Source: Coriobacteriia bacterium (GTDB taxonomy: Bacteria; Actinomycetota; Coriobacteriia; Coriobacteriales; RUG033). From it: DNA of 64,000 bases. Made by a program: the position numbers and the translations under genes. This document shows positions 1 through 64,000 of the stretch, one piece after another. Positions within the stretch are counted from its first letter, which is position 1. Every line of letters begins with the position of its first letter. The notes below the pieces were generated by a model. It was given only the letters and a program-made list of their open reading frames with translations. It did not search any database and was not told the origin of the DNA. Location of the stretch: contig JAATFL010000038.1 of NCBI GenBank assembly GCA_015655215.1, positions 2,157 through 66,156 of the forward strand, read 5' to 3'.

Positions 1-581
1 ATGTCCTCGCCATGGGTACGCATCACACCTTTGGGCAACCCCGTGCTACCCCCCGTGAACTGTATGCGGGAGAGGGCGGTGGCATCTCGGAAGAGTGTTG
101 GCTCCAACGCCGCCGAATCCCCGATGACATCGGAGAAGAGATGCACCCACTCGGTCTGATTGTACTCATCCGCTGGCGCGAAACCGTCGACTTCGATGAA
201 TATCCCCGTATCAGCCATCTCGCCGTGCACCGCCGATATCCTATCGAGGAAACGCGAGTCGAAGAGAAGCATCTTCGATCCGCTCGCATGTACCAGACGG
301 GCTATCTCACACGGTATCAGACGGAAGTTCAGGGCAACCGCCACCGCACCGATCTTCTGGATGGCATAGTAGATCTCGATGAGTTCTGGACGGTTCGGAA
401 GCATGTAGGCGATCTTGTCACCAGGCCTGATGCCAAAGCCCTGCAACATGCGGACGATCCGATTGACACGATCGTTGAACTCACGGTACGTGAGGCGCTC
501 GGTCCCATAGACCATGGCGGTCTTGTCGGGATAGCGCCGCACGTTGAGCAGAAGGAGTTCCGCAACGTTCGCATAAAACAT
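1..581 (-). CDS. AMP-dependent acyl-CoA synthetase/ligase, N-terminal part (continues past left edge)
   Basis: Absent from the ORF track because it runs off the window. Reverse-strand translation from ATG 581-579 reads MFYANVAELLLLNVRRYPDKTAMVYGTERLTYREFNDRVNRIVRMLQGFGIRPGDKIAYMLPNRPELIEIYYAIQKIGAVAVALNFRL...RIQFTGGSTGLPKGVMRTHGED with no stop down to position 1. The TGGSTGLPKG AMP-binding loop is present. Plus-strand ORF 12..638 is its shadow. Confidence 0.85.
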   Translation of the reverse strand, partial: MFYANVAELLLLNVRRYPDKTAMVYGTERLTYREFNDRVNRIVRMLQGFGIRPGDKIAYMLPNRPELIEIYYAIQKIGAVAVALNFRLIPCEIARLVHASGSKMLLFDSRFLDRISAVHGEMADTGIFIEVDGFAPADEYNQTEWVHLFSDVIGDSAALEPTLFRDATALSRIQFTGGSTGLPKGVMRTHGED

Positions 582-589
582 GTCATCGC

Positions 590-1348
590 CTACTTACCGA
601 GGAATCTTGCGAGCATCTCCCTGTATTCAACCGTTTGAGTGCAAAACGGCGAGGCAGTCGATTCAGCTTCCATGACCATATCGAGGACGGGGTCGGCAGA
701 ACTGTTCATGATGCCCTTGGTGATACGCACCGACATCGCCGGAGCGAGAGAGATGCTCCTCGCCAGCGCGAACGTCTCCTCCTCCAACGCCTCCGGTTCG
801 CAGATCCGGTTGGCAAGACCCATGTCATATACCTGCTGTGCACTCAGCTCCCCTCCGAGGAAGAGCAGCTCCTTGGCACGTTGCGCACCGACGAGGTCGG
901 GCAGGAACTTCATCATCCCCATCTCGGGGATGATCCCGATCTTGCAGAACATCGTGATGAACCGGGCACGGTTCGAGACGCACACGAGGTCCGAGGCAAG
1001 CACCAGGCTGAACGCACCGCCGATCGCGAACCCATCGACCATCGCGACCACTGGCTTCGCGATCCCCCGCAACGTCCTCACGGCGCGGAGATAGCGCTTG
1101 AGGGTGTTGCGCGAATCCTCCATGGTCGAGGACCCTCCCTGATCGAGGTCCCCCCCGCTCGAGAAGACGTCACCGGCCCCACGGAGGACGATGACCCGCA
1201 CATCACCTTCCGCATCGAGGTCGACCAGGGACCGGTCGAGCATATCCATCATCCTCGCGGAGATGGCATTCCTCTTCTTCGGTTGGTTGAGGACGATGGA
1301 GGCGATGCCGTCTCCATGGCGCTCAACATATACGACATCGTGATCCAT
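590..1348 (-). CDS. enoyl-CoA hydratase/isomerase (crotonase) family protein
   Basis: Reads MDHDVVYVERHGDGIASIVLNQPKKRNAIS...VIVLRGAGDVFSSGGDL...FAIGGAFSLVLASDL, a typical crotonase fold signature. The start was moved from 1414 to ATG 1348, which has GAGGGAG 6 nt upstream. Confidence 0.85.
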   Translation of the reverse strand: MDHDVVYVERHGDGIASIVLNQPKKRNAISARMMDMLDRSLVDLDAEGDVRVIVLRGAGDVFSSGGDLDQGGSSTMEDSRNTLKRYLRAVRTLRGIAKPVVAMVDGFAIGGAFSLVLASDLVCVSNRARFITMFCKIGIIPEMGMMKFLPDLVGAQRAKELLFLGGELSAQQVYDMGLANRICEPEALEEETFALARSISLAPAMSVRITKGIMNSSADPVLDMVMEAESTASPFCTQTVEYREMLARFLGK

Positions 1349-1410
1349 GGCGTGCTCCCTCTCCATGGCCCACCCCGCACCACGGGGGTGCCAAGATGGG
1401 CATCGTTTTG

Positions 1411-3489
1411 TCACTTGATGGCACAGGCGGCCCGATACCCTGTCTTCGTGGCGTCGGCTATGCGATGCGGATCTGCGCAGTCGCCCACCGAGAACACCTG
1501 ACGGCCCGCCACCCGTATCGAGTCATACAACTCCGTGTTCGATTGAAGCCCCAGCGTCACGATGATGGTGTCCGCCTCGGCCACGATCTCATGGCCCTCG
1601 GCGTCCACGGCCCTGACACCGGTGTCGGTGAACTCCGTGATCGCGGTGAGGGGGTGCAGGTCGACCATCGGGGACTTCTTGAAGCTACTCGTCATGTAGA
1701 AACGATCGGATCCGCCGACGTCGTACCCGATCTTCTTTTGTTCCTCGAATATATCGAGCTTCCGGCCGTTCTCCATGAGGAGCATCCCGAGTTCGCATCC
1801 AGGCAGACCACCACCGATGATGGCGACCCGCTTTCCAAGGGGCCAGTGCATCTTCGCCGTCGCGGTTCGCGCGAAGGCAGGTGTGTAGTAGTGCTTGAGA
1901 AACCACGATCCACCACCCCACATGAAGCGATTGAAGACACCCTTCTTCTGAGGTGCATGCCCGTTGAGCATGTCGAGGAAATCGTGCGATGTCACCACGT
2001 TCCTGCCGTCGTTGCCCGACACATCGGCATCGATGGCGTTGCCTCCGACAGCCACGATCACAGCATCAGGATCCTTCTCCTCGACAAGCTCGGGGGTCAT
2101 ATACGTGTTGAGGACGACCTTGATCTCAGGGTGCTTCCGCAGTGCGACCGTATAGTAACCAAGCAGTCTCTCGTGAAGCGGGCTGAAGATCGAACTCATC
2201 TTCACACAACCGCCGATTCGCGGCCCCTGCTCGTAGATGGTGACGTCGCACCCCCGTTCCCGTGCCGCGAATGCCGCGCAGAGACCACCAGGGCCGGAAC
2301 CAATGACCATGACCTTGCGCTTGCCGGACACCACAGGGGTGGACGGCACATCGATCTCGGGCCCCAGACGTGGGTTGACACCACAGTATTCGAGGGGCTT
2401 TCCTTCGCTCACCACATCATCGATGCAGCGACAGCAGCAGATGCATCCACGGATATCCTCGGGTCGATCATCCATGACCTTACGAGGGAACTCCGGGTCG
2501 GCGATGCTGTAGCGCAGCCCGGCGATCATATCGGCCTTGTGGGACTCGAGTATCTGCTCCATGACCTTCGGGTCGGTCTCACGGTACCCGGTGGCGACAG
2601 GTTTCCTCGCGGCCGTCTTGATCTTCTCGGCGATGTAGGCCCAATGCCCGTCCTCGATCACCTTGGTCGTGAGGGGGACGCTGGACTCGTGCCAGCCAAC
2701 TGCCAGGTTATGCAGGTCGATGCCAGCGTCCTCCAGGTAGGGGACAACCTCAAGCGAGTCCTCCAGCGTCTGCCCTTTACCGTTGGGACTCTCGACGAAC
2801 TCGATTGGGGACCACCGCACCACTATCGGATAGTCTGGGCCAACCGCCGTGCTAATCATCGTGATGACCTCGACGGTAAGGCGGACACGGTTCTCCAGCG
2901 ACCCACCGTACCGATCGGTCCGGTTGTTCGTGGCACGTGACAGGAACCGGTTCAAGATACCCCCGACACCCGCCATGACCTCAACACCATCGAAACCCGC
3001 CTCCTTCATGACGACGGCGCAGTTGACGAACTGCTTCTTGAAGATATCGATCTGCTCAAGGTCCATAGCCTTGAATCCGCCCATGAACTTGAGGATCGCG
3101 ATATCCGAGGGACCCCACGGGCTTTCATCCTCGTCGGTCTTCGACTTCCAGTCGTGTACGAAATACGGCTGTCCGACGATCAGACCCCCGTGCCTATGCA
3201 CGACATCTGCCATGCGCTTGAGGCCGGGGACGCTCTCCTCGCCATAGCAACCGGGCAAGGGGGAGATGCCCGGATGTTCCACGGTACGCTTGAACGGCGC
3301 GAGCGTCTGGCAGATCATTCCCGTCTGTCCCGCCGCCTGCGCCTCCAGGTAGTTTATGAATCGGTCCGTCGGAGCGTTGTCGACCACGTAACCAACACCC
3401 GGTGACATCGACGTCGTCAACATCCTGTTCTTCACCATGACCCCGTTTATCCTGATGGGAGAACTCAGCACGGGAAACTTCGCACCCAT
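1411..3489 (-). CDS. NADH:flavin oxidoreductase of the Old-Yellow-Enzyme / 2,4-dienoyl-CoA reductase (FadH/BaiCD/BaiH-like) type
   Basis: 692 aa. N-terminal OYE TIM-barrel region, Cys cluster RGCICCCRCIDD, then two Rossmann motifs (VMVIGSGPGGLCAAFAARERG, VAIIGGGLPGCELG). AAGGAGG lies upstream of the ATG. Confidence 0.85.
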   Translation of the reverse strand: MGAKFPVLSSPIRINGVMVKNRMLTTSMSPGVGYVVDNAPTDRFINYLEAQAAGQTGMICQTLAPFKRTVEHPGISPLPGCYGEESVPGLKRMADVVHRHGGLIVGQPYFVHDWKSKTDEDESPWGPSDIAILKFMGGFKAMDLEQIDIFKKQFVNCAVVMKEAGFDGVEVMAGVGGILNRFLSRATNNRTDRYGGSLENRVRLTVEVITMISTAVGPDYPIVVRWSPIEFVESPNGKGQTLEDSLEVVPYLEDAGIDLHNLAVGWHESSVPLTTKVIEDGHWAYIAEKIKTAARKPVATGYRETDPKVMEQILESHKADMIAGLRYSIADPEFPRKVMDDRPEDIRGCICCCRCIDDVVSEGKPLEYCGVNPRLGPEIDVPSTPVVSGKRKVMVIGSGPGGLCAAFAARERGCDVTIYEQGPRIGGCVKMSSIFSPLHERLLGYYTVALRKHPEIKVVLNTYMTPELVEEKDPDAVIVAVGGNAIDADVSGNDGRNVVTSHDFLDMLNGHAPQKKGVFNRFMWGGGSWFLKHYYTPAFARTATAKMHWPLGKRVAIIGGGLPGCELGMLLMENGRKLDIFEEQKKIGYDVGGSDRFYMTSSFKKSPMVDLHPLTAITEFTDTGVRAVDAEGHEIVAEADTIIVTLGLQSNTELYDSIRVAGRQVFSVGDCADPHRIADATKTGYRAACAIK

Positions 3490-3507
3490 TGGTACCTCCT
3501 TGATCGT

Positions 3508-3792
3508 TTACCCCTGTCGGAATTCGACGCCCATACCGCCACGTGGATAGCTCCAAGACCGCACGACCCCACCGAGGCCAACGACGAGGCAGGTACCGCA
3601 TTCCAGACAGCCTGCATAGTCGAAGGTCAGCCTCCCCGTGCCATCGAGTCTGTAGAGCCCGGCGGGGCAGAGCTTCACCAATCGCTCGATCTCAGATGGG
3701 CTGGCGTCGGCATCGACGCAGATGTGCTCGTGACCCTCGTCGACATGGAACTTATCGACCGCCAACTTCTCATCGATGGTCATGTCCTCCAT
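3508..3792 (-). CDS. fixX: FixX-type ferredoxin-like protein
   Basis: MEDMTIDEKLAVDKFHVDEGHEHI...LCPAGLYRLDGTGRLTFDYAGCLECGTCLV...YPRGGMGVEFRQG closely parallels E. coli FixX. The start overlaps the fixC stop (TGATG). ATG 3783 is an alternative start. Confidence 0.8.
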   Translation of the reverse strand: MEDMTIDEKLAVDKFHVDEGHEHICVDADASPSEIERLVKLCPAGLYRLDGTGRLTFDYAGCLECGTCLVVGLGGVVRSWSYPRGGMGVEFRQG

Positions 3793-5114
3793 CACAAAGC
3801 CCCCATCCCATGTTTTACATCCATGGCTAGGTTCCAAAGACCCACCTTGCCGATGGCACCCTTGACCTTCGTCTTGAGCCTGACGGGGTCGCTCCCGTCC
3901 ACGGTGAACATGCCCATCATGATCTCCTCGACCATCTCGGGATACGAGGTGAACATGTTCCGGGTCCCCTCCATGAAGGAGGGGAACTTCCGGTAGAACC
4001 GCATGTCCTTCAAGATGAAGCTGCCCTCGAGTCTGGAGCGGTAGGAGGCAAGCGAGGCGGCCGAGAAATCACCTGCCCTCTTCGCGTCGCATACGGTCTC
4101 CGCGGCCAGGCGGCCCGACTCTATCGCAAGGTCCATGCCCCGCACGGCGTAACCGACGTTGATCCCGAACCCTGCGGAGTCGCCCAGCAACAGCACGCCG
4201 TCGTCCAACAGTTTGGGCAGGGCGTCAAAACCACCTTCGAGTATGAGACGCCCCGTGTATTCGATGACCTTCCCACCTTCGAGCAGCGGGGCGACGAGCG
4301 GATGGCCCTCCAGACGCCGAAGCATCTCGGGGACCGTGGTCGCGCTGTGGTCAACGTCGCCGATGGTGGTGACCACGCCCAGGGAGACGCTGTCTTCGTT
4401 CGTATAGAGGAAACCACCGCCGATATGCCCGTCCGTGACGTACCCGTCGAACATCCAGGCACATCCCTCACCCGATGCAAGGCCGAAGCGGTCCGTCACA
4501 GTCCTCTCGTCGAGGGAGATGACTTCCTTGGCACCCACGGCGGTCGCCTGCGGGGTCGGCGCAGGACGCATGCCTATCCTTTGGGCCAGCAGCGAGACCG
4601 CACCGTCGGCGAGGAGGACGACGTCTGCCTCCATCTCATCCTCGCCCGCGATGACTCCGCAGACCTTCCCTTCCCTCACGATGAGGTCATCGACGCAGAT
4701 GTCATAGATGAACATCGCGCCATTGCTCTCAGCCTGCTCGGCATACCAGGAATCGAACTTGCTCCGCAGCACCGTGTACGAGGCACGGCTCGGGTCCTTG
4801 AGGCTCTCGCTCGTGAAATCGATGGTGAAGCCGCTGTCCTCGGTAAGCAGCGATATCCTCTCCTTACTGACCCGACGTTCCACTGGGGCCCGTTCGGCGA
4901 AACCAGGTATCACCTTCTCGAGGCTGTGGCCGTAGAGCCTTCCACCCGTCATGTTCTTCGATCCGGCAAAGCTGCCACGTTCTATGACGACGACCTCAAG
5001 CCCCTTCTCCGCCAACAGATAGGCCGCGGTGCAGCCGGCCAGGCCGGCACCGACGATGATCGCATCGAATCTCTCGGTATCTTCGCTCACCTCTGACTTC
5101 CCTTCCTGACCCAT
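3792..5114 (-). CDS. fixC: FixC-type FAD-dependent oxidoreductase (ETF-quinone oxidoreductase-like)
   Basis: ERFDAIIVGAGLAGCTAAYLLAEKGLEVVVIERG dinucleotide motif and FixC-like sequence throughout. Start trimmed to ATG 5114, preceded by GAGGAG. Confidence 0.85.
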   Translation of the reverse strand: MGQEGKSEVSEDTERFDAIIVGAGLAGCTAAYLLAEKGLEVVVIERGSFAGSKNMTGGRLYGHSLEKVIPGFAERAPVERRVSKERISLLTEDSGFTIDFTSESLKDPSRASYTVLRSKFDSWYAEQAESNGAMFIYDICVDDLIVREGKVCGVIAGEDEMEADVVLLADGAVSLLAQRIGMRPAPTPQATAVGAKEVISLDERTVTDRFGLASGEGCAWMFDGYVTDGHIGGGFLYTNEDSVSLGVVTTIGDVDHSATTVPEMLRRLEGHPLVAPLLEGGKVIEYTGRLILEGGFDALPKLLDDGVLLLGDSAGFGINVGYAVRGMDLAIESGRLAAETVCDAKRAGDFSAASLASYRSRLEGSFILKDMRFYRKFPSFMEGTRNMFTSYPEMVEEIMMGMFTVDGSDPVRLKTKVKGAIGKVGLWNLAMDVKHGMGAL

Positions 5115-5195
5115 CCGTCTCCTCAAGACCAGACAGCAAAACGCGTGCCAAGGCGCAACCGAGCCTGGACGCGACATCGCGCCACCGACAGCTCC

Positions 5196-6452
5196 CTACT
5201 CGGCCCTCCAACTCCTCTTTGCGATCTTCAACATGATCGGAATCAAGATCGCGCACAGCAGATAGATGCCGATTACGAGCATGAAGCACATGTCATAGGA
5301 TCCCGTGCGATCGTAGATCTGCGCATAAACCATGAACGAGACGGCGGTGAAGAGGAATATCGAGGTCGAAACCCATGAATAGATCTGTGGATAGTTGCGA
5401 ATGCCAAAGCTTTCGCGAGCGAGCATCGGATTGATCACGGTAAGCGCCGCATACCCAAATCCAAAGATCGCCATGCCTACATAGAAAAGGGCCACGTTGC
5501 TTCCGGCAATGAAGGCGAGAAAGATGCCCAAGGCACCGCACAGCATGGCCGTCACACCGGTACCCGTCATCCCGACATGATCGCAAAGCCAGCCGAGGAC
5601 GAACTTCGCAGCCGTGCCCCCGATCATGACGATCGTCACAGCGAGGGCACCGGCGGCGGCTCCAAGCGATCCCATCGATGCGAATGCGGGAATCTGCTGG
5701 AAGAAGGCCGCAGCCATGACGATGAGCCCGGAGATGAGTATGAGTATGTAGAGAGCGGGGGACCTCATCGCCTGCCGCAGCGTTGCCCCCGCTTCCTCTC
5801 CTTGCGGTTCGTCGACCCCCGAAGCCGATTGCTCGTCCGTGCCATACGGGAGCAAGCCCATCGACTCGGGGTTCTTACGCGTGAAGACCACCGTAAGGAC
5901 CAGTGAGAGGACGGTCATTACACTCGACATGATGAGACGGGCCACCTGCCAACCATAGGCGACGATGAGCATGTTGCCGACGGGGCTCGCGATGGCCGCC
6001 GTGATGGACAGGGCCGCAGCGGATAGACCGAGGACAAGCCCCGTATCCCTTTTAAACCACGAGTTCACCAACGTGGGGACAGCCAGGTACATGAAGAATG
6101 CGGAGGAGATGCCGTACGCGACTCCATAGACGTTCCATATCCACAACAGGTCGCCGAAGGAACTCCAGATCGAAGTGACACCGAAAAGAGCGACGGCGAA
6201 GGTGAGCAGCCAACGAGGATCGTACTTGGCCATCAACCTGCCGGCGATTGGCGTGAAGATGGCAGCCACGAGAGGCTGAATGGTCCGATACATCAACGCA
6301 TCGGTTTGAGACCAGCCATACGCCTGCATGACCGGTGCGACGAAGATGCCCGCGGTGTTGCCGATGATTCCAATGGGCAGTGCGTAGAAACCTATGCAGG
6401 CGATGAGGATGAACCATGCATAGTGGATCTTGCGTGCGGGAGTGGTACCCAT
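5196..6452 (-). CDS. MFS transporter
   Basis: 418 aa, about 12 hydrophobic helices, AAAGGAGAG RBS. Roughly 60-65% identical by eye to the MFS at 9554-10813. Confidence 0.8.
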   Translation of the reverse strand: MGTTPARKIHYAWFILIACIGFYALPIGIIGNTAGIFVAPVMQAYGWSQTDALMYRTIQPLVAAIFTPIAGRLMAKYDPRWLLTFAVALFGVTSIWSSFGDLLWIWNVYGVAYGISSAFFMYLAVPTLVNSWFKRDTGLVLGLSAAALSITAAIASPVGNMLIVAYGWQVARLIMSSVMTVLSLVLTVVFTRKNPESMGLLPYGTDEQSASGVDEPQGEEAGATLRQAMRSPALYILILISGLIVMAAAFFQQIPAFASMGSLGAAAGALAVTIVMIGGTAAKFVLGWLCDHVGMTGTGVTAMLCGALGIFLAFIAGSNVALFYVGMAIFGFGYAALTVINPMLARESFGIRNYPQIYSWVSTSIFLFTAVSFMVYAQIYDRTGSYDMCFMLVIGIYLLCAILIPIMLKIAKRSWRAE

Positions 6453-6683
6453 CTTCTCTCCTTTGATCTCATGTCAGAGATAGCCCTACCCGGTCAGATT
6501 TTGCGTATCGCCCACCCGGCCCTGCCATCGAGAGCACCGGGAACCTGCATGTGCGGACGGCTATCCGGACATGCGGTCATGGTTCTTCCGGTGCGTGGAT
6601 CGGTCCCGGGTGACCAGATATCCTACGTGTACGCATGGCGATATGCGCAAGCGGGAGGGGAAGGGCAATCGGTCTCGAAGATC

Positions 6684-7901
6684 CTATTGGCCGGCTTTCA
6701 AGACACCCTTCTCATAGAGTTCATCGATGCTCGCCTCGTCATAGCCGAGGTCATCCAGGATGTCGCGCGTATCGTAGTCATACGGCTCACCGCCCCTGAT
6801 GAGCTCGGAGGGACGGTTCTTGAACTTGGGGAGCATGCCGATCCCCCTGACCCGCTTGCCGGCAAGCGGGTCATCCCACTCGACGACGTCCTGACGGGCT
6901 TGCCAATGGGAATTCTCCAGGATCCTGTCGTACGTCATGATGGGGCTGCATGCGACGCCCATCTGGCTCATGACGCCATCAACTTCCTCGATCGTGTGGG
7001 CTGCACACCAGGGTTCAAGCTTCTCGTTGAACTTGCGCGCACGTTCCGGATGATCGCGGGTGATGGACTGGTAGACGCCCTCGAAGTCCGGGTCGTCCTG
7101 AAGACCGAAGAACTCGACCATCTTCTTCACGGGCCCGAAGCCTCCTACCGAGATCCAAATCCATCCATCCTTACAGCGCTGACTGCCCTTGCAAGCACCC
7201 ACAAGGTCGAGGTTCCCGATGCGCGGAGGCTGGACGCCCCGATTGAGACCATCTGCCATCGTCGCCCCCTGGATACGGGCCATCGACTCGAACTGAGACA
7301 CGTCGATGCTCTCGCCGACCCCGCTCTCCCGTGCTCCGATGACCGCGGCGAGCGCTGCCCACGCCCCCATGAGGCCGGTTATGAAATCTGCCGTGAACGG
7401 TTTGACCCCATAGGGTGGATCGGGCTCGGGCATACCGTTGACGGCCATGAACCCCGAGAACGCCTGACCGATGCTGTCGAACGATGCGCGGCGAACGTAC
7501 TTGGGGTCGCCATTCTGTCCAAATCCTGATATATGCACGATGACGAGTTTGGGGTTGGCCCTCCAAAGCACCTCGTCGGTCAGTCCCCATTTCTCCCAGG
7601 TACCGCCTTTGGACACTTCCACGAGGAGGTCGCCCCATCTGCAAAGGTCGAAGAGAACCTCATGTCCTTCGGAAGTCGGGATGTTGAGCGTCATGAAACG
7701 CTGGTTACGGCGATCGACGGAAAAAGCGTCGGGCGCGTACATGCGGTACATATCGGGCACGCGTGTGCTCTCGACCTCGATGACGTCGGCACCTTGCTCC
7801 GCGAGCAGCTCGCAGAGAAACGGTCCGGCTATGACCGAACCGGCATTCACAACCTTCAGGTTCGAGAGGTTCCCGATCACAGGACGTTCGCTCGATTTCA
7901 T
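6684..7901 (-). CDS. type III CoA-transferase (CaiB/BaiF family)
   Basis: LKVVNAGSVIAGPFLCELLAEQGADVIEVES N-terminal signature of family III CoA-transferases. 405 aa. GGAAAGGGAG RBS. Confidence 0.85.
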   Translation of the reverse strand: MKSSERPVIGNLSNLKVVNAGSVIAGPFLCELLAEQGADVIEVESTRVPDMYRMYAPDAFSVDRRNQRFMTLNIPTSEGHEVLFDLCRWGDLLVEVSKGGTWEKWGLTDEVLWRANPKLVIVHISGFGQNGDPKYVRRASFDSIGQAFSGFMAVNGMPEPDPPYGVKPFTADFITGLMGAWAALAAVIGARESGVGESIDVSQFESMARIQGATMADGLNRGVQPPRIGNLDLVGACKGSQRCKDGWIWISVGGFGPVKKMVEFFGLQDDPDFEGVYQSITRDHPERARKFNEKLEPWCAAHTIEEVDGVMSQMGVACSPIMTYDRILENSHWQARQDVVEWDDPLAGKRVRGIGMLPKFKNRPSELIRGGEPYDYDTRDILDDLGYDEASIDELYEKGVLKAGQ

Positions 7902-8047
7902 GGCAACTCCCTTTCCGTGTCCATCGGCATCTCATATGCGGTCTTCCATCGTTGGGCGCCCGAACGTGGCTGCCCGTTCACCTACCCGTTCATCAGCAAA
8001 AACCGTGCCACACGGAAGCCCGCACCATCACGGGACCACAGCAGTGC

Positions 8048-9361
8048 CTAGGCTCCCATCTCGAAATACTCGTGCTTGCTCAGCTTTCCCTCGGCATACA
8101 TTCTCTGGATCACCTCAGGGGGAACACCGATCTCCCCCAGTACGTCCTCGTTGTCCATGCCGATGTCAGGGGCACCACGCCATATCTGACCTGGGTAGTT
8201 CTTGAGCTCGGGGACGATCTTCACTCCCGATACCTTTGTCTTCCCATCGACGGCCATCCAGTCGACGAATACCTTGCGGGCTTGGTAGTGCGGGTTCTTG
8301 ACCGCATCGGCATATGTCATCACACGCGAGCACGGAACGCCGTTGCTGGCGAATATCTCCTCCACTTCCATGGCCGATCTCGTCCCTATGAACTCCGCGA
8401 ACGCTCTCTCGGCCGCATCAGCCGCCGGGGTACCGAGAGGGATGAGGGAGGAACCATCTGGGAACAGGTCGGTCCCGTATTCAAGACCGATGATCCCAAG
8501 ACCACGGCGCACGGCGCCCGATCCGAGGAACAGGATGTAGATCTCCTCCCCATCCCCACACCCGTATGTCCCATAGATCGCACAGATGCGGCTATGCGTG
8601 CCCTCCTTCACATAGTCGACACCATAGCGGAGAAAATCGGTGGGATAGTTCGATTGGGTACGGATCATCGTCTCGAATTGCGCGACATCGATGCTCTCGC
8701 CCTTTCCGGTCTTCGCGCATTTGAGCAATGCGGCGCACGACACCCCGAATCCGTAGAACGCCGAGGTGTAGTCGGCCGGGAAGCACATCGCCGGAACCGA
8801 GGGTTGCTCCGGCAATCCATTCATATGCATCGTGCAACCGAAAGCCTGGGCGATGGGGTCGAAGCTTGCCCGATTCACGTATTCGGGCACCCCGGTTTGC
8901 CCAAACCCGGAGATATGGACGATGACCAACCGGGGATTGTGCTCCCATAGGAGCTCGTCCGTGAGGCCGATCCTCTCGTAGCGGCCACCGACCGACGCCT
9001 CTAAGAGTACGTCCGTCCTCTCGATCAATTTGAGGAAGGCCTCGTAGCCCTCGTCTCTCATGTAGTTCATCGCCAAGCTGCGCATATTGCGCCTATCCTG
9101 CTGCCAGGCACCGCTATGAACGGAATTCCTCACAGAATCGACCACCGAGGGGTTCTCCACCCAGATGACGTCGGCACCGTTTTCCGCATACAGCTCTCCT
9201 GCGAAAGGCGCAGCGACGGAAAGGCCTACCATGACCACGCGATACCCAGCCAAGAGTCCGAATACCGGTTCCTCCGATTGCTTCAAGCCAGTCACCCTCC
9301 CCATGCACATGGACAGATGGTCATGACATCGCATGGGATGTCCCATCGGTCCCACAAGCAA
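8048..9361 (-). CDS. type III CoA-transferase (CaiB/BaiF family), paralogue
   Basis: YRVVMVGLSVAAPFAGELYAENGADVIWVENP signature. The start is uncertain (9304-9361). Confidence 0.8.
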   Translation of the reverse strand: MLVGPMGHPMRCHDHLSMCMGRVTGLKQSEEPVFGLLAGYRVVMVGLSVAAPFAGELYAENGADVIWVENPSVVDSVRNSVHSGAWQQDRRNMRSLAMNYMRDEGYEAFLKLIERTDVLLEASVGGRYERIGLTDELLWEHNPRLVIVHISGFGQTGVPEYVNRASFDPIAQAFGCTMHMNGLPEQPSVPAMCFPADYTSAFYGFGVSCAALLKCAKTGKGESIDVAQFETMIRTQSNYPTDFLRYGVDYVKEGTHSRICAIYGTYGCGDGEEIYILFLGSGAVRRGLGIIGLEYGTDLFPDGSSLIPLGTPAADAAERAFAEFIGTRSAMEVEEIFASNGVPCSRVMTYADAVKNPHYQARKVFVDWMAVDGKTKVSGVKIVPELKNYPGQIWRGAPDIGMDNEDVLGEIGVPPEVIQRMYAEGKLSKHEYFEMGA

Positions 9362-9553
9362 GAAACGTGCCCGAACCGGGTCCGCCCCCGGTCGCGTTCA
9401 AGACCATGCGGTGGCGCACCACGATAGGCGGGACATCGCAGCGTGGAAGAAGAAGACGACGGACCCCCGCAGAAGAGACCGTCGGAGACCCGCCGTCAGC
9501 GGTTTCAAACCACGTTCTTCAGTGCGGATGCGTCCTCTGCCTCAGGAGCCACC

Positions 9554-10813
9554 CTATTTCTTCCAGCACTTCCGTGCCGTGGGGATGATGGCCATGCTCA
9601 GAACGGCGACGGCCACGTACAGGACGATGACCAGGATGAAGGCGGGGCCGAAGGAGCCGGTGCGGTCATAGATCTGCGCATAGATGAGGGGGGCGGCGGC
9701 GGCAAAGAGGTTAAGAACGGTCGCAGCCATCGCATAGATCGCGGTGAAGTTCGCCGTTCCAAAACCCTGACTCGCCAGCATCGGCGGGACCGTGCTCAGA
9801 GCGGAATAGCCGAATCCGAACAAGGCCATACCTATATAGAAGATCATGACGTTGCCACCCGAGATGAACGAGAGGGCGATGCCGACCGCACCGAGGATAC
9901 CTGCGATCAAGCCGGCGATGTTAGATCCGAACTGATCGCAGAACCAGCCGATGACGAACTTGCCGACAAGACCACCGATCATCACGATGGTGACGGCAAA
10001 CGCGCCAGCAGCCGCACCGAGGGCTCCCGTCGAGGCGAACGAGGGGATTTGCTGGAAGAACGATGCGCCCATGACGAACAAGCCCGCGACGAGCATCAGC
10101 AGGTAAAGGGCAGGGGATTTCCTCGCCTGTGCGACGGTTGCACCTTCCGACTGCGCAGCAGCCTGCGCGTTCTTGCCATCATCGGTCTCTTCCTCAGAAT
10201 AACCCCACGGCAGGACACCCATGGATTCGGGGCTCTCGCGTAGCAACAGGGCGGTGAGCACGACGGAGATGACGGTGCAAGCAAGGCTCATCCATATGCG
10301 GGCGGTCTGCCAACCATACGCGGTGATCCATGCCTGACCGATAGGACTCATGAATGCGGCGATTATGGAAATCGCGGCACCGGCGATACCGATGGCGAGA
10401 CCGTTGTTCTTCCTGTACCAGCGGTTCACCATGGTCGGTACCGCGATATACATGAAGAAGGCGGCGCAGGCACCGTAGATCACGCCATAGATATCCCACT
10501 GCCAGGCTTGCGTGAAGTATGCACACGCAAACGAGGAAAGACCGTAGACGAGGGAGGTGAGCACGAGAATCCAACGGGGGTTGTACTTCGTGATGATCCT
10601 GCCGGCAAAAGGCGTCAAGATGGCTGCGACCAATGGCTGGATGCTCATGTACAGCGTCGCATCGGTACGCGTCCATCCGAACTCGTTCATGACAGGTGTG
10701 ACAAAGATGCCAGCCGTATTCCCGATGATCCCGACCGGGACAGCATAGAATGCTATGCAGGCTATGAGAATCGCCCACGCATACGAACTGCCCTTCACTT
10801 TCTGGTTTTCCAT
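9554..10813 (-). CDS. MFS transporter, paralogue of 5196-6452
   Basis: Begins MENQKVKGSSYAWAILIACIAFYAVPVGIIGNTAGIFV. ATG 10813 has AAGGAGG 5 nt upstream. The longer ORF to 11002 is an unsupported extension. Confidence 0.8.
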   Translation of the reverse strand: MENQKVKGSSYAWAILIACIAFYAVPVGIIGNTAGIFVTPVMNEFGWTRTDATLYMSIQPLVAAILTPFAGRIITKYNPRWILVLTSLVYGLSSFACAYFTQAWQWDIYGVIYGACAAFFMYIAVPTMVNRWYRKNNGLAIGIAGAAISIIAAFMSPIGQAWITAYGWQTARIWMSLACTVISVVLTALLLRESPESMGVLPWGYSEEETDDGKNAQAAAQSEGATVAQARKSPALYLLMLVAGLFVMGASFFQQIPSFASTGALGAAAGAFAVTIVMIGGLVGKFVIGWFCDQFGSNIAGLIAGILGAVGIALSFISGGNVMIFYIGMALFGFGYSALSTVPPMLASQGFGTANFTAIYAMAATVLNLFAAAAPLIYAQIYDRTGSFGPAFILVIVLYVAVAVLSMAIIPTARKCWKK

Positions 10814-11008
10814 TTCGTCCTCCTTGAAGCATCGAATGACTCTGACAACCTGATTACGTATCAGCAAAATCTGTGCCACGTTAATTTGACGAGAAGTTGT
10901 CGCAGCGGTGACACACGCTGTGTCACCGCTGCGCATCCATCCAGCACGGCAACGGACCAGGTTCGGATCCCGATCCCTGCCCATGCAAAGAGCATCTGGC
11001 ATACCCCC

Positions 11009-11653
11009 TCAACCCATGGGCGGGAATCCCATGGGAAGGGGATTGCACGAATCGATGCGTGAACACGTGACGCAGTCCCTTGAGATCGATGCATCTATCA
11101 TCTCCCAGGGCATGGGTACGGCACCGAGATGCGCGTAGAACGGCACGGACGAACCACGTGAGACGAAGCGCAACTCCCCATACCTCCCTCTCGCCAACTC
11201 GATGAGCGCCTTCCCGACATGGAGCCTTCGCCAAACGGGGAGGACGATTATCGGATTGACATAGTAGATGCCGGTGCGGACGTGCAGCATGATGAGACCC
11301 ACCACCTCCTCGTTGGAAGCGACGGCGACGATCACATGTTCGAAGTCGTGCAGTTCGCCCATGCCCTCTGAGCATGAGAGCAGGTTGATATCACGCCGGT
11401 CGGAATCGAGGAAGTCCCGTAAGACGCATGCATCCTGGGTCATCAGCCATCTCCCATCCCACATCCATCCCTCTCCCGCTTCGCTCAGCAAATTCCATGC
11501 CAGCGCGACGGATGGCGTCGCGTTGCCCGCGCCTCGCACGCAGATGAAAGTAGGCTGTAGCCGAGAGGACATCAGGCGAGCGAAGCATGCCAACCTGGCT
11601 GACTTGGTCGCAGCACCATCATCATCGCCCCCTCGTGTTCCACCATCGACCAT
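11009..11653 (-). CDS. GNAT-family N-acetyltransferase (start uncertain, 11443-11653)
   Basis: C-terminal ~145 aa carry a GNAT motif-A-like stretch (VVGLIMLHV...IIVLPVWRRLHVGKALIELA...FYAHLG). The N-terminal part of the ORF looks non-coding. Confidence 0.5.
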   Translation of the reverse strand: MVDGGTRGGDDDGAATKSARLACFARLMSSRLQPTFICVRGAGNATPSVALAWNLLSEAGEGWMWDGRWLMTQDACVLRDFLDSDRRDINLLSCSEGMGELHDFEHVIVAVASNEEVVGLIMLHVRTGIYYVNPIIVLPVWRRLHVGKALIELARGRYGELRFVSRGSSVPFYAHLGAVPMPWEMIDASISRDCVTCSRIDSCNPLPMGFPPMG

Positions 11654-12278
11654 GGCTGATATGGGATGATGGCGGCGGACAAGGGATGTAGGGCAATCCC
11701 CGCTCGTTTACCAACCAGAGGAAGTCATGGACGGTCGGACGGCAGCACCACGAAGGGGAGTCGGAGCGACGCACCACGATTTTCAAGCTCCAACGAGATG
11801 GCGCTCGTCGCCGCCGAACCCTTCGCCACCCACCATGCAGCAAACGTCCACCTCGGCATCATGTGGGATTCGCTCACACCCTACTGCCATTGCTCCGAGC
11901 CGCTGGAATGTGCCGGTACCTTCTGGGCAGCCTCATGCCCTTCCTCGTGTTGGGCCTCGGCGCATCGTCGCTGGGCATCGCCCTGCACAGTCTTTTGCTG
12001 ATAGCGCTGGACTGCTTCAACGTCTTCGCGGCCGGGAGTGACACCACCGTCGTGGGAAAGCTCCTCCCCCTATGTGGGCAGGCATACCCTCTTCCTCGAC
12101 CACTCCACCGAGTGCGGCTTCGTCGGCTTCACGCGAGGCACGGACTGCTAGCATGGAACGGGAACGTGGTCGAGGGAACGAACGTCCAGACGTCTTCGAG
12201 CCTTGCGCTCCTCCTCTAGAAGGGGCCACGAGCAGCACGTCGTCTACCCAAACCATCCGCAAAGGAAAGGGAGCATCC

Positions 12279-13535
12279 ATGGAAGCACCGCAAAGAACCA
12301 CCTCGTTCGAGGATGACCTTGCGAAGTACACGCACCTCATCATCCACTCCGGCGTCAACCTGCAGCCAGGTCAGGAGCTGTTCATCGGCTCCGACATCGC
12401 CAACGCACAGCTGGTGCGCCTGCTGGTGGCCGAGGCATACGCAACCGGTGCCAGCGACGTCACCGTGCGCTGGACCGACGAGCAGGTGAGCCGCATGACC
12501 TATGACAATCGACCACTCGAATCCTTCAAGGAGTTCCCGGAGTGGCGCGCCCTGCAGCAGAACAGCGTCGCGAAGCGTGGAGCTGCCCTTCTCTTCATCG
12601 ACTCCGAGGATCCGATGGGTATGGCTGGCGTCGATCCCCGCAAGTTCATGGAGTTCTCCAAGGCAGCCAACGCGGCCTGCACGGACTGGCGTCGGGGCAT
12701 GGACTTTGGCCTGAACGTATGGTGCATCGTGGGAGCCTCCGCTCCTCGCTGGGCCACGCGCGTGTTCCCCGAACTGCCCACAGGCGAGGCCGTCTCCCGC
12801 CTATGGGGTCTGATCTTCAAGACCGTCTTCGTGGACACCCCCGACCCCGACGCCACCTGGGCAGCGCGACGCGATGCGTTCAAGCATCACATGGACCACC
12901 TCAACGACCTGCACCTGGACCGCCTGCACTACGTCAACGGCATCGGCACCGACATCACCGTGGGCCTCAACGAGAAGGGCCTATGGGAAGGCGGCGGCGC
13001 GACGACGCAAGGCGGTACGTTCTTCTTCCCCAACATGCCCACCGAGGAGGTCTTCACATCACCGGACTTCCGCCGAGTCGATGGCACGGTGCACTCCTCT
13101 ATGCCCCTCAACCACGACGGTTCGCTCATCGACGACTTCTCCATCACGTTCGAGGGAGGGCGCGTGACGAGCTTCTCCGCCAAGGAGGGACGAGACGTGC
13201 TCGAGCAGATCATCGCGACAGACGAAGGCTCCCACCATCTGGGCGAGTGCGCCCTCGTCCCCAAGGAATCGCCCATCCACCAAAGCGGGACGCTCTTCCT
13301 CTCCACGCTCTACGACGAGAACGCCGCCTGCCACTTCGCACTGGGCATGGGCTTCCCCGACTGCTATGCCGGCGGCTTCGACATGAGCAAGGACGAACTC
13401 GAGGAGGCCGGCGTCAACCAGAGCGCCACCCATGTCGACTTCATGCTCGGCACCGATGACCTCACCGTCATCGGCTACACCACCGGGGGAATCGCCGTAC
13501 CCATCTTCGAGAATGGCACGTGGGCGTTGACGTGA
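12279..13535 (+). CDS. M29-family aminopeptidase (AmpS/PepS, aminopeptidase II-like)
   Basis: MEAPQRTTSFEDDLAKYTHLIIHSGVNLQPGQELFIGSDI...EEVFTSPD...CHFALGMGFPD. ATG 12279 is preceded by AAAGGAAAGGGAG. The ORF-track extension back to 12072 is Ser/Pro/Arg-rich junk. Confidence 0.85.
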   Translation: MEAPQRTTSFEDDLAKYTHLIIHSGVNLQPGQELFIGSDIANAQLVRLLVAEAYATGASDVTVRWTDEQVSRMTYDNRPLESFKEFPEWRALQQNSVAKRGAALLFIDSEDPMGMAGVDPRKFMEFSKAANAACTDWRRGMDFGLNVWCIVGASAPRWATRVFPELPTGEAVSRLWGLIFKTVFVDTPDPDATWAARRDAFKHHMDHLNDLHLDRLHYVNGIGTDITVGLNEKGLWEGGGATTQGGTFFFPNMPTEEVFTSPDFRRVDGTVHSSMPLNHDGSLIDDFSITFEGGRVTSFSAKEGRDVLEQIIATDEGSHHLGECALVPKESPIHQSGTLFLSTLYDENAACHFALGMGFPDCYAGGFDMSKDELEEAGVNQSATHVDFMLGTDDLTVIGYTTGGIAVPIFENGTWALT

Positions 13536-13701
13536 CCGCGACCGATGAGCGAAGCGCTGTCCACATGGACGAGACAGGTGGCAACGCACTCACGTCTGAA
13601 ACATGTCAATCGAATGACGTCTCACCAAAGAGTCGGCGATACGGTACAATGCACACGAGGTGCAAACGCACCGCAAACCGCAACCGCAAGGGAGCCATCT
13701 C

Positions 13702-14253
13702 ATGATTGCGCTGATAGTCATCCTGGTCATCGTCGTGTTGCTCGTCCTTTGGGGCGTTGGAGCATACAACACCTTCATCAAGCTGCGCACGCGCGTCGAG
13801 AACGCCTGGGCGCAGATCGAGGTGCAACTGCAGCGACGCCATGACCTCATCCCCAACCTCGTCTCAACCGTCAAGGGCTATGCCGAGCACGAGAAGTCGA
13901 CGTTTGACGCCGTGGTGAAGGCACGCCAGGTCGCGGTCGACGCGAAGGGCATCGCCGAGCAGGCAGCGGCGGAGAACATGCTCTCCCAGACACTCCGCAG
14001 CCTCTTCGCCGTAGCCGAGGCCTATCCCGACCTCAAGGCGAACCAGAACTTCCTCGATCTGCAAAGGCAACTGCAGGACACGGAGGACAAACTCTCCTAC
14101 TCCCGCCAGTCCTACAACGATGTCGTGATGAAGTTCAACACGGCCCTGCAGGTGTTCCCATCCAACATCATCGCCGGCATGTTCCACTTCGGGCAAAAGG
14201 ACATGTACGATGCGGCTCCCGAAGCCGATGCGGCTCCGCAGGTCCAGTTCTAA
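13702..14253 (+). CDS. lemA: LemA family protein
   Basis: MIALIVILVIVVLLVLWGVGAYNTFIKLRTRVENAWAQIEVQLQRRHDLIPNLV... is the canonical LemA N-terminus. AAGGGAG RBS. Confidence 0.9.
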   Translation: MIALIVILVIVVLLVLWGVGAYNTFIKLRTRVENAWAQIEVQLQRRHDLIPNLVSTVKGYAEHEKSTFDAVVKARQVAVDAKGIAEQAAAENMLSQTLRSLFAVAEAYPDLKANQNFLDLQRQLQDTEDKLSYSRQSYNDVVMKFNTALQVFPSNIIAGMFHFGQKDMYDAAPEADAAPQVQF

Positions 14254-14348
14254 GCTCGTCGCTGATTGATCCCACCACACAGCACACGCATCACGATGAG
14301 GGCCGGTCGATGATTCCCATCGACCGGCCCTCATCGATATCCGATGGA

Positions 14349-16280
14349 TCAGCCCGCACCGCCACCGCCACCGCCACCGAAGCCTCCGCCTCCGCCTCCG
14401 GAGAACCCGCCGCCGAAGCCACCGCCGCTACTCATCGACGAACCCGAGATCGCAGCCTGCGAAAGATGCACGGTATCGGCCATCGTCGTTGCGAACGCAG
14501 CGGACGGCGATCCCATCCCCACCCACGGGTACACCCACATGTACGTATAGGCGAATCCGGGATCGGCCAGAACCTCGGGCACCTTGATGCTCATCTGCTT
14601 GATGACCTCGTCGGCCACACCGAAGACGACGGCCATCACCATGAACTTGTCCCACAACTCGACATCGGTGGGTATCGACTCATCGAGTGCCGAGAAATCC
14701 GTGAGCCAACGCTTGAGTGCGACGCAGCGGGCATACGTCTCGGCAGCGGCAGGTGAGCGTCGCTTCATCCGCCTGGCGATGACGATGATGGCGATGGCAC
14801 ATGGAATGCCCACGATCGCGGGGATGAACGACGAGGTCACGAATGCCATACCCACGGCGAGCACCCCGAGAGCGACGCCCCATATGCCGTAGGTGACGAA
14901 TCGCGTGGCACCCTTCTGTTCGAAGAAGTCCTTGACGAGAGCCTGAGCACCCACCTCGCCCTTCCAGGCGTCCATGGCGTCGATGAACTCCTGAGGGTTC
15001 GCCTTGCCAAACGCCTTTATCTGTGAGAAGTACAGGTGGTCCGCACCTTGCGCGATGGTGGTGAACAGCAGATCGTAGGCCGCGGCGTCGATGGAATCGA
15101 CCGGTCGGGAAGCATCGGTGCGGGACAGCAGGAAGTCGTCGACGAGCTTGCTGCCGAACACCCCGGGTTGCTCGACCTGCACCTTCTCCAGCTTGATCTC
15201 CCGCTGGTCGGTGAGTCTCATGAGCGTCGCCGTGAAGTCCTGGTCGGTCGGGTCTCCCCAGCGCCACAGCGCCCCCAACACCGCCGGATGGTCGTCACTT
15301 GGCATCTCGCGCAGGTATTCGTCTTGGAATTTTGGCTTGTACTCCCGACCGTACTTGAGGTAACCACGGATGACGAGGATGAGGGAGAGCAAGCTGAGGA
15401 CGATGGCAAGGGCGATGCCACCCCACACGAGGATGCGCGCTTGGGTGCGCTGCGCGTTTGCCGTATCGGCGTAGCCGGTCTCCTCGGTGATGATGCTGTC
15501 GAGCTGGGAGGTTGAACTGGGTGTCATCCCCGTGAGCCAGTCGACGGGGAACGCCACTCGGGCCTCGAGGTAGGTGTTCGAGCTCACAGCCGGACACGTG
15601 AAGCTGATGGTACCATTGCTGTTGAACGTGACGTCACCATCCAGGGGACCGTGTCCCCATGCGCGGACGTTATCGCCGGCCACCACGGTCTGGCCCTGTG
15701 CCACGGGCAGCGTGAGCGTCATCGTGATGTCGCTCGCGCTCTTATCCCAGTTGCTTCCCACGTACTTCCAGTAGAGTTCCCCCGTGTCGGCCCAGGCGGT
15801 CACGGCACCGGTGACGGTGTAATCGAGCTGCAGGGTGACCTTGGTCGACGATGCCCTGAAATACGCGTAGACCCGCACGATGCTGTTCGCTTCGTTCTCG
15901 ACGTAGTAATACCCGGATGGATGACTGGATGTGGAGCTGGCGTCCGTCGTCTCGGTGTAGGCGGAGACGCTGCCATCGACCGAGCCGACACCCGTCACGT
16001 TCACTCCCTGGACGGAGCTGGCATCGATGTCCCAGTAGACATAGGTGTAGTCGCCGTCGAAATCATAGGTACGCTGCTCGCTCACCGCCATCGAACCATC
16101 GGTGCTCACGGTAGCGGCGATGTCGACGGGACCCATGGTGTAGTCCTTTGCCAAGGCCACATGGGGGATGGCGAGAGCATATCCCAAGAAGAGCGTGATG
16201 AAGAACAGGAGAAGGAACCCGGCGTTGCGATAGGTCCTCGTTGCGATGGGCGACGCTGTTGGGGCAAGGGGACGGTTCAT
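14349..16280 (-). CDS. DUF2207-type membrane protein with C-terminal Gly-rich tail
   Basis: Signal/TM segment, then an extracellular beta-rich domain (YTMGPVDIAATVSTDGSMAVSEQRTYDFDGDYTYVYWDI). Internal TM helices, and a terminal GGGFGGGFSGGGGGGFGGGGGGGAG. Convergent with lemA. Confidence 0.8.
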   Translation of the reverse strand: MNRPLAPTASPIATRTYRNAGFLLLFFITLFLGYALAIPHVALAKDYTMGPVDIAATVSTDGSMAVSEQRTYDFDGDYTYVYWDIDASSVQGVNVTGVGSVDGSVSAYTETTDASSTSSHPSGYYYVENEANSIVRVYAYFRASSTKVTLQLDYTVTGAVTAWADTGELYWKYVGSNWDKSASDITMTLTLPVAQGQTVVAGDNVRAWGHGPLDGDVTFNSNGTISFTCPAVSSNTYLEARVAFPVDWLTGMTPSSTSQLDSIITEETGYADTANAQRTQARILVWGGIALAIVLSLLSLILVIRGYLKYGREYKPKFQDEYLREMPSDDHPAVLGALWRWGDPTDQDFTATLMRLTDQREIKLEKVQVEQPGVFGSKLVDDFLLSRTDASRPVDSIDAAAYDLLFTTIAQGADHLYFSQIKAFGKANPQEFIDAMDAWKGEVGAQALVKDFFEQKGATRFVTYGIWGVALGVLAVGMAFVTSSFIPAIVGIPCAIAIIVIARRMKRRSPAAAETYARCVALKRWLTDFSALDESIPTDVELWDKFMVMAVVFGVADEVIKQMSIKVPEVLADPGFAYTYMWVYPWVGMGSPSAAFATTMADTVHLSQAAISGSSMSSGGGFGGGFSGGGGGGFGGGGGGGAG

Positions 16281-16505
16281 GTAGGCTCCTCAAGACGGTG
16301 ACGGTGCAATTCTAGCTGATACTGCCGCTCTATGACAGGACAATGCAAGGTGGCAACGGAAGATACCGGTCTTTGCGGCCCGCTGCCCTGCCACCCCCCT
16401 CTCCTGCCAAGTTGGCGCCACCTGGCACTCTTGCGTTGCACCGCCTTGTCGGAACCGTTACCATCATTCCTTGCCGAGTGCGATAGCATGCGCATTCAGG
16501 CCAAC

Positions 16506-16598
16506 GGAGAGCTGACCGAGAGGCCGAAGGTGCTCGCCTGCTAAGCGAGTAAGGGAGCAAAACTCCCTTCTGGGGTTCGAATCCCCAGCTCTCCGCCA
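16506..16598 (+). tRNA. tRNA-Ser (anticodon GCT), CCA encoded
   Basis: GGAGAGC acceptor arm pairs with GCTCTCC. Anticodon stem-loop is CTCGC-CTGCTAA-GCGAG. Long variable arm and GGTTCGAATCC T-loop are present. Ends GCCA. Confidence 0.9.
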
Positions 16599-16610
16599 GA
16601 AGGTATCCTG

Positions 16611-16641
16611 GGAGCCCTGCGGGAGCAGGGCTCCTTGTTTT
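16611..16641 (+). terminator. rho-independent terminator after tRNA-Ser
   Basis: Perfect 10-bp stem GGAGCCCTGC / GCAGGGCTCC with GGGA loop, followed by TTGTTTT. Confidence 0.75.
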
Positions 16642-16712
16642 GGAGCCGATGATTGCCAACGGGGCGTTTGAAAGAAAGAACAGCCGCTCAGCCTGCTCTC
16701 CCCTCTGGTCAT

Positions 16713-16741
16713 TTGACACGCCAGGTGGACAATGGCATTAT
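16713..16741 (+). promoter_or_regulatory. candidate sigma70-type promoter for tRNA-Arg
   Basis: TTGACA (16713-16718), a 17-nt spacer, then CATTAT (16736-16741), about 22 nt upstream of the tRNA 5' end. Confidence 0.5.
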
Positions 16742-16763
16742 GAGCAAGCTGTTTACAGCATCT

Positions 16764-16840
16764 GCGCCATTACCTCAGCTGGATAGAGGGACTGACTACG
16801 AATCAGTACGTCGAGGGTTCGAATCCCCCATGGCGCACCA
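16764..16840 (+). tRNA. tRNA-Arg (anticodon ACG), CCA encoded
   Basis: GCGCCAT acceptor arm pairs with ATGGCGC. Anticodon stem-loop is ACTGA-CTACGAA-TCAGT. GGTTCGAATCC T-loop. Ends ACCA. Confidence 0.9.
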
Positions 16841-16850
16841 TCGAATTTGA

Positions 16851-16879
16851 AAAGGCCACCCTTGGAGGTGGCCTTTTTC
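16851..16879. terminator. bidirectional rho-independent terminator
   Basis: AAAGGCCACC / GGTGGCCTTT 10-bp stem with a 6-nt loop, an A-run on the left and a T-run on the right. It sits between tRNA-Arg (+) and the convergent 16937-17410 gene (-). Confidence 0.75.
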
Positions 16880-16936
16880 ATGCACGTCGAGAATCCGGGC
16901 GCACCTACACGCAACGCCCTGCGCACCGGCGATGGG

Positions 16937-17410
16937 CTAGTCGCTCGCCACGTTGACGTTCGTGGTGGGTGATGCCGACGTGCTGCTCGATATCTTGACG
17001 AGCACCGTGGTCACCGATGCATCACTCGACGAGGACGCCCCCGACGCGGTATCCTCCCCTTCGATGAGCGTGAGAGTCTCCTCATCCTTCGAAAACGAGT
17101 AGAGGGCGCTGCCGCTATGGCCGGCGGCCGTATACGTGACCGTGCCCGTAGAGGTGTCGAGGGTGTAGGAGTACGACGCGTTGTCAGGCAGGTGAATGGT
17201 ATCCCCGTCGATGACCACGGTCATATCGGTACCCTCCACGCGCCACTCCCCCTGAACGGCTTGAGCATCGGGGACGCGCGTCTGTTCCCGATAGTAACGG
17301 TACCCGAATATGCCACCAGCCACCAACACGCCGATGACCAGGATGCCGATGATGACCTTGCGTCCTACTCCCAAAGAGAACCTCCGATGATCGAGATGCC
17401 CGTACGCCAT
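16937..17410 (-). CDS. hypothetical membrane-anchored protein
   Basis: 157 aa with one N-terminal TM helix (VIIGILVIGVLVAGGIFGY), a small beta-rich domain and a Ser/Thr-rich tail. Lies 57 nt downstream of serS on the same strand. No family recognised. Confidence 0.5.
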   Translation of the reverse strand: MAYGHLDHRRFSLGVGRKVIIGILVIGVLVAGGIFGYRYYREQTRVPDAQAVQGEWRVEGTDMTVVIDGDTIHLPDNASYSYTLDTSTGTVTYTAAGHSGSALYSFSKDEETLTLIEGEDTASGASSSSDASVTTVLVKISSSTSASPTTNVNVASD

Positions 17411-17467
17411 CGGCGTGCTGGCATCGTCGACAGCGACCTCGCACCCGATACGTGGAAACTAGAGGCC

Positions 17468-18754
17468 CTACGCCTGCTTGCCGATGACCGTACGCCCTCC
17501 CATGTAGGAGACGAGCGCGTCGGGAACCTCGATGGTGCCGTCGGCTTGCTGGTAGTTCTCCATGACGGCAGCCATGCAGCGTCCCACGGCTAACCCGGAG
17601 CCGTTGAGCGTGTGCACGTAGCGCGTGCCCTTGAAGCTCTCGGGGTCACGATAGCGGATGTTGGCCCGACGCGCCTGGAAATCCTCGCAGTTGGAGCAGG
17701 AGGATATCTCCTTGTACGTGCGATAGGAGGGCAACCACACCTCAAGGTCATAACATCTTGCCGCGGAGAACCCGATGTCGCCGGTGCACAGCGAGATCAC
17801 ACGATAGGGTAGTCCAAGACCCTGCAGCACCGACTCGGCCTCGGCCACCATGCTCTCGAGCTCGCCATAGGACTCCTCGGGCTTGGTTAACTTGACCATC
17901 TCCACCTTGTCGAACTGGTGCACGCGAATGATGCCGCGCGTGTCGCGTCCCGCCGAACCGGCCTCCTCGCGAAAGCACGGGGTGAAGGCGCAGTAGCGCA
18001 GGGGGAGTTGGGCGGCGTCGAGAATCTCGTCACGGTGAAGGTTCGTGAGCGGCACCTCGGCCGTGGGGATGAGGTACATGCCCTCGGTGGACGTCTTGAA
18101 AAGGTCCTCCTCGAACTTGGGGAGTTGACCTGTCCCCTGCAGCGAGTCGTGGTTGAGGATGACGGGCGGCCACCATTCCTTGAAGCCCTGGGAGAGATGG
18201 AGGTCGAGCATGTAGTGGATGAGGGCGCGCTCCAGCATGGCGCCCTCGCCGGCGAGCAGCACGAAACGCGAGCCCGACAGCTTCACGGAACGCTCGAAGT
18301 CGATGAGGCCCAGGTCGGCACCGATATCCCAGTGGGCCTTGTCCTCGAAATCGAACGTGCGGGGAGTGCCCCAACGGCGTACCTCGGGGTTATCGTCTTC
18401 GCCATCGCCCAGCGGTGTCTGGTCCGAGGGGATGTTGGGACCGGCGAGAAGCAGCGTGGTGAGGTCGGCCTCGGCTGCGGTGAGCTGGTCCTGCAGCACG
18501 GCGAGCCGGTCCTTGATCGAGGCGACCTGCTCCCTGGCGGCCGTTGCCTCCTCGTGCTTGCCGTCCTTGAGCAGAGAGCCAATCCGCTTGGAAGCGGAGT
18601 TCCGCTCGGCCTGGAGCGCCTCGACCTGCGAGATGAGCGACCTGCGGGTCCCCTCGATCGAGAGGAACGCATCGACATCCCAGGTGGCATGGCGCGACTT
18701 CATCGCCGCACGCACCGCATCGGGATTCTCGCGGACGAATTTGGCATCAAGCAT
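17468..18754 (-). CDS. serS: seryl-tRNA synthetase
   Basis: [31 protein letters not shown]..., followed by class II motifs ([46 protein letters not shown]). ATG 18754 is preceded by GGAGG. Confidence 0.95.
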
Positions 18755-19001
18755 GATGGCCTCCAGGTCTCTTGACACACGAACAGGTTCGACTCGCATC
18801 TGACGTACCGGTCGCTCTCGTTCCCGAATCAGATGAGCGCATGCTAACGGTGACTTGCAGTATACCTTTGAGCCCTTTCCATCACCGCTGGAACATGCCT
18901 TTGATGGTCGCACGGACGCTCTCGTGCGCTAGAATGCCGTTAGCTCGATTACCCGGCAAAGCCCGGCATCGGCCTGGGCAGGCGACCGCACGACGTATGG
19001 G

Positions 19002-19475
19002 ATGAGGGGCATGATGGATATCGGTACCTTCCTTTTCTCCACCAGGGCAGGGATGTTTGTCGTCGTCATCGGCGGCATGGCGCTCTTCCTCCTCATCGCC
19101 TTCCTCCTGGAGCGCAACACACGCAAGAAGTATCACAACCATAAGAAGACAAAGGCCGACAGCGACGGTTTCTTCAGCTTCATGGACAGCGACGACGAGG
19201 AGGAAAGCCCGGAATCGTCGAGGACCTCTCGGAAGGGGACCTCGGCAGGCGGTGGTGCGAAGACGGGATCGGGCGAGAAGGGAACCGACCCCGCAGAGGA
19301 TCGCGCGGCGATAAAGACCACCATCGCCGAGGACGGCATCGCCGGTCTCTTCGGCTTCTCGTTCGATGACGAGGACGAGGAGAAGCCCCGGAAGAAGGCG
19401 GCCGCCAAGAAGACGGCAAAGCCCAAGGTCACCTCCGAGCCAGAGAGTCAGGACGACGCGAAGGACGAGAGGTAG
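19002..19475 (+). CDS. hypothetical small membrane protein with charged low-complexity tail
   Basis: One TM helix (MFVVVIGGMALFLLIAFLL), then a K/E/D/S-rich region. Ends 7 nt before the formamidase start. Coding status is only moderately supported. Confidence 0.4.
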   Translation: MRGMMDIGTFLFSTRAGMFVVVIGGMALFLLIAFLLERNTRKKYHNHKKTKADSDGFFSFMDSDDEEESPESSRTSRKGTSAGGGAKTGSGEKGTDPAEDRAAIKTTIAEDGIAGLFGFSFDDEDEEKPRKKAAAKKTAKPKVTSEPESQDDAKDER

Positions 19476-19482
19476 GGACACC

Positions 19483-20385
19483 ATGCTTCATATCTCAGAC
19501 GACAGGGTCCTGTTCGCGTTCTCGAAGGACTTGGAGCCGATAGCGCACGTTCGGCCAGGCGAGACGGTGACGATCACGACGAAGGACTGCTTCTCGAATC
19601 AGCTTCAAACCCCCGAGGACAGCTTCGACAACCTCGATTGGGATGCGACCAACCCCGCCACCGGCCCCATCTTCATCGAGGGAGCGCATCCGGGCGACGT
19701 GCTCAAGGTGCGCATCGATGCGATCGAGCTTGCCCATCAGATGGCGGCCTGCACCGGAAGGGGCGAGGGGGTTTGCGGGGACCTCTTCCCCCAGGACGGC
19801 ATGTCCAGCATGCTGGCGCCCATCATCGATGGCAAGCTGCACTTCGACGACAAGCTCGCACTCGACCTCAAACCCATGATCGGCGTCATCGGCGTCGCCC
19901 CAGAGGGCGCTCCCATCAACTGCGGCACGCCCGGACATCACGGCGGCAACATGGATGACACGATGATCGGCGAGGGCGCGACGCTCTACCTCCCCGTCGC
20001 CACCGAAGGCGCTCTCTTCGCCTGTGGCGATCTCCACGCCGTCATGGGAGACGGTGAGATAGGCGTCTCCGGTGCGGAGATCGCGGCAACCGTCACGCTC
20101 ACGTTCGACGTGCTCACCGACCGCACCGTCGAGGATCCCGTTCTCGAGAACGACAGGTCATTCTCAACCATCGCCTCCGCACCCACCATGGACGAGGCTG
20201 CCGACATGGCCGTGCATGCGATGGTCGACATCCTGCGTGACAGGACCGGCCTACCGCTCGACAGGCTCATCATGCTGCTCTCCCTCACCGGGGACGTGCA
20301 GGTCTGCCAGATGGTGGACCCGCTGCGCACCATGCGCTTCGTCGTACCCAAACGAGTGCTGAGGACATACGGGTTCACCTGGTAG
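19483..20385 (+). CDS. acetamidase/formamidase family protein
   Basis: MLHISDDRVLFAFSKDLEPIAHVRPGETVTITTKDCF...NPATGPIFIEGAHPGDVLKVRIDAIEL...GNMD is FmdA/AmdA-like. ATG at 19483. Confidence 0.8.
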   Translation: MLHISDDRVLFAFSKDLEPIAHVRPGETVTITTKDCFSNQLQTPEDSFDNLDWDATNPATGPIFIEGAHPGDVLKVRIDAIELAHQMAACTGRGEGVCGDLFPQDGMSSMLAPIIDGKLHFDDKLALDLKPMIGVIGVAPEGAPINCGTPGHHGGNMDDTMIGEGATLYLPVATEGALFACGDLHAVMGDGEIGVSGAEIAATVTLTFDVLTDRTVEDPVLENDRSFSTIASAPTMDEAADMAVHAMVDILRDRTGLPLDRLIMLLSLTGDVQVCQMVDPLRTMRFVVPKRVLRTYGFTW

Positions 20386-21835
20386 GACATCCACACGCCC
20401 GCGCCAAGCAGGCAACCGCCTCCTCCACGCTGCCTGCGGGTATCCCGGAGTAGTTCACGACCAGCACATGTTCGCCGCGACCATCGGGATGGTGCTGGTA
20501 ATCGGAAAGGCATGAGATACGGACACCCTGCGCCCTCGCGCGCCTGACGAGCACCTCGTCCGGCATCCCGGTGTCGATGCGCATGAGGAAATGCAACCCC
20601 GCCCCCTCCTCGGTGATGGTCACCTTCGACGCGAGGGGACTCGCCTCGATCGAGGCGAGCAACTCGTCGCGGAGCATGCGGTAGTGGCGACGCATGCGGT
20701 TGATGTGCTTTTCGAAGTACCCTTGTGTGATGAAGCGCGCCAAGGTGCACTGCTCGAAGTTCGACACCGTGCAGGCATAGAATCCCATCTCGCGATCGAA
20801 CCGCTCGAGCAACGCCGGCGGCAGCACCAGATAGCTGATGCGAATCGTGGAGGCGAGCGACTTGGTGAACGTGTTGAGGTAGATGACCTTCCCGGCACCG
20901 TCGATGCTCTGCAACGAGGGAATGGGTCTGCCGGCAAGGCGAAACTCCGAGTCGTAATCGTCCTCGATGATGTAGCGAGAGGCGGACGACGCCGCCCATG
21001 CCATGAGCTCGTATCGCCTGCTGATGGGCATGGCGATGCCCGTGGGATAGTGGTGCGACGGGGATATGTGCACGATGTCGGCCCCACTCTCGGCCAGCGA
21101 CGCGATGCCGATCCCCTGTGCATCGAGGGGGATGTGCCGGCAGACGACCCCGTTGCCCTCATACACCTTGGATATCTTCGAATACCCGGGGTCCTCGACC
21201 GCGTACACCCCGTCGCGTCCGAGCAACTGGAGAAGCAACCCGTAGAGGTACTCCGTTCCCGCCCCCACGATGACCTGCTCGGGTGCCACCGACATCCCGC
21301 GAAACTCATGCAGATGATCGCAGATGGCCTGGCGCAACTCGAGTATGCCCCCTGCGGGCGAATTGGCCATCAACACGTCGCGATCCTCTGCGATGACCCG
21401 ACGCATGAGCCGTGCCCAGGTTGAGAAGGGGAAGTTGTCGGGGTCGGTCTGGTTGCTCGAGAAGTCAACGAGAAGGTGCTGGTCGGACGAAGGGGGAGGC
21501 TCGACCGCGAAGCGGGAGCGCACGTCTTCGGGGTGCGGTAAACGACCGACATCGATGGGATGCATGCGCAGGTGGGAGTCCTCGAGAAGCTTTGGAGCGT
21601 CGGCGACGTAGAAGCCCTTTTGGGGCGCCGAGTAGATGTAGCCCTCCGCCACGAGCTGGGAATACGCGTTCTCCACCGTGATGGTGCTCACGCCCATGTT
21701 TCGAGCGAAGGCGCGCTTTGAGGGCAGCTTCGTCTCGGGAGCCAGCGCGCCGGCAACGATGTCGTGCCGTATACAATCGTAGAGATAGCGGTAGAGCGGC
21801 TCGTCACCCCGACCGTCAAGCGGATACGTTAGCAT
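20375..21835 (-). CDS. pdxR: MocR/PdxR-type GntR regulator with aminotransferase-like domain
   Basis: [67 protein letters not shown] forms a wHTH, followed by a fold-type-I PLP domain. Divergent from pdxST. ATG 21835 has GGAGGAG 4 nt upstream. Confidence 0.85.
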
Positions 21836-22001
21836 GCGCTCCTCCGAACCACTGGCACTGACCTTAGCATCTGGCATAATATTTCTGCGTATATTGAACA
21901 TTTTAATATATCCAGTTGTGAGTATACTTCTCTCGGAAGTTCCCTGGAGGACCTCCATGGAAACGATGTGGATTGCCCGGCAGGCGGGTGGGAAGAGGTG
22001 C

Positions 22002-22898
22002 ATGAGGATGGCTGAGGTAGAGGTCGAGAGGACACAGTACCAGCTCAACAAGGAGCTCGCTCAGATGCTCAAGGGTGGCGTGATCATGGATGTCACCAAC
22101 CCGGAGCAAGCGCGCATCGCCGAAGCTGCGGGGGCGTGCGCCGTCATGGCGCTCGAACGCATCCCCGCCGACATCCGCGCGGCGGGCGGCGTCTCACGTA
22201 TGAGCGATCCCAAGATGATCAAGGGCATCCAAGATGCCGTCTCCATCCCCGTCATGGCCAAATGCCGCATCGGGCACTTCGTCGAGGCGCAGATCCTCGA
22301 GGCCATCGACATCGACTACATCGACGAGAGCGAGGTCCTCTCACCCGCCGACGATACGTACCACATCGACAAGACGCGCTTCAGGGTGCCCTTCGTCTGC
22401 GGGGCGAAGGACCTGGGAGAAGCCCTGCGTCGCATCGCCGAGGGTGCGTCGATGATCCGCACCAAGGGGGAGCCCGGTACGGGTGACGTGGTGCAGGCCG
22501 TGCGCCACATGCGCATGGTGAACGCCGAGATCGCCCGCATCGCCAGCCTGCGCGACGACGAGTTGTTCCAGGCAGCCAAGGATCTGCAGGTGCCCTACGA
22601 GCTCGTACAGCTCGTACACGACGAGAGGCGCTTACCCGTGGTCAACTTCGCGGCAGGTGGTATCGCGACTCCAGCCGATGCCGCCCTGATGATGCAGCTG
22701 GGCGCCGAGGGTGTGTTCGTGGGATCGGGCATCTTCAAGTCGGGCGATCCTGCCAAACGCGCAGATGCCATCGTCAAGGCGGTCATCCACTATCAGGAGC
22801 CCACCGTCATCGCCCAGCTCTCCGAAGACCTCGGTGAGGCGATGGTAGGCATCAACGAGCAGGAGATCGACCTCCTCATGGCCGAGAGGGGCAAGTGA
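22002..22898 (+). CDS. pdxS: pyridoxal 5'-phosphate synthase lyase subunit PdxS
   Basis: [52 protein letters not shown] is near-canonical PdxS. The start is ATG 22002 or 22008. Confidence 0.95.
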
Positions 22899-22899
22899 C

Positions 22900-23481
22900 G
22901 TGAACGTCGCCGTACTCGCCATCCAAGGGGCCTTCGTCGAGCATGAGAACATGTTGCGACGCCTTGGCGTCACCTGCGTCGAGCTGCGCGGAGCCTCCGA
23001 CTTGCGCAAGCCCTTCGACGCGCTGGTGCTGCCGGGAGGCGAGAGCACCGTACAGGGCAAGCTCTTGCGCGAACTGGGGATGTCCGACGACATCAAACAG
23101 CGCATCGCAGACGGCATGCCGGTGCTCGCCACCTGCGCCGGACTCATCCTGCTGGCCGATAGGGTGGTCAACGACCCTCGCACCTACCTGCGCACGCTCC
23201 CGATCGTCGTGCGGAGAAACGCCTACGGACGTCAGCTGGGAAGCTTCCGCACGCTGGGGGATGTCCACGGTATCGATGCCCATGGCAAGGGGGCCTTCCC
23301 CATGGAGTTCATCCGTGCACCGTACGTGGAGGAGGTGGGCGACGACGTCGAGGTCCTCGCAAAGATCGATACCCACGTCGTGGCCGTGAGATACCACAAC
23401 CAGGTGGCGACGGCATTTCACCCCGAGCTCACCGGTGACACCCGCGTGCACGAGCTGTTCCTCGACATGATCGAGAAGTAG
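22900..23481 (+). CDS. pdxT: pyridoxal 5'-phosphate synthase glutaminase subunit PdxT
   Basis: VNVAVLAIQGAFVEHENMLRRLG...LVLPGGESTV...ATCAGLILLA...FHPELT. GTG start lies 1 nt after the pdxS stop. Confidence 0.95.
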   Translation: MNVAVLAIQGAFVEHENMLRRLGVTCVELRGASDLRKPFDALVLPGGESTVQGKLLRELGMSDDIKQRIADGMPVLATCAGLILLADRVVNDPRTYLRTLPIVVRRNAYGRQLGSFRTLGDVHGIDAHGKGAFPMEFIRAPYVEEVGDDVEVLAKIDTHVVAVRYHNQVATAFHPELTGDTRVHELFLDMIEK

Positions 23482-23523
23482 GGGCACCGCTGGAAAAGGA
23501 CCTATCACGTGAGCATCTCGGAT

Positions 23524-23558
23524 AAAAAAATCAGGGCATCCTCGAGAGGATGCCCTGA
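23524..23558 (-). terminator. rho-independent terminator downstream of tRNA-Leu (may also stop pdxT read-through)
   Basis: TCAGGGCATCCTC / GAGGATGCCCTGA inverted repeat (23531-23558). It is flanked by AAAAAAA at 23524-23530, which is a U-tract on the minus strand. Confidence 0.75.
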
Positions 23559-23569
23559 TCGCATTCGGA

Positions 23570-23655
23570 TGGTGCGGGCGAGAAGATTTGAACTTCCACG
23601 AGGTTGCCCCCACATGGACCTGAACCATGCGCGTCTGCCATTCCGCCACGCCCGC
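23570..23655 (-). tRNA. tRNA-Leu (anticodon CAG), CCA encoded
   Basis: The reverse complement reads GCGGGCGTGGCGGAATGGCAGACGCGCATGGTTCAGGTCCATGTGGGGGCAACCTCGTGGAAGTTCAAATCTTCTCGCCCGCACCA. It has a long variable arm, and the anticodon loop is TTCAGGT. Confidence 0.9.
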
Positions 23656-23990
23656 ACGTAAACACGTGGGAATCTTACACGAGCCACATCAGGTAAACAA
23701 GTCCTATCCGCACGGCGTCCGGTCGAGCGGGGAAGGGATGAGGCAGACGCTTGCGTACCTTGGACAAGCAGATGATATGACACAAGGGCCATGATGGTGA
23801 AAGCACGACGCAATGCAGAAAGAAACCACGTTATACGTACCCAAATGAGGGGCTCTTCCCCTCGTTCCAGAGTATAATGATCGCGATGGTCCCCCTTGGG
23901 AAAAGATATGTACGTCGTTTTGGGTTTTCCCATCGACACCTCGGATGAACTTGCGCCAGTTTGTGTCGTATGGTTTTCGTGAGGAGCCCT

Positions 23991-25502
23991 ATGGCCAACC
24001 GAGACCAAGCCCAGGGCCATATGGCCAACATCGCCCATGCCAGTGCCACCGCGGGTGTCGCCCTCTATTACACGTGGATGCTCTCTCTCATCCACGTCCT
24101 CGACGTAAGCATCAACCCCTCACTCGGTATCTCCTGGAATCGCCTGTTCATCCTACTCGGAATCGTCCTCGTCATGCTCTTCTCCGTGTTCATATCGAGA
24201 AAGACGATCGGCGCATCCAGGCTCCTCAGCATCGGCTTTCTCCCCTTCGCGATGCTCGGAACGTTCATGGCAGGCTTCACTACGGCCTTTGGACCAGCCG
24301 GCGTGACATTGCTCGCTGCTTGCGAGCTACTCATCGGCATCGAGTTTGGATGGTTCACCCTGAGCTTCGGCGAACTCTACGGACTGGTCGACACCGCGGA
24401 TGCCCTTAAGTCGTATCTGCTTGCAACGGTGATAGTCATCGTACCCGTCTACCTCATCTCCCTGCTGCCTTCGCTTTGGATCCTCACCGTCGACGCGCTT
24501 CTCCCCGCACTTGCAGCCGTCGCCCTCAACGTCACCATCAGCATCGATGAAGGTGAGTCGAGAATCATAGAACGCAAGGCAAAGCAGAGGAAAAGCCCCC
24601 TCACCTCCCCCACCTTCCGTCTCCCCTGGAAGACCTCCGACCTTTACGGGCTGCTTACCCCCGTGAGTGTGACTGCGGGCCTGTTCACCTTCATCTTCAC
24701 CTTAGGTAACGTCTATTACGGCTCACAGCTCCTCGTCATCATCGGTCTCTGCCTTGCAAGCACCCTCATCTTCGTTGGGTTCACATTCTTCAAGCATGCG
24801 TTCTCGGTGCGTAACATGTACCGCCTCGGGGAGGTGGTAATGGTCGGTGGCCTTGCCTTGATGCCCGTGTCGACATCGGCAGGTACCATCTTCACCTGTA
24901 TGTCGATGTGCATGATCTGCACACTGCTCGTACTCACTCTGAGCGAGGTTGCCGTACGATTCAACATCTCACCGATCCGCCTCACGAGCTTTACCAATGC
25001 TGCGGCGTTTGGCGGTGCGTGGCTTGGAACATTGGCAGGCAGCATTCTTATCTTTGGCAGAGCATCGTACGGTACCCTCGGGCTTTCCGCCACCACCGCA
25101 CTTATCATCATCGTCGTCGTTGCCTATAACGCATTCGGTACCGACAACGGGGGCTTTATCTTCGAGATACACGATAATCCTGAGAGCATCGAACTTAGAG
25201 GGGTTGTATACGACAACGACGACAGCAGGGAGATGATCATCAAGAAACTCGCATACTTTGAGACGCTCAACCGGCGCTGCGCTGAATTAGCCGCCGAATA
25301 CCGGCTCTCGGCCCGCGAGGAGGAGGTGTTCACGCTCCTCGAACAGGACTACAGCATCTCCAAGGTGGCCGAGAGGCTCTGCATCTCCCAAGGTACGGTA
25401 AAGACGCACGTCCATCACATCTACGATAAACTTGACATCCATACCCGCGACGAATTAATGGCCCTGTTGGACCCCTTCGAGAAACGAACCGTCTCTCCAT
25501 AA
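23991..25502 (+). CDS. LuxR-family transcriptional regulator with polytopic N-terminal membrane domain
   Basis: About 10 hydrophobic helices, then a C-terminal LuxR HTH (LSAREEEVFTLLEQDYSISKVAERLCISQGTVKTHVHHIYDKLDIHTRDELMALL). ATG 23991 is preceded by GAGGAG. Confidence 0.8.
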   Translation: MANRDQAQGHMANIAHASATAGVALYYTWMLSLIHVLDVSINPSLGISWNRLFILLGIVLVMLFSVFISRKTIGASRLLSIGFLPFAMLGTFMAGFTTAFGPAGVTLLAACELLIGIEFGWFTLSFGELYGLVDTADALKSYLLATVIVIVPVYLISLLPSLWILTVDALLPALAAVALNVTISIDEGESRIIERKAKQRKSPLTSPTFRLPWKTSDLYGLLTPVSVTAGLFTFIFTLGNVYYGSQLLVIIGLCLASTLIFVGFTFFKHAFSVRNMYRLGEVVMVGGLALMPVSTSAGTIFTCMSMCMICTLLVLTLSEVAVRFNISPIRLTSFTNAAAFGGAWLGTLAGSILIFGRASYGTLGLSATTALIIIVVVAYNAFGTDNGGFIFEIHDNPESIELRGVVYDNDDSREMIIKKLAYFETLNRRCAELAAEYRLSAREEEVFTLLEQDYSISKVAERLCISQGTVKTHVHHIYDKLDIHTRDELMALLDPFEKRTVSP

Positions 25503-25588
25503 CGCTTCGAGACGGCGCACGCCCATCGTGTGGGTGAACACCGTCTCGAGATTCGTCCCTCGCGCATATACGCCGTTTCCTACCGCTC

Positions 25589-26437
25589 CTACTTATACGA
25601 GTAGAACCCTTCCCCGGTTGCGATACCGAGTTTGCCCTCATCGAGGTACTTCTCCTTGACGATTCTGGAGAAGTTCTGCACATCCGGGTCCTTTGACATC
25701 GACATGATGTGGTAAGCGGTCTTCAAGCCAACGATGTCAAGGTACTGGAACGGCCCTTTGGGGGAACCGGTGCCGATGCGCCAGATAGCGTCGATATCAG
25801 TGGGCTCCGCATATCCACCACCGTACAGCTTTGAGGCGGCATCGAGGAAGGGGACGGAAAGCGAGTTGAGCAGCCATCCGGCCTTCTCCTTCTTGAGGGG
25901 CACGGCGACCATGCCGGTGTCCGTGGCGAACCGTACGACCTGATCGTAGACGGCTGGGTCGGTCTTGGAGGTGGCCATGACCTCGGCGCAGTTCATGGTC
26001 CAGATATGGTTGGCATAATGGAGGCCGAGGAACCTCTCGGGGCATCCCGTCGCATCCATCATGTCGCTCGGGAGCAGTGTGGAGGAGTTCGTGCAGACGA
26101 TGGTCCGATCAGGCAGGACACCTGCGATGCTTCGGTACAATGCACGTTTCTGCTCAAGGTCCTCGGTGATGGCCTCGATGACCATGTCCGCATCCGCGAC
26201 GGCAGCGATGTGGTCCGTGGTGTAGCTGATGTTGGCAAGCCCGTGCGCAATCTGATCGTCCGTGGTGCCGAGTATCTCAGCCTGGTACATGGTGGCGATC
26301 CCCTCGATGGCCTTCTTCGAGGCACTGAGGATGTCATCACTCAAATCGCAAGCCGTGACATTGAAGCCATGCACGGCGGTTTGGAACGTTATCTGCGACC
26401 CGAGAACGCCCACGCCGATGACGGTGATGTTCTTCAT
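25589..26437 (-). CDS. 3-hydroxyacyl-CoA dehydrogenase (Hbd-like), copy 1
   Basis: MKNITVIGVGVLGSQITFQTAVHGFNVTACD NAD Rossmann motif. The C-terminal domain has KEKAGWLLNSL and GPFQYLDIVGL. Confidence 0.85.
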   Translation of the reverse strand: MKNITVIGVGVLGSQITFQTAVHGFNVTACDLSDDILSASKKAIEGIATMYQAEILGTTDDQIAHGLANISYTTDHIAAVADADMVIEAITEDLEQKRALYRSIAGVLPDRTIVCTNSSTLLPSDMMDATGCPERFLGLHYANHIWTMNCAEVMATSKTDPAVYDQVVRFATDTGMVAVPLKKEKAGWLLNSLSVPFLDAASKLYGGGYAEPTDIDAIWRIGTGSPKGPFQYLDIVGLKTAYHIMSMSKDPDVQNFSRIVKEKYLDEGKLGIATGEGFYSYK

Positions 26438-26488
26438 AGTTCCCTCTTCCCAGATTATGAGCATGGATATGCGCTGATGCGCGGAATA

Positions 26489-27349
26489 CTACTTTCTATA
26501 GCTGTAGAAACCCTCACCCGTTGCAATGCCGAGCTTGCCTTCGTCGATGTAATCCGATTTGAGGACCGCGGCGAACTCCTTCGCGCCTGATACCTGGGCC
26601 ATCATGAGCACCTGGTACACGGTCTTGAGACCGATGACGTCCATGATCTCGAACGGACCACGGGGGGCACCGGTGCCGATGCGCCATATCGAGTCGATGT
26701 CCTTGGGTTCTGCATAGCCGCCAGCGTAGAGCAGGCAACCGGAGACGCACAACGGGACCAAGAGCGAGTTGAGCAGCCATCCGGCCTTCTCCTTCTTGAG
26801 CGGCACGGCGACCATGCCGGTGTCCGCGGCGAACTGCACGACCTCGGCAAACGCCGCCGGGTCCGTCTGGTCGGTACCCATGATCTCGGCGGAGTTCTGG
26901 ATCCAGATGTGGTTGGCATAATGGAGGCCGAGGAACTTCCCGGGGCGTCCGGTAAACGCGGCCATATCGCTGGGCAGAAGCGTGGAGGAGTTCGTGCACA
27001 CGATGGTCTTCTCGGGAAGGAGACCCGAGATGTCCTTATAGAACGTCTGCTTCTCCTTGAGGTCCTCGATGATCGCTTCGATCACCAGGTCGGCATCGGC
27101 GACTGCCAGTGCCCGGTCGGTCGTGTAGGTGATGTTGGCGAGCCCGCGTGCGATCTGCTCGGCGCTCGTGCCAGGGATCTCCTTCTGATAGCGCTCGGCG
27201 ATGCCAGCGATACTCTTCTTGGCACGATCGAGACTCTCCGCGCTCCTGCCGCATACGGTGACCCTGAACCCGTGCACCGCCGTCTGGAAGACGATCTGCG
27301 AGCCGAGCACCCCGTTGCCGAATACCGTCACGTTCTTCATGACCGTCAC
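26489..27349 (-). CDS. 3-hydroxyacyl-CoA dehydrogenase (Hbd-like), copy 2
   Basis: MTVMKNVTVFGNGVLGSQIVFQTAVHGFRVTVCG. A tandem paralogue of copy 1. Confidence 0.85.
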   Translation of the reverse strand: MTVMKNVTVFGNGVLGSQIVFQTAVHGFRVTVCGRSAESLDRAKKSIAGIAERYQKEIPGTSAEQIARGLANITYTTDRALAVADADLVIEAIIEDLKEKQTFYKDISGLLPEKTIVCTNSSTLLPSDMAAFTGRPGKFLGLHYANHIWIQNSAEIMGTDQTDPAAFAEVVQFAADTGMVAVPLKKEKAGWLLNSLLVPLCVSGCLLYAGGYAEPKDIDSIWRIGTGAPRGPFEIMDVIGLKTVYQVLMMAQVSGAKEFAAVLKSDYIDEGKLGIATGEGFYSYRK

Positions 27350-27430
27350 TGCCTTCCCTTGGATTTGCCCTTACACACTTACAGCCGCCACGATCCGCAT
27401 CCGACTGGATGCCCGCATGGCGGCATCTGC

Positions 27431-27730
27431 CTAACCGCATCGGTAACTGACGCCAAAGGTCCCTCGCGGATACGTCCACGTAGCCACGCCGCTGTTGCCC
27501 AACTGCCGGCATGCAAGACGGCATGTACCGCATTCGAGGCACCCAACATAATCGAACGCAAGTTTTCCATCGAGAAGCTTGTAGCACTGGGCGGGGCATA
27601 TGTAGAGGCAGGGCTTGTCACTGCACTCAAGGCAACACTCGCATTTGACTACGATATGGGCCTCGCCCTCATCCACGTTGAACTTATCGACCCCGAGCAA
27701 CTCCTCTGCACTCATCCTCTCGATGCTCAT
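27431..27730 (-). CDS. fixX: FixX-type ferredoxin with an additional N-terminal Cys motif
   Basis: MSIERMSAEELLGVDKFNVDEGEAHIVVKCECCLECSDKPCLYICPAQCYKL...FDYVGCLECGTCRLAC...YPRGTFGVSYRCG. ATG 27730 overlaps the fixC stop (ATGA). Confidence 0.8.
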   Translation of the reverse strand: MSIERMSAEELLGVDKFNVDEGEAHIVVKCECCLECSDKPCLYICPAQCYKLLDGKLAFDYVGCLECGTCRLACRQLGNSGVATWTYPRGTFGVSYRCG

Positions 27731-29046
27731 GATCCGTCCCCCTGCCGTAGAACCCGCCTGATCTTCCTGACATCCTTGAGGATTGCACCGAAACCGGTGT
27801 CCCCTTTGATACACGCCTTCAACTTTGGGTAGAGCGGTCTCCTCGAATCGGGGTCGAGGTGGTAGACCGTGGAGAAGATATCGTTTGCCAGTTTCGGGTA
27901 GATCGCAAAGATGCGGGGGTCATCCTCTATCTCGGGAAAGCGCGAGGCCATCTGCATCGCACGGTGTACTCCGAGTGCGTCGAGCTGCTCAGTGTAGACG
28001 GCACCTACATCTTCTGGGACACTGGTGGAGATGATCGCGTTGGCCGCCGCAAGGCCCGACAGGATGGCGAGGTCGATGCCCCGCACCGTGTAACCCTGGT
28101 TGACGGCAAAACCCGCCGCGTCCCCCGCCATGAGGAATCCGGTGCGGAACAGCTTCTCTGGCACAGCTTTGAGGCCGGCTTCGGGACAGAGATGCGCTGA
28201 GTACTCGATGGTGGTCCCGCCTTCGAGCAACGGTCGGATGGCCGGATGCATCTTCACATCCTGAAGCAGGTCGTGCACCGAAAGATGCTTTTGTGCAAGC
28301 ACGCTCGGGAGCAGCACGCACCCGAAGGAGATGCTCTCCCGATTGGTGTAGATGAACACGCCACCGTTGACACCCCTTGCTCCGCCAAGGGCCAGACGCG
28401 ACGCCCCCTCCCCTGCGGCGAGGGCGAAGCGGTCCTCGATGGTCCGTGCCGGCAGCGCAATCGTCTCCTTCGCCCCCACGAGCATATGCTCGACGCGAAC
28501 GTCGTCGATGAGACCGGCCTTCTGCCCCATGAGTGAGTTGGCACCGTCGGCTGCGACGACGATATCCGCAAACATCTCATCTCCGCCGGCACGCACGCCC
28601 ACGATCCCCCCGTCCCTCTCGATCAACTCATCGACGCGGATGCCACAGACGAGCATGGCACCTTTCTCCTCAGCCTGTCCGGAAAGCCACTCGTCGAACG
28701 TGGCACGCAGGACCGTATAGGACTCAGGAACCTTCCCCTCCTCGGCAAATGATGGGTCACCGTAGTCGATGCACAACGATCGTTCGCCATCGAGCATCAT
28801 CATCTGCTCATGGGTCACCTTGCGCTCGAGGGCTTCCTCCGCTTTGGCGGTAAGACCGTTATCGAGCATCTCGAGCGCGTAGGTATAGAACCTTCCACCG
28901 GTCACGTTCTTCGCCCCCGGCGTATCGGCCCTCTCTATCATCAGGACCTGCTTACCAGCCCGTGCCAGGGCATAGGCGCATGCCGCACCAGCCGGACCGG
29001 CACCGATGATGATTGCATCGAAGCGGTCGGATTCCTCCTCGTCCAC
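27727..29046 (-). CDS. fixC: FixC-type FAD-dependent oxidoreductase, copy 2
   Basis: DRFDAIIIGAGPAGAACAYALARAGKQVLMIERADTPGAKNVTGGRFY. Paralogue of 3792-5114. GTG start. Confidence 0.85.
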   Translation of the reverse strand: MDEEESDRFDAIIIGAGPAGAACAYALARAGKQVLMIERADTPGAKNVTGGRFYTYALEMLDNGLTAKAEEALERKVTHEQMMMLDGERSLCIDYGDPSFAEEGKVPESYTVLRATFDEWLSGQAEEKGAMLVCGIRVDELIERDGGIVGVRAGGDEMFADIVVAADGANSLMGQKAGLIDDVRVEHMLVGAKETIALPARTIEDRFALAAGEGASRLALGGARGVNGGVFIYTNRESISFGCVLLPSVLAQKHLSVHDLLQDVKMHPAIRPLLEGGTTIEYSAHLCPEAGLKAVPEKLFRTGFLMAGDAAGFAVNQGYTVRGIDLAILSGLAAANAIISTSVPEDVGAVYTEQLDALGVHRAMQMASRFPEIEDDPRIFAIYPKLANDIFSTVYHLDPDSRRPLYPKLKACIKGDTGFGAILKDVRKIRRVLRQGDGS

Positions 29047-29153
29047 TGCCTCTCACCTCTTCCCTGACCTTGATGGTATTCCTCATGCCGTCCGGGAGGG
29101 ACCGGCACCGTTGTGCCCAGGCCCCTCCCGACATAGAGTGCCTCACGGGGTCT

Positions 29154-30020
29154 TCAGAAGATGCGGTTTGGCTGACCGAAGATCGATGAATCGTACTTGC
29201 CCACGAGCAGCTTGGGAACGATGTCGTTTGCCTGGTCACCCATCGGAGTGAGCCCGAGGAACTTCAGGAGGCCGATGTCAAGCTTGGTCCAGCCACCGCC
29301 CAGGGACTGCACGACCGGCAAAGATGCCCACGGATCGTTGACGGAGGGCTGCAGGTTGACCTTGACGGACATCTTCTCCCAGCTCTTGTATGCCATGCGG
29401 CCGAGGACCTTGATCAGGAAGACGTTCGCGAATACGGGCGCGCCCTTCTCGTTGAACGAGGTACCGTACTTGTAGAAGTATTCGTTGCCATCGTTGACCG
29501 TACCTTCCTTGATGTCGCCGAATATCTGTGCGGCCATGGGGCTGTCGTACTCCCCGAGGTCGCACTCGACGTCGAAGACCTTGACACCCATGCGCTCGAC
29601 GCTCGCATATGCCTTATCGCCCAAGCGGCGCAGGTCGATCTTGTCGGCCGTCTTCTTGGGGATGCCCATACCCTCGCGTCCCTCGAAGACCGCGTTGTCA
29701 CCGCCCGTGAGAAGCATCTCGAACGGATACAGACCCACCTCCTTGCCGTCGGTGACGGGAGTGAGGATGGCCGACTCGAAGTACGAGGTGCAGAAGGTGG
29801 GGTCGTGCACCTCGATGACGTAGGAGGTGACGACGGGTGCGACCATCTGCAGAGGGGCCGGCAGTGCGGCCTTGAGCGCCTCGGGGTCGGTCGCCCAGGT
29901 GACGAACATGCCCTCGCAATCGTGCATCCACGAAGGATTGGCCCTCGTGCTGAGATAGTACTCGATCTCGTCCGGTGTCTTCACAAAACTGCAGTTTCCC
30001 ATGGTCCATGTTCCTTTCAT
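29154..30020 (-). CDS. acetoacetate decarboxylase (ADC) family protein
   Basis: FEGREGMGIPKK matches the ADC-family GRE-x-x-G-x-PKK catalytic-lysine region. The size (~285 aa) and beta-rich composition fit. The start is 30020 or 30002. Confidence 0.55.
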   Translation of the reverse strand: MKGTWTMGNCSFVKTPDEIEYYLSTRANPSWMHDCEGMFVTWATDPEALKAALPAPLQMVAPVVTSYVIEVHDPTFCTSYFESAILTPVTDGKEVGLYPFEMLLTGGDNAVFEGREGMGIPKKTADKIDLRRLGDKAYASVERMGVKVFDVECDLGEYDSPMAAQIFGDIKEGTVNDGNEYFYKYGTSFNEKGAPVFANVFLIKVLGRMAYKSWEKMSVKVNLQPSVNDPWASLPVVQSLGGGWTKLDIGLLKFLGLTPMGDQANDIVPKLLVGKYDSSIFGQPNRIF

Positions 30021-30111
30021 TTCGCTTTCCCGATAAGCCCGTATCGTCCACACGTGCACGTACGCTGCGCATGCGTCCCATGCTGCGCCGTACGGAAACA
30101 CCCTTGCCTCG

Positions 30112-30852
30112 CTATTGCCGCTCCTCGCGTTGCCGGCGATGCATGGCCCTCAACTCACCAACCTCGTCGCACACGTCCTGGAAGTCGCAGTTATTGCAGT
30201 CGTATGCAAGGTGTTCGAGCATCTTGTCCATCGCGACGACTGCCCGGGCCACCTTGTCACCTAATGGCTTGAAACGCCTCACCTCCTCTGCCGAGGAGGT
30301 GACCATGATCACCTCCGCCGCATCGACGTATGGCAAGACCTTGAGTGCTCGGATGAGCTCGTTGCCCAGCACATCGAGCGAGAACCCCTCGTCCAGCGCC
30401 TGTTCGCTCACCCGCCCCCACTCCCTGTTTTGCTGCGGTGCAGCGTGCAGCATGTATCCGGACAGGTCGAGCTTGAGCTTAAGCCGGTCCATCTCCGAAT
30501 AACGGGAGTAAGCGTTTCCCTCGTCGAACCCATGGCCGGAGACGAGCACGACCTTACCGAAGGGGAGCTCCTGCGCATGCGTTTCACGCAGGTCAGGACC
30601 GATAAGCCTGATACGCCCATCGACGACCCGTTGGGCAGCATCGCTCCCCACGTCGGTCCACATGAGGAACGATGTGGACTCGCTTCCTGGCGCTCCCAGC
30701 TCCATGGCCATGTCCCCTGCCAAAATGATCTGGCGTTTGACCCTGGGCCACGAAATCTGGGTGTTGTAGGCAAACGTTCGAGTGCGATCGGCAAGGTCCT
30801 CTGCGCTTACGAGCTTGAGCATCTCATCGATGTAGGTGCTGAACATGGTCAC
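30112..30852 (-). CDS. hypothetical protein resembling the N-terminal/central domain of acetyl-CoA synthase (CdhC/AcsB), truncated before the Ni-binding Cys-Gly-Cys
   Basis: ILAGDMAMELGAPGSE, VVDGRIRLIGPDLRE, REWGRVSEQALDEGF and the C-terminal YDCNNCDFQDVCDEV appear in the same order as remembered CdhC motifs (GMFVELGGPKS, KVTIIGPDLKD, WMRVSKDTAAK, YGCTLCQSFAPTNVC). This recognition is from memory and needs an HMM check. Confidence 0.5.
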   Translation of the reverse strand: MTMFSTYIDEMLKLVSAEDLADRTRTFAYNTQISWPRVKRQIILAGDMAMELGAPGSESTSFLMWTDVGSDAAQRVVDGRIRLIGPDLRETHAQELPFGKVVLVSGHGFDEGNAYSRYSEMDRLKLKLDLSGYMLHAAPQQNREWGRVSEQALDEGFSLDVLGNELIRALKVLPYVDAAEVIMVTSSAEEVRRFKPLGDKVARAVVAMDKMLEHLAYDCNNCDFQDVCDEVGELRAMHRRQREERQ

Positions 30853-30959
30853 CTTCTCTCAAGGTCCGAGTCTCCCTCGGTCTGGCCGTAGACCCTGGTC
30901 TTTGGTATAGGACACCCCGGAGACACTGTGCGCCCACACCGCTCTTGTGAAAGCCCCGG

Positions 30960-31169
30960 TTACACCGTTGCCTCAGGCGCCACCCTCGTGGCAGCCTGAG
31001 CCTGATCCCTCGCCGCATACTCGCTTGCCTTGCGCAGGGCGGCGACCTTCTTGAGGGTGGGTGTCATCCTGGCGACCATCACGTCGTCGAGGTCGAACCA
31101 GTAGATCAACCCCACGGCGATGCCCACGACGCCCAGAGCCGCCGTCACGTTCCCGAAGATGTTCTTCAT
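30960..31169 (-). CDS. small single-TM protein (69 aa), paralogue of 31197-31382
   Basis: MKNIFGNVTAALGVVGIAVGLIYWFDLDDVMVARMTPTLKK... AAGGAGG lies 7 nt upstream of the ATG. Confidence 0.55.
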   Translation of the reverse strand: MKNIFGNVTAALGVVGIAVGLIYWFDLDDVMVARMTPTLKKVAALRKASEYAARDQAQAATRVAPEATV

Positions 31170-31196
31170 CTCGCTACCTCCTTCTTGGACTCGCGC

Positions 31197-31382
31197 CTAC
31201 ATCTGCTTGGAGAGCATGGATTGCGCGACGCGCCTCTCGGTATCCTTCTTGATGTCGTCGAGCTTGAACTTGATGGGAAGTGCCGCCATCTGGAACTTGT
31301 CGTCCAAGTCGTACCGCTCGACCAGGATCGTGACCGCAAAGAGCACTCCGATGATCGAAAGCACTGACTTCAGATCCTTCAT
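31197..31382 (-). CDS. small single-TM protein (61 aa)
   Basis: MKDLKSVLSIIGVLFAVTILVERYDLDDKFQMAALPIKFK... GAGAGGGTGAG RBS. Shares the MK start, the TM helix, the DLDD motif and a downstream Pro/Lys pattern with the 69-aa neighbour. Confidence 0.55.
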   Translation of the reverse strand: MKDLKSVLSIIGVLFAVTILVERYDLDDKFQMAALPIKFKLDDIKKDTERRVAQSMLSKQM

Positions 31383-31495
31383 AGTGACTCACCCTCTCTC
31401 TCGTGTTTCGAACACCCGTCACCGACGCCCGCATCGACACGCGTCCGACCAATCCGCACCCACTCTCCCATCCCGCATGTCTCGTGGTGCAAACC

Positions 31496-32323
31496 TCATG
31501 TGAACTTGCTGGCCAGAGCTTTCCTACGAGCGAACTCACAAGCCCCGATGGCACCCATGAGCTGGGGGTCCGTGTCCAACGTGACGAGCTCGAACCCGAG
31601 CATCCGGTCCATGGCCCGTTTGAGACCCCTGTTCTTGGCGCATCCACCCGCCATCGTGACCTCGCGTTCGATACCCGCGGTCTTGAGCAGGGTGTAGCAG
31701 CGCTTCGACACCGACGCCTGTATCCCGGCTGCGATATCCGCAGGCCGCTTCTTCTGCGCCAGAAGGCTGATGACCTCGCTTTCGGCGAACACCGTGCACT
31801 GCGATGAGATCGGGGTTGGACTGTTGGACTGGAGCGCGAGTTCGCAGAACGCGGGCAGGTCCATCTCGAACGCGCGAGCCATGTTCTCGAAGTAGCGTCC
31901 CGTACCAGCTGCGCACTTGTCGTTCATGGAGAAGTGCCGAACCGAACCATCCCCGTCGACCATGATGCCCTTGATGTCCTGGCCTCCGATGTCGATGATG
32001 GTGCGCACCGCGGGGTTGGTGAGGTGGACGCCCATCGCATGGCAACTGATCTCGGAGACGTTCAGGTCGCAGGTGGGGACGTAATTGCGCCCATATCCGG
32101 TTCCCACGAGATACGCGAGCCCACCTATCGAGGAGAACGCCTCGACCTCCTCACCCGCCGTCTCGATGGCGAGCTGAGCCGTCGACTCGGGGTCCATCTT
32201 GCTGCGCACGATCGACGAGCCCAGGATCGCTCCCGTCGAATCCATGATCACGGCCTTGCCGTAGGTCGACCCCACATCACACCCGCATACCAGTTCGGTC
32301 ACCACGACCGTCTCCCTTCGCAT
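31496..32323 (-). CDS. BcrAD/BadFG-type ATPase, activator of 2-hydroxyacyl-CoA dehydratase-like enzymes (HgdC/HadI-like)
   Basis: CDVGSTYGKAV, IIDIGGQDIKG, NDKCAAGTGRYFE and SQCTVFAESEVISL motifs. The two Cys residues sit at positions typical of the bridging [4Fe-4S]. The start is uncertain (32302-32356). Confidence 0.9.
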   Translation of the reverse strand: MRRETVVVTELVCGCDVGSTYGKAVIMDSTGAILGSSIVRSKMDPESTAQLAIETAGEEVEAFSSIGGLAYLVGTGYGRNYVPTCDLNVSEISCHAMGVHLTNPAVRTIIDIGGQDIKGIMVDGDGSVRHFSMNDKCAAGTGRYFENMARAFEMDLPAFCELALQSNSPTPISSQCTVFAESEVISLLAQKKRPADIAAGIQASVSKRCYTLLKTAGIEREVTMAGGCAKNRGLKRAMDRMLGFELVTLDTDPQLMGAIGACEFARRKALASKFT

Positions 32324-32349
32324 CGGCACGATGGCCGAGAGTCCTTCTC

Positions 32350-34026
32350 CTACCACGCTTGCGAGTCGTCGAATTCGAGAAGGCTCGGATCGAGGGGGTC
32401 GGCGTGCATGACGTTGAACATGAAGTTGTTGATCTGGGTGCGCATGCCCTGGCGGCTGACGACACGCGTGTCGAAGAAGTTGTAATCACACACGCAGACG
32501 GGCACGTGATCCTTGCCCCACTCGTTGAGGAACCCGGTAAGGCTCGTATACCCGCGGCAATTGAGATGGTTCATGTCGAGGATGAAGTCGGGCTGGTACA
32601 TGTCGTTGAGCGTGTTGAGACCATCGATCCAGTTCTCCGCGGGACCACGCATGTGGCGTGCCATCGCCGCGTCGCACCAGCAGTTCGCGAGACCCTCGAG
32701 CATCGTGTCGGGCGTCGACGTGTCGATGGTGTACGCGGTGCCGAACTCCTCCATGTCGTTGACGATCTCGATTCCCCAGCACCGCTCGACCCAACCGTAG
32801 ATGCCCGCGTAATCGAAGGGGGGCGTGCTCCACATGACGGTGCGATAGCGGATGTTCTCGAAACAGGGGGTCTGTGACGCGTAGTTTCGCAACGCGAGTG
32901 CGGTGATGCGCTTGTAGAGATCGACGTCCTCCTGCGTCGAGGCCGCCAGGTGAAACGCCGGCATGTATGCGTAATAGAGTGCATCGCCGGTAAGGGGCGG
33001 GTTCAAGGCGCGGTTGAGGTCCCACAGCTGCGTCCTCATCTTCGTGAGTTCGTTCTTGCGCTCGCACACCTCCTTGAGCCTCACCCAGTTCATCTTCTTA
33101 CCGGTATGCTCTTCGAGGAAGGCGACCATGCCCTTGATGTCCTCCACGAACGTCTTTGCGCCGGGATCCCCTGGATGGAAGTTGTAGGGGACGTCGAGCC
33201 AGTAGGTGGGGATGCCCATCTCCTTGATCATCATGCTGTAACCCTCGAAGTGCGCCTCGCACGGCATGTTGGTGGCGATGAGGCAGGACGCCTTCTTGAA
33301 GTACTCGTCCACCGCGAACATCCCGGGTGTCTGCGTGGAGTACGTGCAGGTGTTGTCGGGAAGACCTTGGGCGTACATCGCGTCGAGGTACTTCTCGGGA
33401 GCATGCTGGTCGTCGAGGCCGATCACGTTAGCCGCCGCCTCGACGAGGAACACCTTGATGCCCATGGCCTGCGTGATCTCGGAGGGGATCATGTCATGGG
33501 TCATGACGGTGTGCTCGGGGTCGGTGATGATGTTCTGCAGGCCTTCGACCGCCGCCTTCGTGGTGAGGACGAGTTCGCGGTACAACGCCTCCTTCGACGC
33601 ACCGGTGCGCCCGCGAGCAAGCGTCTTGGCCAGATGGGTCGTCTTGAGCTCGTCGAGGATCCATGGATAACGGAACATGGCGTCGGTCGTCTTACCTGAC
33701 TCCACCTTGGTGAGTGACATGGAGGCGGCCCACATCTTGAGCCAGTACTTGAAATCGATCCACTGGTCATGTAGGTTCGCCTGCTTATTCTTGTCGAGCG
33801 CAGCCTTGAAGGCAGCCTGTCCCTGGGGACTCGACGCCTTGGCGGCGAACTCCCCCACCTTGCCCACGCCCTTCATCACCGTCTTGTTGATGACCGCTGC
33901 CTTCACCCTGTCATCGACCATGTACGCACTCACGGCCCCGACACCCTTCATGAGCAGAGCGTTCCTGGTCCGCTCGTCGACGAGCGCCCTCTTGAGCGTC
34001 GCCTTGGTCTCCTCTTTCATCTTCAA
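32350..34026 (-). CDS. 2-hydroxyacyl-CoA dehydratase / benzoyl-CoA reductase BcrBC-family (HGD-D) large subunit
   Basis: 558 aa. The core from about residue 150 (VMTHDMIPSEITQAMGIKVFLVE...CLIATNMPCEAHFEGYSMMIKEMGIPTYWLDVPY...) is HgdA/BcrC-like. A ~110-aa Lys/Ala-rich N-terminal extension is present. The start lies 3 nt after the upstream stop. Confidence 0.8.
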   Translation of the reverse strand: MKMKEETKATLKRALVDERTRNALLMKGVGAVSAYMVDDRVKAAVINKTVMKGVGKVGEFAAKASSPQGQAAFKAALDKNKQANLHDQWIDFKYWLKMWAASMSLTKVESGKTTDAMFRYPWILDELKTTHLAKTLARGRTGASKEALYRELVLTTKAAVEGLQNIITDPEHTVMTHDMIPSEITQAMGIKVFLVEAAANVIGLDDQHAPEKYLDAMYAQGLPDNTCTYSTQTPGMFAVDEYFKKASCLIATNMPCEAHFEGYSMMIKEMGIPTYWLDVPYNFHPGDPGAKTFVEDIKGMVAFLEEHTGKKMNWVRLKEVCERKNELTKMRTQLWDLNRALNPPLTGDALYYAYMPAFHLAASTQEDVDLYKRITALALRNYASQTPCFENIRYRTVMWSTPPFDYAGIYGWVERCWGIEIVNDMEEFGTAYTIDTSTPDTMLEGLANCWCDAAMARHMRGPAENWIDGLNTLNDMYQPDFILDMNHLNCRGYTSLTGFLNEWGKDHVPVCVCDYNFFDTRVVSRQGMRTQINNFMFNVMHADPLDPSLLEFDDSQAW

Positions 34027-34029
34027 CCT

Positions 34030-35211
34030 CTATTCCGCCCGAAGTGACAGGTCTGCGTTGAGCCTCTTCATGACGACGCTTTCGACGAACGCCTGGACAC
34101 GTGTCCTCAGTTGCCCTTCGCCACTCAGTTGGTACTCGCGCTCGAAGCGGACTGTTGGTATGCCCGCTTCCTGGCACGCCTTGTCGAGCTTGATGACCTC
34201 CCAACCCCACAGGTCACAGAACTTCATGACCTCGAGCATCACCCCGTCGACCTCGTAGGCGGCGGCCCAGTCGAGCATGTGCTCGATGCGATCGTCGAAC
34301 ATCTCGATCATGCGAGGGCAGTCGCTGTGCTCCATGAAGTGATGCGCGAGGTTGGCGTAGGGGTTGCCGTCCTCGGGGATCGGTTCGAGACCGGGCAGCG
34401 AGCCAAAGCAGTAGCGGTCCGCTACGACGATGCATCCCTGATCCTCGATGAGCTGCGTGAACGCGGGATTGTCGAACCGCGAGCCCATGACCATCACGCG
34501 TGGCACATCTTCCATGAATCCATCGCGTTTATCCAATGCCGTCTTGAGGCTTTTGAGAGGTTTGAGGAGAAGGTCGCGCGGAACAGCCTGGCAGGCGGTG
34601 AATACCGTGTGCCACTCGGTTCCGGAGATCTTGGGGTGGGCGTCGAGACGGAGGTCGGCGATCGACTTGAGCACGGCGTTGAACTCGTTGTACTCCCCGA
34701 TGGCCACGGCGACTGCCGCGTCGGACGTATCGACGCCGTAGTGCTCGGAAAGAGCCCCTCCCAATGTGCGCAGATCCTCCTCGAGCGCGTACATACCCGC
34801 CGGGAAGACCTTGCGGGGGGTGTCGATCACGTAGGAGAGGTAGTTCCGCTTCTCCCCGTTGACCCCTAGGAGCTTGAGATTGTGCTCGACGCGCTGGGTG
34901 TGAACGCAGCTTGCCGCGAACACCACCCCGTCCAGCCAATCGTAGACCCCGTCTAGGCCGGCTTGCAGGATGCAACGTGAATACGAGCAGTTGAACTGCG
35001 ACAGGTAGAAGTCGGCCAACTCGGTGCTCTGAACCTCAGGAGCCCTCAGGTGGATCGGAAACAACCTCCCCACGCTGAGCAACGGAGCGGGGACCATGCA
35101 GCAGTTGTATCCGATGGGCACCCCACCTTCCTCTATCGCCTGTTGCACGAGCGGGTTCTTCGAAGACGCGATAACGTCCTGAAAGACCTTCATCTCCTTC
35201 AACCGTTCCAT
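34030..35211 (-). CDS. 2-hydroxyacyl-CoA dehydratase / BcrBC-family (HGD-D) small subunit
   Basis: MERLKEMKVFQDVIASSKNPLVQQAIEEGGVPIGYNCCMVPAPLL...VFAASCVHTQR...VADRYCFGS...MKFCDLWGWE is HgdB/BcrB-like. ATG 35211 has an AGAGGAAGGGG RBS. The ORF-track extension to 35580 is spurious. Confidence 0.8.
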   Translation of the reverse strand: MERLKEMKVFQDVIASSKNPLVQQAIEEGGVPIGYNCCMVPAPLLSVGRLFPIHLRAPEVQSTELADFYLSQFNCSYSRCILQAGLDGVYDWLDGVVFAASCVHTQRVEHNLKLLGVNGEKRNYLSYVIDTPRKVFPAGMYALEEDLRTLGGALSEHYGVDTSDAAVAVAIGEYNEFNAVLKSIADLRLDAHPKISGTEWHTVFTACQAVPRDLLLKPLKSLKTALDKRDGFMEDVPRVMVMGSRFDNPAFTQLIEDQGCIVVADRYCFGSLPGLEPIPEDGNPYANLAHHFMEHSDCPRMIEMFDDRIEHMLDWAAAYEVDGVMLEVMKFCDLWGWEVIKLDKACQEAGIPTVRFEREYQLSGEGQLRTRVQAFVESVVMKRLNADLSLRAE

Positions 35212-35257
35212 ATGCGCACCACCCCTTCCTCTTGTACGACACCTCACGCGACACGTG

Positions 35258-36136
35258 CTACACGAGCACCCCGAACCTCTTGAGCGCCTGCGCCACCGCG
35301 ACCACCGACGGGTCCGTATCGGGTAGCTCGAGCAAGCTTCTGCCGGCGATGTCGAGTTTTCTGATGGGAGAATCCTCGATGACGCAACCCACCTGGTCGA
35401 TATCCCCCAGGTCGACCAGGTGGGCATCGGCCGGATCGACCACGCGGTTGAGCAGGACACCCACATGCTCGTAGTGCATGACCCCGCCATCGGCGACATC
35501 CCGTATCGTCCTGATGACGTTGATGCCCTTGAGACTGCAATCGGAGACGAGCAGCAGGTGCGTGACCGTCTCGAGCACACGACGGTTGACCTGCTCGATC
35601 CCGGCCTCGCCGTCGATCACGACGTAGTCGAAGCTGGCGACGAGCTCCTCGATGACCTCCTTGAGGTAATCGTTCACCTTGCAATAGCACCCTTCGGTCT
35701 CCGGGCGACCGATGGCGAGAAACGCGAAGTGCTCCCGCTCGGCCATCGCCTCGTACACTCGGTAGTCGAGTTCCTCAAGAATCGCCGCCACGTCCCCGGC
35801 CTCGCCCGTGCGACTGCTCCTGATGACGTCGTTCCTGATCTCATCGACGGTGTGCACCACGTCGACGCCCAACGCCGTGGCAAGGCCCACCGCCGGATCC
35901 GCATCGATGACGAGCACCTTCGCATCCGGACGCTCGGCGAGCAGGATCTTGGTGACCATGGCGGAGACGGAGGTCTTGCCCACGCCACCCTTGCCACATA
36001 TGGCCATGACCGTAGGTCTTGGACCGCCGGTGCCCTGGTGGGAGGCGCAACCGTGTCCGTGCCCATGCTCCTGATCCTGATCATGTTCATGGTCGTGCTC
36101 CTGGTGATGCTGATGCGCCCCACACTCCTCGCACAT
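35258..36136 (-). CDS. CooC/AcsF-like P-loop metallochaperone ATPase with Cys- and His-rich N-terminus
   Basis: MCEECGAHQHHQEHDHEHDQDQEHGHGHGCASHQ, then ICGKGGVGKTSVSAM (deviant Walker A), VIDADP, GCYCKVN (CooC CxC metal site) and IDGEAGIEQ. ATG 36136 has GGAGAGGAGGGA upstream. The alternative GTG 36166 overlaps the fixB stop. Confidence 0.75.
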   Translation of the reverse strand: MCEECGAHQHHQEHDHEHDQDQEHGHGHGCASHQGTGGPRPTVMAICGKGGVGKTSVSAMVTKILLAERPDAKVLVIDADPAVGLATALGVDVVHTVDEIRNDVIRSSRTGEAGDVAAILEELDYRVYEAMAEREHFAFLAIGRPETEGCYCKVNDYLKEVIEELVASFDYVVIDGEAGIEQVNRRVLETVTHLLLVSDCSLKGINVIRTIRDVADGGVMHYEHVGVLLNRVVDPADAHLVDLGDIDQVGCVIEDSPIRKLDIAGRSLLELPDTDPSVVAVAQALKRFGVLV

Positions 36137-36162
36137 AAGACATCCCTCCTCTCCGTGCAACG

Positions 36163-37077
36163 TCACCGTGCCGTGACGAGTGCGTCAGTAAGCAAGGGGA
36201 CCACGGCATACAGGTCACCTACGATGCCAAAATCCGCTTCCCTGAAAATGGGAGCCTTTTCATTCTTGTCGATTGCGACGATCACCTTCGCATCGCGTAC
36301 GCCCACCATGTGCTGCACTTGCCCGGAGACACCCACGGAGAGGTACAGGTCGGGTGCCACACTCACGCCGGATATGCCCACGTACTGCTCAGCGGGAACC
36401 CAGCCCCGCTCCTCGGCGATGCCGCGGGTACAGCCGATCCGTGCATCCAAAGCCGCTGCCAGACCCTCGATCAACGCCATGTCCTCACGCTTCGAGACAC
36501 CCATGCCCACAGAGACGATCCGCGGAGCGCATGACAGGTCGGCCCCCTCTTGCGAGAGCGGCTCCCTCTCCACCAGGTGGACGCGCATATCTGGTTGGAT
36601 GACAATGGTCTCAAGTGGGGAGTCCACACCCCGTACCGCCTCGAAACGCCCTGATGGTATGGTGACGACAACCGGTGTGGAGAATTCCTCCGACCGCACC
36701 ATGGCACCCCCGTACATGAGGCGTTCGGTTGAAAGCTTGCCATCCAGGAGATGCACGGCAGAAACGTCACTGGCCATCCCACACCCGAGATAACCAGCCA
36801 CACGTGCCGCTAGGTCACGACCACGCGGCGTTGCACCTACGGCGAAGAGACTCACTCCCCACTCATCGATCAAACCTGCCAGGGCCCTCGCGTTATTTTC
36901 GGGGATATCACTATCCCCATCGAGCAGAACGACCTTTGATGCGCCACATCCCACAAGCTCGGAAGCTTCCTCGGGACTGAACGTGACGATGGTGACGTCG
37001 TGCTCTTCCTCACGGGCAAAACCTACCAGCTCTGCGGCAAGCGAGGGCTTATCGCTGTAGATGAGAACTTCGTTCAT
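36163..37077 (-). CDS. fixB: electron transfer flavoprotein alpha subunit, FixB type
   Basis: 304 aa. The C-terminus EQYVGISGVSVAPDLYLSVGVSGQVQHMVGVRDAKVIVAIDKNEKAPIFREADFGIVGDLYAVVPLLTDAL parallels E. coli FixB. Confidence 0.9.
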   Translation of the reverse strand: MNEVLIYSDKPSLAAELVGFAREEEHDVTIVTFSPEEASELVGCGASKVVLLDGDSDIPENNARALAGLIDEWGVSLFAVGATPRGRDLAARVAGYLGCGMASDVSAVHLLDGKLSTERLMYGGAMVRSEEFSTPVVVTIPSGRFEAVRGVDSPLETIVIQPDMRVHLVEREPLSQEGADLSCAPRIVSVGMGVSKREDMALIEGLAAALDARIGCTRGIAEERGWVPAEQYVGISGVSVAPDLYLSVGVSGQVQHMVGVRDAKVIVAIDKNEKAPIFREADFGIVGDLYAVVPLLTDALVTAR

Positions 37078-37844
37078 GAGAGCATCCCCTCCTTCTTGAG
37101 CGCGCTCACAAGTGAGGTGACCTTATCGGACGCATCGCCGTCAACAAAGATGACATTCCTCCGGTTGGCGATGAAACCTTGCGATGAGAGAACCTTCGCT
37201 GCGGGTGCAGGGTCGCACCCGAGCTCGGCAATGCCAAGCTCATGCAGTGGCTTCTTTCCGGCGGAGAGAACCGCCTTGAGCCCAGGGATGGGGGGTTCAT
37301 AGCCAGCCGGTAACACTGCGATCACGCAAGGACGGTTCACCGTGACGGTCTCAAGGCAACCGTCGAGCTTGCGCGTCGCGGTGATTGAGTCGCCTTCCAC
37401 CTTCATCTCGATGACCGAGGTGACCGTCGGCCAATCAAGCAGGGCACCGACCCTGGGAGCTATCTGCCGTGCATAGGTATCACTCGCACCCTCGGCGCAG
37501 ATGACGAGCGATGTGCCGTCGATCGTCCGTATCGCGCTTGCGAGCACCTGACTCGTAACCAGGGCGTCAGCGTCGCACGCCGCCGCATCACCGACCCAGT
37601 ACCCCGTCGCCGGCCCACGGCTCAGTGCATCCTTGAGGGATTTGCGCACGTCTGGGGTCCCGAAGGTCAGCGTCGCCGTCGCGTCGCCCGTCTGCGCGGC
37701 GACCTGCATGGTCGCCTCGATGGCACTCTTGTCGAATTCCGAGATCTTGCCACGTGCGTGGCTCACATCGATGGACCGATCCGGGTTGATTACCAGGTCC
37801 TCTTCATCGAGAACCCATTTATAGCAGGCGACGATCGTTGCCAT
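37074..37844 (-). CDS. fixA: electron transfer flavoprotein beta subunit, FixA type
   Basis: MATIVACYKWVLDEEDLVINPDRSIDVSHARGKISEFDKSAIEA (compare E. coli FixA MKIITCYKCVPDEQDI...). GAGGAGGA RBS. 4-nt overlap with fixB. Confidence 0.9.
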   Translation of the reverse strand: MATIVACYKWVLDEEDLVINPDRSIDVSHARGKISEFDKSAIEATMQVAAQTGDATATLTFGTPDVRKSLKDALSRGPATGYWVGDAAACDADALVTSQVLASAIRTIDGTSLVICAEGASDTYARQIAPRVGALLDWPTVTSVIEMKVEGDSITATRKLDGCLETVTVNRPCVIAVLPAGYEPPIPGLKAVLSAGKKPLHELGIAELGCDPAPAAKVLSSQGFIANRRNVIFVDGDASDKVTSLVSALKKEGMLS

Positions 37845-38021
37845 CGGCCATCCTCCTCTTCTTGACGGCATCGTCCTCGACACGGGCTCCCGACCGATGG
37901 GGCCAGTCAGGTCGCACCTGCCATCTGCGACACCATATGTGTTGTCCTTCGAGACATCTCGGCCATCCAGACGTTCTCGGATCGCCGCCGGGAAAGCTCG
38001 CGTGCGCTCTCGCCGATGGAT

Positions 38022-39185
38022 TCACGCCAACGGGTACTTGCCATACCTCATCATCGTGCCGATGAAGTCCTGTAGAGCCTCGATGGAGGCGCCACCGATG
38101 GCAAGGACCTTCGCGTCACGCCAGAAGCGTTCGACTCCGGTCTCGTCGATGCAGCCGACACCGCCGTATATCTGGATGGCCTCGCGAGCGACCTCCTCGG
38201 CCACCTCGGCACCGCGGATCTTGAGCATGCGGCCCTCGCACAGCTCGAGGTTGCCGGCGTCCTTGTCGGCGAGGGTGCCGTAGACGAATGCGCGAAGTTC
38301 CTCGATCATCGTGCGCATCTTCACGAGCTTGAACTTGGTCACCTGGAAACGGTCGTACATGGGCACTCCGTGCTGGATGCGGCTCATGCTGTAGTCGAAG
38401 GCCATCTGGTAGGCGGCCTCGGCCATGCCCAACCCTACCGGACCGCAGATGAGGAACTCGTTGGTGCAGCTCACAGCCGTCGCCTGCATGCACTTTCCCT
38501 CGGGGCCCAAGAGGTGATCCTTGGGGATACGCATGTCGCTGAAGGAGATGGTCCCGGTTGCGGAGCCGTGCCATCCCAGCTTGCGCTCGTAGGAGCCGAT
38601 CGTGAGACCTGAGGTGTTCTTGTCCACGATGAACGCGCTGATGCCGTCACGGGTGATGGGGTCCACCTCGGAGGTCTTGATGAAGATGATGTAGACGTCG
38701 GCGACACCGATGTTGCTCACGAGGACCTTGTTGCCGTTGATGACGTATTCGTCCCCATCGAGCACGGCGTTGGCGGCATGCTCGACATGGTTGTCGCCTC
38801 CTTCGGGTCCAGTCGAACCACAGGCGAAGATGTACTCCCCGCTGCAGAGCTTGGTAAGGTACTTCTCCTTCTGCTCGGGAGTGCCCAGCATGTTGAGCAG
38901 ACCGCCGGCCAACTCCGCGTGCGCGCCCATGTTGACGGTGAGCACCGGAAGCGATTTGGCGATCTCCTCGTAGATGAGCGCGGCGGTGGTGAAGTCCAGA
39001 CCGAGACCGCCGTACTGCTCGGGCATGGTGATGCCGAGGAACCCCAGCTCGCCCGCTCGCTTGAACAGCTGTCCCGGGAATTCGCCCGTCTCGTCGACCT
39101 GCAGCGCAACCGGGGCGACCTCCTTCTCCACGAACTTCTTCGCCGTGTTGACCATCAGTTGGCGATCCTCATTCATGTACCACAC
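38022..39185 (-). CDS. acyl-CoA dehydrogenase
   Basis: 387 aa. MNEDRQLMVNTAKKFVEKEVAP...GITMPEQYGGLGLDF...IQIYGGVGCIDETGVERFWRDAKVLAIGGASIEAL. GTG 39185 has GGAGAGGA upstream. Confidence 0.9.
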   Translation of the reverse strand: MWYMNEDRQLMVNTAKKFVEKEVAPVALQVDETGEFPGQLFKRAGELGFLGITMPEQYGGLGLDFTTAALIYEEIAKSLPVLTVNMGAHAELAGGLLNMLGTPEQKEKYLTKLCSGEYIFACGSTGPEGGDNHVEHAANAVLDGDEYVINGNKVLVSNIGVADVYIIFIKTSEVDPITRDGISAFIVDKNTSGLTIGSYERKLGWHGSATGTISFSDMRIPKDHLLGPEGKCMQATAVSCTNEFLICGPVGLGMAEAAYQMAFDYSMSRIQHGVPMYDRFQVTKFKLVKMRTMIEELRAFVYGTLADKDAGNLELCEGRMLKIRGAEVAEEVAREAIQIYGGVGCIDETGVERFWRDAKVLAIGGASIEALQDFIGTMMRYGKYPLA

Positions 39186-39360
39186 AGTCGACCATCCTCT
39201 CCGTCGCGGATGGGCAGGGCGCCCATCGACCGCATGGGCCGGATGATGCTCGGATCGGTGGTGCTATGCCATTGTTTATCAGTGGTGAAATCAAGGTCAC
39301 GGGTCCATCGCGTACGGGTATGGCATAAGACCGACATCCACCAGATGGGTAGAGAGAGGA

Positions 39361-40884
39361 CTATCCGTGCAGTTCAGAGGAGGTAGGGTGCCGGTGCCCG
39401 CCCCTCTTGGCCCATAGCGGCAGGCGCACGGTGAACACCGTCCCCGCCTGCTCGGAACTGGTGACGTCGATGGTGCCATGATGGGCCTCGACGATCGACT
39501 TGGCGATGGCGAGCCCCAATCCGAAGCCATCCTCCACGTCAGACCCCTCACCGTGCAGACGCGCCTTATCGCTGCGATAGAACCGCTCGAAGACATGAGG
39601 CAGATCGGCCGAGTCGATGACCTTGCCCGTATTGCGCACCGTGAAGACGGCGCTCCCCTGTTTCGCGACGAGCGTGATGCTCACGTCGCCCCCGGCCCCG
39701 GCGTACTTGCACGCGTTCTCCACCAGTGCCCGAAGCAGGCTCTCCAGCTGGGCCTCCTCGCCCCGCACCACCACCCCAGCGGCGATATCCTCCTCGAAGG
39801 ACACCGCCTGCTCGAAGGCGACGGCCTCGAACTGCAGCACCGTCTTCTCGGCAAGTTGGGAGAAATCGACCTGCTGGGCCTCTCTCGGAACCGGAGGAGC
39901 TTCCTCGACCTTTGCCATCGAGAGCAGGTCCTCCGTGAGGATCCGCATCCCCTGCGCCTCATCGCACGTGCTTTGCACCCACTTGCGGTGGTCAGGACTG
40001 AGACCATCTCGGTCCTTGAGCAATATCTCGCTGTTGGCGAGAATGACGGTGAGGGGCGTCTTGAGCTCATGCGATGCATCCGCTATGAACTGACGCTGAC
40101 GTTTCCACGCCTCCTCGACCGGACGAAGGGCCTGACGAGCGAGAAGGATGCTGATGAGGAGGAAAGCGGCAAGCGCACCGACGCCGATGATCAGCGACTT
40201 GAGCACGATGTTCGTAAGCGAGGAGACGATGACCGAGCGATCGGCGAAGGCGAGCGTGATGCTCCCATCGTCGCTGGCATGGCGTTCGTAATAGAGGCTG
40301 AGGTCAGCCAGCACCCCGGAGTCGGAACTGCTGGCCAGCGCCTCGCTGATGGCCGAGGCGGCGATGTCACTCGACATGGAGACGCTCGAATCGTTGGTCG
40401 CGGTGATGGTGCCGCTATCGTCGACCGTCACGCAGTAGACCGGTACGTAGGAGTTCTGATATCCCTGGGTCGCCGTCGTCGAGTTCTTGTCCACCCCGTT
40501 ATCGGCGGTCTTGCTGCCATCGGTGGTGTCGGATCCCGCGGTAAGGTCCTGGGTGGACGAGTCGTTCGACCCAATCGTGGCCGAGGATGACCCGATCCCC
40601 CCCACCGTGGGAATCGCAAAGGACTTGGGGCCGGTGCCAACCGCCTCTTCGAGGGCATGGTCGACCTCGGTGCGCAACCCCTGGTAGGTGATCGTCATCA
40701 CCACTGTGAACACGACGAGCAGCACGGCGGTCACAAGCGCCATGTTGGTGAGGATGAAACCCCGTCGCAGTTTCCTGAGCACGCCTCCGCCTTCCCGCAC
40801 GTCGAGCGGTGGGTCTTGGCGAGAACCGCCCCGGTGTGGCCATCTTACAGCGCGTGGGCCATGTTGGTCGCTCTTGTCGGCCAT
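39361..40884 (-). CDS. sensor histidine kinase
   Basis: Two TM segments flank a Ser/Thr/Asp-rich extracytoplasmic region. H-box FIADASHELKTPLT. HATPase region GLGLAIAKSIVEAHHGTIDVTS. Confidence 0.85.
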   Translation of the reverse strand: MADKSDQHGPRAVRWPHRGGSRQDPPLDVREGGGVLRKLRRGFILTNMALVTAVLLVVFTVVMTITYQGLRTEVDHALEEAVGTGPKSFAIPTVGGIGSSSATIGSNDSSTQDLTAGSDTTDGSKTADNGVDKNSTTATQGYQNSYVPVYCVTVDDSGTITATNDSSVSMSSDIAASAISEALASSSDSGVLADLSLYYERHASDDGSITLAFADRSVIVSSLTNIVLKSLIIGVGALAAFLLISILLARQALRPVEEAWKRQRQFIADASHELKTPLTVILANSEILLKDRDGLSPDHRKWVQSTCDEAQGMRILTEDLLSMAKVEEAPPVPREAQQVDFSQLAEKTVLQFEAVAFEQAVSFEEDIAAGVVVRGEEAQLESLLRALVENACKYAGAGGDVSITLVAKQGSAVFTVRNTGKVIDSADLPHVFERFYRSDKARLHGEGSDVEDGFGLGLAIAKSIVEAHHGTIDVTSSEQAGTVFTVRLPLWAKRGGHRHPTSSELHG

Positions 40885-40890
40885 GGGAAC

Positions 40891-41571
40891 CTACTTCGCC
40901 TCGTTGAAGTTGAAACGATACCCGATCTTGCGCAGCGTCACGATCTCGGACCTTGAGCCCACGAAGCTGAGCTTCTTGCGGAGGAAGGAGATGTAGGCCT
41001 CGACGTTATTGTCCGCCGCATCGCTGTCGACCCCCCATACCTTGTCGATGAGCATGTCCTTCGTCACGGTGGTGCGTGCGTTCGCCATGAGGAGGTTGAG
41101 TACCGAGAACTCCTTGTAACTCAGGTGCACGACCTTGCCCACGCAGGTCAGGTCGTGGGTTTGCAGGTCGAGCATCAGATCACCGACCTTGAGTTCATCG
41201 AGCACCACCGCCCCCTCACGTCGCATGAGCGCACGAAGGCGGGCAAGAAGCTCTGCTGGCTGGAACGGCTTGGTCATATAGTCGTCGGCGCCGCTATCGA
41301 GACCCTGTACCTTATCGGAGAGCTCTCCTTTCGCGGTGAGCATGATGGTCGGGGTCGCAATCCCCTTGTGACGCAACTCGCGGACGATGGAGAACCCATC
41401 CCGCCCGGGAAGCATCACATCGCACACGAAGACGTCGTAGTCGCCCATCTCCGCGTAGATGAGGCCGTCGCTTCCGTTGTACACCGCATCGACCTGGTAG
41501 TGGGCGTCCTCGAGGATGCGGACGAGGGCATCCGAGAGACGCCGCTCATCCTCTGCGATCAGAACCTTCAT
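40891..41571 (-). CDS. OmpR-family response regulator
   Basis: MKVLIAEDERRLSDALVRILEDAHYQVDAVYNGSDGL...DVMLPGRDG receiver domain. C-terminal winged helix (LSYKEFSVLNLL...VTLRKIGYRF). ATG 41571 is preceded by GGAGG. Confidence 0.9.
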   Translation of the reverse strand: MKVLIAEDERRLSDALVRILEDAHYQVDAVYNGSDGLIYAEMGDYDVFVCDVMLPGRDGFSIVRELRHKGIATPTIMLTAKGELSDKVQGLDSGADDYMTKPFQPAELLARLRALMRREGAVVLDELKVGDLMLDLQTHDLTCVGKVVHLSYKEFSVLNLLMANARTTVTKDMLIDKVWGVDSDAADNNVEAYISFLRKKLSFVGSRSEIVTLRKIGYRFNFNEAK

Positions 41572-41794
41572 GATAGCCTCCGTCTTCGCGTCGCCATGCA
41601 TCGTCGCCACGCATGTCTCATACCCGTCGCACACCCACGCTTGCGTGCGAGGATGATACCCGACGAGCCTGAAGCTAACCTGAAAAACCCTCACACTCAC
41701 TCCACAACCACCGAGCCCGTCAGGGAGCAGCCATCTTTCAGGGCCTTTTCAGGTTACATCCCTAGGATACGTTCGGCGACACTTCTTCGCCACG

Positions 41795-42646
41795 ATGGCT
41801 TTGGCCTTTCGGGAGGCAACGATGGACTACCACGATACGACGACACCAACCCAACCCAGCCAGATGCGGCCAGTCGCATGCGCATCTTGCAGCATGCCTT
41901 CGTCAAGCGGCTCCTCCAGCGTCTTCAAGCGACGCGAGAAGAAGTACCGGCTCGATGAGGACGGCTACCGCAGCATCCTCGCCAGGATGGCGGATCGGAC
42001 CGTCGAGGCCGATTACCCGTACGGCCACATCAGAAGCCTCTACTACGACCGGCCCGACAGCCTCCTCGCGCAGCGAAGCATCAGGAAACCGGTGTTCAAG
42101 GAGAAGCTCCGTGTGCGCAGCTATGGTATCCCCGGCCCCGACGACATCATCTTCGTCGAGGTCAAGCGCAAGTTCAAGGGTGTCGTCTACAAGCGCCGGG
42201 TACCGATGCCCCGCGACGCGGCGATGCGGTACCTCGCCGGAGAGTGGCGCGTAAGCCCGCCGCCATGCCCGCGAGGACAGGGCAACGCACGGCAGATCAC
42301 GCGGGAGATCACCTGGATGCTCGACTCATACGAGTCACTGCAACCGACGATGCTCATCACGTACGACCGCTACTCCCTCGTTGCCGCCGATGACCCGACC
42401 TTGCGTATCACCTTCGATTCGGAGGTGCGCTGGCAAACCGAGGACCCTCGTCTCGAATCCCCCGTGGCGGGCGAATTGCTCGATGCCCCCGGCACGTACC
42501 TCATGGAGGTGAAGGCGAACGGCGCCATGCCGCTCTGGCTGGTGCGGACCATGTCGAGGCTCGACATACTCCCCACGTCGGTGTCCAAGTATGGGGACTC
42601 GTACCGCAGCACCCAGACAGCCGGCCATCTCGGCAACATCCGCTAG
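41795..42646 (+). CDS. VTC-domain (polyphosphate-polymerase-like, CYTH/triphosphate-tunnel) protein
   Basis: FKRREKKYRLDEDGYRSILARM...IRSLYYD...KLRVRSYG...VEVKRKFKGVVYKRRV...YLMEVKANGAMPLWL...SKYG. The start is uncertain (41795-41894). Confidence 0.7.
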   Translation: MALAFREATMDYHDTTTPTQPSQMRPVACASCSMPSSSGSSSVFKRREKKYRLDEDGYRSILARMADRTVEADYPYGHIRSLYYDRPDSLLAQRSIRKPVFKEKLRVRSYGIPGPDDIIFVEVKRKFKGVVYKRRVPMPRDAAMRYLAGEWRVSPPPCPRGQGNARQITREITWMLDSYESLQPTMLITYDRYSLVAADDPTLRITFDSEVRWQTEDPRLESPVAGELLDAPGTYLMEVKANGAMPLWLVRTMSRLDILPTSVSKYGDSYRSTQTAGHLGNIR

Positions 42647-42676
42647 CCGCACGTCCCCACGCAGAAAGGCACCTCC

Positions 42677-43369
42677 ATGGACTCCCTGTTCTCCAGCGTT
42701 CTCACCACCTCCACCACCACGATGGACTTCTCGTTCTCCGGATTCCTCCTCTGCACGGCCGTCTCGCTCATCCTGGGCCTTGCCACGGCTTGGATCTACC
42801 GGTACCGCGGGCACTACCCAAAGAACTTCCTCATGACCTTGGCCTTGCTGCCCGCCATCGTGCAGCTCGTCATCACCATCGTCAACGGGAATCTGGGCGT
42901 GGGCATGGCGGTCCTCGGCGCCTTCTCCCTCATCCGCTTCCGTTCCACCCCAGGCTCGGCGCGTGACATCGCCGCCATCTTCTTCTCCATGGCCATCGGC
43001 CTGGCCACCGGTATGGGCTACATCGCCATCGCCTGCGTCTTCGTCGTGATCGTCGGCGGCATGACGCTGCTCTACAGCCGCCTCGACTTCGGCGAGAGCC
43101 GCCACGTCGAACGCCAGCTGCGCATCACCATTCCCGAGGACCTGGACTACGAGGATATGTTCGACGACCTTTTCGAATCGGCGACGACGAACGCCCATCT
43201 CGTCTCCGCGCGCACCACCAACATGGGCAGCCTCTTCCAGTTGCGCTACGTCGTCACGCTCAGGCAGGGAGTGAGCGAGAAGGCCTTTCTCGACGAGATA
43301 CGTCGTCGCAACGGCAATCTCGAAGTCGCCTTCGGGCACGAGCTCTTCACCCGAGAGGAATCCCTCTAA
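42677..43369 (+). CDS. DUF4956-type membrane protein
   Basis: FLMTLALLPAIVQLVITIVNGNLGVGMAVLGAFSLIRFRSTPGSARDIAAIFFSMAIGLATGMG is characteristic of DUF4956, the usual partner of bacterial VTC-domain genes. Confidence 0.7.
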   Translation: MDSLFSSVLTTSTTTMDFSFSGFLLCTAVSLILGLATAWIYRYRGHYPKNFLMTLALLPAIVQLVITIVNGNLGVGMAVLGAFSLIRFRSTPGSARDIAAIFFSMAIGLATGMGYIAIACVFVVIVGGMTLLYSRLDFGESRHVERQLRITIPEDLDYEDMFDDLFESATTNAHLVSARTTNMGSLFQLRYVVTLRQGVSEKAFLDEIRRRNGNLEVAFGHELFTREESL

Positions 43370-43402
43370 CCCACCGAGGATGCCTCGCACCCCTTCATCC
43401 TC

Positions 43403-45487
43403 GTGACCACGTACGTTCGCACACGACAGGAGCACCTCATGAGCCCCCAACGCCCCAACGCATCCGTCTATCGATGCACCCCGGACGACCCTTCGACCCG
43501 CAAGCACGGGTCAGGCCACATCCATCCGCGCCGAAGCGACATGCCCCCGGTCGCCCGTATGCGCACGGCGGCCATCTGCGCGCTCGCGAGCGCGGTCGTC
43601 GCGGTGACGCTTGTTCTCGGACCGCTGTCCGGCTGCACGAGCGCGACCTCGAGCTCTACGGCCTCCACGAGCACCGATGCGGCCGCAACGATTGACGCCG
43701 CCTCGAGCGACATGGACTTCACCTACACGAGTCGTGACCAGGACGCAAGCTACGACGCCTCTACCGCCACGGCCATCGCACTCTCCGACAGCGGGTCGAC
43801 CGTGTCAGGCGACGGGGCAAGTGGGGTGAGCGTGAGCGATGACGGCACGGTGACGATCACCGCCGAGGGAACCTACGTCGTCTCCGGCACCGTCTCCAAC
43901 GGGCAGATCGTGATCGATGCGACGGATGCCAAGGTGCAACTTGTACTCGATGGTGCCAACGTCACCTGCAGTGATGATGCCGCCATCCTCGTAGAGAATG
44001 CCGACAAGGTCTTCATCACCCTCGCCGACGGATCGGACAACACCGTCTCGGACGGCACCTCACACGTCACCGCCTCCGACGGCAGCGACCATGATGGAGC
44101 GATCTTCTCGCACGCCGACCTGGCCATCAACGGCTCGGGTCTCCTCACCGTCAAGGGCAACTACGCCAACGGGATCGTCTCCAAGGATGACCTCATCATC
44201 TGTGGCGGCACATACGACGTCACCGCACAAAACGACGGGATACAGGGCAAGGACTGCATCAAGATATCAAGCGGCACCTTCACCATCGACGCATCGGGAG
44301 ACGGCATCGTCTCAACCAACACCGAGGACTCCTCCAAAGGCTACGTGGGGATTGATGGCGGCACCTTCACCATCGACGCGGGAAACGATGGGGTTCAAGC
44401 CGAGACGGTCCTCCATATCAATGGAGGAACCTTTGACATCACCACCAATGGCGGCGCGTCCGCCAACACGTCGTCAAGTTCCAAGGAGAGCCAAACGACC
44501 ATGGGTGGCGGCACGCAGAGCGGTACGCGCAGCAGCCCGCAGTCGATGGGTACCTCGGGGGTCTCGGTCACCTCCACCACCAACAACGACACGAACACCG
44601 AGACGGAATCGACCAGCTACAAGGGTATCAAGGCGGGGGATGGCATCACCATCACCGGCGGCAACCTCGATATCTATGCCTACGATGATGCGGTGCACTC
44701 GAACGGTGCCATCGAGGTGAGCGGGGGCACGATAACCGCCGCCTCCGGCGACGACGGCATGCATGCCGATGGGGCGCTCACCATCGACGGCGGCGAGGTC
44801 ACCATCACGAGTAGCTACGAGGGCATCGAGGGAGCCTCGATCACCGTCAACGCCGGAACCATCGACGTCGCCTCAAGCGATGACGGCTTCAACGCATCGA
44901 GCAGCACCAGCACGCCCGTGCTCACCTTCACCGGCGGCACGACCTACGTGAACGCCTCGGGTGACGGACTCGACTCCAACGGCAACATCGCCATTTCCGG
45001 AGGCACCATCGTGGTGAGCGGGCCTACGAATAACAGCAACGCCGCCATCGACTACGGTGATGGAACCTATACCTCGACCATCACCGGCGGAACCATCATC
45101 GCCCTCGGCACGACAGGCATGGCCACCACGTTCACCAGCGGCTCCACGCAGGCGTCGCTGCTCTACGGCTTCTCGTCCACTCAGGCGACGGGAACCATCG
45201 TGACGGTGACCGACGGCAACGGCAACGTGATATGCCAGTTCGAGGCGCCCAAGAGCTTCAACTGCATCAACCTCAGCTCATCCTCGATGAGCAGCGGCAG
45301 CTCCGTCTCCATCTACACCGGCGGTACACTCTCCGCCACGGCCGTGAACAACTATGACACCGACGGCTCGACGAGCGGGGCAACGCTCGTGGTGACGGTA
45401 AGCCTCTCGGGGACCTCCACCACATCGGGCACCGCAAGTTCGAGCGGTGGCATGAGCACCGGAGGGACGGGCGGAGGACGGGCATAG
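43403..45487 (+). CDS. secreted/lipoprotein beta-helix repeat protein (Cthe_2159-like carbohydrate-binding-domain family)
   Basis: LVLGPLSGC lipobox, a Ser/Thr linker, then more than 10 degenerate repeats of the type (D)DG(I/M)x(S/A)xxx(L/I)xIxGGT(F/I)xIxA. The true start is probably 43541 or 43559. Confidence 0.6.
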   Translation: MTTYVRTRQEHLMSPQRPNASVYRCTPDDPSTRKHGSGHIHPRRSDMPPVARMRTAAICALASAVVAVTLVLGPLSGCTSATSSSTASTSTDAAATIDAASSDMDFTYTSRDQDASYDASTATAIALSDSGSTVSGDGASGVSVSDDGTVTITAEGTYVVSGTVSNGQIVIDATDAKVQLVLDGANVTCSDDAAILVENADKVFITLADGSDNTVSDGTSHVTASDGSDHDGAIFSHADLAINGSGLLTVKGNYANGIVSKDDLIICGGTYDVTAQNDGIQGKDCIKISSGTFTIDASGDGIVSTNTEDSSKGYVGIDGGTFTIDAGNDGVQAETVLHINGGTFDITTNGGASANTSSSSKESQTTMGGGTQSGTRSSPQSMGTSGVSVTSTTNNDTNTETESTSYKGIKAGDGITITGGNLDIYAYDDAVHSNGAIEVSGGTITAASGDDGMHADGALTIDGGEVTITSSYEGIEGASITVNAGTIDVASSDDGFNASSSTSTPVLTFTGGTTYVNASGDGLDSNGNIAISGGTIVVSGPTNNSNAAIDYGDGTYTSTITGGTIIALGTTGMATTFTSGSTQASLLYGFSSTQATGTIVTVTDGNGNVICQFEAPKSFNCINLSSSSMSSGSSVSIYTGGTLSATAVNNYDTDGSTSGATLVVTVSLSGTSTTSGTASSSGGMSTGGTGGGRA

Positions 45488-45497
45488 CGCGCAGGTC

Positions 45498-47027
45498 CTA
45501 CTCCTCGGCCTCGCCCGTGTCATCGGCGACAGCCTCGATCCCCAACAGTGCGAACAGCTCGCCACGCGCGTGGATGTCCAGCTTGGTGTATATATGGTAG
45601 ATGTGGGCTTTCGCCGTCCCGCGGGCGATGAACAGCTCACGCTCCACCTCGGTGATCGACTTTCGTTGGGCGAGGAGGACGAGCACCTCACCCTCACGCT
45701 GGGTAAGGTTGTACTCATGTTGCAGCTGCGCGCAACGCCTGGTGAGACGGCCACGCCCAGCGGACTCACCGCCGTCCGCACCGTCGACGAGCTTCACACC
45801 CCATGCCGAGGCGATATCCCTCTCCCCGATGAGCAGCATGGTCACCACCACCACGAGCGCGATGGTGACGGCATCGAACAGGAGCGCCTGCGAACCTGTA
45901 TCGATCCCACTGGCCGTGACCGTCGAGGTGACGGCGCGCCCCAGCTCCATGGCGAGCGCACGTACGCCCCGTTCGATGCCGAAAAGCCACACGGCACCCA
46001 CGCCCCAGTGGTACGACATCGAGCTCAGGATGATCATGATGAGTATGGAGAACGCGGTGTAGCTCGCGATGATGCACTCGTTGGAGAAACGTGAGTTCGA
46101 TCCCGTCAGCAACGGCGCCAGCAACAGACCACCTACCATGAGCGGCATGCCCACGCGGTACAGGATGGAGAAGTCGAAACGCTCGGAGCGCCACAGGACA
46201 CCCACCACCACGATCGCCGCCACGATGACGCAGCCGATGGACGAATGTGCGCCCGAGGTGGCGTACGCTTCCTGCTCGTGTAACCCGAATGCCAGCGCAT
46301 ACGCCGCCATGAGCAGCGTGGGCTTCCAGGGGAACGAGAAGCGCCCCCAGTTGGTGCTGGGAAGCTCGCCAGGGGGAATCCGCCGGTAACTGGCCCTGAG
46401 GCACAGCAGCGAGACGATGGGCATCGCCGACGTGTAGACAGCGAGATAGATCGGAGAGAAGCCCCACCCTATCCAGATGAGCACCGCGCCGAAGATGAGC
46501 GAAAGCGAGTAGTAGAGCGCGACGCGCAGCGGGCTCAGGCACCCGAACAACTCGGACCACAACAGGATCATGAGTGCCGTGCCGGCACCGGCCGTGATCG
46601 CAGCCGGATAGGCGAGAAGTCCAGCCGCTCCCGGCTCGAAGAAAGAGACGTACTCGGCGACCGCACCCACGATCATCAAACCGACGGCACCCCACAGCGC
46701 CCATCTTCTTCGGAAGAGCGGCACCAACCGGCGCGAGAAGATGGCGCATGACAGCAACACGACCACCATGGCGATATCGTATGGGTTGTGTCCGGCAGAC
46801 ACATTCGCCGGTAGGTCATAGACTGGCTTGAGGAACAGCAGTTCTATGTAGACACGATAGATGCCGATGCCGAGAAACATGAGGGGCACCGCCGAGAGCC
46901 CTTGCAGGGCGACTCCTATGCGCACCGGCGATGGCGTCGGCCTCTCCGCCTCTTCAGGCGAGTTCCTCACACGCGTCTCCTCTCGTGCCTCCCCCGGTGA
47001 AACCCAGGCACGGTCCTCTTCTACCAC
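45498..47027 (-). CDS. LuxR-family regulator with polytopic membrane domain
   Basis: About 10 TM helices, then LTQREGEVLVLLAQRKSITEVERELFIARGTAKAHIYHIYTKLDIHARGELFALL. Divergent from the reductase at 47257. Confidence 0.8.
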   Translation of the reverse strand: MVEEDRAWVSPGEAREETRVRNSPEEAERPTPSPVRIGVALQGLSAVPLMFLGIGIYRVYIELLFLKPVYDLPANVSAGHNPYDIAMVVVLLSCAIFSRRLVPLFRRRWALWGAVGLMIVGAVAEYVSFFEPGAAGLLAYPAAITAGAGTALMILLWSELFGCLSPLRVALYYSLSLIFGAVLIWIGWGFSPIYLAVYTSAMPIVSLLCLRASYRRIPPGELPSTNWGRFSFPWKPTLLMAAYALAFGLHEQEAYATSGAHSSIGCVIVAAIVVVGVLWRSERFDFSILYRVGMPLMVGGLLLAPLLTGSNSRFSNECIIASYTAFSILIMIILSSMSYHWGVGAVWLFGIERGVRALAMELGRAVTSTVTASGIDTGSQALLFDAVTIALVVVVTMLLIGERDIASAWGVKLVDGADGGESAGRGRLTRRCAQLQHEYNLTQREGEVLVLLAQRKSITEVERELFIARGTAKAHIYHIYTKLDIHARGELFALLGIEAVADDTGEAEE

Positions 47028-47256
47028 ATCCCATCATACCCATTTATCCGGAACACCAAAGGGGGTTTAGAGAGGGTTTATCAATATAGGCACCCCAAAA
47101 CCCCTCGTTCCCGATGTGCTCGACCCGACTCCCCGGCAAACTCACCCCAGTTGCTCCACATGCCCCCCCACAACAACATCACCGTGCGGGCATGTGGAGC
47201 GTTCACCAATGATGTGCTGGCACAAGTCCAGCGCATCCCAAGGAAAAGGGAGAACC

Positions 47257-48870
47257 ATGGGCAACCACACTATCAGCAGACGCGACCTTCTCACGTACGG
47301 CGGTCTCGCCGCCGCCGGAGCCATCGGCGTCAGCGCCCTCACCGCATGCGGCAGCACCTCGTCAAACACGACCACGGACAGCTCGTCAGACGCGGCAAGC
47401 GACGACACCCCCAGCTTCCTCGCCAAGCCCACGGCCATCACCGACATCAAGGAGACCAAGACCTATGACGTCGTGGTGGTGGGTGCCGGCGCCGCAGGCG
47501 TCCCGGCCGCCCTTTCAGCCCTCGAGGCCGGAGCCAGTGTCGCCGTGGTCCAGAAGGAGAGCACAGCGGTCTCGCAAGGCAACTCGGGCTCTGCCATCGA
47601 TCTTGACAACAGCGAGCCGGCGGGCGTCGAGGCACTGGTCAGTCAGTTGATGTATGACAACAACAACCGCTCGCAGCGCGCCTTCCTCGAGCTTTGGGCA
47701 AGAAACGGCGCCGAGGCGGTCAGATGGGTCATCGACCGTTCCGCCAAAGGCGGTGCCCAGGTCGTCGACCAGGGTAACCTGCAGCAGAAGAGCATCCTGA
47801 CCGTCAACGGATACACGCTGAACTACATCACCTCGTTCTTCGGTCCCAAACCATACGGGACCGGCGATGGGATGAAGGCGTTGGCCGACTACGCCGCGAA
47901 ACAGGGCGTGGAGTTCTTCTACAGCACTCCCGCGCAGCAGCTCGTCATGGACGGCACGAGGGTCAAGGGCGTCATCTGTCAGAACAGCGATGAGACCTAT
48001 ACCGAATTCGATGCGGACAAGGGCGTCATCCTCGCAACCGGAGATTACCAGAACGACGAGGAGATGTGCGACTACTACATCCCCGACCTCACGTACTTTG
48101 AGCGCAAGCAGTACAACAAGACCGGCGACGGCCATAAGATGGGCGTGTGGGCAGGCGGGTACATCGAGCCACTCAACCACACGAAGATGCTCCACGACTT
48201 CGACGCCGGCCCTGCCAGCATGTGCGACATGCCCTTCCTCGCCGTCGACGACAAGGCCGTCCGCTTCGTGAACGAGACCACCCCGATGTCCTATCTCAAC
48301 AACTACCTCCGTCAGGAGGAGCGCACCGGATGGTACTCCCAGGTCTTCGACTCGGACTATATGACACAGGCCGCCAACTGGCCCGGTGCGCTCGTCGACC
48401 CCGATGGCCTCAAGAACTACATGCCCGAGGAGGCCGGCACCAAGACCGGCGTCACCGAGGCCCAGATACGCACCTTCAAGGCCGACACGCTCGAAGATCT
48501 TGCCGGGAAACTCGAGATCGACCCCACCACGTTCGTCAAGACGGTCGACGAATACAACACGATAGTCGAAGCCGGAGCCGACACCGCCTTTGGTAAACCC
48601 GCCAAATACCTCGCGCCCGTCAAGACGGCACCGTTCTACGGCATCCACCGGCACGTGCGCATCTCGGCGACCTGCTCAGGTTTGGCCGTCGACGCGAACT
48701 TCCAGGTGCTCGACTCCAGCGATGCTCCCATCGACGGGCTGTTCGCCGTAGGTGAGTGCGCCGGCTACTTCTACGGTGGCGTCGACTACCCGCTGACCGT
48801 CTATGGATTGAACCTCGGGCACTGCTACACATTCGGCTACCTTACCGGCAAGCACGTCGCAACCCTCTAG
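47257..48870 (+). CDS. Tat-exported FAD-dependent oxidoreductase (fumarate reductase / flavocytochrome-c flavoprotein family), lipoprotein-type signal
   Basis: MGNHTISRRDLLTYGGLAAAGAIGVSALTACGS (twin-Arg plus lipobox). YDVVVVGAGAAGVPAALSALEAGASVAVVQKE FAD motif. C-terminal GLFAVGECAG. ATG 47257 is preceded by AAGGAAAAGGGAG. Confidence 0.85.
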   Translation: MGNHTISRRDLLTYGGLAAAGAIGVSALTACGSTSSNTTTDSSSDAASDDTPSFLAKPTAITDIKETKTYDVVVVGAGAAGVPAALSALEAGASVAVVQKESTAVSQGNSGSAIDLDNSEPAGVEALVSQLMYDNNNRSQRAFLELWARNGAEAVRWVIDRSAKGGAQVVDQGNLQQKSILTVNGYTLNYITSFFGPKPYGTGDGMKALADYAAKQGVEFFYSTPAQQLVMDGTRVKGVICQNSDETYTEFDADKGVILATGDYQNDEEMCDYYIPDLTYFERKQYNKTGDGHKMGVWAGGYIEPLNHTKMLHDFDAGPASMCDMPFLAVDDKAVRFVNETTPMSYLNNYLRQEERTGWYSQVFDSDYMTQAANWPGALVDPDGLKNYMPEEAGTKTGVTEAQIRTFKADTLEDLAGKLEIDPTTFVKTVDEYNTIVEAGADTAFGKPAKYLAPVKTAPFYGIHRHVRISATCSGLAVDANFQVLDSSDAPIDGLFAVGECAGYFYGGVDYPLTVYGLNLGHCYTFGYLTGKHVATL

Positions 48871-49173
48871 GCACCTGGGCCTCCGTTTCGTCACGTGCAC
48901 CCTGCGGCTGAATCCTCCGCGGGGTGCACGTCCCTCACCCCTATCGCCTTTCAAGCCCCGCATCACCACGCATCACCCCTTCGGTGTCATCAGCGGCTTT
49001 CATTGCGCATGCTCGCCATCCTTCTGCAAAACCACACCCTGGGTGGTAAGGCGCCCCCACGAGGTCTATCATCGTGTTCGGCCAGCGTCGGGCATCGGAG
49101 CGCCGTCCGTCCGTGCTGTCGAAGCCGTGCGTCCATGGATTGACGTACGTCCCTGCACGAAAGGGGTTGGGAC

Positions 49174-50823
49174 ATGCCCTGCACGCGAGAGGAGCGCATC
49201 CTATCGATCCTCAGGCAACTCACGGCGATCCCGAGCGTCTCGCAGACCCCAAGCGAGAAGCTCGCCGGGCAGACCATCGAGGAGCTGTTCGAGGGACTTC
49301 CCTACTTCAAGGCGCATCCCGGGCAAACCGGTGCCCACGTCCTTCCCGGCGACTCGCTTGGCCGCACCATCCCCTATGCCCTTCTACGTGGAGAATCTGC
49401 GAGGACACTCGTGCTCATGGGCCATTACGATGTCGTCGAAACCACCTCCTACGGCAACCTCGAACCGGTCGCCTGCCTTCCCGACTAGTTGGCCGCCGCC
49501 CTTGAAGAGGAGCCGCTCCCACCGCACGTCATGGCCGACCTCAAGAGCGGGGAGTGGCTCTTCGGCCGTGGCACCGCCGACATGAAAGGTGGCCTCGCCG
49601 TGGCGATCGCCTACCTGGAGGAGCAGTGCGCCCTCCCCGACCCCATCGGGAGCCTGCTGGTTATCGCGGTGCCCGACGAGGAGGCCTTCTCGGAGGGAGC
49701 ACGCGACGCAGCGAGGCTGCTCACGACGCTACGGGAGCGCTATGGTCTGAGGTATGAGTTCCTCATCGACCCAGAACCTACCGCCCGTGCCCACGGGGTG
49801 CAGACGGTACCGATCGGCTCGGCGGGCAAGTGCCTGCCCGTCGTGGTGGTGCAGGGCGCGACGGCACACGTCGACCACGGATTCGAGGGCCTCAATCCCC
49901 TGGGGATACTGAGCTCGCTCATCCTTCGCACCGAACTCGAACCCGAGCTGTGCGACATCGACCACGGCGAGGCATGCGTTCCGCCGGTGTGGCTCTCGGC
50001 CGCAGACCAGACGTCGGGCTACTCCGCCTCGGTGCCCTCGCGGGCCAGCGGCTACCTCAACTTCCTCACCTTCACGTCGTCCCCTGCCGAGGTGCTTCGA
50101 AAGCTGAAGATGGAGGCACGTGCCGCGGTTGACGCCTATCTCGCGCAGATGGACCTCAACTACGACGAGTACGTCTCCCTCGCCGGAGAGGATGGGCAGG
50201 AGCCGTCGGGCCTCTTCGTGGAGGTGCTCACGTTCGGTGAGCTTTCCGCAGGGCTGCGCGAATCCCATGGCTCCCGATACGACGCGTTCTTCTCCACGGC
50301 GTACAACCGATGCGCCGCCGCGTTGCAACGTCACGAGATGGCCTATCCACAGGCCACCATCCAACTGATGAACGAGGTGCTCACCTGGTCAGGGCGTCGC
50401 ACCCCCACCGTGCTCCTCGGCTTTGCGCCACCGTTCTATCCCGCCATGCACAGCGACGACGTCCCCGGCAAGGAGGGCATCGGCTCACGTTATGCGGCCC
50501 TCGTCGCGCAGGCACTGAGCGGGTTTGGCCTGAACGTACGGGTACAGCATCACTTCACCGGCATCTCGGACCTGAGCTATTGCGCCGTCACCGTCGACCT
50601 CGATGAGCAGGCACTCGCCTCGGAGATGCCGCTGTGGGGCGACGCATATGCCGTCGACGTCCCCGCCATCGCCTCGCTGGGGATCCCCGGCATGCTACTG
50701 GGGCCGTGGGGCTGCGACTATCACCGCATGACCGAGCGGGTCAACGTCAAGAGCCTCACCCAGGAGCTCCCCGCGGCCATCGATGCCGTCGCCCATGCCG
50801 TATGGGCACAGCCCGAATCCTGA
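49174..50823 (+). pseudogene. M20-family metallopeptidase (RocB-like) interrupted by an in-frame TAG at 49486-49488
   Basis: ORFs 49174-49488 and 49489-50823 are in the same frame and read through as ...LVLMGHYDVVETTSYGNLEPVACLPD*LAAALEEEPLP...GRGTADMKGG...AVPDEE. This is one continuous M20 domain split by a single amber codon. Confidence 0.7.
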
Positions 50824-50897
50824 GATCGTCAAAGCCGGTCGAGTCGATCCCCTCCTCACCGCATGCGCATCGCGATGCCGAAGCACCCGTGAGAGCG

Positions 50898-50930
50898 GGG
50901 AGAGGGAGCCACCTTCGCGCTCCCTCTCCC
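50898..50930. terminator. GC-rich hairpin between convergent genes (possible bidirectional terminator)
   Basis: GGGAGAGGGAGC (50898-50909) / GCTCCCTCTCCC (50919-50930), a perfect 12-bp stem with a 9-nt loop. There is no clear U-tract. Confidence 0.4.
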
Positions 50931-50975
50931 GTCACTGGATCCGGTTTCCCCTCTCGGGGACCATCGGCAGAAGCC

Positions 50976-52463
50976 CTACTCGGCCGGATAGAACCCGGAG
51001 GGAGCCTCCGAGAGGTTGATCATGATGTTCTTGACCTGGGTGTAGTGCTCGAGGATGACCTCGTCGGTCTCACGGCCGATGCCAGACTCCTTGTAACCGC
51101 CGAACGGGGACTTCTCCGGAATCTGGTTGTAGGTGTTGACCCACATCCGTCCGGTGCGCACACCACGGGCCACTCGAATCGCACGGTTGATGTCCTTGGT
51201 CCACACGGCGCCCCCCAGGCCATACACCGAGTCGTTCGCCATGGCGATGACCTCGTCCTCGTCGTGGAACTTGATGACGACGCCCACGGGCCCGAATATC
51301 TCCTCCTGGGCGACGCGCATCCTGTTGTCGACGTCGACGAGCAGCGTGGGCTTCATGAACGCACCTTTCGCCAACTCGCCCTCGGTGAAGCGCTCGCCAC
51401 CGGTCAGGACCCGAGCGCCCTCCTGTTTGCCGATCTCCACATAGCTGAGAATCTTGTTGAGCTGACGCTCGTCGATTTGCGCACCCATCTGCGTATCGTC
51501 TTTCCACGGCAAGCCTACGTTGACCCTCTCGAAGGCGTCCTTGAGCTGTGCGACGAACGCGTCGTAGATGGTATCCTGGACGAAGATGCGGGAGCCGGCG
51601 CAGCAGACCTGTCCCTGGTTGAAGAGGATGCCCAGTTGTACACCGTCAAGAGCCTGATCCCAGCGGCAATCGTCAAAGTAGATGTTGGCCGATTTACCGC
51701 CTAGCTCCAACGTGGAGGGGATGATCTTCTGCGCGGCTGCCAGGGCGACGTTGCGCCCCACCTCCGTCGAACCCGTGAAGGCGAGCTTCGAGAGGTCGGG
51801 ATGGTCGAGCAGGTACTGACCGGACCTCGATCCACGACCGGTGATGACGTTGAAGACGCCCGCAGGCAAGATGCCGTCGATGAGACGGGCGAACTCGAGG
51901 ATCGAAAGCGACGTCAGGCTCGATGGCTTGAACACGGTGCAATCGCCGGCGGCGAGCACGGGGGCGAGTTTCCAGGCGCCCATCAGGAAGGGAAAGTTCC
52001 AGGGAACGATCTGTCCGACGACACCGAGGGGTTCACGCAACTCGATGGAGAGGAACTGCTCGTCGAGAACGACCGCCTTGCCCTTCATCTCCAGGATGAC
52101 CCCGGCGAAGTAACGGAAGTGCTCGGCAGCGAGGGCGATATCGACCGCGCGGGTCTCGCGAATGGGCTTGCCGTTGTCAAGCGATTCGAGCAGGGCCAGC
52201 TGCTCGGCGTTCTCGTCGATCACGTCGGCGATCCTGTTGAGGAGGGCGGCGCGCTCCTTGGGGGTGGTGTCCTTCCAGGTGCCGAAAGCCTTCCAGGCGG
52301 CCCCGACGGCCCTGTCCACATCTTCCTTCGTCGCCTCGGCGCACGTCGAGAGAGCTTCGCCGTTGGCTGGACAATACGACGTGAACGTTGAAGCGTCGCC
52401 TGAGTCGACCCACTGTCCGTCGATGTAGAGCTTGTAAGATGTCTGAGCTGGGTTGTTGTTCAT
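50976..52463 (-). CDS. NAD(P)-dependent aldehyde dehydrogenase
   Basis: MNNNPAQTSYKLYIDGQWVDS...FTGSTEVGR...ELGGKSANIYF...NQGQVCCAGSR (catalytic Glu and Cys motifs). ATG 52463 is preceded by GAAAGGTG. Confidence 0.9.
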   Translation of the reverse strand: MNNNPAQTSYKLYIDGQWVDSGDASTFTSYCPANGEALSTCAEATKEDVDRAVGAAWKAFGTWKDTTPKERAALLNRIADVIDENAEQLALLESLDNGKPIRETRAVDIALAAEHFRYFAGVILEMKGKAVVLDEQFLSIELREPLGVVGQIVPWNFPFLMGAWKLAPVLAAGDCTVFKPSSLTSLSILEFARLIDGILPAGVFNVITGRGSRSGQYLLDHPDLSKLAFTGSTEVGRNVALAAAQKIIPSTLELGGKSANIYFDDCRWDQALDGVQLGILFNQGQVCCAGSRIFVQDTIYDAFVAQLKDAFERVNVGLPWKDDTQMGAQIDERQLNKILSYVEIGKQEGARVLTGGERFTEGELAKGAFMKPTLLVDVDNRMRVAQEEIFGPVGVVIKFHDEDEVIAMANDSVYGLGGAVWTKDINRAIRVARGVRTGRMWVNTYNQIPEKSPFGGYKESGIGRETDEVILEHYTQVKNIMINLSEAPSGFYPAE

Positions 52464-52759
52464 CTCACACCTTTCTCGTCCTGATGCCACACGTCGCGAA
52501 GCCAACGTGACAGAAACTCGCCCGGACAGATCGCTCGCGAGCAGATATCATTCCGGACCCCGTTAGTATCTCCGATTACGATATATCTTAAATATGGACT
52601 CCGGGAAGGAACCTTTCTCTTCGGTGGGCACGACACGACGTGCATGCAGCCAGAACATACGGTATCTATCCACCGGTGAAAGGTCGTGCACTCACGCCAC
52701 CCTCATGGCGTCGACCGGGTGAGGTGAGCCACCACCCCCGTGAAACGGAAGGGACATCA

Positions 52760-52772
52760 CCTGTTTGCGCGA
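52760..52772. repeat. 13-nt direct repeat copy 1 (CCTGTTTGCGCGA)
   Basis: Exact 13-mer, repeated at 52868-52880. Lies in the 556-nt divergent intergenic region upstream of the reductase gene at 53020. Confidence 0.6.
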
Positions 52773-52867
52773 CCCCCGTGCGATACCTTCTAGGGATGTC
52801 GCCCACGACTCGTCACCCCAGACCCTCACATCGTGTCCCATCCGACGTCACGCAATCGAGAGAATAC

Positions 52868-52880
52868 CCTGTTTGCGCGA
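52868..52880. repeat. 13-nt direct repeat copy 2 (CCTGTTTGCGCGA)
   Basis: Exact copy of 52760-52772, 108 nt downstream of it and 140 nt upstream of ATG 53020. Confidence 0.6.
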
Positions 52881-53019
52881 TGGGCAGGCAGGGGTCAATG
52901 CAATAAGGTCTTGCCATGCGGGGTGGAAAAGCCGACAGGACCCACCTTCGCGGGGACGCATCGCGCGACCATGAGCAAAAGGCCTTGGCCGCCCGTGCGA
53001 GGACGAGAGGAGCATTGCC

Positions 53020-54621
53020 ATGAGAACGTTTGACCGCAGGAACTTCCTCAAGGGCGCACTGGCAGCCGGGGGCGTCGCCGTGGCCGGAGCGGCCCTCGGG
53101 CCGCTCGACGGATGCAGCTCGTCATCGACCACCTCGGGGTCGAACGCCTCGAGCGCGTCGTCCACCGTCGGTACCGTGACGACACCAACCAGCACCGAGA
53201 CCTGTGACGTCGTCGTGGTTGGTAGCGGCATGGGCGGCATGTGCGCGGCCATCACCGGCGCGCAAGCCGGCGCGCAGGTCGTCATGCTCGAGAAGAACGC
53301 CACCTATGGTGGTGCCACGATGTTCGCCGAGTGTCCCATGCCCGCCGGGTTCACCCAGATTCAGAGCAGCTACGCCGATCCCATCTGCCGGACCGCTGCG
53401 CAAGACGCCCTCGAGGCGACCAACTACATGGCCGACCCGATGCTGCGCTACCAGATGGCCCTCGATGGTCCTGACACCAACTCGTTCCTCTTCGACCAGT
53501 GCGGCGTCCAGACGAAGGTCGTAAGCCCCCAGGCCCCGCTCTTCTACGCCGACGGCAACGGTACCTCCGCCATCAAGACCCTCACACCCATCTGCCAGGG
53601 CGCCGGTGTCGACATGCGCCTCTCCACCACCGCCACGGCACTCGTGATGGACGGCTCCGACGAGTACCTCTGCACGGGCATCCAGGCAACGGACGAGAGC
53701 GGCTCCGTCATCCAGTTCAACACCAAGGCAATCATCCTCTGCACCGGTGGCCTCTCCACGAACCGCGACCTCCTCGCCCAGTACACGAGCCAGGACCTCG
53801 ACAAGGTCATCACCGACGGCGTGACCTCAGGGCAGGACGGCGACGGCCACATGATGGTGGAGAGGACCGTGCACGGCAAGGTCGGGCACCTCTGCGTCTC
53901 ATCGCTGTTCATCAACGTCGAGGGGTTCGCCTATGCCAGCTCACTCGGCGTGGTGTGCGGTATGCAACCCACGAACCTCTGGGTCAACCAGGACGGATAT
54001 CGACCGGTGGACGAGGAGGTCGTCTCCGACACCACCAACTGCAACAAGGTCGTCGAGGAGCAGGGGCGCTGCATCTCCGTCATCGACCAGGCCAGTTGGG
54101 ACCAGTACAAGGCGACTGGCACGTTCACGCACTACTCGGGATTCGCAGACGTGCACATCGGTGCGGCGATCGCCGACCTCGACTCGGATTGGGAGACGTA
54201 CAAGGGACTCGACCCGTGCTACTACGGCACGACGATCGACGAGCTCGCCAAGGACATCTATGGCGACGACACCGATGCCGTCTCCACGTTCGAGGAGACC
54301 GTCAAGGAGTACAACGCCTCCTGCACGTCGGGCACCGACGCGGCATGGGGCAAGAGCGCCGACTACCTGCGTCCCGTCTCGACCGGTCCCTTCTATGCCT
54401 TCCAGCTCTCGAGTGGCATGGTCAACACGAACGGTGGCATCCGCATCAACATCCACTCGCAGGTGTGCGATGAGCGCAACCGGCCCATCGTCGGTCTCTA
54501 CGCGGCCGGCATCTGCACCTCTGGATGGCAGGGAGAGACCTACTACATGGGTTCCTGCCAGCCAGCGGCAGCGTGGGGAGGTCGCACTGCCGCGAAGCAC
54601 GTGGCGAAGACCTTGCTGTAG
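53020..54621 (+). CDS. Tat-exported FAD-dependent oxidoreductase (fumarate reductase flavoprotein family), lipoprotein-type signal
   Basis: MRTFDRRNFLKGALAAGGVAVAGAALGPLDGCSS. CDVVVVGSGMGGMCAAITGAQAGAQVVMLEKN. C-terminal GLYAAGICTSG. GAGAGGAG RBS. Confidence 0.85.
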   Translation: MRTFDRRNFLKGALAAGGVAVAGAALGPLDGCSSSSTTSGSNASSASSTVGTVTTPTSTETCDVVVVGSGMGGMCAAITGAQAGAQVVMLEKNATYGGATMFAECPMPAGFTQIQSSYADPICRTAAQDALEATNYMADPMLRYQMALDGPDTNSFLFDQCGVQTKVVSPQAPLFYADGNGTSAIKTLTPICQGAGVDMRLSTTATALVMDGSDEYLCTGIQATDESGSVIQFNTKAIILCTGGLSTNRDLLAQYTSQDLDKVITDGVTSGQDGDGHMMVERTVHGKVGHLCVSSLFINVEGFAYASSLGVVCGMQPTNLWVNQDGYRPVDEEVVSDTTNCNKVVEEQGRCISVIDQASWDQYKATGTFTHYSGFADVHIGAAIADLDSDWETYKGLDPCYYGTTIDELAKDIYGDDTDAVSTFEETVKEYNASCTSGTDAAWGKSADYLRPVSTGPFYAFQLSSGMVNTNGGIRINIHSQVCDERNRPIVGLYAAGICTSGWQGETYYMGSCQPAAAWGGRTAAKHVAKTLL

Positions 54622-54806
54622 CGGTTTCCATCTCAGAGGGTGGTGCCCCGTGTGGTTTACATGACCACCTGGGCGCATCGCCCTCTTTCGCGTGCACGAT
54701 ATGGGTTTCTCGCTTACCATATGCCTGTCAATGACGTTGCTCGCCGTTCGGCCACCTCCCAGGGAGTGCGTGACCGATACGTATTCGGCTGACGGGGAGG
54801 TGCCCT

Positions 54807-56354
54807 ATGGACGAGACCCTCAACGCCCCCTCATCGCGAAGGCCGCTCGGGCTCCACCCGCAACTCCTCGGTTGCGCAGCCCTCGTCTTCTCCTTCGCCG
54901 TCTCCATCCAGGACGTCAACCCCCTGCGGCGAAGCCCGGTCGCCACGCAGAACCTCCATGCAGTCCTCCCCTACATCCTCCTCGGCATCGCCTTCGCCGG
55001 AGCCCTCGTGAACCTTCTTGCACGATGGGAGCACCCGGTGCCCAAGGGTCCCGTCGGGACCGGCCTGGGCCCGATGTCGGTGGTCGTCGTCACCATCCTC
55101 CTCGTCTCCTCGCTCGTCTTCCTCCATCAATTCGTGCCGACCGATGCCGCCATGTCCCCGTATCGGGAACTCGCCGGACTCTTCGCGGGCTTTGCGGCCG
55201 CATGGCTCAGCGCTCGTTGGGTCGACGTGTTCTCGCGCTACGATGGGGTCGAACTCATGGGGAATCTGGCCTTTTGCGGATGCATCGGCATTCCCGCCTA
55301 CGTGCTGACCACCCTCGTGCCCACGCATACGACCCAGACGGTGATGCTTGCCGCCGCCGCCCTCGCCTCTGGGGTGCTGCTCATCATCGCGCAGGATCTC
55401 CGTCCCACCGAGGGTCCCATCGCCGGGGAGGCGACTTCTCCCCGCATCGGCGCCGATGATGGGCGGTTCGTCGTGCGTCGAACGGTGGCACTCCTGTGGC
55501 GACCCCTCGCGGGCACCCTGTTCTGCATCTACATGGCCGGGCTCATCTGGGATCCGATCGTCTCCAGCTTCTCCACCGCGCAGCTGGAGCAATGGAGTTG
55601 GGGGGTCTTGATAGGGCCGCTCGTCGTGTTCGCCGGCGCCCTCGCCGTGGCATCCTCCTTCCACTCCCGCCATATCGCGTCCCTCGCCATCTCCCTTCCC
55701 ATCGCCGCGGCCATCCTCCTCATGCTCCCCCTGTTCGAGCTGTACGATTCGACGATGTTGGACATCGTCTGGGATGCCTTGCGCGAGGGGTGCTTCGCGT
55801 TCTTCTTCCTCACCTCCGCCATCGCCGTCGCCGAGGCCACGCATGCCACGGGAGGGCGAGGTGTGACCGGAGTGGTACTCGTGCTCGCCGCCGCGGCCTT
55901 CCTCGTCGGAGACCTCGTGGTGGAGAGCGTGGGTACCGGAGCCCGTTCGGTCTCGATCGTTCTCCTCACCATCTACCTCGTCGCGCTGTGCTGGGGCATG
56001 GCGATGCAAATGGGTCGAGCCCCAGCCCTCCCCCCGGCACCGCGGGGAAGGGCTCTGCCCGAGGCCCTGCTCGCATCGCTGAGCCGCCGATGCGATGAGT
56101 TGGCGCACATCTCGCACCTCTCGCCACGTGAGGCCGAGGTGCTCGTGCTGCTGGCAGGAGGGCACACGCAGGCGTTTGTCGCCGACCAACTCCAGATATC
56201 GAGGAACACCGTGCATACGCACACGAAGAACATCTATGCCAAGATGGGCGTGGACTCACGCGAGGATCTCCTCTCGCTTGTCGAGTCCGACACGTCAGGT
56301 AGCACGTCGAGCTCGCCCGACGTTATCGGGCAGTCACCCAACCGTCCCACGTGA
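54807..56354 (+). CDS. LuxR-family regulator with polytopic membrane domain
   Basis: About 10 TM helices, then LSPREAEVLVLLAGGHTQAFVADQLQISRNTVHTHTKNIYAKMGVDSREDLLSLV. GGGGAGG RBS. Confidence 0.8.
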   Translation: MDETLNAPSSRRPLGLHPQLLGCAALVFSFAVSIQDVNPLRRSPVATQNLHAVLPYILLGIAFAGALVNLLARWEHPVPKGPVGTGLGPMSVVVVTILLVSSLVFLHQFVPTDAAMSPYRELAGLFAGFAAAWLSARWVDVFSRYDGVELMGNLAFCGCIGIPAYVLTTLVPTHTTQTVMLAAAALASGVLLIIAQDLRPTEGPIAGEATSPRIGADDGRFVVRRTVALLWRPLAGTLFCIYMAGLIWDPIVSSFSTAQLEQWSWGVLIGPLVVFAGALAVASSFHSRHIASLAISLPIAAAILLMLPLFELYDSTMLDIVWDALREGCFAFFFLTSAIAVAEATHATGGRGVTGVVLVLAAAAFLVGDLVVESVGTGARSVSIVLLTIYLVALCWGMAMQMGRAPALPPAPRGRALPEALLASLSRRCDELAHISHLSPREAEVLVLLAGGHTQAFVADQLQISRNTVHTHTKNIYAKMGVDSREDLLSLVESDTSGSTSSSPDVIGQSPNRPT

Positions 56355-56393
56355 AGGGGTATACTTTCCTCTTAACCGTCGAAAGAAGAAAGC

Positions 56394-58145
56394 TTGGAGC
56401 GCCAGCTCATCCTCAACCGCTATCGCCCCCTCGCCGTATCTGGCGAGGGAGGGTCGGGTATCGTCGAACTTGCCTGGGACACGCGCATCCAGCGACGCGT
56501 CGCCATCAAGCGCCTACCTTTGGGCGAGGACCGCAGCCTCGCGGAGGAGGGCCTCTCCGAGGCGCGCACGGCTGCCATGCTCTCGCACCCCTCCATCGTG
56601 CAGGTACTCGACTTCGAGACCGATGCCGATGGGGCCCTGCTCATCATGGAGAGCGTCGACGGCGAGTCGCTTGCAGCGCTGCTCGACGAGAACGGTCCCC
56701 TCTCCATCGACGCCGTGGCCGCCGTGGCACGCGCCGTGGCCGACGCGCTCTCATACGCGCACGAGAACCAGGTGCTGCACCTCGACATCAAACCCGAGAA
56801 CATCCTCATCAGTCGCACCGGCATCGTGAAGGTGGCCGATTTCGGGCTCGCATCGCTTTCCACCCTTGAGGGTTTTGCCCAGGCGCGCGGAGGCACCATC
56901 GGCTATATGCCCCCGGAGCAGATCGACGGCGGCATCGTCGACCAGCGCACCGACGAGTGGGCCTTCGCCTCCGTGGTCTACGAGATGCTCACCCGGGAGA
57001 ACCCCTTCCTCGCGGCCAACCTCAAGCGCGCCCGCGTACTGGCCGAGACCGGGGACGTCATACCACCCTCTCAGACTCGCCTCGACGTCGACCCTGGCAT
57101 CGATGCCGTGCTGCTCGACGCGCTCTCGCCCGACCCCGACATCCGCCCCGGCACCGTGGACTCGTTCTGGGAGCACCTCGAGCCCTTCCTCGGCTCCGCA
57201 AAGCGAGGACGACGCGAGTTGCGCGAGTTGACCGATCCCGTCGACGAGCTTCCCGCCAACCCACCGGACACCTTCCCCGACGGATTCGGCATCGGGGTAT
57301 GGGATCGCATCCCCGATCGCATGCTCGTCGTCGGAACCCGTGCCGTGACCGGCATCGGATGCGCCTGGCTCTCGTGGGTTGGCATGTCCGCCGCCTCCCT
57401 CGACGCCATGCCCCTGGGGATCATCGTGCTCGCCGTCGCCATCGCCGCCGTGTTCGCGCCAACGCTGGGAAGCGCACTCGCGCTGATCGCCCTGGGTGTG
57501 GGCACCATCATCTCGGGCCTGCCGCTTGCCGGTGCCGCCATCATCGCGGTCAGTGCGCTTTGGTGGCTGCTCTTTGGACGGAGGGACCCCGAGGCCGCGG
57601 CCTTTCTCGTCATCGCCCCCGTGCTGGGCATCGTGCATCTCTCGTGTCTTCTACCCCTGCTGGCCGGCTTCTGCCTGCCGTGGCGACGTGCCATACCCAC
57701 GGCGGCGTTCGGGTCGCTCGCCGTCCTCGCCGCCGCCTCGCTCACCGGCTCCGAGATGCTCTACGCCTGCGGGCCGGCGTATGTGGGGGCCCAGGGCGGC
57801 TCCACGCTCATCGCACCCTTCATGGTCCTTGTCGGTCACCCCGGCACCTGGGTCGTCATCGGCGCATGGGTCCTGGCTGCCGCGCTCATGTCGGCGCTCT
57901 GCCAGTATGCCACCCGCCTTCTTGCAGCCTTGGGCCTTCTGGGTGCCGGTGGCGTCATGGTGCTCGGTCAGCTTTCCGCCCAACGCGTGGCGAGCGGCGG
58001 CGTTTGGAGCTTGCCCCATCTCGCGCCGACGATATCGCTTGCAGTGTCATTTATACTGTTGGCAGTCCTAATCGCATTGGGTGCGCCCCGACGCGCCCAG
58101 GCCGAGGCGTCCTCGACGGACCCCGACCCCTATCAGGCAAGGTGA
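56394..58145 (+). CDS. Ser/Thr protein kinase fused to a polytopic C-terminal membrane domain
   Basis: GEGGSGIVELAWD...VAIKRL...VLHLDIKPENILI...VADFGLAS...GTIGYMPPE Hanks-type catalytic motifs, followed by about 8 hydrophobic helices (residues ~310-570). TTG start. Confidence 0.85.
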   Translation: MERQLILNRYRPLAVSGEGGSGIVELAWDTRIQRRVAIKRLPLGEDRSLAEEGLSEARTAAMLSHPSIVQVLDFETDADGALLIMESVDGESLAALLDENGPLSIDAVAAVARAVADALSYAHENQVLHLDIKPENILISRTGIVKVADFGLASLSTLEGFAQARGGTIGYMPPEQIDGGIVDQRTDEWAFASVVYEMLTRENPFLAANLKRARVLAETGDVIPPSQTRLDVDPGIDAVLLDALSPDPDIRPGTVDSFWEHLEPFLGSAKRGRRELRELTDPVDELPANPPDTFPDGFGIGVWDRIPDRMLVVGTRAVTGIGCAWLSWVGMSAASLDAMPLGIIVLAVAIAAVFAPTLGSALALIALGVGTIISGLPLAGAAIIAVSALWWLLFGRRDPEAAAFLVIAPVLGIVHLSCLLPLLAGFCLPWRRAIPTAAFGSLAVLAAASLTGSEMLYACGPAYVGAQGGSTLIAPFMVLVGHPGTWVVIGAWVLAAALMSALCQYATRLLAALGLLGAGGVMVLGQLSAQRVASGGVWSLPHLAPTISLAVSFILLAVLIALGAPRRAQAEASSTDPDPYQAR

Positions 58146-58159
58146 GCACCGTGGGATTC

Positions 58160-59155
58160 ATGTCCAATCTCGAGGGTCATATGGAAGATGCGTTCGAGGG
58201 CAACGCCGCCGCGGTCTTTCGCGCATCGATCAGCCCCGTGCAGATAACGAAGCGCGCGGGAAAGGAGATGCGCCGCAACCGGCTCGTCGGGGCAGGACGT
58301 CAATATGCCCCCACCCTCTACAACGTGCTGGTGAACCGGACCGATGACTCGAAGCTCAACGGATACTACCCCACGCTCGCCCGAGAGATCGAGACGTACA
58401 TCACCGGCAAGGCCGAGGAGGCCAACCTCACGCTCGACGGCGCCCCACTCGTGCGCTTCATCGTCGATGACAACCTGCGCAAGGGCAAGTTCGACGTCAT
58501 CGCCGAGAACGTTGCCGCACCCATCATCGGCAAACTGCGCGATGAGGAGATGCGGCGCTACGGGCTTCTCGCCGAGGAGCCCGCGGAAATGGTCGCGGAC
58601 TATCCGGCGGCGAGCGCTCCCGGGGGCGCTGCGTATCCACCGGCCTCCGGACAGCCCATTGCCTCGCAGGCGGGAAGGTATGCGGCCAACGAATACCCGC
58701 CAGGGTCCCCCGTGGCCGATTCGGCGGTGCCCATGGCACGCGACGACCAGCCGTACGGCAGCTATGCCGATGGGCCGTTCCCGATGGCCGCCGACCAGAG
58801 CTACCCTTCCTACACCGGCGGCAGCCCCACGACCACCGACTTCACGGTGCCACCGCTCACGAAGCGCGACGCCGTGGGGGCAAAGCTCATCGACACCGTC
58901 GACGGCAAGCAGTACAAGCTGACCCCGCCTCTCACCGTCGTGGGCCGTGGATCGGAGGCGGGAATCGTCATCAAGGATGTGAACATCTCGCGCCGCCATG
59001 CCAGCTTTAACCTTACGGACGGTCGCTGGAGCATCAAGGACCTCAATTCGACCAATGGCACGTTCGTCAACAACCGCAGGGTCAACACCGAGGCGCTCCA
59101 CGGTGGCGATGTCCTCACCTTAGGGATCACCAAGCTCGAGTTCCTGGAGGATTAG
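58160..59155 (+). CDS. fhaA: FhaA-type protein (DUF3662 N-terminal domain + C-terminal FHA domain)
   Basis: MSNLEGHMEDAFEGNAAAVFRASISPVQITKRAGKEM..., a Pro/Tyr-rich linker, then VVGRGSEAGIVIKDVNISRRHASFNLTDGRWSIKDLNSTNGTFVNN. This is only the 3' third of ORF 56957-59155. GTG 58151 is an alternative start. Confidence 0.85.
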   Translation: MSNLEGHMEDAFEGNAAAVFRASISPVQITKRAGKEMRRNRLVGAGRQYAPTLYNVLVNRTDDSKLNGYYPTLAREIETYITGKAEEANLTLDGAPLVRFIVDDNLRKGKFDVIAENVAAPIIGKLRDEEMRRYGLLAEEPAEMVADYPAASAPGGAAYPPASGQPIASQAGRYAANEYPPGSPVADSAVPMARDDQPYGSYADGPFPMAADQSYPSYTGGSPTTTDFTVPPLTKRDAVGAKLIDTVDGKQYKLTPPLTVVGRGSEAGIVIKDVNISRRHASFNLTDGRWSIKDLNSTNGTFVNNRRVNTEALHGGDVLTLGITKLEFLED

Positions 59156-59156
59156 C

Positions 59157-59570
59157 GTGATCGACATCATCTTGCTCGCCGGGCGCCTGCTGCTTGTCGC
59201 ATTGCTGTACCTCTTCCTCTTCGTCGCGATCAAGACGGGAGTCGGACTGGTGAAGGGACAACGCGCGGCGCGGAGGGCATGGACGATCGAGGTGGTCCAA
59301 GGACCCCGGGAGCTGGAGGATGTCAAGCTGCGCGTGACCAAGCCGCTCATCGTCGGACGTCATCCGGATGCCGACATCGTCATAGGAGCCGGGTATGTTT
59401 CCGGCCATCATGCGCGCTTCTCTCCCATCGGCTCGAACCTTGAGGTTGAAGATCTGGGATCGACCAACGGCACGCTCCTCAACGACCGGCCCATCACGAG
59501 CGCCGCGGGCCTCCACGTCAATGACATCGTCACCATCGGCGACGTCGCCATCAAGGTAGGACGTGAATAG
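59157..59570 (+). CDS. fhaB: FhaB/FipA-type membrane-anchored FHA-domain protein
   Basis: N-terminal TM helix (IILLAGRLLLVALLYLFLFVAI), then IVGRHPDADIVIGAGYVSGHHARFSPIGSNLEVEDLGSTNGTLLN. Confidence 0.85.
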   Translation: MIDIILLAGRLLLVALLYLFLFVAIKTGVGLVKGQRAARRAWTIEVVQGPRELEDVKLRVTKPLIVGRHPDADIVIGAGYVSGHHARFSPIGSNLEVEDLGSTNGTLLNDRPITSAAGLHVNDIVTIGDVAIKVGRE

Positions 59571-59571
59571 C

Positions 59572-60792
59572 ATGACCGAGATCATCTCGCCCAAAATGGC
59601 CGCCTCTCGGAACGGGATGCCCATCCCATCCTTTGGCGCCGGCACCAACATCGGACTCGTGCGCGAGCAGAACGAGGACTCTCTCATCGCGATGCCACCC
59701 CTCTTCGCCCTATGCGATGGGATGGGTGGCCACGAGGCTGGCGAGGTGGCGAGCGGCATCGCCGTCAAGTCCCTGCTCGACGAGGCCCCCATCCACGCCG
59801 ACGGCAAGGCGCTCGGACGCGCGGTCATCGCCGCGAATCGAGCCGTGCTCGCAGGGGCAGAGCAGGAGAAGGGCCGTCCCGGCATGGGGACCACCTGCAC
59901 CGCCGCCATCGTGGAAGGCGACCACCTTGTCGTCGCGCAGGTCGGCGATTCGCGTGCCTACCTCCTCCACGAAGGATCCCTGCAGCAGATCACCCGCGAC
60001 CACTCGCTCGTCGCCGACCTCGTCGATGCGGGTCGCATCACGGAAGACGAGGCGCGCGTGCATCCCCAGCGCTCCATCATCACCCGCGCGTTGGGCAACG
60101 ACCCCGACATGGTCCCGGACATCTACGAGCTTGCCGTCGAGCCGGGCGACCGCCTCATGCTTTGCTCCGATGGCCTGTACGGCATGGTGGTGGATCCGGT
60201 CATCGAGAAGGTCACCAAGGAGACTCCCGATCCGTCCGAATGCGTTGACGAGCTCATCAAGGCCGCCCTCGACGCAGGAGGTGCCGACAACGTCAGCGTC
60301 ATCGTCGTCGACATCTCCTCGTCCGATGAGGGCAAGGGAGGGGGCCAGACCGCAGATGCCACTTCCGGTGCCAACACCAAGCGTCGACGCAAGCGCATCA
60401 TCGGGTTCGTCATCGCCTTCATCCTCGTCGTGGGTGGCGTCGTGGGCGGCACCTACGCTTACGCGCAGCACAGCGCCTACCTCATCGACCAGAACGGCTA
60501 CGTCACCGTGTACCGTGGCCTCAGGGGGCACATCGGCGAGTTGAGCTTCTCGTGGTACGAGAAGACCACCGACATCAAGGTGAGCGACCTCAGCGCGAGC
60601 GTCGCCTCTCGCCTCGCGTCGGGAATCCAGGTGGACTCGGTCGCCAGTGCCGACGAGCTGCTCACCTCCTATCGTCAGCAGGTCTTCGATTCCCAATCGT
60701 CCACGGCAGGGGCACCCTCCAACACCACCGTCAATGCGAACAACCCCATCGCCAACTCGTCGGGCGACGCCGCCTCCACGGAGGGCGCGTGA
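59572..60792 (+). CDS. PP2C-family Ser/Thr phosphatase (PstP/Stp-like) with C-terminal TM anchor
   Basis: GLVREQNEDS...ALCDGMGGHEAGEVAS...GMGTTCTAA...VGDSRAYL...LCSDGL...GGADNVSVIVVD, then a TM helix and an extracellular tail. GTG 59563 is an alternative start. Confidence 0.9.
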   Translation: MTEIISPKMAASRNGMPIPSFGAGTNIGLVREQNEDSLIAMPPLFALCDGMGGHEAGEVASGIAVKSLLDEAPIHADGKALGRAVIAANRAVLAGAEQEKGRPGMGTTCTAAIVEGDHLVVAQVGDSRAYLLHEGSLQQITRDHSLVADLVDAGRITEDEARVHPQRSIITRALGNDPDMVPDIYELAVEPGDRLMLCSDGLYGMVVDPVIEKVTKETPDPSECVDELIKAALDAGGADNVSVIVVDISSSDEGKGGGQTADATSGANTKRRRKRIIGFVIAFILVVGGVVGGTYAYAQHSAYLIDQNGYVTVYRGLRGHIGELSFSWYEKTTDIKVSDLSASVASRLASGIQVDSVASADELLTSYRQQVFDSQSSTAGAPSNTTVNANNPIANSSGDAASTEGA

Positions 60793-63566
60793 TGCCGCGC
60801 GACGCACCCAAAGTCAAGACGTTCCTCAGCAACCGGCGCAACACCGAGCTGCTGCTGCTCATCGCCGCCACACCCATCGTGCTCCTGCTCTTCATCATGG
60901 ACCTCGTCAACCAGGGCACGGCCCTCTCGTTCAGCACGCTCATCGTACCCATAGGGTTGGTCATCGCCTTCGGCATCTCGCATATCGCGGTGCGGATATT
61001 CGCCCCAAACGCCGATGCGGTCATCCTGCCCATCGTGTTCCTGCTTGCCGGCATCGGCATAACCTTCGTCATGCGCCTCTCCCCCGACCTGGCAGTGAGG
61101 CAGGTCATGTGGCTCTTCCTCGCCATCGCGTTCATGGTGGCCGTCCTCGTCGTGGTCAAGCGCCTCGACGTGTTCTCGCACTACAAGTACATCATCGGCC
61201 TTGCCGGCCTCATCCTGCTCCTCCTGCCCGCCTTGGTGGGCACCTCGCAATACGGGTCCAAGATATGGCTCTCCTTCGGCGGTTTCTCCATCCAGCCGGG
61301 CGAGTTCGCGAAAATCCTCATCGTGCTGTTCCTCGCATCCTATCTCTCCGAGAACCGCGAGCTGCTCACGGTGGGACAGGGGCGCTTCAACCTCCCGAGC
61401 CTCTCCACCCTGCTCCCCATGCTCGTCATGTGGGGAATCGCCATCATCATCATGGTCGCCGAGAACGACCTGGGAAGTGCCCTGCTCTTCTTCGGTCTGT
61501 TCACCATCATGCTCTATGGCGCCACGGGTCGGAAGTTCTACGTGTTCGTCGCCATCGCCCTCATCGGCATCGCGGCAGTTGGCGCCTACTTCACCTTCTC
61601 CCACGTGCAGGTCCGCTTCCAGATCTGGCTGAACCCCTTCGAATATGCGCAGACCTCGGGCTACCAGCTCGTGCAGGCCATCTACTCCATGGCCGACGGT
61701 GGCCTTGTGGGATGCGGCATCGGCCGAGGCTTTCCCACCCTCATCCCCGTCGTGGCCTCCGACTTCATCTTCGCGGCGATCGCCGAGGAGATGGGTCTGC
61801 TGGGCGCCGCCGGCGTGCTGATCGCCTTCCTCGTCTTCACCGTGCGCGGCTATGTCACCTCTGCCCGGGCGACCAATGACTTCACGGCGCTCGCCGCGCT
61901 CGGCCTCACCAGCGCCATCGCACTCCAGGCGTTCGTCATCGTGGGGGGGATCACCCGGGTCATACCCCTCACCGGGCTCACGCTGCCCTTCATGAGCCAG
62001 GGCGGCACCTCCCTTCTCGCCAGCTTCATCATCGTCGGGCTGCTTCTCCGTGCGGGCGATGAGGGCGTTCGTCCAGGTAGCGAGCTCGAGCTCGCGCATT
62101 CGTTTTCCGGTGACAAGCTCGGGCGCAGCGCGCTGGGCCATCGTCTCACCGTGCTGATGGTGGGGTTCGCCCTCCTCTTCTCTATCCTCATCGCCGCACT
62201 CACCTACATCCAGGTCATCCGAGCCGACTACTATCAGAGCCTCTCCAGCAACAACCATACGATCGCCCGGGACGCGCAGAAGCAGCGTGGGTCCATCCTC
62301 ACCTCGGACAACGTGATCCTCGCCGAATCGGTGGAGAACTCCGACGGCACGTACTCGCGCGTGTACCCCGAGGGTTCGCTCGCCGCCCACGTGCTGGGAT
62401 ACACCAGCACGCAGTACGGCTCGACAGGCGTCGAGGCGTCGATGGAGAGTCAGCTCGTGGGCACCAGCGGCTACACCACCTGGAGCGATGCGATCAACTC
62501 CCTTGCCGGCACCCCCACCGCCGGCAACGACGTGACGCTCACCATCAACTCCAAGATACAGACCGTCGCCGAGCAGCAGCTCGAGGGCTATACCGGGGCG
62601 ATCGTCGTGATGAATCCTGAGACCGGTGCGGTTCTGGCCGAAGCCAGCTCGCCCACCTATGACGTATCGCAGGTGGATTCCATCCTGAGCGGTTCATCAT
62701 CCTCCGGAGCGCTCTACAACCGGGCGACCCAGGCGCTCTACGCCCCCGGCTCCTCCTTCAAGGTGGTGACCCTCGCCTCGGCGCTCACCAACGGGACCGT
62801 CACCGCGGACACCTCGTTCTCAGCACCCGCGAGCATCGATATAGGTGGGGCCGCGGTCACGAACTTCAACAGCGAGTCCTGGTCCACGCTCACCGTACGC
62901 GAGGCAACGTGGTACTCTGCCAACACCGTCTACGGTCAGATCGCCGACAAACTCGGTGCCAGTGCCCTCGTCTCGACCGCCAAGGCCTTCGGGTTCGAGG
63001 ATTCCTCCATCGCCCAGGACTTCTCGCTTACCACATCCCTCATGCCCGATGCCTCGGAGATGACCGAATGGGAGACGGCATGGGCTGGTGACGGGCAGCC
63101 CGTCGGACAGCACACGAGTCCTTCCGGACCGCAGGCGACCGTCATGCAGATGGCTCTGGTCGCAAGTGCCGTCGCCAACGACGGGGTGCTCGTGCACCCG
63201 TATCTGGTGCAAAGCGTTTCAAGCCCGGCGGGCGAGTTGATCTCGACCACCCAGACGGAGGTCTACGGTACCGTGATGTCTTCGACCGTCGCCTCCGAGA
63301 TACGCGACATCCTCACCGGCGTCGTCACCAACGGAACCGGCACGCTCGCGGCAGTGGATGGCACGACGGTTGCCGGTAAGACCGGCACAGCCGAGACGTC
63401 CTCCACGTCGTACGATGCGTGGTTCATCGGCATGGCCCCAGCCGATGACCCCAAGGTCGTCGTCGCCGTCATCATCGAGGACGCCGGTAGCGATGCGAGC
63501 ACCGCGGCAGCACCCCTGGCCGGAGCCTGCATCCAGGAGGCGCTGCAGGAAGAGGGTCTGCTATGA
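60792..63566 (+). CDS. single-ORF fusion of a SEDS glycosyltransferase (RodA/FtsW) and a class B penicillin-binding protein (PbpA-like transpeptidase)
   Basis: ATG 60792 overlaps the PP2C stop. Residues 1 to ~420 are FtsW/RodA-like (SIQPGEFAKILIVLFLASYL...GLTLPFMSQGGTSLLASFIIVGLLL). The frame continues without a stop through a new TM (LTVLMVGFALLFSILIAALTY). It then runs into a PBP dimerisation and transpeptidase domain (APGSSFKV, SANT, KTGTAE). Confidence 0.8.
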   Translation: MPRDAPKVKTFLSNRRNTELLLLIAATPIVLLLFIMDLVNQGTALSFSTLIVPIGLVIAFGISHIAVRIFAPNADAVILPIVFLLAGIGITFVMRLSPDLAVRQVMWLFLAIAFMVAVLVVVKRLDVFSHYKYIIGLAGLILLLLPALVGTSQYGSKIWLSFGGFSIQPGEFAKILIVLFLASYLSENRELLTVGQGRFNLPSLSTLLPMLVMWGIAIIIMVAENDLGSALLFFGLFTIMLYGATGRKFYVFVAIALIGIAAVGAYFTFSHVQVRFQIWLNPFEYAQTSGYQLVQAIYSMADGGLVGCGIGRGFPTLIPVVASDFIFAAIAEEMGLLGAAGVLIAFLVFTVRGYVTSARATNDFTALAALGLTSAIALQAFVIVGGITRVIPLTGLTLPFMSQGGTSLLASFIIVGLLLRAGDEGVRPGSELELAHSFSGDKLGRSALGHRLTVLMVGFALLFSILIAALTYIQVIRADYYQSLSSNNHTIARDAQKQRGSILTSDNVILAESVENSDGTYSRVYPEGSLAAHVLGYTSTQYGSTGVEASMESQLVGTSGYTTWSDAINSLAGTPTAGNDVTLTINSKIQTVAEQQLEGYTGAIVVMNPETGAVLAEASSPTYDVSQVDSILSGSSSSGALYNRATQALYAPGSSFKVVTLASALTNGTVTADTSFSAPASIDIGGAAVTNFNSESWSTLTVREATWYSANTVYGQIADKLGASALVSTAKAFGFEDSSIAQDFSLTTSLMPDASEMTEWETAWAGDGQPVGQHTSPSGPQATVMQMALVASAVANDGVLVHPYLVQSVSSPAGELISTTQTEVYGTVMSSTVASEIRDILTGVVTNGTGTLAAVDGTTVAGKTGTAETSSTSYDAWFIGMAPADDPKVVVAVIIEDAGSDASTAAAPLAGACIQEALQEEGLL

Positions 63567-63844
63567 CGACGGAGGATGATCGTGGCAAGGGCACGAGAGT
63601 GAGACCAGGTCCCGCTCGATATCTCCCCGCCACGACGTATCATAGAGGGGTTCTGCAGAGAATCCTCCTTGGGTTTCAACACGAAGGAAACGTCTTGTCG
63701 CAGGAACCCGGTTTCATCCGCAAAGCACCACAGAACGGCAGTCAGAGGAGCAACCGAGCGGCATCAGTACGCTAGAATGAAGGATGTCGGCCGCGGTGGG
63801 TACGGCGTCGATTGTTCCATGAGGGTCCAGAGTAGGGAGAAGAT

Positions 63845-64000
63845 GTGGACGAGCATAGGGTTTTTGGAGGACGATACCGGGTAGCCGAGAAGATCGGCGT
63901 CGGTGGCATGGCCGAGGTGTACAAGGCACAGGATGAGGTGCTCGGCAGAACCCTCGCCATCAAGGTCATGCTCCCACAGTATGCCGCAGACCCGTCGTTC
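63845..64000 (+). CDS. pknB: Ser/Thr protein kinase PknB-like, N-terminal 52 codons (continues past right edge)
   Basis: Absent from the ORF track (open at the edge). GTG 63845, preceded by AGGGAGAAG, reads VDEHRVFGGRYRVAEKIGVGGMAEVYKAQDEVLGRTLAIKVMLPQYAADPSF, which contains the canonical G-loop and VAIK-type motif. Confidence 0.8.
   Translation, partial: MDEHRVFGGRYRVAEKIGVGGMAEVYKAQDEVLGRTLAIKVMLPQYAADPSF

Follow-up and report, generated by a model that had tools for sequence, protein, structure and literature searches.

The 15 minus-strand genes at positions 25589–39185 of the window (the whole 64,000-nt stretch analyzed here, positions 2,157–66,156 of the forward strand of contig JAATFL010000038.1 in the Coriobacteriia bacterium assembly GCA_015655215.1) are best explained as one functional unit whose core is a low-potential, ATP-driven reductase from the benzoyl-CoA reductase/2-hydroxyacyl-CoA dehydratase/double-cubane protein superfamily, which would be fed by FixABCX. 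We assign this reading a probability of roughly 0.55. It is preferred over a canonical dehydratase because six cysteines of the beta subunit, the [4Fe-4S] cysteines of the alpha subunit, and a Trp plus a CxxCx5C motif in an acetyl-CoA synthase (ACS)-like partner protein are all retained. No published description of the gene module at the center of this unit was found in the literature.

Gene calls with ATG starts were mapped onto the window and identified by Pfam (Table 1). The layout confirmed the original description of 15 co-directional genes, including their order and intergenic gaps of at most 177 nt, and the proposed translational coupling of fixA/fixB and fixC/fixX agrees with an overlap of 4 nt in each pair. 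An additional ORF at 30824–31018 was rejected as spurious. The statement that the operon contains no strong hairpin with a U-tract stood insofar as hairpin-plus-T-run sites were as frequent as shuffles predict, with a single weak, intragenic site on the coding strand, but two strong hairpins that lack a U-tract do occur in the ADC–FixC and FixX–Hbd2 gaps. The stem of the former is retained in two related loci (L086 and L087), and this hairpin is a possible attenuator or processing site. Hairpins inside the operon could also mean that it yields more than one transcript. A scan limited to the sigma-70 consensus found no promoter-like site. The histidine kinase and response regulator, encoded directly upstream on the same strand with a gap of 205 nt to the acyl-CoA dehydrogenase (ACAD) gene, are candidate regulators of the operon. 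In relatives, this position is occupied by sigma-54 activators, a histidine kinase with a sigma-54 response regulator, or LuxR. GerE/LuxR regulators also adjoin the cluster in L005, L089 and L090, and the convergently encoded LuxR-type protein is a possible second regulator.

Table 1 Features of the operon and its surroundings, in minus-strand order (window positions).
Feature	Position	Strand	Remarks
Response regulator	40891–41601	-	Pfam Response_reg + Trans_reg_C
Histidine kinase	39361–40884	-	Pfam HisKA + HATPase_c
Bcd-type acyl-CoA dehydrogenase/enoyl-CoA reductase (ACAD)	38022–39155	-	Four ACAD Pfam domains
EtfB/FixA	37074–37844	-	Pfam ETF; top NCBIfam YdiQ/FixA, below cut-off
EtfA/FixB	36163–37077	-	Pfam ETF_alpha; top NCBIfam YdiR/FixB, below cut-off
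CooC-type P-loop ATPase (metallochaperone family), His-rich N-terminal tail	35258–36136	-	Top PDB match CooC1, 3kje, 2e-12
HGD-fold beta subunit (HGD-D small), 393 aa	34030–35211	-	Pfam HGD-D 5e-72; predicted [8Fe-9S] double-cubane carrier
HGD-fold alpha subunit (HGD-D large), 556 aa	32350–34020	-	Pfam HGD-D; predicted catalytic [4Fe-4S] subunit
Single activase-type ATPase (HgdC/HadI/BzdQ family)	31496–32323	-	Pfam BcrAD_BadFG 1e-52
Mini-protein, 61 aa	31197–31382	-	One N-terminal TM helix, then (Y)WFDLDD motif
Mini-protein, 69 aa	30960–31169	-	One N-terminal TM helix, then (Y)WFDLDD motif; paralogue of the 61-aa protein
Stand-alone ACS middle (A2) domain protein, 244 aa	30112–30846	-	Pfam CdhC (PF03598) 1e-10
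Divergent acetoacetate-decarboxylase-family (ADC-like) protein	29154–30002	-	Pfam ADC (PF06314) 6e-34
GC-rich hairpin, no U-tract	29093–29130	-	ADC–FixC gap; MFE z-score -2.1
FixC	27727–29046	-	Top NCBIfam FixC, below cut-off; T. maritima FixC (7koe_C) 1e-57
FixX	27431–27730	-	Top NCBIfam FixX, below cut-off
Strong GC-rich hairpin, no U-tract	27384–27424	-	FixX–Hbd2 gap
Two tandem 3-hydroxyacyl-CoA-dehydrogenase-family genes	26489–27340, 25589–26437	-	Pfam 3HCDH_N + 3HCDH
Terminal hairpin	25507–25550	-	3' of last operon gene, common to convergent LuxR gene
Polytopic membrane LuxR-type regulator	23961–25502	+	Pfam GerE; convergent with operon

The seven genes between fixB and the ADC-like gene, which span ~6 kb and encode the CooC-type ATPase, both HGD-fold subunits, the activase, two one-helix peptides and the ACS-like protein, had been regarded as part of an insertion that splits a canonical fixABCX unit. 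This view was not borne out. The seven genes constitute a conserved module whose overall GC content equals that of its flanks. In relatives from the Bacillota (Desulfosporosinus fructosivorans, Syntrophomonas and others) and the Actinomycetota (Actinomycetes MAGs), EtfBA, FixCX and ACAD always accompany it. The fixABCX genes are contiguous in L003, L007, L008, L009 and L084. The split seen in the window recurs in L002, L005, L086 and L090, and L089 shows a different one. Because the module travels with the Fix/Etf genes of many anaerobes in permuted orders, these loci represent one shuffled gene set rather than an interrupted operon, and the position of fixAB away from fixCX reflects a lineage-specific arrangement of this set. 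That the same set recurs in unrelated genomes, in different phyla and in at least four arrangements without being broken up, shows that it is more than a chance association. A variant of the module without Etf/Fix genes lies beside a four-subunit BCR-like enzyme in ~50 loci of Desulfobacterota and Spirochaetota. Downstream of the module, L010 encodes an enoyl-CoA hydratase (ECH), a CoA-transferase, a FadB-like fusion and a thiolase, enzymes that suggest beta-oxidation chemistry on CoA esters. The accessory enzymes vary among the relatives (Zn-ADH, SDR, ECH, ADC, 3HCDH), and their substrates may thus differ.

The beta subunit, whose top PDB match is BzdN (2e-27), carries the complete six-cysteine signature of an [8Fe-9S] double cubane, the cofactor itself being predicted: Cys37, 75, 102, 268, 298 and 332 are invariant in 68 homologues and align with the [8Fe-9S] ligands Cys36/73/100/263/293/327 of BzdN. 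According to the paper on BzdNO, the double-cubane cysteines were lost in dehydratases. The alpha subunit, which has a helical N-terminal extension of ~170 aa, possesses the cysteines of an open-site catalytic [4Fe-4S] cluster, likewise predicted; Cys225, Cys254 and Cys488 are kept in 98–100% of 74 homologues, and the first two align with BzdO Cys95 and Cys128. The AlphaFold2 model of this subunit (pLDDT 83) matched BzdO and HadB best and equally well (target-normalized TM ~0.75). The activase matched HadI (4e-57) and MbdQ (1e-54) in the PDB, and a single homodimer-type activase is the dehydratase/DCCP arrangement and not that of BCR. Both the equal proximity of the alpha model to HadB and the type of the activase count against a reductase.

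The accessory pair consists of the CooC-like ATPase, in which Cys57 and Cys160-x-Cys162 are invariant among 52 homologues and whose His/Cys-rich tail is confined to the versions from the window, L005 and L057, and the ACS-like protein. The latter aligns only with residues 326–475 of Moorella ACS, and its AlphaFold2 model (pLDDT 88.5) retrieved exclusively ACS structures by Foldseek (23 matches, probability 1.0). Its invariant Trp143 corresponds in the alignment to CaACS Trp405, the residue that stacks on the adenine of acetyl-CoA. The C-terminal CxxCx5C, with invariant Cys217/220/226 aligned to the first A-cluster cysteines, is by this alignment a remnant of the A-cluster motif. Unlike ACS, the protein lacks the A3 domain that carries the Ni-Ni site, and the residues at the positions of ACS Arg383 and His386, close to the A-cluster, are variable. 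Among 46 loci with full flanks, 36 contained both a CooC-like and a CdhC-like gene, eight neither, and two the CdhC-like gene alone. Eight related loci have neither a CooC-like nor a CdhC-like gene nearby, yet they encode alpha and beta subunits and an activase, and all six cysteines are present. The double cubane thus does not depend on the pair, and these loci count against the reductase reading.

The proposed combination of an HGD-fold enzyme and activase with ACAD and a FixABCX-type Etf was supported. For the Fix proteins, the top NCBIfam models were E. coli FixC/FixX and YdiQ/R/S, with every score under the curated cut-off. The ACAD has the Bcd of the C. difficile Bcd-EtfAB complex as its top PDB match (5ol2_C, 1e-65) and shares 63–65% identity with its counterparts in the Desulfosporosinus and Syntrophomonas clusters. 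Compared with L086 (81–87% identical), the two mini-protein genes show synonymous to non-synonymous codon differences of 17:8 and 22:13, and this excess indicates that both are real genes under purifying selection; the peptides are confined to loci that also have Etf/FixCX. The ADC-like protein keeps the Lys-Lys pair and Glu of Chromobacterium ADC (3bgt), with a Cys at the position of the N-terminal Arg, and its gene occurs in L002, L005, L007, L086 and L090 and is missing from others. Hbd1 passes the NCBIfam model PRK08293 (360 bits, cut-off 312), and in relatives a Tdh-like Zn-ADH, an SDR or a FadB-like fusion takes the place of the 3HCDH genes.

As predicted, the operon encodes no CoA-activating enzyme: Pfam detected no CoA ligase or CoA-transferase domain at 25.5–39.2 kb, and the same holds in most relatives. 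The ligase and CoA-transferase genes had been placed in a second cluster at 1–10.8 kb with its own fixCX. This cluster indeed encodes FixC, FixX and two family III CoA-transferases, together with ECH, an OYE-type reductase and two MFS transporters, but no ligase was found in it. Cooperation of the two loci is not supported: housekeeping genes stand between them, and tblastn searches of 82 related loci, 78 of them distinct and four duplicate copies, gave no match to the CoA-transferases or the OYE reductase of the window. L010 is the only relative that encodes a CoA-transferase in cis, and this enzyme belongs to a different family.

In the reductase reading, the FixABCX-type flavoprotein would oxidize NADH and split the electrons, one reducing a high-potential acceptor, which would be menaquinone (through FixC), an enoyl-CoA (through the Bcd-type ACAD) or both, and the other passing to the ferredoxin-like FixX, which would supply the activase. 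With ATP, the activase would drive electrons through the double cubane to a substrate at the alpha cluster. Substrate or product would be a CoA thioester on which the ACAD, both 3-hydroxyacyl-CoA dehydrogenases and the Schiff-base enzyme of the ADC family would act in beta-oxidation-type reactions. The CooC-like ATPase may provide the ACS-like protein with a mature metal site, this protein may hold the CoA moiety, and the two mini-proteins may anchor the complex near membrane-associated FixCX.

A canonical dehydratase, the type originally proposed, would convert a 2-hydroxy acid, activated in trans by a CoA-transferase, to an enoyl-CoA for reduction by the ACAD, with FixABCX replacing EtfAB. 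We consider this unlikely, even though the HGD-fold pair with its single activase and the fit of the alpha model to HadB suit it, the NCBIfam model that the ACAD fits best, albeit below cut-off, describes clostridial acryloyl-CoA reductase AcrC, and CoA-transferases are encoded 16–30 kb away (two genes) and in cis in L010. The beta subunit retains all six double-cubane cysteines, all HadB/HadC model scores were far below cut-off, a 2-hydroxyacid dehydrogenase is absent, and neither the window operon nor any of nine other arrangements of the Etf/Fix type (L002, L003, L005, L007, L008, L009, L084, L089 and L090) contains a CoA-transferase. A dehydratase would also leave the CooC-like and ACS-like partners without a role, and we know of no dehydratase that has such partners.

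Still less probable is that the CooC-matured ACS-like protein is a CoA-presenting or thioester-forming metallo-subunit and the complex makes acyl-CoA from a non-activated substrate. This would explain the absence of an encoded ligase or transferase, also from nearly all related loci of both types, and would fit the invariant adenine-stacking Trp and three-Cys A-cluster remnant, the joint presence or joint absence of the CooC/AcsF-type chaperone and its ACS-like partner at 44 of 46 loci, and the metal-binding His-rich tail of the window ATPase. The missing A3 domain, the unconserved Arg383/His386 equivalents and the CoA-transferase of L010 speak against it, the pair could be a mere assembly factor and scaffold or a clamp for the substrate tail, and to our knowledge thioester-forming chemistry of this kind has no precedent. 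The least probable reading regards the genes as a mosaic of independently regulated units (ACAD-EtfBA, HGD module, FixCX, hbd genes) brought together only by rearrangement. Gaps of 107–177 nt at the block borders, the two internal hairpins, the lower GC3 of the four fix genes (0.66–0.74) relative to their neighbors, and an ACAD that is not orthologous to those of L002 and L005 (28–29% identity) are compatible with such a mosaic. Against it, the gene set remains intact through its rearrangements, all genes are co-directional, the sigma-70 scan detected no promoter-like site, and the mini-proteins co-vary with Etf/FixCX.

Among known systems, the dehydratase alternative would have its counterparts in the Fld, Had or Lcd/Acr pathways, and the clostridial clusters that combine a dehydratase with ACAD-Etf were a fair first analogy. 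In contrast to HadC, which lacks two of the six [8Fe-9S] ligand cysteines, the window beta subunit has them all. The ACAD is nearest to Bcd of the bifurcating C. difficile complex, and FixC resembles that of the electron-bifurcating, membrane-associated EtfABCX complex of T. maritima.

Homologues of the large HGD-fold subunit (alpha) were rare, with 38 matches among 8000 candidates scored from a database of 5.8 billion sequences, and their gene neighbourhoods were strikingly constant. A seven-gene module consisting of a CooC-like ATPase, the small (beta) and large HGD-fold subunits, an activase, one or two mini peptides, and a CdhC-like (ACS-like) protein was found together in Desulfosporosinus fructosivorans (locus L003), two Syntrophomonas MAGs (L008, L009), and other Bacillota (L007, L084). 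The same holds for locus L002, an Actinomycetes MAG (L005), a metagenomic contig with the gene order of L005 (L090), and L086, a close relative of the window. In all of these relatives the module was accompanied by EtfBA, FixCX, and an ACAD, and a Tdh-like Zn-ADH was the usual further companion of this Etf/Fix-type module.

The original prediction had described the operon as a canonical fixABCX unit interrupted by inserted genes, a view that the relatives do not sustain. The fixABCX genes are contiguous in L003, L007, L008, L009, and L084. L002, L005, L086, and L090 show exactly the split of the window, and the related locus L089 shows another (CooC-CdhC-ZnADH-EtfBA-ACAD-activase-mini-beta-alpha-mini-FixCX). 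Hence, the gene order is permuted while the gene set is conserved. Because of these varied orders, and because the GC content of the module equals that of its flanks, the separation of fixAB from fixCX is best regarded as one permutation of a conserved set of about 12 genes. A recent foreign insertion of the module was rejected, as its GC content of 0.608 compares with 0.59–0.61 in the flanks and its association with Fix genes is kept across the relatives. The GC3 of the four fix genes (0.66–0.74) was lower than that of the other operon genes and one housekeeping gene (0.76–0.87), which is compatible with a shared history of these four genes. Accessory enzymes differed among the relatives and comprised Tdh-like Zn-ADH, SDR, ECH, ADC-like, 3HCDH, and thiolase proteins, and the substrates may differ accordingly.

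Every gene assignment made previously for the operon was borne out by Pfam. With ATG starts, the gaps within the operon are indeed 177 nt or shorter, and the translational coupling proposed for fixA/fixB and fixC/fixX is reflected in overlaps of 4 nt each between EtfB and EtfA and between FixC and FixX. CoA ligase and CoA-transferase domains are absent from the operon according to Pfam, consistent with the claim that CoA activation is not encoded in cis. An ORF considered as a third small gene was dismissed as spurious.

Coordinates (window positions) of the operon, its flanks, and the 1–10.8 kb locus
Feature	Position	Strand	Remark
Operon, 15 genes	25589-39185	-
ACAD, EtfB (FixA), EtfA (FixB), CooC-like P-loop ATPase, small and large HGD-D		-	Operon order, first part (Pfam)
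BcrAD_BadFG activase, PF03598 (CdhC), PF06314 (ADC), FixC, FixX, two 3-hydroxyacyl-CoA-dehydrogenase-family genes		-	Operon order, continued (Pfam)
ACAD	38022-39155
Four fix genes	27431-29046 and 36163-37844
His-rich N-terminal tail of CooC-like ATPase	35990-36136	-
Two mini genes	31197-31382 and 30960-31169	-
Spurious ORF	30824-31018
GC-rich hairpin without U-tract	29093-29130	-	ADC-FixC gap
GC-rich hairpin without U-tract	27384-27424	-	FixX-Hbd2 gap
LuxR/GerE regulator, polytopic membrane protein	23961-25502	+	Convergent with operon
VTC-domain and DUF4956 genes	41795-43369	+	Divergent from response regulator
ECH, OYE-type reductase, FixX, FixC, two MFS transporters, two family III CoA-transferases (CaiB-type)	590-11002	-	1–10.8 kb locus
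Second FixC/FixX pair	3792-5177 and about 3508-3792	-	1–10.8 kb locus

The absence of a hairpin followed by a U-tract inside the operon was confirmed insofar as terminator-like sites did not exceed their frequency in shuffled sequences, but two strong GC-rich hairpins lacking U-tracts do occur in operon gaps. The stem of the hairpin between the ADC-like and FixC genes is kept in L086 and in the related locus L087, and a C-to-T change in it retains a G-U pair. Both hairpins may be attenuators or RNA-processing sites, and the host organism may also use terminators without U-tracts. The internal hairpins would be in line with a mosaic of separately regulated units, but the conservation of the gene set speaks against such a mosaic and makes it unlikely. 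No Rfam families were detected between 24 and 42 kb of the window, whose GC content is 59–67% throughout, and a sigma-70 promoter scan returned no site, although such a consensus scan carries no information in an actinobacterium with 61% GC. GerE-type regulators like the one convergent with the operon were also located beside the cluster in L005, L089, and L090, whereas the Bacillota relatives have sigma-54 activators instead. The VTC-domain and DUF4956 genes on the other side apparently have no relation to the operon.

Among solved structures, the closest relative of beta was BzdN (2e-27), ahead of HadC (2e-20). Cysteines 37, 75, 102, 268, 298, and 332 of beta are invariant in 68 of the 68 collected homologues and align one-to-one with BzdN Cys36/73/100/263/293/327, which coordinate the [8Fe-9S] double cubane (BzdNO structure paper, PMC11971306). 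Equivalents of Cys37 and Cys268 are missing from HadC in the alignment, and DCCP has the three beta-type cysteines within its aligned half. Alpha keeps Cys225, Cys254, and Cys488. The first two of these correspond in the alignment to BzdO Cys95 and Cys128, which bind the catalytic [4Fe-4S]-OH2 cluster (PMC11971306), and Cys488 lies outside the pairwise alignment of alpha and BzdO. An AlphaFold model of alpha (pLDDT 83) matched BzdO and HadB equally (target-normalised TM ~0.75) and includes a helical N-terminal extension of ~170 residues. Both subunits contain the HGD-D Pfam domain. The activase matched HadI, MbdQ, and HgdC, and it is encoded by one gene in the window and all Etf/Fix-type relatives, whereas the BCR-like unit that adjoins the module in the Desulfobacterota loci described below has two. 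None of the seven module proteins passed an NCBIfam cut-off: scores reached 91 bits (cut-off 454) for the BzdN model and 32 bits (cut-off 449) for the BzdO model, and the two subunits scored 110 and 37 bits (cut-off 350) with the DCCP model NF040772.

Retention of the double cubane, as predicted here, is a feature associated in this superfamily with the accumulation of at least two low-potential electrons (PMC11971306), and for this reason we infer that alpha-beta and the activase would form an ATP-driven reductase and not a dehydratase. The original prediction had instead placed the operon in a reductive 2-hydroxy/3-hydroxy-acyl-CoA pathway, which corresponds to a dehydratase model. 2-Hydroxyacyl-CoA dehydratases carry out a redox-neutral dehydration once activated by sub-stoichiometric (catalytic) amounts of ATP, and their beta has a single [4Fe-4S]/[4Fe-5S] cluster, the double cubane having been lost. 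The components of this model, an HGD-D alpha-beta pair, a single activase, and an ACAD with Etf, are all present; moreover, a single activase is the arrangement of dehydratases, and alpha is as similar to HadB as to BzdO. The dehydratase model nevertheless appears improbable to us, since every one of the six BzdN double-cubane cysteines is kept in all 68 homologues.

As an ATP-driven reductase, the enzyme would receive its electrons from the FixABCX-type system through bifurcation from NADH, with the ACAD and/or menaquinone as the high-potential outlet and a low-potential branch leading from FixX to the activase. In FixABCX/EtfABCX systems, bifurcation involves a second FAD in EtfB and couples NADH oxidation to the reduction of quinone and ferredoxin. 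Beta-oxidation-type CoA-ester chemistry would surround the radical step, as suggested by the ACAD, the 3-hydroxyacyl-CoA dehydrogenases, and the ADC-like protein of the operon and by the ECH, thiolase, SDR, and Zn-ADH of relatives. Such chemistry is further supported by the related locus L010, in which genes for an ECH, a CoA-transferase, a FadB-like fusion protein, and a thiolase come after the module. L010 is the only relative with a CoA-transferase; neither this enzyme nor a 2-hydroxyacid dehydrogenase was found in the operon or in most relatives.

FixC matched the FixC of the membrane-associated Fix/EtfABCX of T. maritima (7koe_C, 1e-57), and the ACAD was closest to Bcd of the C. difficile Bcd-EtfAB complex. 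The window ACAD shares 63–65% identity with the ACADs of Bacillota clusters with contiguous fix genes but only 28–29% with those at the same position in L002 (3719-4873) and L005 (1934-3091), which have the window-type gene order; this mismatch suggests a gene replacement. In the ADC-like protein, a Lys-Lys pair and a Glu are shared with Chromobacterium ADC and a Cys occupies the position of the N-terminal Arg; we take these positions to have catalytic roles in ADC. Both mini proteins, which are paralogues under purifying selection, contain a single TM helix together with a (Y)WFDLDD motif, and they were encountered only in loci that have Etf/FixCX.

A scan with one genome per species yielded 78 distinct loci and revealed a second genomic context that is more frequent than the first. 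About 50 of the loci originate from Desulfobacterota (Smithella, Syntrophaceae, Desulfomonilia, Desulfosudis oleivorans, Desulfocicer) and Spirochaetota. In them, a BCR-like unit with two HGD subunits plus two activase-type ATPases is followed by CdhC-like, CooC-like, beta, in some cases a ferredoxin-domain protein, alpha, and activase, which puts the CdhC-like/CooC-like pair between this four-subunit enzyme and another alpha-beta-activase set (L011-L082; e.g. L083, 787-11560). In locus L091, the pair follows a BCR-like unit only. Etf, Fix, and ACAD genes as well as mini peptides are absent from these ~50 loci, and no CoA ligase or CoA-transferase was seen in them. A 445-aa protein without Pfam domains is often encoded upstream, and frequent neighbours are ferredoxin-domain proteins, a GMC oxidoreductase, AOR, or a 4HBT thioesterase. 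Among the 46 loci with complete flanks, 36 contained both the CooC-like and the CdhC-like gene, eight contained neither, and two contained the CdhC-like gene only.

The best PDB match of the CooC-like ATPase was CooC1, and both its deviant Walker A motif (GKGGVGKT) and Cys160-x-Cys162 are invariant. In the window, this protein has a His-rich N-terminal tail (HQHHQEHDHEHDQDQEHGHGHG) that is absent from the Bacillota and Desulfobacterota homologues; the L005 homologue has a shorter Cys/His tail and that of the related locus L057 a Cys-rich tail. The CdhC-like protein aligns with the middle (A2) domain of ACS only (Moorella residues 326–475), and all 23 PDB matches of its model (pLDDT 88.5) were ACS structures with a Foldseek probability of 1.0. 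Its invariant Trp143 aligns with Trp405 of C. autoethanogenum ACS (CaACS), a residue that stacks on the adenine of bound acetyl-CoA; this ligand “primarily interacts with A2 residues” (bioRxiv 10.1101/2024.08.05.606187). A likewise invariant Cys217-x2-Cys220-x5-Cys226 motif aligns with the first cysteines of the A-cluster motif, and the protein ends 18 residues past the third Cys. It thereby lacks the remaining A3 domain, the part of ACS with the Ni-Ni-[4Fe-4S] A-cluster (four cluster Cys plus Cys-Gly-Cys). When 1.84 billion representative proteins were searched with a profile, 281 family members (E ≤1e-30) were retrieved; nearly all of the best 150 were stand-alone proteins of ~240 residues, and some were truncated fragments.

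No CODH, full ACS, or corrinoid protein is encoded in the operon neighbourhood, and the 244-aa A2 protein is the only ACS-related client candidate near the CooC-like ATPase. By analogy with AcsF and ACS, which are a chaperone-client pair, the ACS-like protein probably has a metal site that depends on the CooC-like ATPase for maturation. The ACS-like protein probably also binds the CoA moiety. The idea that the CooC-like ATPase assembles the double cubane was weakened, and the accessory pair is not simply an assembly factor, because the six cysteines also occur without it in eight related loci, BzdN, and DCCP. A bolder idea, which we regard as a long shot, is that this BCR/HAD-type clade recruited the ACS fragment (A2 and three cysteines) and the CooC-type ATPase as obligatory partners, forming a CoA-binding metallo-subunit that forms a thioester on the enzyme or passes CoA to a radical intermediate. 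If so, the ATP-driven reductase could dispense with a separate CoA ligase or transferase, and this would account for the missing CoA-activating genes in nearly all loci of both types.

The 1–10.8 kb locus has its own FixC/FixX without EtfAB, as originally described, and includes a 692-aa OYE/2,4-dienoyl-CoA-reductase-like flavoprotein. The ligase formerly attributed to it was not found, but two family III CoA-transferases are present. This locus looks like a separate CoA-ester reduction pathway, and the housekeeping genes for peptidase M29, LemA, SerRS, and PdxS lie between it and the operon. The SerRS of the window shares about 70% identity with those of Raoultibacter and Atopobiaceae, which assigns the window to an uncultured representative of the Coriobacteriia. 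Nothing was found in favour of the proposed cooperation of the two loci: in tblastn searches, the CoA-transferases and the OYE reductase of the window had no match in 82 loci (the 78 distinct related ones and four look-up copies), and we consider the link unsupported. An ECH may still be supplied in trans, because the 1–10.8 kb locus encodes this function, which several relatives have in cis.

The BCR/dehydratase/double-cubane superfamily catalyzes some of the hardest anaerobic reductions, and few of its substrates are known. The module constitutes a distinct branch of this superfamily and is widespread in Coriobacteriia, Bacillota (Syntrophomonas, Desulfosporosinus), Desulfobacterota (Smithella, Desulfosudis), and Spirochaetota, and in the Gram-positive lineages it brings a built-in FixABCX electron supply. 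A full-text literature search found no published description of the gene set, and NCBIfam contains no curated family for the core proteins. The SAO selenoprotein locus, which has been linked to double-cubane proteins, proved unrelated, and its paper names neither CooC nor CdhC. The four-gene cluster of the Eggerthellaceae steroid 21-dehydroxylase was considered, since an alpha-hydroxy ketone would be suited to ketyl chemistry, and was set aside when no link emerged from a commentary on it. To our knowledge, neither a CooC-type ATPase nor a stand-alone ACS middle domain has ever been reported as a partner of this superfamily, and we know of no Fix system described as coupled to an HGD-type enzyme. 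The gene set would represent a BCR/HAD/DCCP superfamily member coupled to FixABCX, and possibly more if the ACS-derived subunit is catalytic. The proposal, if true, would assign a physiological function to a double-cubane enzyme, add a client to those of CooC-type chaperones, and reveal a new use of FixABCX. It is testable in a cultured carrier, Desulfosporosinus fructosivorans 63.6F, whose cluster is under sigma-54 control.

Compared with known systems, the module resembles class I benzoyl-CoA reductases (BzdNOPQ, PDB 8s02; MbdONPQ, 9gai) in its BzdN-like beta with six [8Fe-9S] cysteines, in the catalytic-cluster cysteines and fold that alpha shares with BzdO, and in the presence of a BcrAD_BadFG ATPase. 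It differs in having a single ATPase gene instead of two different (heterodimeric) subunits, in the 170-aa N-terminal extension of alpha, and in the CooC-like, ACS-A2-like, and mini-peptide genes alongside. Unlike the Bzd/Mbd systems, the operon also contains no dienoyl-CoA hydratase, Had (6-hydroxycyclohex-1-ene-1-carbonyl-CoA dehydrogenase of the benzoyl-CoA pathway), or Oah. With the 2-hydroxyacyl-CoA dehydratases (HadBC/HadI, FldBC/FldI, LcdAB/LcdC with acryloyl-CoA reductase-EtfAB) it has in common the alpha-beta HGD fold, a single homodimer-type activator, and an adjoining Bcd-type ACAD with Etf, whereas it possesses six beta cluster cysteines, two positions of which are missing in HadC, lacks a CoA-transferase and a 2-hydroxyacid dehydrogenase in the operon, and has the extra CooC-like, ACS-like, and FixCX proteins. 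The six-Cys double-cubane signature and a homodimer-type ATP-dependent reductase partner are shared with DCCP/DCCP-R (PDB 6eno, 7yyl), for which we know of no physiological substrate; DCCP is a one-gene homodimer, in contrast to the heterodimer with a distinct catalytic alpha predicted here. As in CODH/ACS with its CooC/AcsF Ni-insertion ATPases, a CooC-type ATPase with a CxC motif adjoins an ACS homologue in which the CoA-binding Trp is kept, but unlike ACS this homologue comprises only A2 and three cluster cysteines, without A3 and the Ni-binding Cys-Gly-Cys. Finally, the four Fix proteins belong to the same families as those of FixABCX/EtfABCX (T. maritima 7koe; E. coli FixABCX with CaiA and YdiQRST with YdiO) and are paired with an ACAD as in the E. 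coli systems, whereas they score below the NCBIfam cut-offs and are encoded in one operon as two pairs, fixAB and fixCX, that lie 6 kb apart.

Follow-up and report, generated by a model that had tools for sequence, protein, structure and literature searches.

The window analysed in this study, a stretch of 64 000 nucleotides of a Coriobacteriia genome, carries a block of seven genes on the minus strand, and the ORF list placed all of them at the coordinates given by the initial annotation, with the exception of two start codons. The block encodes a CooC-type P-loop ATPase of 292 aa (35258–36136), a BzdN-like small catalytic-core subunit of 393 aa with a predicted [8Fe-9S] double-cubane site (34030–35211), a BzdO-like large catalytic-core subunit with a three-Cys [4Fe-4S] site (32350–34026), an HgdC/BcrAD-type ATPase, the ‘activase’ or electron injector (31496–32323; TIGR00241, PF01869), two micro-proteins of 61 aa (31197–31382) and 69 aa (30960–31169), and a CdhC-like protein of 244 aa that resembles the A2 domain of acetyl-CoA synthase (ACS) and is called ACS-A2-like here (30112–30846; PF03598). 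Public gene calls on the identical contig, together with homologues, start the CooC-like gene at the ATG at 36136 (‘MCEEC...’; the GTG at 36166 would give 302 aa) and the CdhC-like gene at the ATG at 30846 (‘MFSTY’; 246 aa from the GTG at 30852). The large subunit has 558 aa from a TTG, or 556 aa from the ATG at 34020. Intergenic gaps are 3–113 nt, as originally described, and no terminator-like sites were found on the minus strand between the genes of the block; Shine–Dalgarno-like sequences were seen upstream of the three genes inspected.

The flanking genes on the minus strand encode EtfB (37074–37844) and EtfA (36163–37077), the fixAB pair (entry span 36163–37883; PF01012, PF00766), an acyl-CoA dehydrogenase family protein of 377 aa with N, M and C domains (ACAD; 38022–39155), an acetoacetate-decarboxylase-family (ADC-like) protein of 282 aa (29154–30002, the span also given by the public gene calls; PF06314, E 5.6e-34), the ETF-oxidoreductase flavoprotein FixC (27727–29046) and the ferredoxin-like protein FixX (27431–27730), together 27431–29046, and two tandem paralogues, 65 % identical by BLASTP, that read from their sequences as members of the 3-hydroxyacyl-CoA dehydrogenase family (25589–27349). 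FixC and FixX matched NF007542 (E 5e-107) and NF011993 (E 1e-23), respectively, both under the curated cutoffs. A divergent gene on the plus strand (23961–25502) encodes a membrane-bound LuxR/GerE-type protein with several hydrophobic segments and an HTH at its C-terminus, which probably regulates the operon; in L003 and L077 the cassette is likewise flanked by a GerE-domain protein of about this size.

Profile searches placed both core subunits in the HGD-D family, as had been proposed (PF06050, E 2e-72 for the small subunit and E 1e-45 for the large, where the match spans residues 179–536), and the activase in the BcrAD_BadFG family (PF01869, E 1e-52; TIGR00241, 207 bits against a cutoff of 125). 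The best PDB match of the small subunit was BzdN (8S02_B, E 1.9e-27), followed by HadC and then DCCP, and its Cys37, Cys75, Cys102, Cys268, Cys298 and Cys332 align with the BzdN cluster ligands Cys36, Cys73, Cys100, Cys263, Cys293 and Cys327 (numbering as in PMC11971306) and are 96–100 % conserved among orthologues. For the large subunit the best PDB match was BzdO (8S02_A, E 3.7e-6). All of 32 orthologues retain its Cys227, Cys256 and Cys490 (100 % conservation), of which the first two align with BzdO Cys95 and Cys128/129 and Cys490 corresponds to BzdO Cys380 by position only; the N-terminal ~120 residues are weakly conserved and missing in the shortest orthologues. As judged from these residues, the core is a BzdNO-type heterodimer of a six-Cys subunit with a predicted [8Fe-9S] site and a three-Cys subunit with a predicted [4Fe-4S] site. 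This predicted cofactor layout matches the ATP-driven two-electron reductases that work at low potential (class I benzoyl-CoA reductase, DCCP) and differs from that of the redox-neutral 2-hydroxyacyl-CoA dehydratases (HADs). HADs have lost the [8Fe-9S] cluster, on which BzdN accumulates at least two electrons (PMC11971306), and the six-Cys site argues for a reductase rather than an HgdAB-type dehydratase, the initial annotation having named HgdAB/BcrBC-like subunits. The full six-Cys signature was present in 84 of the 88 S-type subunits that lie near the CooC-like and ACS-A2-like genes (the accessory pair), across two divergent clades. The activase retains Cys105 and Cys148 in its orthologues and is presumably a homodimer, because only one gene encodes it.

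We know of no CooC-like, ACS-A2-like or micro-protein genes in benzoyl-CoA reductase (BCR) operons. DCCP is built from two copies of a single subunit, whereas the core encoded in the window is a predicted heterodimer with a second, three-Cys subunit, and known HAD operons carry a CoA-transferase gene, unlike this operon and its flanks. No CoA ligase or transferase gene was found in either, so that a CoA-ester substrate is something we infer. BzdNOPQ of Aromatoleum sp. CIB (PDB 8S02; PMC11971306), the top PDB match of both window subunits, shares with the cassette two HGD-D-fold subunits, a six-Cys [8Fe-9S] N-type and a three-Cys, open-site [4Fe-4S] O-type, and an ASKHA-type ATPase injector. 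However, that injector is the heterodimer BzdPQ where one activase gene is found here, the large subunit is ~110 residues longer than BzdO, and the bzdN and bzdO equivalog scores lie far under their cutoffs (91 versus 454 bits and 32 versus 449 bits). DCCP of Carboxydothermus hydrogenoformans (PDB 6ENO, 7YYL) has the six-Cys [8Fe-9S] site and is served by DCCP-R, a homodimeric ATP-dependent reductase encoded by a single gene, and NF040772 was the top NCBIfam match of the small subunit, although at 111 bits against a cutoff of 350. The HADs (HgdAB/HgdC, HadBC/HadI; PDB 3O3M) belong to the same protein family and use the same type of activase, but the double cubane has been lost from their beta subunits (PMC11971306).

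The protein first described as an acetyl-CoA-synthase fragment is indeed ACS-derived (CdhC, PF03598, E 1.1e-10, 42 bits versus a gathering score of 24), but covers the middle, CoA-binding A2 domain only (ACS ~332–486). Its family profile aligns to residues 332–486 of Moorella thermoacetica ACS (E 1e-12), and its AF2 model (pLDDT 87) found solely ACS/CdhC chains in the PDB (E 3e-12, rmsd 2.3 Å over ~176 columns), while it falls far short of the cutoffs of the ACS equivalog models. The middle domain of ACS is the acetyl-CoA binding site, with the adenine stacked on Trp405, and W145 of the window protein (motif NREWxRVS) aligns with this Trp and is invariant in the main family, whereas a divergent gut-Firmicutes subfamily is without it. 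The protein has three Cys in total, all invariant, in a C-terminal D-C-x2-C-x5-C motif, which is set amid Asp and Glu, unlike the usual ferredoxin context, and whose similarity to a ferredoxin-type motif falls short of significance (E 0.43). A classical metal site would need more than three Cys, so that a partner or the invariant Asp218 would have to supply a ligand. Having neither an A3 domain nor the Cys-Gly-Cys nickel ligands, the protein does not fit the nickel-bearing piece envisaged for it. Distant relatives have four Cys (C-x4-C-x2-C-x5-C), and in one of the ~150 representatives listed (P0028) the protein is naturally fused to a ferredoxin domain of the 2x[4Fe-4S] type.

The ATPase matched no CooC-specific Pfam or NCBIfam model. 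Its assignment as CooC-type nevertheless stands on its motifs and on its best solved structure by sequence, CooC1 (3KJE, E 1.8e-12), with which its Walker A (GKGGVGKT) and CxC (EGCYCKV) motifs align; conservation of both reaches at least 95 % across 64 orthologues, and 29 close homologues show no variation in either. A fold search with the AF2 model (pLDDT 84, with a disordered tail) returned the MinD/NifH/CooC class, with CooC1 at rank 6. The protein shares the deviant Walker A and CxC metal site of CooC1, which like AcsF belongs to the nickel-insertion ATPases that serve CODH and ACS, and the gene that invariably accompanies it encodes a homologue of part of ACS, which AcsF has as its client. 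Unlike in the CODH/ACS systems, this partner is an A2 domain with three Cys and no A-cluster domain, the enzyme encoded alongside is BCR-type, and neither the annotated parts of the window nor the examined loci showed a CODH or ACS gene. The N-terminal tail is Cys/His-rich (‘MCEECGAHQHHQEH...’), with 10 His and 3 Cys within 43 residues, and we take it to resemble the N-terminal high-affinity Ni site of HypB. Its motif MCE[DN]C..H occurs only in close actinobacterial relatives, and the His-rich stretch is kept in this clade. The ‘His-rich’ label holds for the window protein, but not for the 60+ other orthologues without the tail.

The two micro-proteins, described as tiny single-TM paralogues, are weak paralogues (28 % identity, pairwise E 4e-4) with one hydrophobic helix each, followed in micro-protein 1 by an acidic D-L-D-D motif (KD(17) maximum of the protein 2.36) and accompanied in micro-protein 2 by ‘IYWFDLDD’; the motif Y-W-F-D-L-D-D is common to both and to their orthologues. 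Orthologues of micro-protein 1 occupy the same position in L074, L075 and L077, and the micro-protein 2 motif was found in all type-A cassettes of Actinomycetota, Bacillota and Thermodesulfobacteriota and in none of the type-B loci.

The seven-gene block is one copy, of the architecture termed type A, of a widespread conserved cassette of six to seven genes. Among 64 species genomes from several phyla that carry the 244-aa CdhC-like gene, the CooC-like gene lies at most 4.3 kb away in 62 (median gap 26 bp), and all four component types (CooC-like, CdhC-like, both HGD-D subunits, activase) are present in 51, a recurrence which indicates co-location beyond chance. On the points by which the initial annotation proposed to be judged, the significant PF03598 match, the CooC-type motifs and the strong synteny in many phyla all speak in its favour. 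Likewise, all eight CooC-like homologues whose locus was looked up adjoin a CdhC-like gene (P0176, P0180, P0188, P0195, P0226, P0276, P0280 and P0281), and the ACS-A2-like family comprises 260 clusters at 50 % identity (E < 1e-30). Some loci hold two or three different HGD-D enzyme sets and a single accessory pair, which fits an accessory function; occasionally, at L079 and L059, the pair occurs without HGD-D genes within 9–10 kb. At least five independent loci show the cassette in association with EtfAB/FixCX/ACAD genes, EtfB/EtfA and FixC/FixX both being found in L003, L074, L075 and L077; the ACAD gene adjoins the cassette in other loci too, and the ADC-like gene also lies 3′ of it in L077. 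The association on which the proposed coupling to the Fix chain rests is confined to one of the two cassette architectures, and Etf and Fix genes are missing altogether from the Desulfobacterota versions. Type-B loci often contain ferredoxin and flavodoxin genes. The insertion between fixAB and fixCX is similarly genuine here, yet one gene order among several. Nickel itself found no support: a NikR gene adjoins only 1 of 77 loci, and the ferredoxin-domain fusion points to Fe–S redox chemistry. Full-text literature searches found no description of the cassette, in agreement with the initial annotation, which knew of no system pairing a Ni-type chaperone and an ACS-derived domain with an ATP-driven injector.

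Several explanations of the accessory pair were weighed. Chance neighbourhood, or a decaying ACS gene fragment as the partial match and low equivalog scores might suggest, is refuted by the number of clusters, the invariant residues, the confident fold and the synteny, and retains next to no credibility. A far more substantial alternative, which we still consider somewhat unlikely, dispenses with nickel: D-C-x2-C-x5-C, with Asp218 or a partner residue as the fourth ligand, would hold a very low-potential [4Fe-4S] cluster, the A2-like protein would be a dedicated adaptor that passes electrons from ferredoxin/FixABCX to the activase or the double cubane, and the CooC-like ATPase would insert or repair the cluster in the manner of Mrp/Nbp35. 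The ferredoxin fusion and the four-Cys relatives favour Fe–S over Ni, and the ferredoxin and flavodoxin genes of type-B loci and the absence of a general link to nickel genes point the same way, as does the ACS segment after A2, which appears to open with the A-cluster [4Fe-4S] Cys at similar spacing. Set against this, the fusion is a single case, the acidic surroundings of the motif are not those of a ferredoxin, the CxC and best overall match are CooC-type, the characterised members of which handle Ni, and a Cys/His-rich tail like that of the actinobacterial lineage is typical of Ni/Zn chaperones.

Pure maturation, in which the two accessory proteins would assemble or repair the [8Fe-9S] or open-site [4Fe-4S] cluster of the neighbouring reductases in passing and form no part of the working enzyme, is unlikely. 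CooC and AcsF are maturation factors, and both the near-universal six-Cys signature beside the pair and the provision of one pair for several enzyme sets agree with such a role. However, DCCP reportedly obtained its double cubane in E. coli without factors of this kind, and to our knowledge the accessory genes have not been described with characterised BCR systems; moreover, the conserved CoA-binding surface of the A2-like protein and the membrane micro-proteins would be left without a role. BzdNO likewise acquired both its [8Fe-9S] and its [4Fe-4S] cluster when produced in E. coli with no special factors added (PMC11971306), so that the core has no obvious need of a helper. We regard as improbable a second electron pump, in which a CooC-like dimer with a CxC-bridging Fe–S cluster would dock on the A2-like protein as an ATP-driven reductase resembling the nitrogenase Fe protein. 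BchL, the methylthio-alkane-reductase Fe protein and NifH rank as high as CooC1 in the fold search (E 1e-10 to 1e-11), several orthologues have weak Fer4_NifH Pfam matches, and the CxC loop (GRPETEGCYC) presumably lies where NifH has its cluster ligand Cys97. Yet the protein lacks a second Cys to match NifH Cys132, the sequence is nearer to CooC1 than to NifH-like proteins (NCBIfam BchL and CfbC E-values only 1e-3 to 1e-5), and the activase is already the dedicated ATP-driven injector of the cassette.

In summary, the reading we tentatively favour, at a little under an even chance, is that of an ATP-driven enzyme which reduces a CoA thioester by two electrons and has an AcsF/ACS-like accessory pair that places a metal or cluster on the three-Cys site. 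The missing A-cluster Ni ligands, the absence of the tail from most orthologues, the rarity of NikR, the cluster assembly of BzdNO in E. coli, the ferredoxin fusion and the four-Cys relatives, the loci in which the pair stands without HGD-D genes, the gut-Firmicutes subfamily without the CoA-stacking Trp and the lack of a CoA ligase or transferase gene all count against it. In the proposed mechanism, reduced ferredoxin or flavodoxin, probably fed via EtfAB/FixCX in this case, would give an electron to the activase, although EtfAB/FixCX may instead serve to reduce the product. Known parallels are FixABCX/CaiA-type ETF-linked enoyl-CoA reduction and Fix-type ferredoxin generation, and EtfB, EtfA, FixC, FixX and an ACAD-family protein flank the cassette. 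The activase would spend ATP to drive the electron onto the double cubane. From there electrons would pass to the [4Fe-4S] cluster, which would reduce the substrate, most likely an acyl- or aroyl-CoA, and the product may then be processed by the ACAD, the hydroxyacyl-CoA-dehydrogenase-like proteins and the ADC-like protein. The CooC-like ATPase and A2-like protein would descend from an AcsF/CooC–ACS chaperone–client pair, a CooC-like dimer spending ATP at its CxC metal site to transfer a metal ion or cluster to the three-Cys site; in the actinobacterial lineage the HypB-like CxxC/His-rich tail would feed the CxC site, which makes nickel the leading candidate there. One or two micro-proteins may tether or organise the complex at the membrane, and the A2-like protein would serve as a CoA-binding, metal-bearing auxiliary subunit of the reductase, in substrate delivery or electron entry.

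The cassette lies in a single run of minus-strand genes at 25589-39185 in the ORF listing of the window, with gene starts refined from the public annotation of the identical contig (L001). The run opens with an acyl-CoA dehydrogenase (ACAD; 38022-39155), EtfB (37074-37844) and EtfA (36163-37077). It continues with a CooC-like P-loop ATPase (35258-36136), a 393-aa HGD-D protein (the small subunit; 34030-35211), a 556/558-aa HGD-D protein (the large subunit; 32350-34026), a BcrAD/BadFG activase (31496-32323), two micro-ORFs of 61 aa (31197-31382) and 69 aa (30960-31169) and a CdhC-like protein of 244/246 aa (30112-30846). An acetoacetate-decarboxylase-family (ADC-like) protein (29154-30002), FixC (27727-29046) and FixX (27431-27730) follow, and two tandem 3-hydroxyacyl-CoA-dehydrogenase-like (HACD-like) paralogues, 65 % identical in pairwise alignment, stand last in the operon (25589-27349). 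Profile searches upheld every component assignment of the initial annotation, and the intergenic gaps of 3-113 nt are as it gave them; it had also described strong Shine-Dalgarno sites, and a Shine-Dalgarno-like sequence does precede the three genes inspected. A terminator scan found no terminator-like site on the coding strand between the genes, and a promoter and terminator scan of the window, which has a GC content of about 61 %, returned nothing above chance expectation.

EtfB, EtfA, FixC and FixX are all present in the window, but the cassette splits them. FixC scored 358 bits against a curated NCBIfam cutoff of 610 and FixX 83 against 166; they are family members, but scores below the cutoffs do not establish orthology. 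Some members of the 3-hydroxyacyl-CoA-dehydrogenase family also use free 3-hydroxy acids, and the two HACD-like paralogues together with the ADC-like gene could form a branch leading from a 3-hydroxy acid through a 3-keto acid to a ketone. Profile searching of the operon and its flanks found no CoA ligase or CoA transferase. Divergent to the operon is a plus-strand gene for a 513-aa membrane LuxR/GerE-type regulator with many hydrophobic segments and a C-terminal HTH (23961-25502), which is likely to be a substrate sensor; the cassettes of two other loci, L003 and L077, are also flanked by GerE-domain proteins, of 530-570 aa. The ACAD gene is directly preceded on its own strand, across a gap of 205 nt, by genes for a sensor kinase of the HisKA/HATPase type (507 aa) and a response regulator of the OmpR type (39361-41700, minus strand). 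The window flanks are housekeeping genes, including those for seryl-tRNA synthetase, PdxS, a peptidase and an MFS transporter. At 20375-22898, a MocR-type GntR-aminotransferase regulator is divergent to the PdxS (SOR_SNZ) gene, and this is an ordinary pyridoxal-phosphate regulatory pair that is unrelated to the cassette.

Both HGD-D subunits carry the PF06050 fold (Pfam; E 2e-72 and E 1e-45), and their closest solved relatives by sequence were BzdN for the small subunit (E 1.9e-27) and BzdO for the large subunit (E 3.7e-6), followed by HadC and DCCP, the double-cubane cluster protein. In BzdN the [8Fe-9S] cluster is held by Cys36/73/100/263/293/327, and in BzdO the [4Fe-4S]-OH2 cluster is held by Cys95/128/380 (PMC11971306). 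The HMMER alignment placed small-subunit Cys37/75/102/268/298/332 on the six BzdN ligands, and these residues were 96-100 % conserved in orthologues; all six were found in 84 of the 88 S-type (small) subunits near a CooC-like/CdhC-like gene pair, in both the window-like clade and a more distant one. Exactly three cysteines of the large subunit are conserved throughout (227, 256 and 490; 100 % in orthologues), the first two aligning with BzdO Cys95 and Cys128/129 and Cys490 being matched by position, while its N-terminal ~120 residues are poorly conserved and are missing in the shortest orthologues. For the BzdO catalytic pair Glu65/His131, compared over the His131 region, the histidine of the CEAH motif in the window protein (Cys256+3) fits the C128-x2-H131 spacing and is <60 % conserved in orthologues. 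Taken together, the cofactor layout of the core is that of an ATP-driven two-electron reductase. Equivalog scores were far below their NCBIfam cutoffs (double_cubane, 111 vs 350 bits; bzdN, 91 vs 454; bzdO, 32 vs 449), and the core is a separate superfamily clade, rather than an orthologue of a characterized enzyme. It also differs from BzdPQ and BcrAD, in which the activase is heterodimeric, in having a single activase gene.

The initial annotation had described this core as HgdAB/BcrBC-like. The HGD-D pair and activase bear this out, with a six-cysteine layout of the BzdNO type, but the features of a dehydratase were not found. Dehydratases have lost the double cubane (PMC11971306). The 2-hydroxyacyl-CoA dehydratase (HAD) systems combine a beta subunit bearing a three-Cys [4Fe-5S] cluster with an adjacent CoA-transferase gene, whereas the small subunit of the window keeps six cysteines, and neither a CoA-transferase nor a ligase was found in the operon and its flanks; scores against HadB (40 bits, cutoff 750) and HadC (106 bits, cutoff 700) were also far under the NCBIfam cutoffs. 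This points to a reductase rather than a dehydratase.

The CdhC-like protein exceeds the gathering threshold for PF03598, as the initial annotation had anticipated. It matched Moorella acetyl-CoA synthase (ACS) at residues about 332-486, the region of the CoA-binding middle domain A2, and had no other counterpart in the PDB (phmmer, E 7e-6; family profile, E 1e-12). An AF2 model (pLDDT 87) gave the same result with Foldseek (E 3e-12, rmsd 2.3 Å over about 176 columns), all 23 significant matches being ACS or CdhC chains. The earlier description of an acetyl-CoA-synthase fragment is therefore accurate in that the protein is ACS-derived, but the A3 domain and the A-cluster ligands (four Cys for the [4Fe-4S] cluster and Cys-Gly-Cys for two Ni) are absent, so it cannot hold an A cluster. 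Scores against ACS-type NCBIfam models were 34-42 bits, compared to cutoffs of 356-809. The best-conserved stretch common to both reads GQRNINWLRVS in ACS and PQxNREWxRVS in the CdhC-like family; it contains W145, the equivalent of the ACS tryptophan that stacks on the CoA adenine, which is invariant in the main family, and the position of ACS His386 is Lys or Arg. This conservation suggests that the protein can still bind CoA or acyl-CoA. In gut Firmicutes, a divergent subfamily (loci L068 and L078) has lost this Trp and kept the cysteine motif. The only three cysteines of the protein form this motif, an invariant D-C-x2-C-x5-C situated 18 residues from the C terminus, which by its spacing may be homologous to the Cys506/509/518 region of ACS. 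Searched alone against the PDB, the C-terminal Cys segment gave no significant match, the best (E 0.43) being a ferredoxin-type motif in an F420-dependent formate dehydrogenase chain. A fourth cysteine appears in more distant relatives (C-x4-C-x2-C-x5-C), and a metagenomic cluster representative of 308 aa (P0028), with the motif intact, is fused to a C-terminal 2x[4Fe-4S] ferredoxin domain.

The ATPase has a deviant Walker A motif (GKGGxGKT) and the CxC metal-binding motif that lies at the dimer interface in CooC/AcsF ATPases, both of which align with CooC1 (3KJE) and are invariant in homologues. Among proteins of solved structure, its nearest relative by sequence was CooC1 (51 bits, compared to 35 or fewer for ArsA, McdA and MinD). 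However, the CooC-type assignment of the initial annotation drew no CooC or AcsF profile match in Pfam or NCBIfam, and a fold search, in which MinD, FlhG, BchL and NifH scored like CooC1, did not separate CooC from these proteins. CooC/AcsF ATPases are encoded with CODH or ACS, whereas the neighbours of this ATPase are HGD-D enzymes, and the annotated parts of the window and of the loci examined showed no CODH or full ACS gene. Of the 43 residues in the N-terminal tail, 10 are His and 3 are Cys, and the tail opens with a conserved MCE[DN]C..H; it is restricted to close relatives of the window protein, and its resemblance to the high-affinity Ni site at the N terminus of HypB offers a lead. In two loci, the frame upstream of the CooC-like gene (L065:11898-13340 and L042:12358-13275) contains a cobalamin-binding-domain-like sequence with a GDPHDLGK motif, and may be a separate gene for a B12-binding protein abutting the ATPase.

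A family profile built from 21 members was searched against 1.84 billion representatives and recovered 260 clusters of CdhC-like proteins (50 % identity) at E < 1e-30, all of ~240 aa, indicating that at the sequence level this is a compact family. Scanning one genome per species yielded 64 loci with a CdhC-like gene, whose neighbours were identified by tblastn with the window proteins. A CooC-like gene lay ≤4.3 kb from the CdhC-like gene in 62 of these (median gap 26 bp), 58 had an activase, 55 had the small HGD-D subunit and 51/64 combined all four component types, confirming the synteny that the initial annotation had proposed to look for; loci failing the component count were mostly on short contigs. 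The co-location of these genes is not due to chance. In the reverse direction, all eight ATPase homologues whose loci were looked up were in the same cassette or beside a CdhC-like gene, including those of Desulfosporosinus fructosivorans and Tepidibacter sp. Z1-5. Among the carriers are Smithella, Syntrophaceae, Desulfosudis oleivorans, Desulfobacteraceae and the isolate Desulfoluna limicola, as well as Myxococcota, Actinomycetota, Lachnospiraceae (MAGs so labelled), Syntrophomonadaceae and Dethiobacteria. Smithella, Desulfosudis oleivorans and Syntrophaceae are Desulfobacterota lineages known for syntrophic and hydrocarbon-degrading metabolism.

Three loci were exceptions. L010 (10001-19585) holds the only orphan CdhC-like gene, 41 % identical and with the Cys motif intact, between a PilZ-GerE regulator and recC/recB/recD genes, while L059 and L079 have the accessory pair (CooC-like and CdhC-like genes) with no HGD-D gene within 9-10 kb. 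The pair in L079 (8260-16533) leads an operon of an ABC ATPase, enoyl-CoA hydratase, acetyl-CoA hydrolase/transferase, 3HCDH-ECH fusion and thiolase, which stands behind a sigma-54 two-component system with HGD-D genes absent within 9 kb, and here the pair may serve a separate, CoA-linked function.

Two architectures were observed. Type A (the window, L003, L006/L073, L074-L078 and L068) has the order CooC-like, small subunit, large subunit, activase, one or two micro-proteins and CdhC-like. The micro-proteins consist of a hydrophobic helix with a conserved (I)YWFDLDD(K) motif after it; in the more divergent versions of L076 and L078 the helix is kept and the motif is gone. Type A commonly comes with EtfBA, FixCX, an ACAD and a Zn-ADH or ADC-like gene (window, L003, L074, L075 and L077). 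In gut Firmicutes (L068 and L078), an OYE/dienoyl-CoA-reductase-like flavoprotein takes the place of the Etf/Fix set; it follows the cassette, is 700-750 aa in length and combines OYE and pyridine-nucleotide-disulfide-oxidoreductase domains, as in the BaiCD/BaiH or 2,4-dienoyl-CoA-reductase type. The contig collection indexes the L078 version in 31 blocks (23 contigs read), so this version is common. In type B, the arrangement of most Desulfobacterota, the CdhC-like gene directly adjoins the CooC-like gene, and the two are flanked by two HGD-D enzyme sets, one of them with paired activase genes, in a neighbourhood of ACADs, ferredoxins, flavodoxins and GMC oxidoreductases; no micro-proteins were found in the type-B loci examined. 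Across lineages the neighbours vary between Zn-ADH/ADC/HACD, SDR with 3-beta-HSD-like, the OYE/dienoyl-CoA-reductase-like flavoprotein and GMC oxidoreductase/ACAD. The insertion between fixAB and fixCX emphasized in the initial annotation therefore reflects a real Etf/Fix association of type A, but is just one of several gene orders.

By analogy with related enzymes, the activase would use the energy of ATP to drive electrons onto the [8Fe-9S] cluster, after which the subunit with the [4Fe-4S] cluster would reduce the substrate, and the ACAD, the dehydrogenases and the ADC-like protein would act downstream. The attached EtfAB/FixCX would fit the constant need for low-potential electrons. AcsF is a paralogue of CooC that inserts Ni into ACS, and the simplest explanation for a CooC-type ATPase invariably encoded next to an ACS-derived domain is descent from an AcsF/ACS chaperone-client pair. 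On this model, the ATPase would load a metal or cluster onto the three-Cys site of the A2-like (CdhC-like) protein, which would bind CoA and, once loaded, serve the reductase. As to what is loaded, the Cys/His-rich tail and the CooC ancestry favour Ni, whereas an Fe-S cluster is favoured by the fusion to a ferredoxin domain, by the relatives with four cysteines and by the lack of Ni genes. A NikR gene adjoins the cassette in only one of 77 loci (L072); this NikR-type regulator (L072:18971-19387, minus strand) lies 2 kb from a cassette with five HGD-D and four activase genes.

The accessory pair might instead be a simple maturase for the double cubane. In E. coli, the clusters of BzdNO were assembled with no helper proteins (PMC11971306), which counts against this explanation. 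A bolder alternative is that the A2-like protein is a minimal ACS-derived Ni (or Ni-Fe-S) thiolate site beside bound CoA, matured by the CooC-like ATPase, which would make the cassette a hybrid enzyme in which organometallic or thioester chemistry at that CoA-binding Ni site is combined with a Birch-type [8Fe-9S]/[4Fe-4S] reductase. We consider this improbable; the hybrid might, for example, make or break the substrate CoA thioester, or a C-C or C-S bond, with no CoA ligase or transferase, and the lack of any CoA-activating enzyme in the operon keeps alive the idea that the pair itself performs CoA-linked chemistry. If true, the hybrid would represent a new class of nickel enzyme outside CODH/ACS, occurring in gut Actinomycetota and Bacillota and hydrocarbon-associated Desulfobacterota.

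The steroid 21-dehydroxylation cluster of Eggerthellaceae (Elen_2451-2454) was considered as an identity for the cassette and ruled out; it includes a tungstate-inhibited oxidoreductase, Elen_2453, which on account of that inhibition we take to be a molybdenum enzyme. Haft's SAO selenoprotein locus, which occurs beside double-cubane proteins, contains neither CooC nor CdhC and is not related to the cassette. No description of the cassette was found in full-text literature searches and the relevant reviews, in line with the initial annotation, which had known of no characterised system with such a pairing, and no NCBIfam model claims the cassette proteins. The catalytic core is of an already known kind; what is new is the obligatory CooC-type/ACS-A2-type pair, along with the micro-proteins.

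Benzoyl-CoA reductases (BCR), HAD enzymes and DCCPs carry out some of the most reducing reactions in biology and are held to be self-sufficient Fe-S systems of a core and an activase. A multi-phylum clade that always travels with a CooC-type metallochaperone and the CoA-binding domain of ACS points to an additional metallocentre or subunit, or else to a dedicated route of assembly that, to our knowledge, nobody has sought. It would also represent the re-use of an AcsF/ACS chaperone-client pair outside C1 metabolism. Given the carriers, which include syntrophic and hydrocarbon-degrading Desulfobacterota, MAGs labelled Lachnospiraceae and the window organism, which by its GC content and LuxR-type membrane regulators resembles Eggerthellaceae, the substrate may matter for anaerobic degradation and for the conversion of xenobiotics or host metabolites in the gut, and with three cultured carriers the function of the cassette is open to direct test.

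Follow-up and report, generated by a model that had tools for sequence, protein, structure and literature searches.

An acetyl-CoA synthase A2-like protein encoded with a CooC/AcsF-like ATPase beside genes of a benzoyl-CoA reductase/2-hydroxyacyl-CoA dehydratase-type enzyme

Until now, the fold of acetyl-CoA synthase (ACS) has been known from a single enzyme in a single pathway, the Wood-Ljungdahl pathway, and the CooC/AcsF ATPases have been linked with the insertion of Ni into CODH and ACS. In that setting AcsB, an ACS-type protein, and AcsF (CooC2), a CooC-type ATPase, are encoded next to each other. The locus described here has the same kind of pairing, set among genes for enzymes of the benzoyl-CoA reductase (BCR) and 2-hydroxyacyl-CoA dehydratase (HAD) type. 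The canonical bcr, bzd, and had operons are not known to contain CdhC-like or CooC-like genes. In the literature that could be searched, in which subscription journals were scarcely covered, we found no description of the short CdhC-like family or of a link between CooC and BCR/HAD enzymes.

The locus lies in a stretch of 64,000 nucleotides, referred to below as the window. A first-pass annotation had described one of its genes as a stand-alone, ACS-derived domain that lacks the Ni-binding Cys-Gly-Cys and has been recruited to a different enzyme. The sequence, profile, and fold comparisons given below support that description.

An ACS A2-like domain followed by three cysteines

A minus-strand open reading frame beginning with GTG occupies positions 30112..30852 of the window and encodes 246 aa, and all five peptide segments quoted in the first-pass annotation were found in its translation. 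Translation more probably begins at the ATG at 30846, since an AGAAGG Shine-Dalgarno sequence is located 5 nt upstream of this codon and an identical protein in the database, P0001, has 244 aa. The gene comprises the following features.

30112..30846, minus strand: CdhC-like (ACS A2-like) gene, 244 aa; Pfam CdhC, fold matches to ACS only, product identical to P0001
30214..30747, minus strand: ACS middle-domain (A2)-like fold, residues ~36-213; aligned to Moorella ACS 326-486, AF2 pLDDT >85 across the span, Foldseek
30160..30201, minus strand: D-C-x2-C-x5-C-D-E-V motif (C219, C222, C228), a presumed metal or Fe-S site; encodes DCNNCDFQDVCDEV

The resemblance to ACS stands above the Pfam threshold and far beyond chance. 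The protein matched PF03598 (CdhC) with an E value of 1.1e-10 and 42.1 bits, the gathering score being 24, and residues 43-188 were aligned with profile positions 14-153 of 155. A phmmer search of the PDB returned ACS chains only, pairing residues 36-192 with Moorella ACS 326-475, and with the family profile (E 3e-13) the PDB matches were again to ACS only, on the A2 domain. The AF2 model of the protein (pLDDT 86.9) superimposed on the ACS middle domain. All 22 Foldseek matches at E<=1e-3 were ACS or CdhC, the best being 1oao_D (E 8e-12, rmsd 2.8 A, 179 columns), and the top non-ACS match had an E value of 0.07. Every cut-off of the NCBIfam ACS equivalog models was missed approximately tenfold (34-42 bits vs 356-809).

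The fold of the protein is thus like that of ACS A2 (AcsB, Moorella 1OAO ~313-500; archaeal CdhC, PF03598), its sole fold match in the PDB. The two have in common the motifs G-D-M-x-x-E-L/M-G, D-G-[RK]-I-x-[LV]-I-G-P-D, L-P-x-G, and N-x-x-W-x-R-V-S-x-x-A-x-x-x-G-F, including the ELG, IGPD, and W-x-R-V-S elements of the A2-like region, and in both a C-x2-C...C sequence follows the A2 domain at nearly equal distance. Unlike ACS, the CdhC-like protein has no A1 domain, no A3 domain with the four A-cluster cubane cysteines (C-x2-C-x8-C-x9-C), and no Cys-Gly-Cys, the motif that binds the proximal and distal Ni in ACS. It has three cysteines with x5 spacing, compared to four cubane ligands with x8 in ACS, and its N-terminal helix of ~35 residues is unique to it. 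The first-pass annotation had allowed for at most three cubane ligands and no Cys-Gly-Cys, with the protein ending about 15 residues after the third cysteine; the 246-aa translation indeed contains exactly three cysteines, C219, C222, and C228 (246-aa numbering), has no Cys-Gly-Cys, and ends 18 residues past the third. No A3-like sequence occurs downstream of the gene, where an ADC-family gene comes next. The neighborhood also differs from that of ACS in its lack of CODH, CoFeSP, and methyltransferase genes; CODH, corrinoid protein, and methyltransferase domains were found neither in any sizeable window ORF scanned, in agreement with what had been claimed for the window, nor in the annotated related loci. 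Judged by the sequence comparisons and the modeled fold, the CdhC-like gene is a descendant of the ACS A2 domain, probably extending through the start of the A-cluster binding loop. Its product is no acetyl-CoA synthase (EC 2.3.1.169) and can neither form acetyl-CoA nor cleave it.

Since it covers no more than roughly a third of a bacterial ACS and lacks the active site, the gene might be taken for a functionless, decaying remnant or a mis-called fragment of a former ACS gene. The short form of ~240 aa was found in 263 clusters at 50% identity (E<=1e-30), and lengths were 225-270 aa for nearly all of the best 150 matches listed. Synteny was kept across Deltaproteobacteria, Clostridia, Actinomycetota, and Dehalococcoidia, and the GC3 of the gene, 0.76, is typical for genes in the window. 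The three cysteines of C-x2-C-x5-C were the only residues conserved in 100% of 156 family members, and the motif was present in 157 of 160 full-length members. The family-wide conservation, the invariant cysteines, and the GC3 refute the remnant explanation, against which the lack of downstream A3-like sequence also counts, and we give it practically no credence. A 390-aa CdhC-like ORF at another locus (L041), considered as a possible fusion, looks like an over-extended ORF instead.

The invariant family form of the motif, [D/E]-C-x2-C-x5-C, is situated where ACS begins binding its [4Fe-4S] cubane. The triad starts 16 residues past the point where the A2 alignment ends, the ACS cubane cysteines start 21 residues past the equivalent point, and the local pattern Y-D-C-x-x-C-x-F-x-x-V-C resembles Y-S-C-x-x-C-x-S-F-x4-V-C of ACS. 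When the C-terminal 66 residues alone were searched against the PDB, no ACS match was obtained (best E 0.9, to unrelated CxxC proteins), and the family HMM did not align its motif with the true ACS Cys segment. The three cysteines are nevertheless within ~5 residues of the expected place. The triad may therefore correspond to the first three ACS cubane ligands by position and pattern, which carry no statistical support, and we do not claim this homology as demonstrated.

The motif is set among acidic residues (D-C..C.F.D.V-C-D-E) and was poorly defined in the AF2 apo model (pLDDT ~50-60). Such a setting is unusual for a cubane and would also be compatible with a mononuclear site for Ni, Zn, or Fe. 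The window protein gave no Pfam match to Fer4, and its C-x2-C-x5-C differs from the ferredoxin motif C-x2-C-x2-C-x3-C-P. True ferredoxin motifs occurred only in P0028, a fusion to a 2x[4Fe-4S] ferredoxin domain forming a single 50%-identity cluster, where they belong to the added domain. One sub-branch of the family carries an extra fourth cysteine, giving C-x4-C-x2-C-x5-C.

The first-pass annotation had suggested a cluster- or CoA-binding adaptor. In the CoA version, the A2-like domain would bind the 3'-phospho-ADP part of an acyl-CoA or of CoA and present or sense it for the reductase or dehydratase, with the Cys triad serving as a structural Zn or Fe site. Acetyl-CoA is bound mainly by A2 in ACS, where the adenine stacks on Trp405 (C. 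autoethanogenum; equivalent to Moorella W427) by a Lys/Arg patch. The window protein retains this Trp and an Arg shortly after it (W145-x-R147-V-S), the Arg is kept in ~97% of members, and the companion enzymes described below all act on CoA thioesters. However, the Trp was kept in 117 of the 156 members and replaced in 39, whereas the Cys triad was never lost, and residues of the ACS Arg383/His386 type are not conserved. A CoA adaptor would also leave the obligate CooC-like ATPase unexplained, and in BzdNO the CoA moiety is held by the catalytic subunits themselves (PMC11971306). We regard the CoA version as highly doubtful; the cluster or metal half of the suggestion agrees best with the data, since nothing but the Cys triad is invariant.

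A CooC/AcsF-like ATPase and BzdNO-like subunits in the same operon

The remaining genes of the window operon, all on the minus strand, are given below in the direction of decreasing coordinates.

38022-39185, minus strand: acyl-CoA dehydrogenase (ACAD; Pfam)
37074-37883, minus strand: ETF beta (Pfam)
36163-37077, minus strand: ETF alpha (Pfam)
35258..36136, minus strand: CooC/AcsF-like P-loop ATPase (P0297, 292 aa as annotated; Pfam CbiA/ArsA/AAA_31)
34030..35211, minus strand: BzdN-like HGD-D subunit (HGDa; P0177, 393 aa; Pfam HGD-D; BzdN 8s02_B, E 1.9e-27)
32350..34026, minus strand: BzdO/HadB-like HGD-D subunit, catalytic type (HGDb; Pfam HGD-D; BzdO 8s02_A, E 3.7e-6)
31496..32356, minus strand: BcrAD/BadFG-type ATPase, the activase or electron-activating module, in single copy (Pfam PF01869, E 1e-52)
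30960..31382, minus strand: tiny paralogous ORFs of 61 aa (31197-31382) and 69 aa (30960-31169) (ORF list, alignment)
29154-30002, minus strand: ADC-family protein, downstream operon gene (Pfam/NCBIfam)
27727-29046, minus strand: FixC (Pfam/NCBIfam)
27431-27724, minus strand: probable FixX (weak Fer4 match)
26489-27349 and 25589-26464, minus strand: two 3-hydroxyacyl-CoA dehydrogenases (HCDH; Pfam/NCBIfam)

Homology in the CooC/AcsF-like ATPase begins at MAICGKGGVGKT, ~36007, and a C-Y-C metal motif is present. The best PDB match was CooC1 of Carboxydothermus hydrogenoformans (3kje, E 1.8e-12), with which the protein shares the deviant Walker A sequence GKGGVGKT and a CxC at the equal alignment position, CYC aligning with CYC. 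Among 73 partner ATPases, C-[YF]-C was kept in 71 and the deviant Walker A in 72. The partner family has an additional conserved cysteine directly before the P-loop, unlike CooC1 and the ATPase of the ACS-AcsF pair.

Co-occurrence was counted over 70 non-redundant loci. In 68 of these a CooC-like ATPase gene lay no more than 8 kb from the CdhC-like gene, and in 60 it lay within 300 bp; at L017 the CdhC-like gene is present and no CooC-like gene was found within 10 kb. At L059 the pair occurs with no BCR/HAD genes nearby, and at L080 the same type of enzyme occurs with no adjacent pair. This near-obligate CooC/AcsF-like partner had been missed by the first-pass annotation and is, in our view, the most informative fact about the locus. 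Cultured hosts of the pair are Desulfosporosinus fructosivorans (GCA_004766045.1), Tepidibacter sp. Z1-5 (GCA_037844525.1), and Desulfoluna limicola.

The BcrAD-type ATPase gene, whose product scored 207 bits above the cut-off of the NCBIfam model CoA_E_activ, lies within 300 bp of the CdhC-like gene in 57 of the 70 loci and within 8 kb in 64, and HGD-D genes lie within 8 kb in 59-61 of them. All six cysteines for the [8Fe-9S] double cubane, mapped against PMC11971306, are kept in the BzdN-like subunit (37/75/102/268/298/332). The BzdO-like subunit has an N-terminal extension of ~150-180 aa and three conserved cysteines, C227, C256, and C490; the two HGD-D subunits carry canonical Cys sets only. 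The window enzyme therefore has BzdN-like and BzdO-like subunits and a BcrAD-type ATPase in common with class I BCR BzdNOPQ (8S02; PMC11971306) and the 2-hydroxyacyl-CoA dehydratases (HadBC/HadI, 3O3M), and it differs from them in its single (homodimer-type) ATPase, its long BzdO-like N-terminal extension, and its tiny helix proteins. Open reading frames overlap within the locus, which is consistent with translational coupling. In gene order the CdhC-like gene comes after the ATPase genes, the place where bcr and bzd operons carry a dedicated ferredoxin gene (Fdx, BzdM); bacterial 2x[4Fe-4S] ferredoxins usually donate the electrons to BCR. Ferredoxin genes were found beside the pair in 13 loci and flavodoxin-ferredoxin genes in 19, and in the deltaproteobacterial layout the pair is located between two complete enzyme sets.

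Each of the tiny ORFs encodes one hydrophobic helix followed by [YW][FY]DLDDK, and such ORFs were called at the equivalent position in six other loci (L076-L079, L082, and L083). Pfam gave no match for them, nor for a ~490-aa family designated c5. We rejected ETF, ACAD, FixCX, ADC, and HCDH as parts of a conserved core, these being confined to the window-type lineage: ETF genes lie within 8 kb in only 2 of the 70 loci and ACAD genes in 20, ETF/ACAD genes also occur in the window-type loci L001, L078, and L079, and ADC, FixC, and FixX were also found in L079 and L078. Three ORF clusters near the pair (c6, c11, and c15) were likewise set aside, as they are on the opposite strand and have no Pfam match; members of c6 overlap real genes and are most likely antisense artefacts.

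Possible roles of the pair

We tentatively propose, with a little less than even confidence, that an ACS/AcsF-type pair was co-opted to form an accessory module of two genes for a radical enzyme of the BCR/HAD family that is BzdNO-like and ATP-dependent. The three cysteines would bind a metal center, most likely a [4Fe-4S] cubane whose remaining ligand is open or not a cysteine; an additional metal ion is conceivable. Using ATP, the CooC-like partner would load or repair this center on the CdhC-like protein, much as AcsF acts on ACS. Once loaded, the CdhC-like protein would be a redox-active accessory subunit that supplies electrons to the BcrAD electron-activating module or gates their entry.

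Because CooC-type ATPases are known solely as Ni-insertion factors, a role in maturation only fits at least as well as that of a redox subunit. As an assembly scaffold or adaptor, the CdhC-like protein would dock the CooC-like ATPase and transiently hold a metal or Fe-S center on its three cysteines; it would not be part of the working enzyme, and the cofactor would be inserted with ATP hydrolysis into a client, which might be the bridging [4Fe-4S] of BcrAD or the [8Fe-9S]/[4Fe-4S] clusters of HGD-D. The characterized CooC/AcsF ATPases are all known as maturation factors, and the conserved CxC metal motif of the partner and the acidic, flexible Cys motif, which is like a metallochaperone site, are in keeping with such a role. 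The pair is also the tightest unit (68 of 70 loci), it can exist without the enzyme genes (L059), and its deltaproteobacterial position between two enzyme sets is as expected of a shared factor. On the other hand, the ferredoxin fusion and the four-Cys variants are more suggestive of a stable redox protein than of a carrier that acts transiently, and the canonical bcr, bzd, and had operons are not known to include the pair. Moreover, BzdNO and likewise DCCP reportedly acquire [8Fe-9S] on heterologous production without CdhC-like or CooC-like partners. If so, no special factor would be required for the cluster, and a need for the pair in [8Fe-9S] assembly was downgraded for this reason. Overall, we judge the scaffold role to be somewhat unlikely.

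It seems unlikely that the pair is a hitherto unrecognized, ACS/AcsF-descended metallocluster assembly or insertion system for a special center in a large BCR/HAD branch. That center could be a Ni-containing or heterometallic Fe-S site, or a double cubane pre-assembled between two three-Cys protomers, which together have six cysteines, the number needed by the [8Fe-9S] cluster. The A2 domain with the first cubane loop would in that case be the element recognized by CooC/AcsF ATPases, in ACS included. By analogy only, the arrangement recalls a NifH-type SIMIBI ATPase and its scaffold in P-cluster and FeMo-co assembly, with a MinD/SIMIBI ATPase and a Cys-bearing partner beside a double-cubane-type enzyme, and some partner ATPases gave weak or faint Fer4_NifH Pfam matches. 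Unlike in Nif, the CdhC-like protein has no sequence relation to NifEN or NifDK, and the ATPase, whose closest match is CooC, does not have the cluster ligands of NifH.

We also considered that the pair might install or carry Ni, either on the three cysteines of the CdhC-like protein or in a new kind of Ni-Fe-S site within the enzyme, which would make this a Ni-dependent BCR/HAD branch. The CooC/AcsF family is specific for Ni insertion into Ni-Fe-S clusters, and C222, the middle cysteine, presumably matches in position ACS Cys509, the residue that bridges the cubane to the proximal Ni. Isolated NikR (L006) and HypA (L080) neighbors were seen, but each in only 1 of ~80 loci, and the window ORFs scanned included no Ni transporter. 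In contrast to ACS-AcsF and CooC1, the neighborhood thus gives no signal for nickel as the cargo. The client here, unlike that of AcsF, has no ACS-type Ni site, since Cys-Gly-Cys and the other ACS Ni ligands are absent, and the HGD-D subunits show canonical Cys sets only. A nickel site is improbable in our estimation.

Here the ACS fold and a CooC/AcsF-type ATPase form a conserved pair, found across hundreds of genomes together with another enzyme family, that of the ATP-driven Birch-type reductases and ketyl-radical dehydratases, which are mechanistically extreme. The branch of BCR/HAD enzymes concerned is large and uncharacterized and spans gut-type Actinomycetota and Clostridia as well as hydrocarbon-degrading Deltaproteobacteria. 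If the pair handles a metal center, this branch would have an unrecognized cofactor need or electron-entry route, and the CdhC-like protein would provide a soluble, 244-aa minimal model of client recognition by AcsF/CooC ATPases. The pair would then also represent an evolutionary link between ACS and the BCR/HAD metalloenzymes.

A short relative of the acetyl-CoA synthase middle domain

The open reading frame in which the first-pass annotation had recognized a shortened acetyl-CoA synthase (ACS)-like protein proved to be real, and all of the peptides quoted for it were found in its translation.

30112..30852, minus strand: CdhC-like gene, whose 246-residue numbering is retained here
30160-30201, within that gene: encodes the peptide DCNNCDFQDVCDEV

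Translation likely starts at the ATG at 30846, which is preceded by an AGAAGG ribosome-binding site 5 nt upstream, with the GTG at 30852 falling within that site. This start gives a protein of 244 residues equal to the database family protein P0001, and identical copies are present in public assemblies. The only cysteines are C219, C222, and C228, in keeping with the proposed maximum of three cubane ligands; there is no fourth cubane cysteine, and the Ni-binding Cys-Gly-Cys is indeed missing. The chain does end shortly after the third cysteine, with a tail of 18 residues rather than the approximately 15 claimed.

Sequence, profile, and structure searches each independently put the likeness to ACS beyond chance. 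A phmmer search of all PDB sequences returned only acetyl-CoA synthase chains, with residues 36-192 aligning to residues 326-475 of Moorella ACS, that is, to the middle (A2) domain. Pfam placed the protein in the CdhC domain family (PF03598; E 1.1e-10, 42.1 bits where the gathering threshold is 24, 140 of the 155 profile positions). A profile built from 20 family members matched Moorella ACS (331-486; E 3e-13) and Methanosarcina CdhC (17-184; E 6e-9). The AlphaFold2 model (mean pLDDT 86.9, pTM 0.83) matched 22 PDB chains at E<=1e-3, every one an ACS/CdhC; the top match was 1oao_D (E 8.3e-12, rmsd 2.8 A over 179 columns), and the first non-ACS match followed at E 0.07.

The CdhC-like protein is nonetheless not an acetyl-CoA synthase, as curated ACS models scored it at 34-42 bits against cut-offs of 356-809. 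Unlike ACS it has no A1 domain, and A3, four cubane cysteines, the Cys-Gly-Cys, and pathway neighbours, each of which defines an ACS, were all found lacking. Among the sizeable open reading frames of the 64-kb window scanned with Pfam there was no CODH, corrinoid protein, or methyltransferase, as the first-pass annotation had held. Nor is the protein a ferredoxin by motif. The original reading of an ACS-derived domain without the Ni-binding motif, at work in another enzyme, is supported and narrowed to A2.

A word-indexed search gave 26 clusters of 238-249 residues. When 1.84 billion cluster representatives were scanned exhaustively with HMMER, 807 matched at E<=1e-3, of which 549 reached <=1e-10 and 263 reached <=1e-30; among the matches listed, nearly all of the best 150 are 225-270 residues long. 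Once 156 diverse members were aligned, C219, C222, and C228 were the only invariant positions, followed in conservation by E51-L52-G53, G85, G132, R136, R147, and G156; Asp or Glu precedes the first cysteine in 141 of the 156. The C-x2-C-x5-C pattern is kept in 157/160 full-length members, even where divergence defeats Pfam: a 240-residue protein from locus L083 (23% identity, E 4e-19) reads D-C-A-V-C-P-L-E-I-I-C-D-D. A fragment of an ACS gene was ruled out by this uniform length and cysteine invariance, which mark a stable family. Automated annotation calls its members "hypothetical" or "CO dehydrogenase/acetyl-CoA synthase beta subunit".

Gene neighbourhood and the host enzyme

The CdhC-like gene lies within a long minus-strand operon, transcribed in the following order:

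41700-39361, minus: two-component regulator
minus: acyl-CoA dehydrogenase, then ETF beta and ETF alpha
35258-36136, minus: MinD/ArsA-class P-loop ATPase (CooC-like), PDB best match CooC1
34030-35211, minus: HGD-D gene, BzdN-like
32350-34026, minus: HGD-D gene, BzdO-like
31496-32356, minus: BcrAD-type ATPase
31197-31382, minus: tiny helix ORF, 61 aa
30960-31169, minus: tiny helix ORF, 69 aa
minus: CdhC-like gene
minus: acetoacetate-decarboxylase-family gene, FixC, probable FixX, two 3-hydroxyacyl-CoA dehydrogenases

For the first HGD-D product, the nearest match is BzdN, from class I benzoyl-CoA reductase (E 1.9e-27). The [8Fe-9S] double cubane of BzdN is held by Cys36/73/100/263/293/327 (PMC11971306), and since all six positions align with cysteines in the window protein, it is predicted to be a double-cubane protein. 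The BzdO-like subunit has three conserved cysteines, as in the catalytic [4Fe-4S] subunit. It also carries an N-terminal extension of ~150-180 residues found in neither BzdO nor HadB, with a motif common to orthologues (D-Q-W-x-D-F-K-Y-W ... Y-P-W ... L-K ... G-R-x-G). The tiny ORFs are paralogous and match no Pfam family; in each, a conserved [YW][FY]DLDDK comes after a single hydrophobic helix. Either might serve as a membrane anchor or as a small subunit of the enzyme.

Scanning a single genome from each species revealed 68 loci, mostly in Smithella/Syntrophaceae, Desulfobacterales (including Desulfosudis oleivorans and the isolate Desulfoluna limicola ASN36), and Myxococcota, with a few in Actinomycetota, Dehalococcoidia, Syntrophomonadaceae, and Lachnospiraceae. 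Neighbours were counted by distance from the CdhC-like gene.

Table. Neighbours of the CdhC-like gene in 70 non-redundant loci (within 300 bp; within 8 kb)
CooC-like ATPase: 60/70; 68/70
BcrAD ATPase: 57/70; 64/70
HGD-D genes: 2/70; 59-61/70
ACAD: 0/70; 20/70
ETF: 0/70; 1-2/70
FixC: 0/70; 3/70
ADC, HCDH: 0/70; 0/70

These counts place ACAD, ETF, FixC, ADC, and HCDH outside the core. Two layouts were observed:

Deltaproteobacterial, with overlapping reading frames: (ACAD-ACAD)-unknown ~490 aa-HGD-(tiny)-HGD-BcrAD-BcrAD-CdhC-like-CooC-like-(flavodoxin/ferredoxin)-HGD-HGD-(ferredoxin protein)-BcrAD
Window type: CooC-like-HGD(~390)-HGD(~480-560)-BcrAD-tiny(1-2)-CdhC-like

The second is found in the window, L001, L004, L078 (Desulfosporosinus fructosivorans), L079, L082 (Tepidibacter sp. 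Z1-5), and L083, with the tiny ORFs always between the BcrAD and CdhC-like genes. The ~490-residue "c5" family, whose gene immediately precedes the first HGD-D gene where the layout is deltaproteobacterial, is present in 47/70 loci (for example L009 4376-5869, L049 4377-5852, and L006 1722-4141), is broken into 2-3 ORFs in Smithella, and has no match in Pfam.

There are informative exceptions. At L059 (9878-11387), the 8 kb around a CdhC-like/CooC-like pair contain no benzoyl-CoA reductase/2-hydroxyacyl-CoA dehydratase (BCR/HAD) genes, and the neighbours there are an amine-oxidase-like flavoprotein, an AIM24-domain protein, and an acyl-CoA ligase; L010 (10001-10723) is an orphan CdhC-like gene adjoining recC/recB-like genes; L017 has a CdhC-like gene without the ATPase; and L080 has the enzyme genes and one tiny ORF with no adjacent pair. 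Together with the counts, these identify the CdhC-like/CooC-like pair as the tightest unit.

Elsewhere in the window, the following were observed:

1411-11002, minus: second redox/CoA block, encoding a 692-aa fusion of an old-yellow-enzyme-type flavoprotein with a Pyr_redox_2 domain, another FixC-like protein, a pair of MFS transporters, and two family-III CoA-transferases; an OYE-type enzyme resembling this one lies directly 3' of the CdhC-like gene in L083, and others in L072 and L073
23961-25502 (plus), 45498-47027 (minus), 54807-56354 (plus): three LuxR/GerE-type regulators, ~510 aa
47116-48870 and 53020-54621, plus: fumarate-reductase-like flavoproteins (FAD_binding_2) flanked by two of these regulators, an arrangement reminiscent of Eggerthellaceae-type inducible reductase loci
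56394-60792: Ser/Thr kinase and PP2C phosphatase, upstream of the next feature
60552-63566, plus: one 1004-aa ORF joining an FtsW/RodA/SpoVE domain to a class-B penicillin-binding transpeptidase
20375-22898: divergent GntR-aminotransferase (MocR/PdxR-like) regulator and PdxS (SOR/SNZ), arranged as in a classic PdxR-pdxS pair; because their 5' ends overlap as mechanically called ORFs, both genes must truly start further in

The cysteine triad and the partner ATPase

The family profile alignment stops at residue 484 of C. hydrogenoformans ACS, about residue 203 of the CdhC-like protein, leaving 21 residues to the first cysteine in ACS versus 16 here. The ACS cubane ligands are C505-x2-C508-x8-C517-x9-C527 (7zkj_B), and L-A-Y-D-C-N-N-C-D-F-Q-D-V-C is similar to T-Y-Y-S-C-L-L-C-Q-S-F-A-P-T-H-V-C of ACS with a 3-residue deletion. 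By position and pattern, the triad resembles the ACS ligands. The C-terminal segment searched by itself did not have ACS among its matches, and the family HMM did not align the two motifs when run against the ACS cysteine segment. The model has pLDDT ~50-60 around the motif, a low value that is to be expected where a metal site is modelled without its metal. A sub-branch with C-x4-C-x2-C-x5-C (family proteins P0122 and P0169; a fourth cysteine in 11/156 overall) and P0028 (308 aa), a natural fusion with a 2x[4Fe-4S] ferredoxin domain at its C-terminus, favour an Fe-S cubane; the strongly acidic sequence around the motif would be equally fitting for a mononuclear Ni, Zn, or Fe site.

The top PDB match of the partner ATPase was the nickel-insertion ATPase CooC1 (3kje, E 1.8e-12), and its C-Y-C aligns exactly on the metal-binding C-Y-C of CooC1. 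C-[YF]-C occurs in 71/73 partner ATPases and GKGGxGK[ST] in 72/73; automated annotation names them "CO dehydrogenase maturation factor". A third cysteine stands right before the P-loop (A-x-C-G-K-G-G-V-G-K-T; ~35990-36007, minus strand, in the window) in at least 90% of 69 partners (L001-L075), where CooC1 has Ala. Nickel as cargo of the pair, which overlaps the other readings, is quite unlikely; the neighbourhoods lend it no support, with NikR at 1 locus and HypA at 1 locus. That the CdhC-like protein is a CoA-binding adaptor is likewise quite unlikely. ACS binds acetyl-CoA chiefly via A2, with the adenine stacked on the Trp of W-x-R-V-S, and W145 and R147 are retained in the window protein, but the Trp is missing in 39/156 members whereas the cysteines are lost in none, and the ATPase is left without explanation.

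A proposed role for the pair

The simplest account is the joint co-option of an ACS/AcsF-type pair, client and maturase together, with the client cut down to A2 and the first cubane-binding loop. AcsF, in the work of Gregg et al. 2016, is reportedly a CooC-type ATPase loading Ni onto [4Fe-4S]-containing ACS of the Wood-Ljungdahl pathway, and the CdhC-like protein would be a putative counterpart of the clients or partners of CooC/AcsF ATPases. A metal centre would be bound by its three invariant cysteines, the likeliest form being a cubane whose fourth ligand is non-Cys or open, and the CxC ATPase would load or repair this centre.

The holo protein might then serve the electron-activating BcrAD module, a role we propose tentatively, as somewhat short of probable, from the gene order, the ferredoxin fusion, and the recurrent ferredoxin or flavodoxin genes, which adjoin the pair at 13 and 19 loci. 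In bcr/bzd operons, the ferredoxin gene sits after the BcrAD-type genes, the place taken here by the CdhC-like gene. That the pair is instead scaffold or chaperone only, a pure assembly factor for the clusters of the enzyme, is rather unlikely; it agrees with the known job of CooC proteins, but would be weakened if BzdNO, and likewise DCCP, form [8Fe-9S] in heterologous production without CdhC-like and CooC-like partners, as the BzdNO study is said to have found. The function of the CdhC-like protein is constrained to a putative part in handling a metal centre, within an ATP-dependent enzyme system that is BzdNO-like.

In the full-text literature searched, which takes in few subscription journals, we found no description of the short family or of its BCR/HAD link. 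The presence of ACS and CooC modules outside C1 metabolism would surprise a specialist, and as cultured hosts of the pair exist, the question is directly testable.
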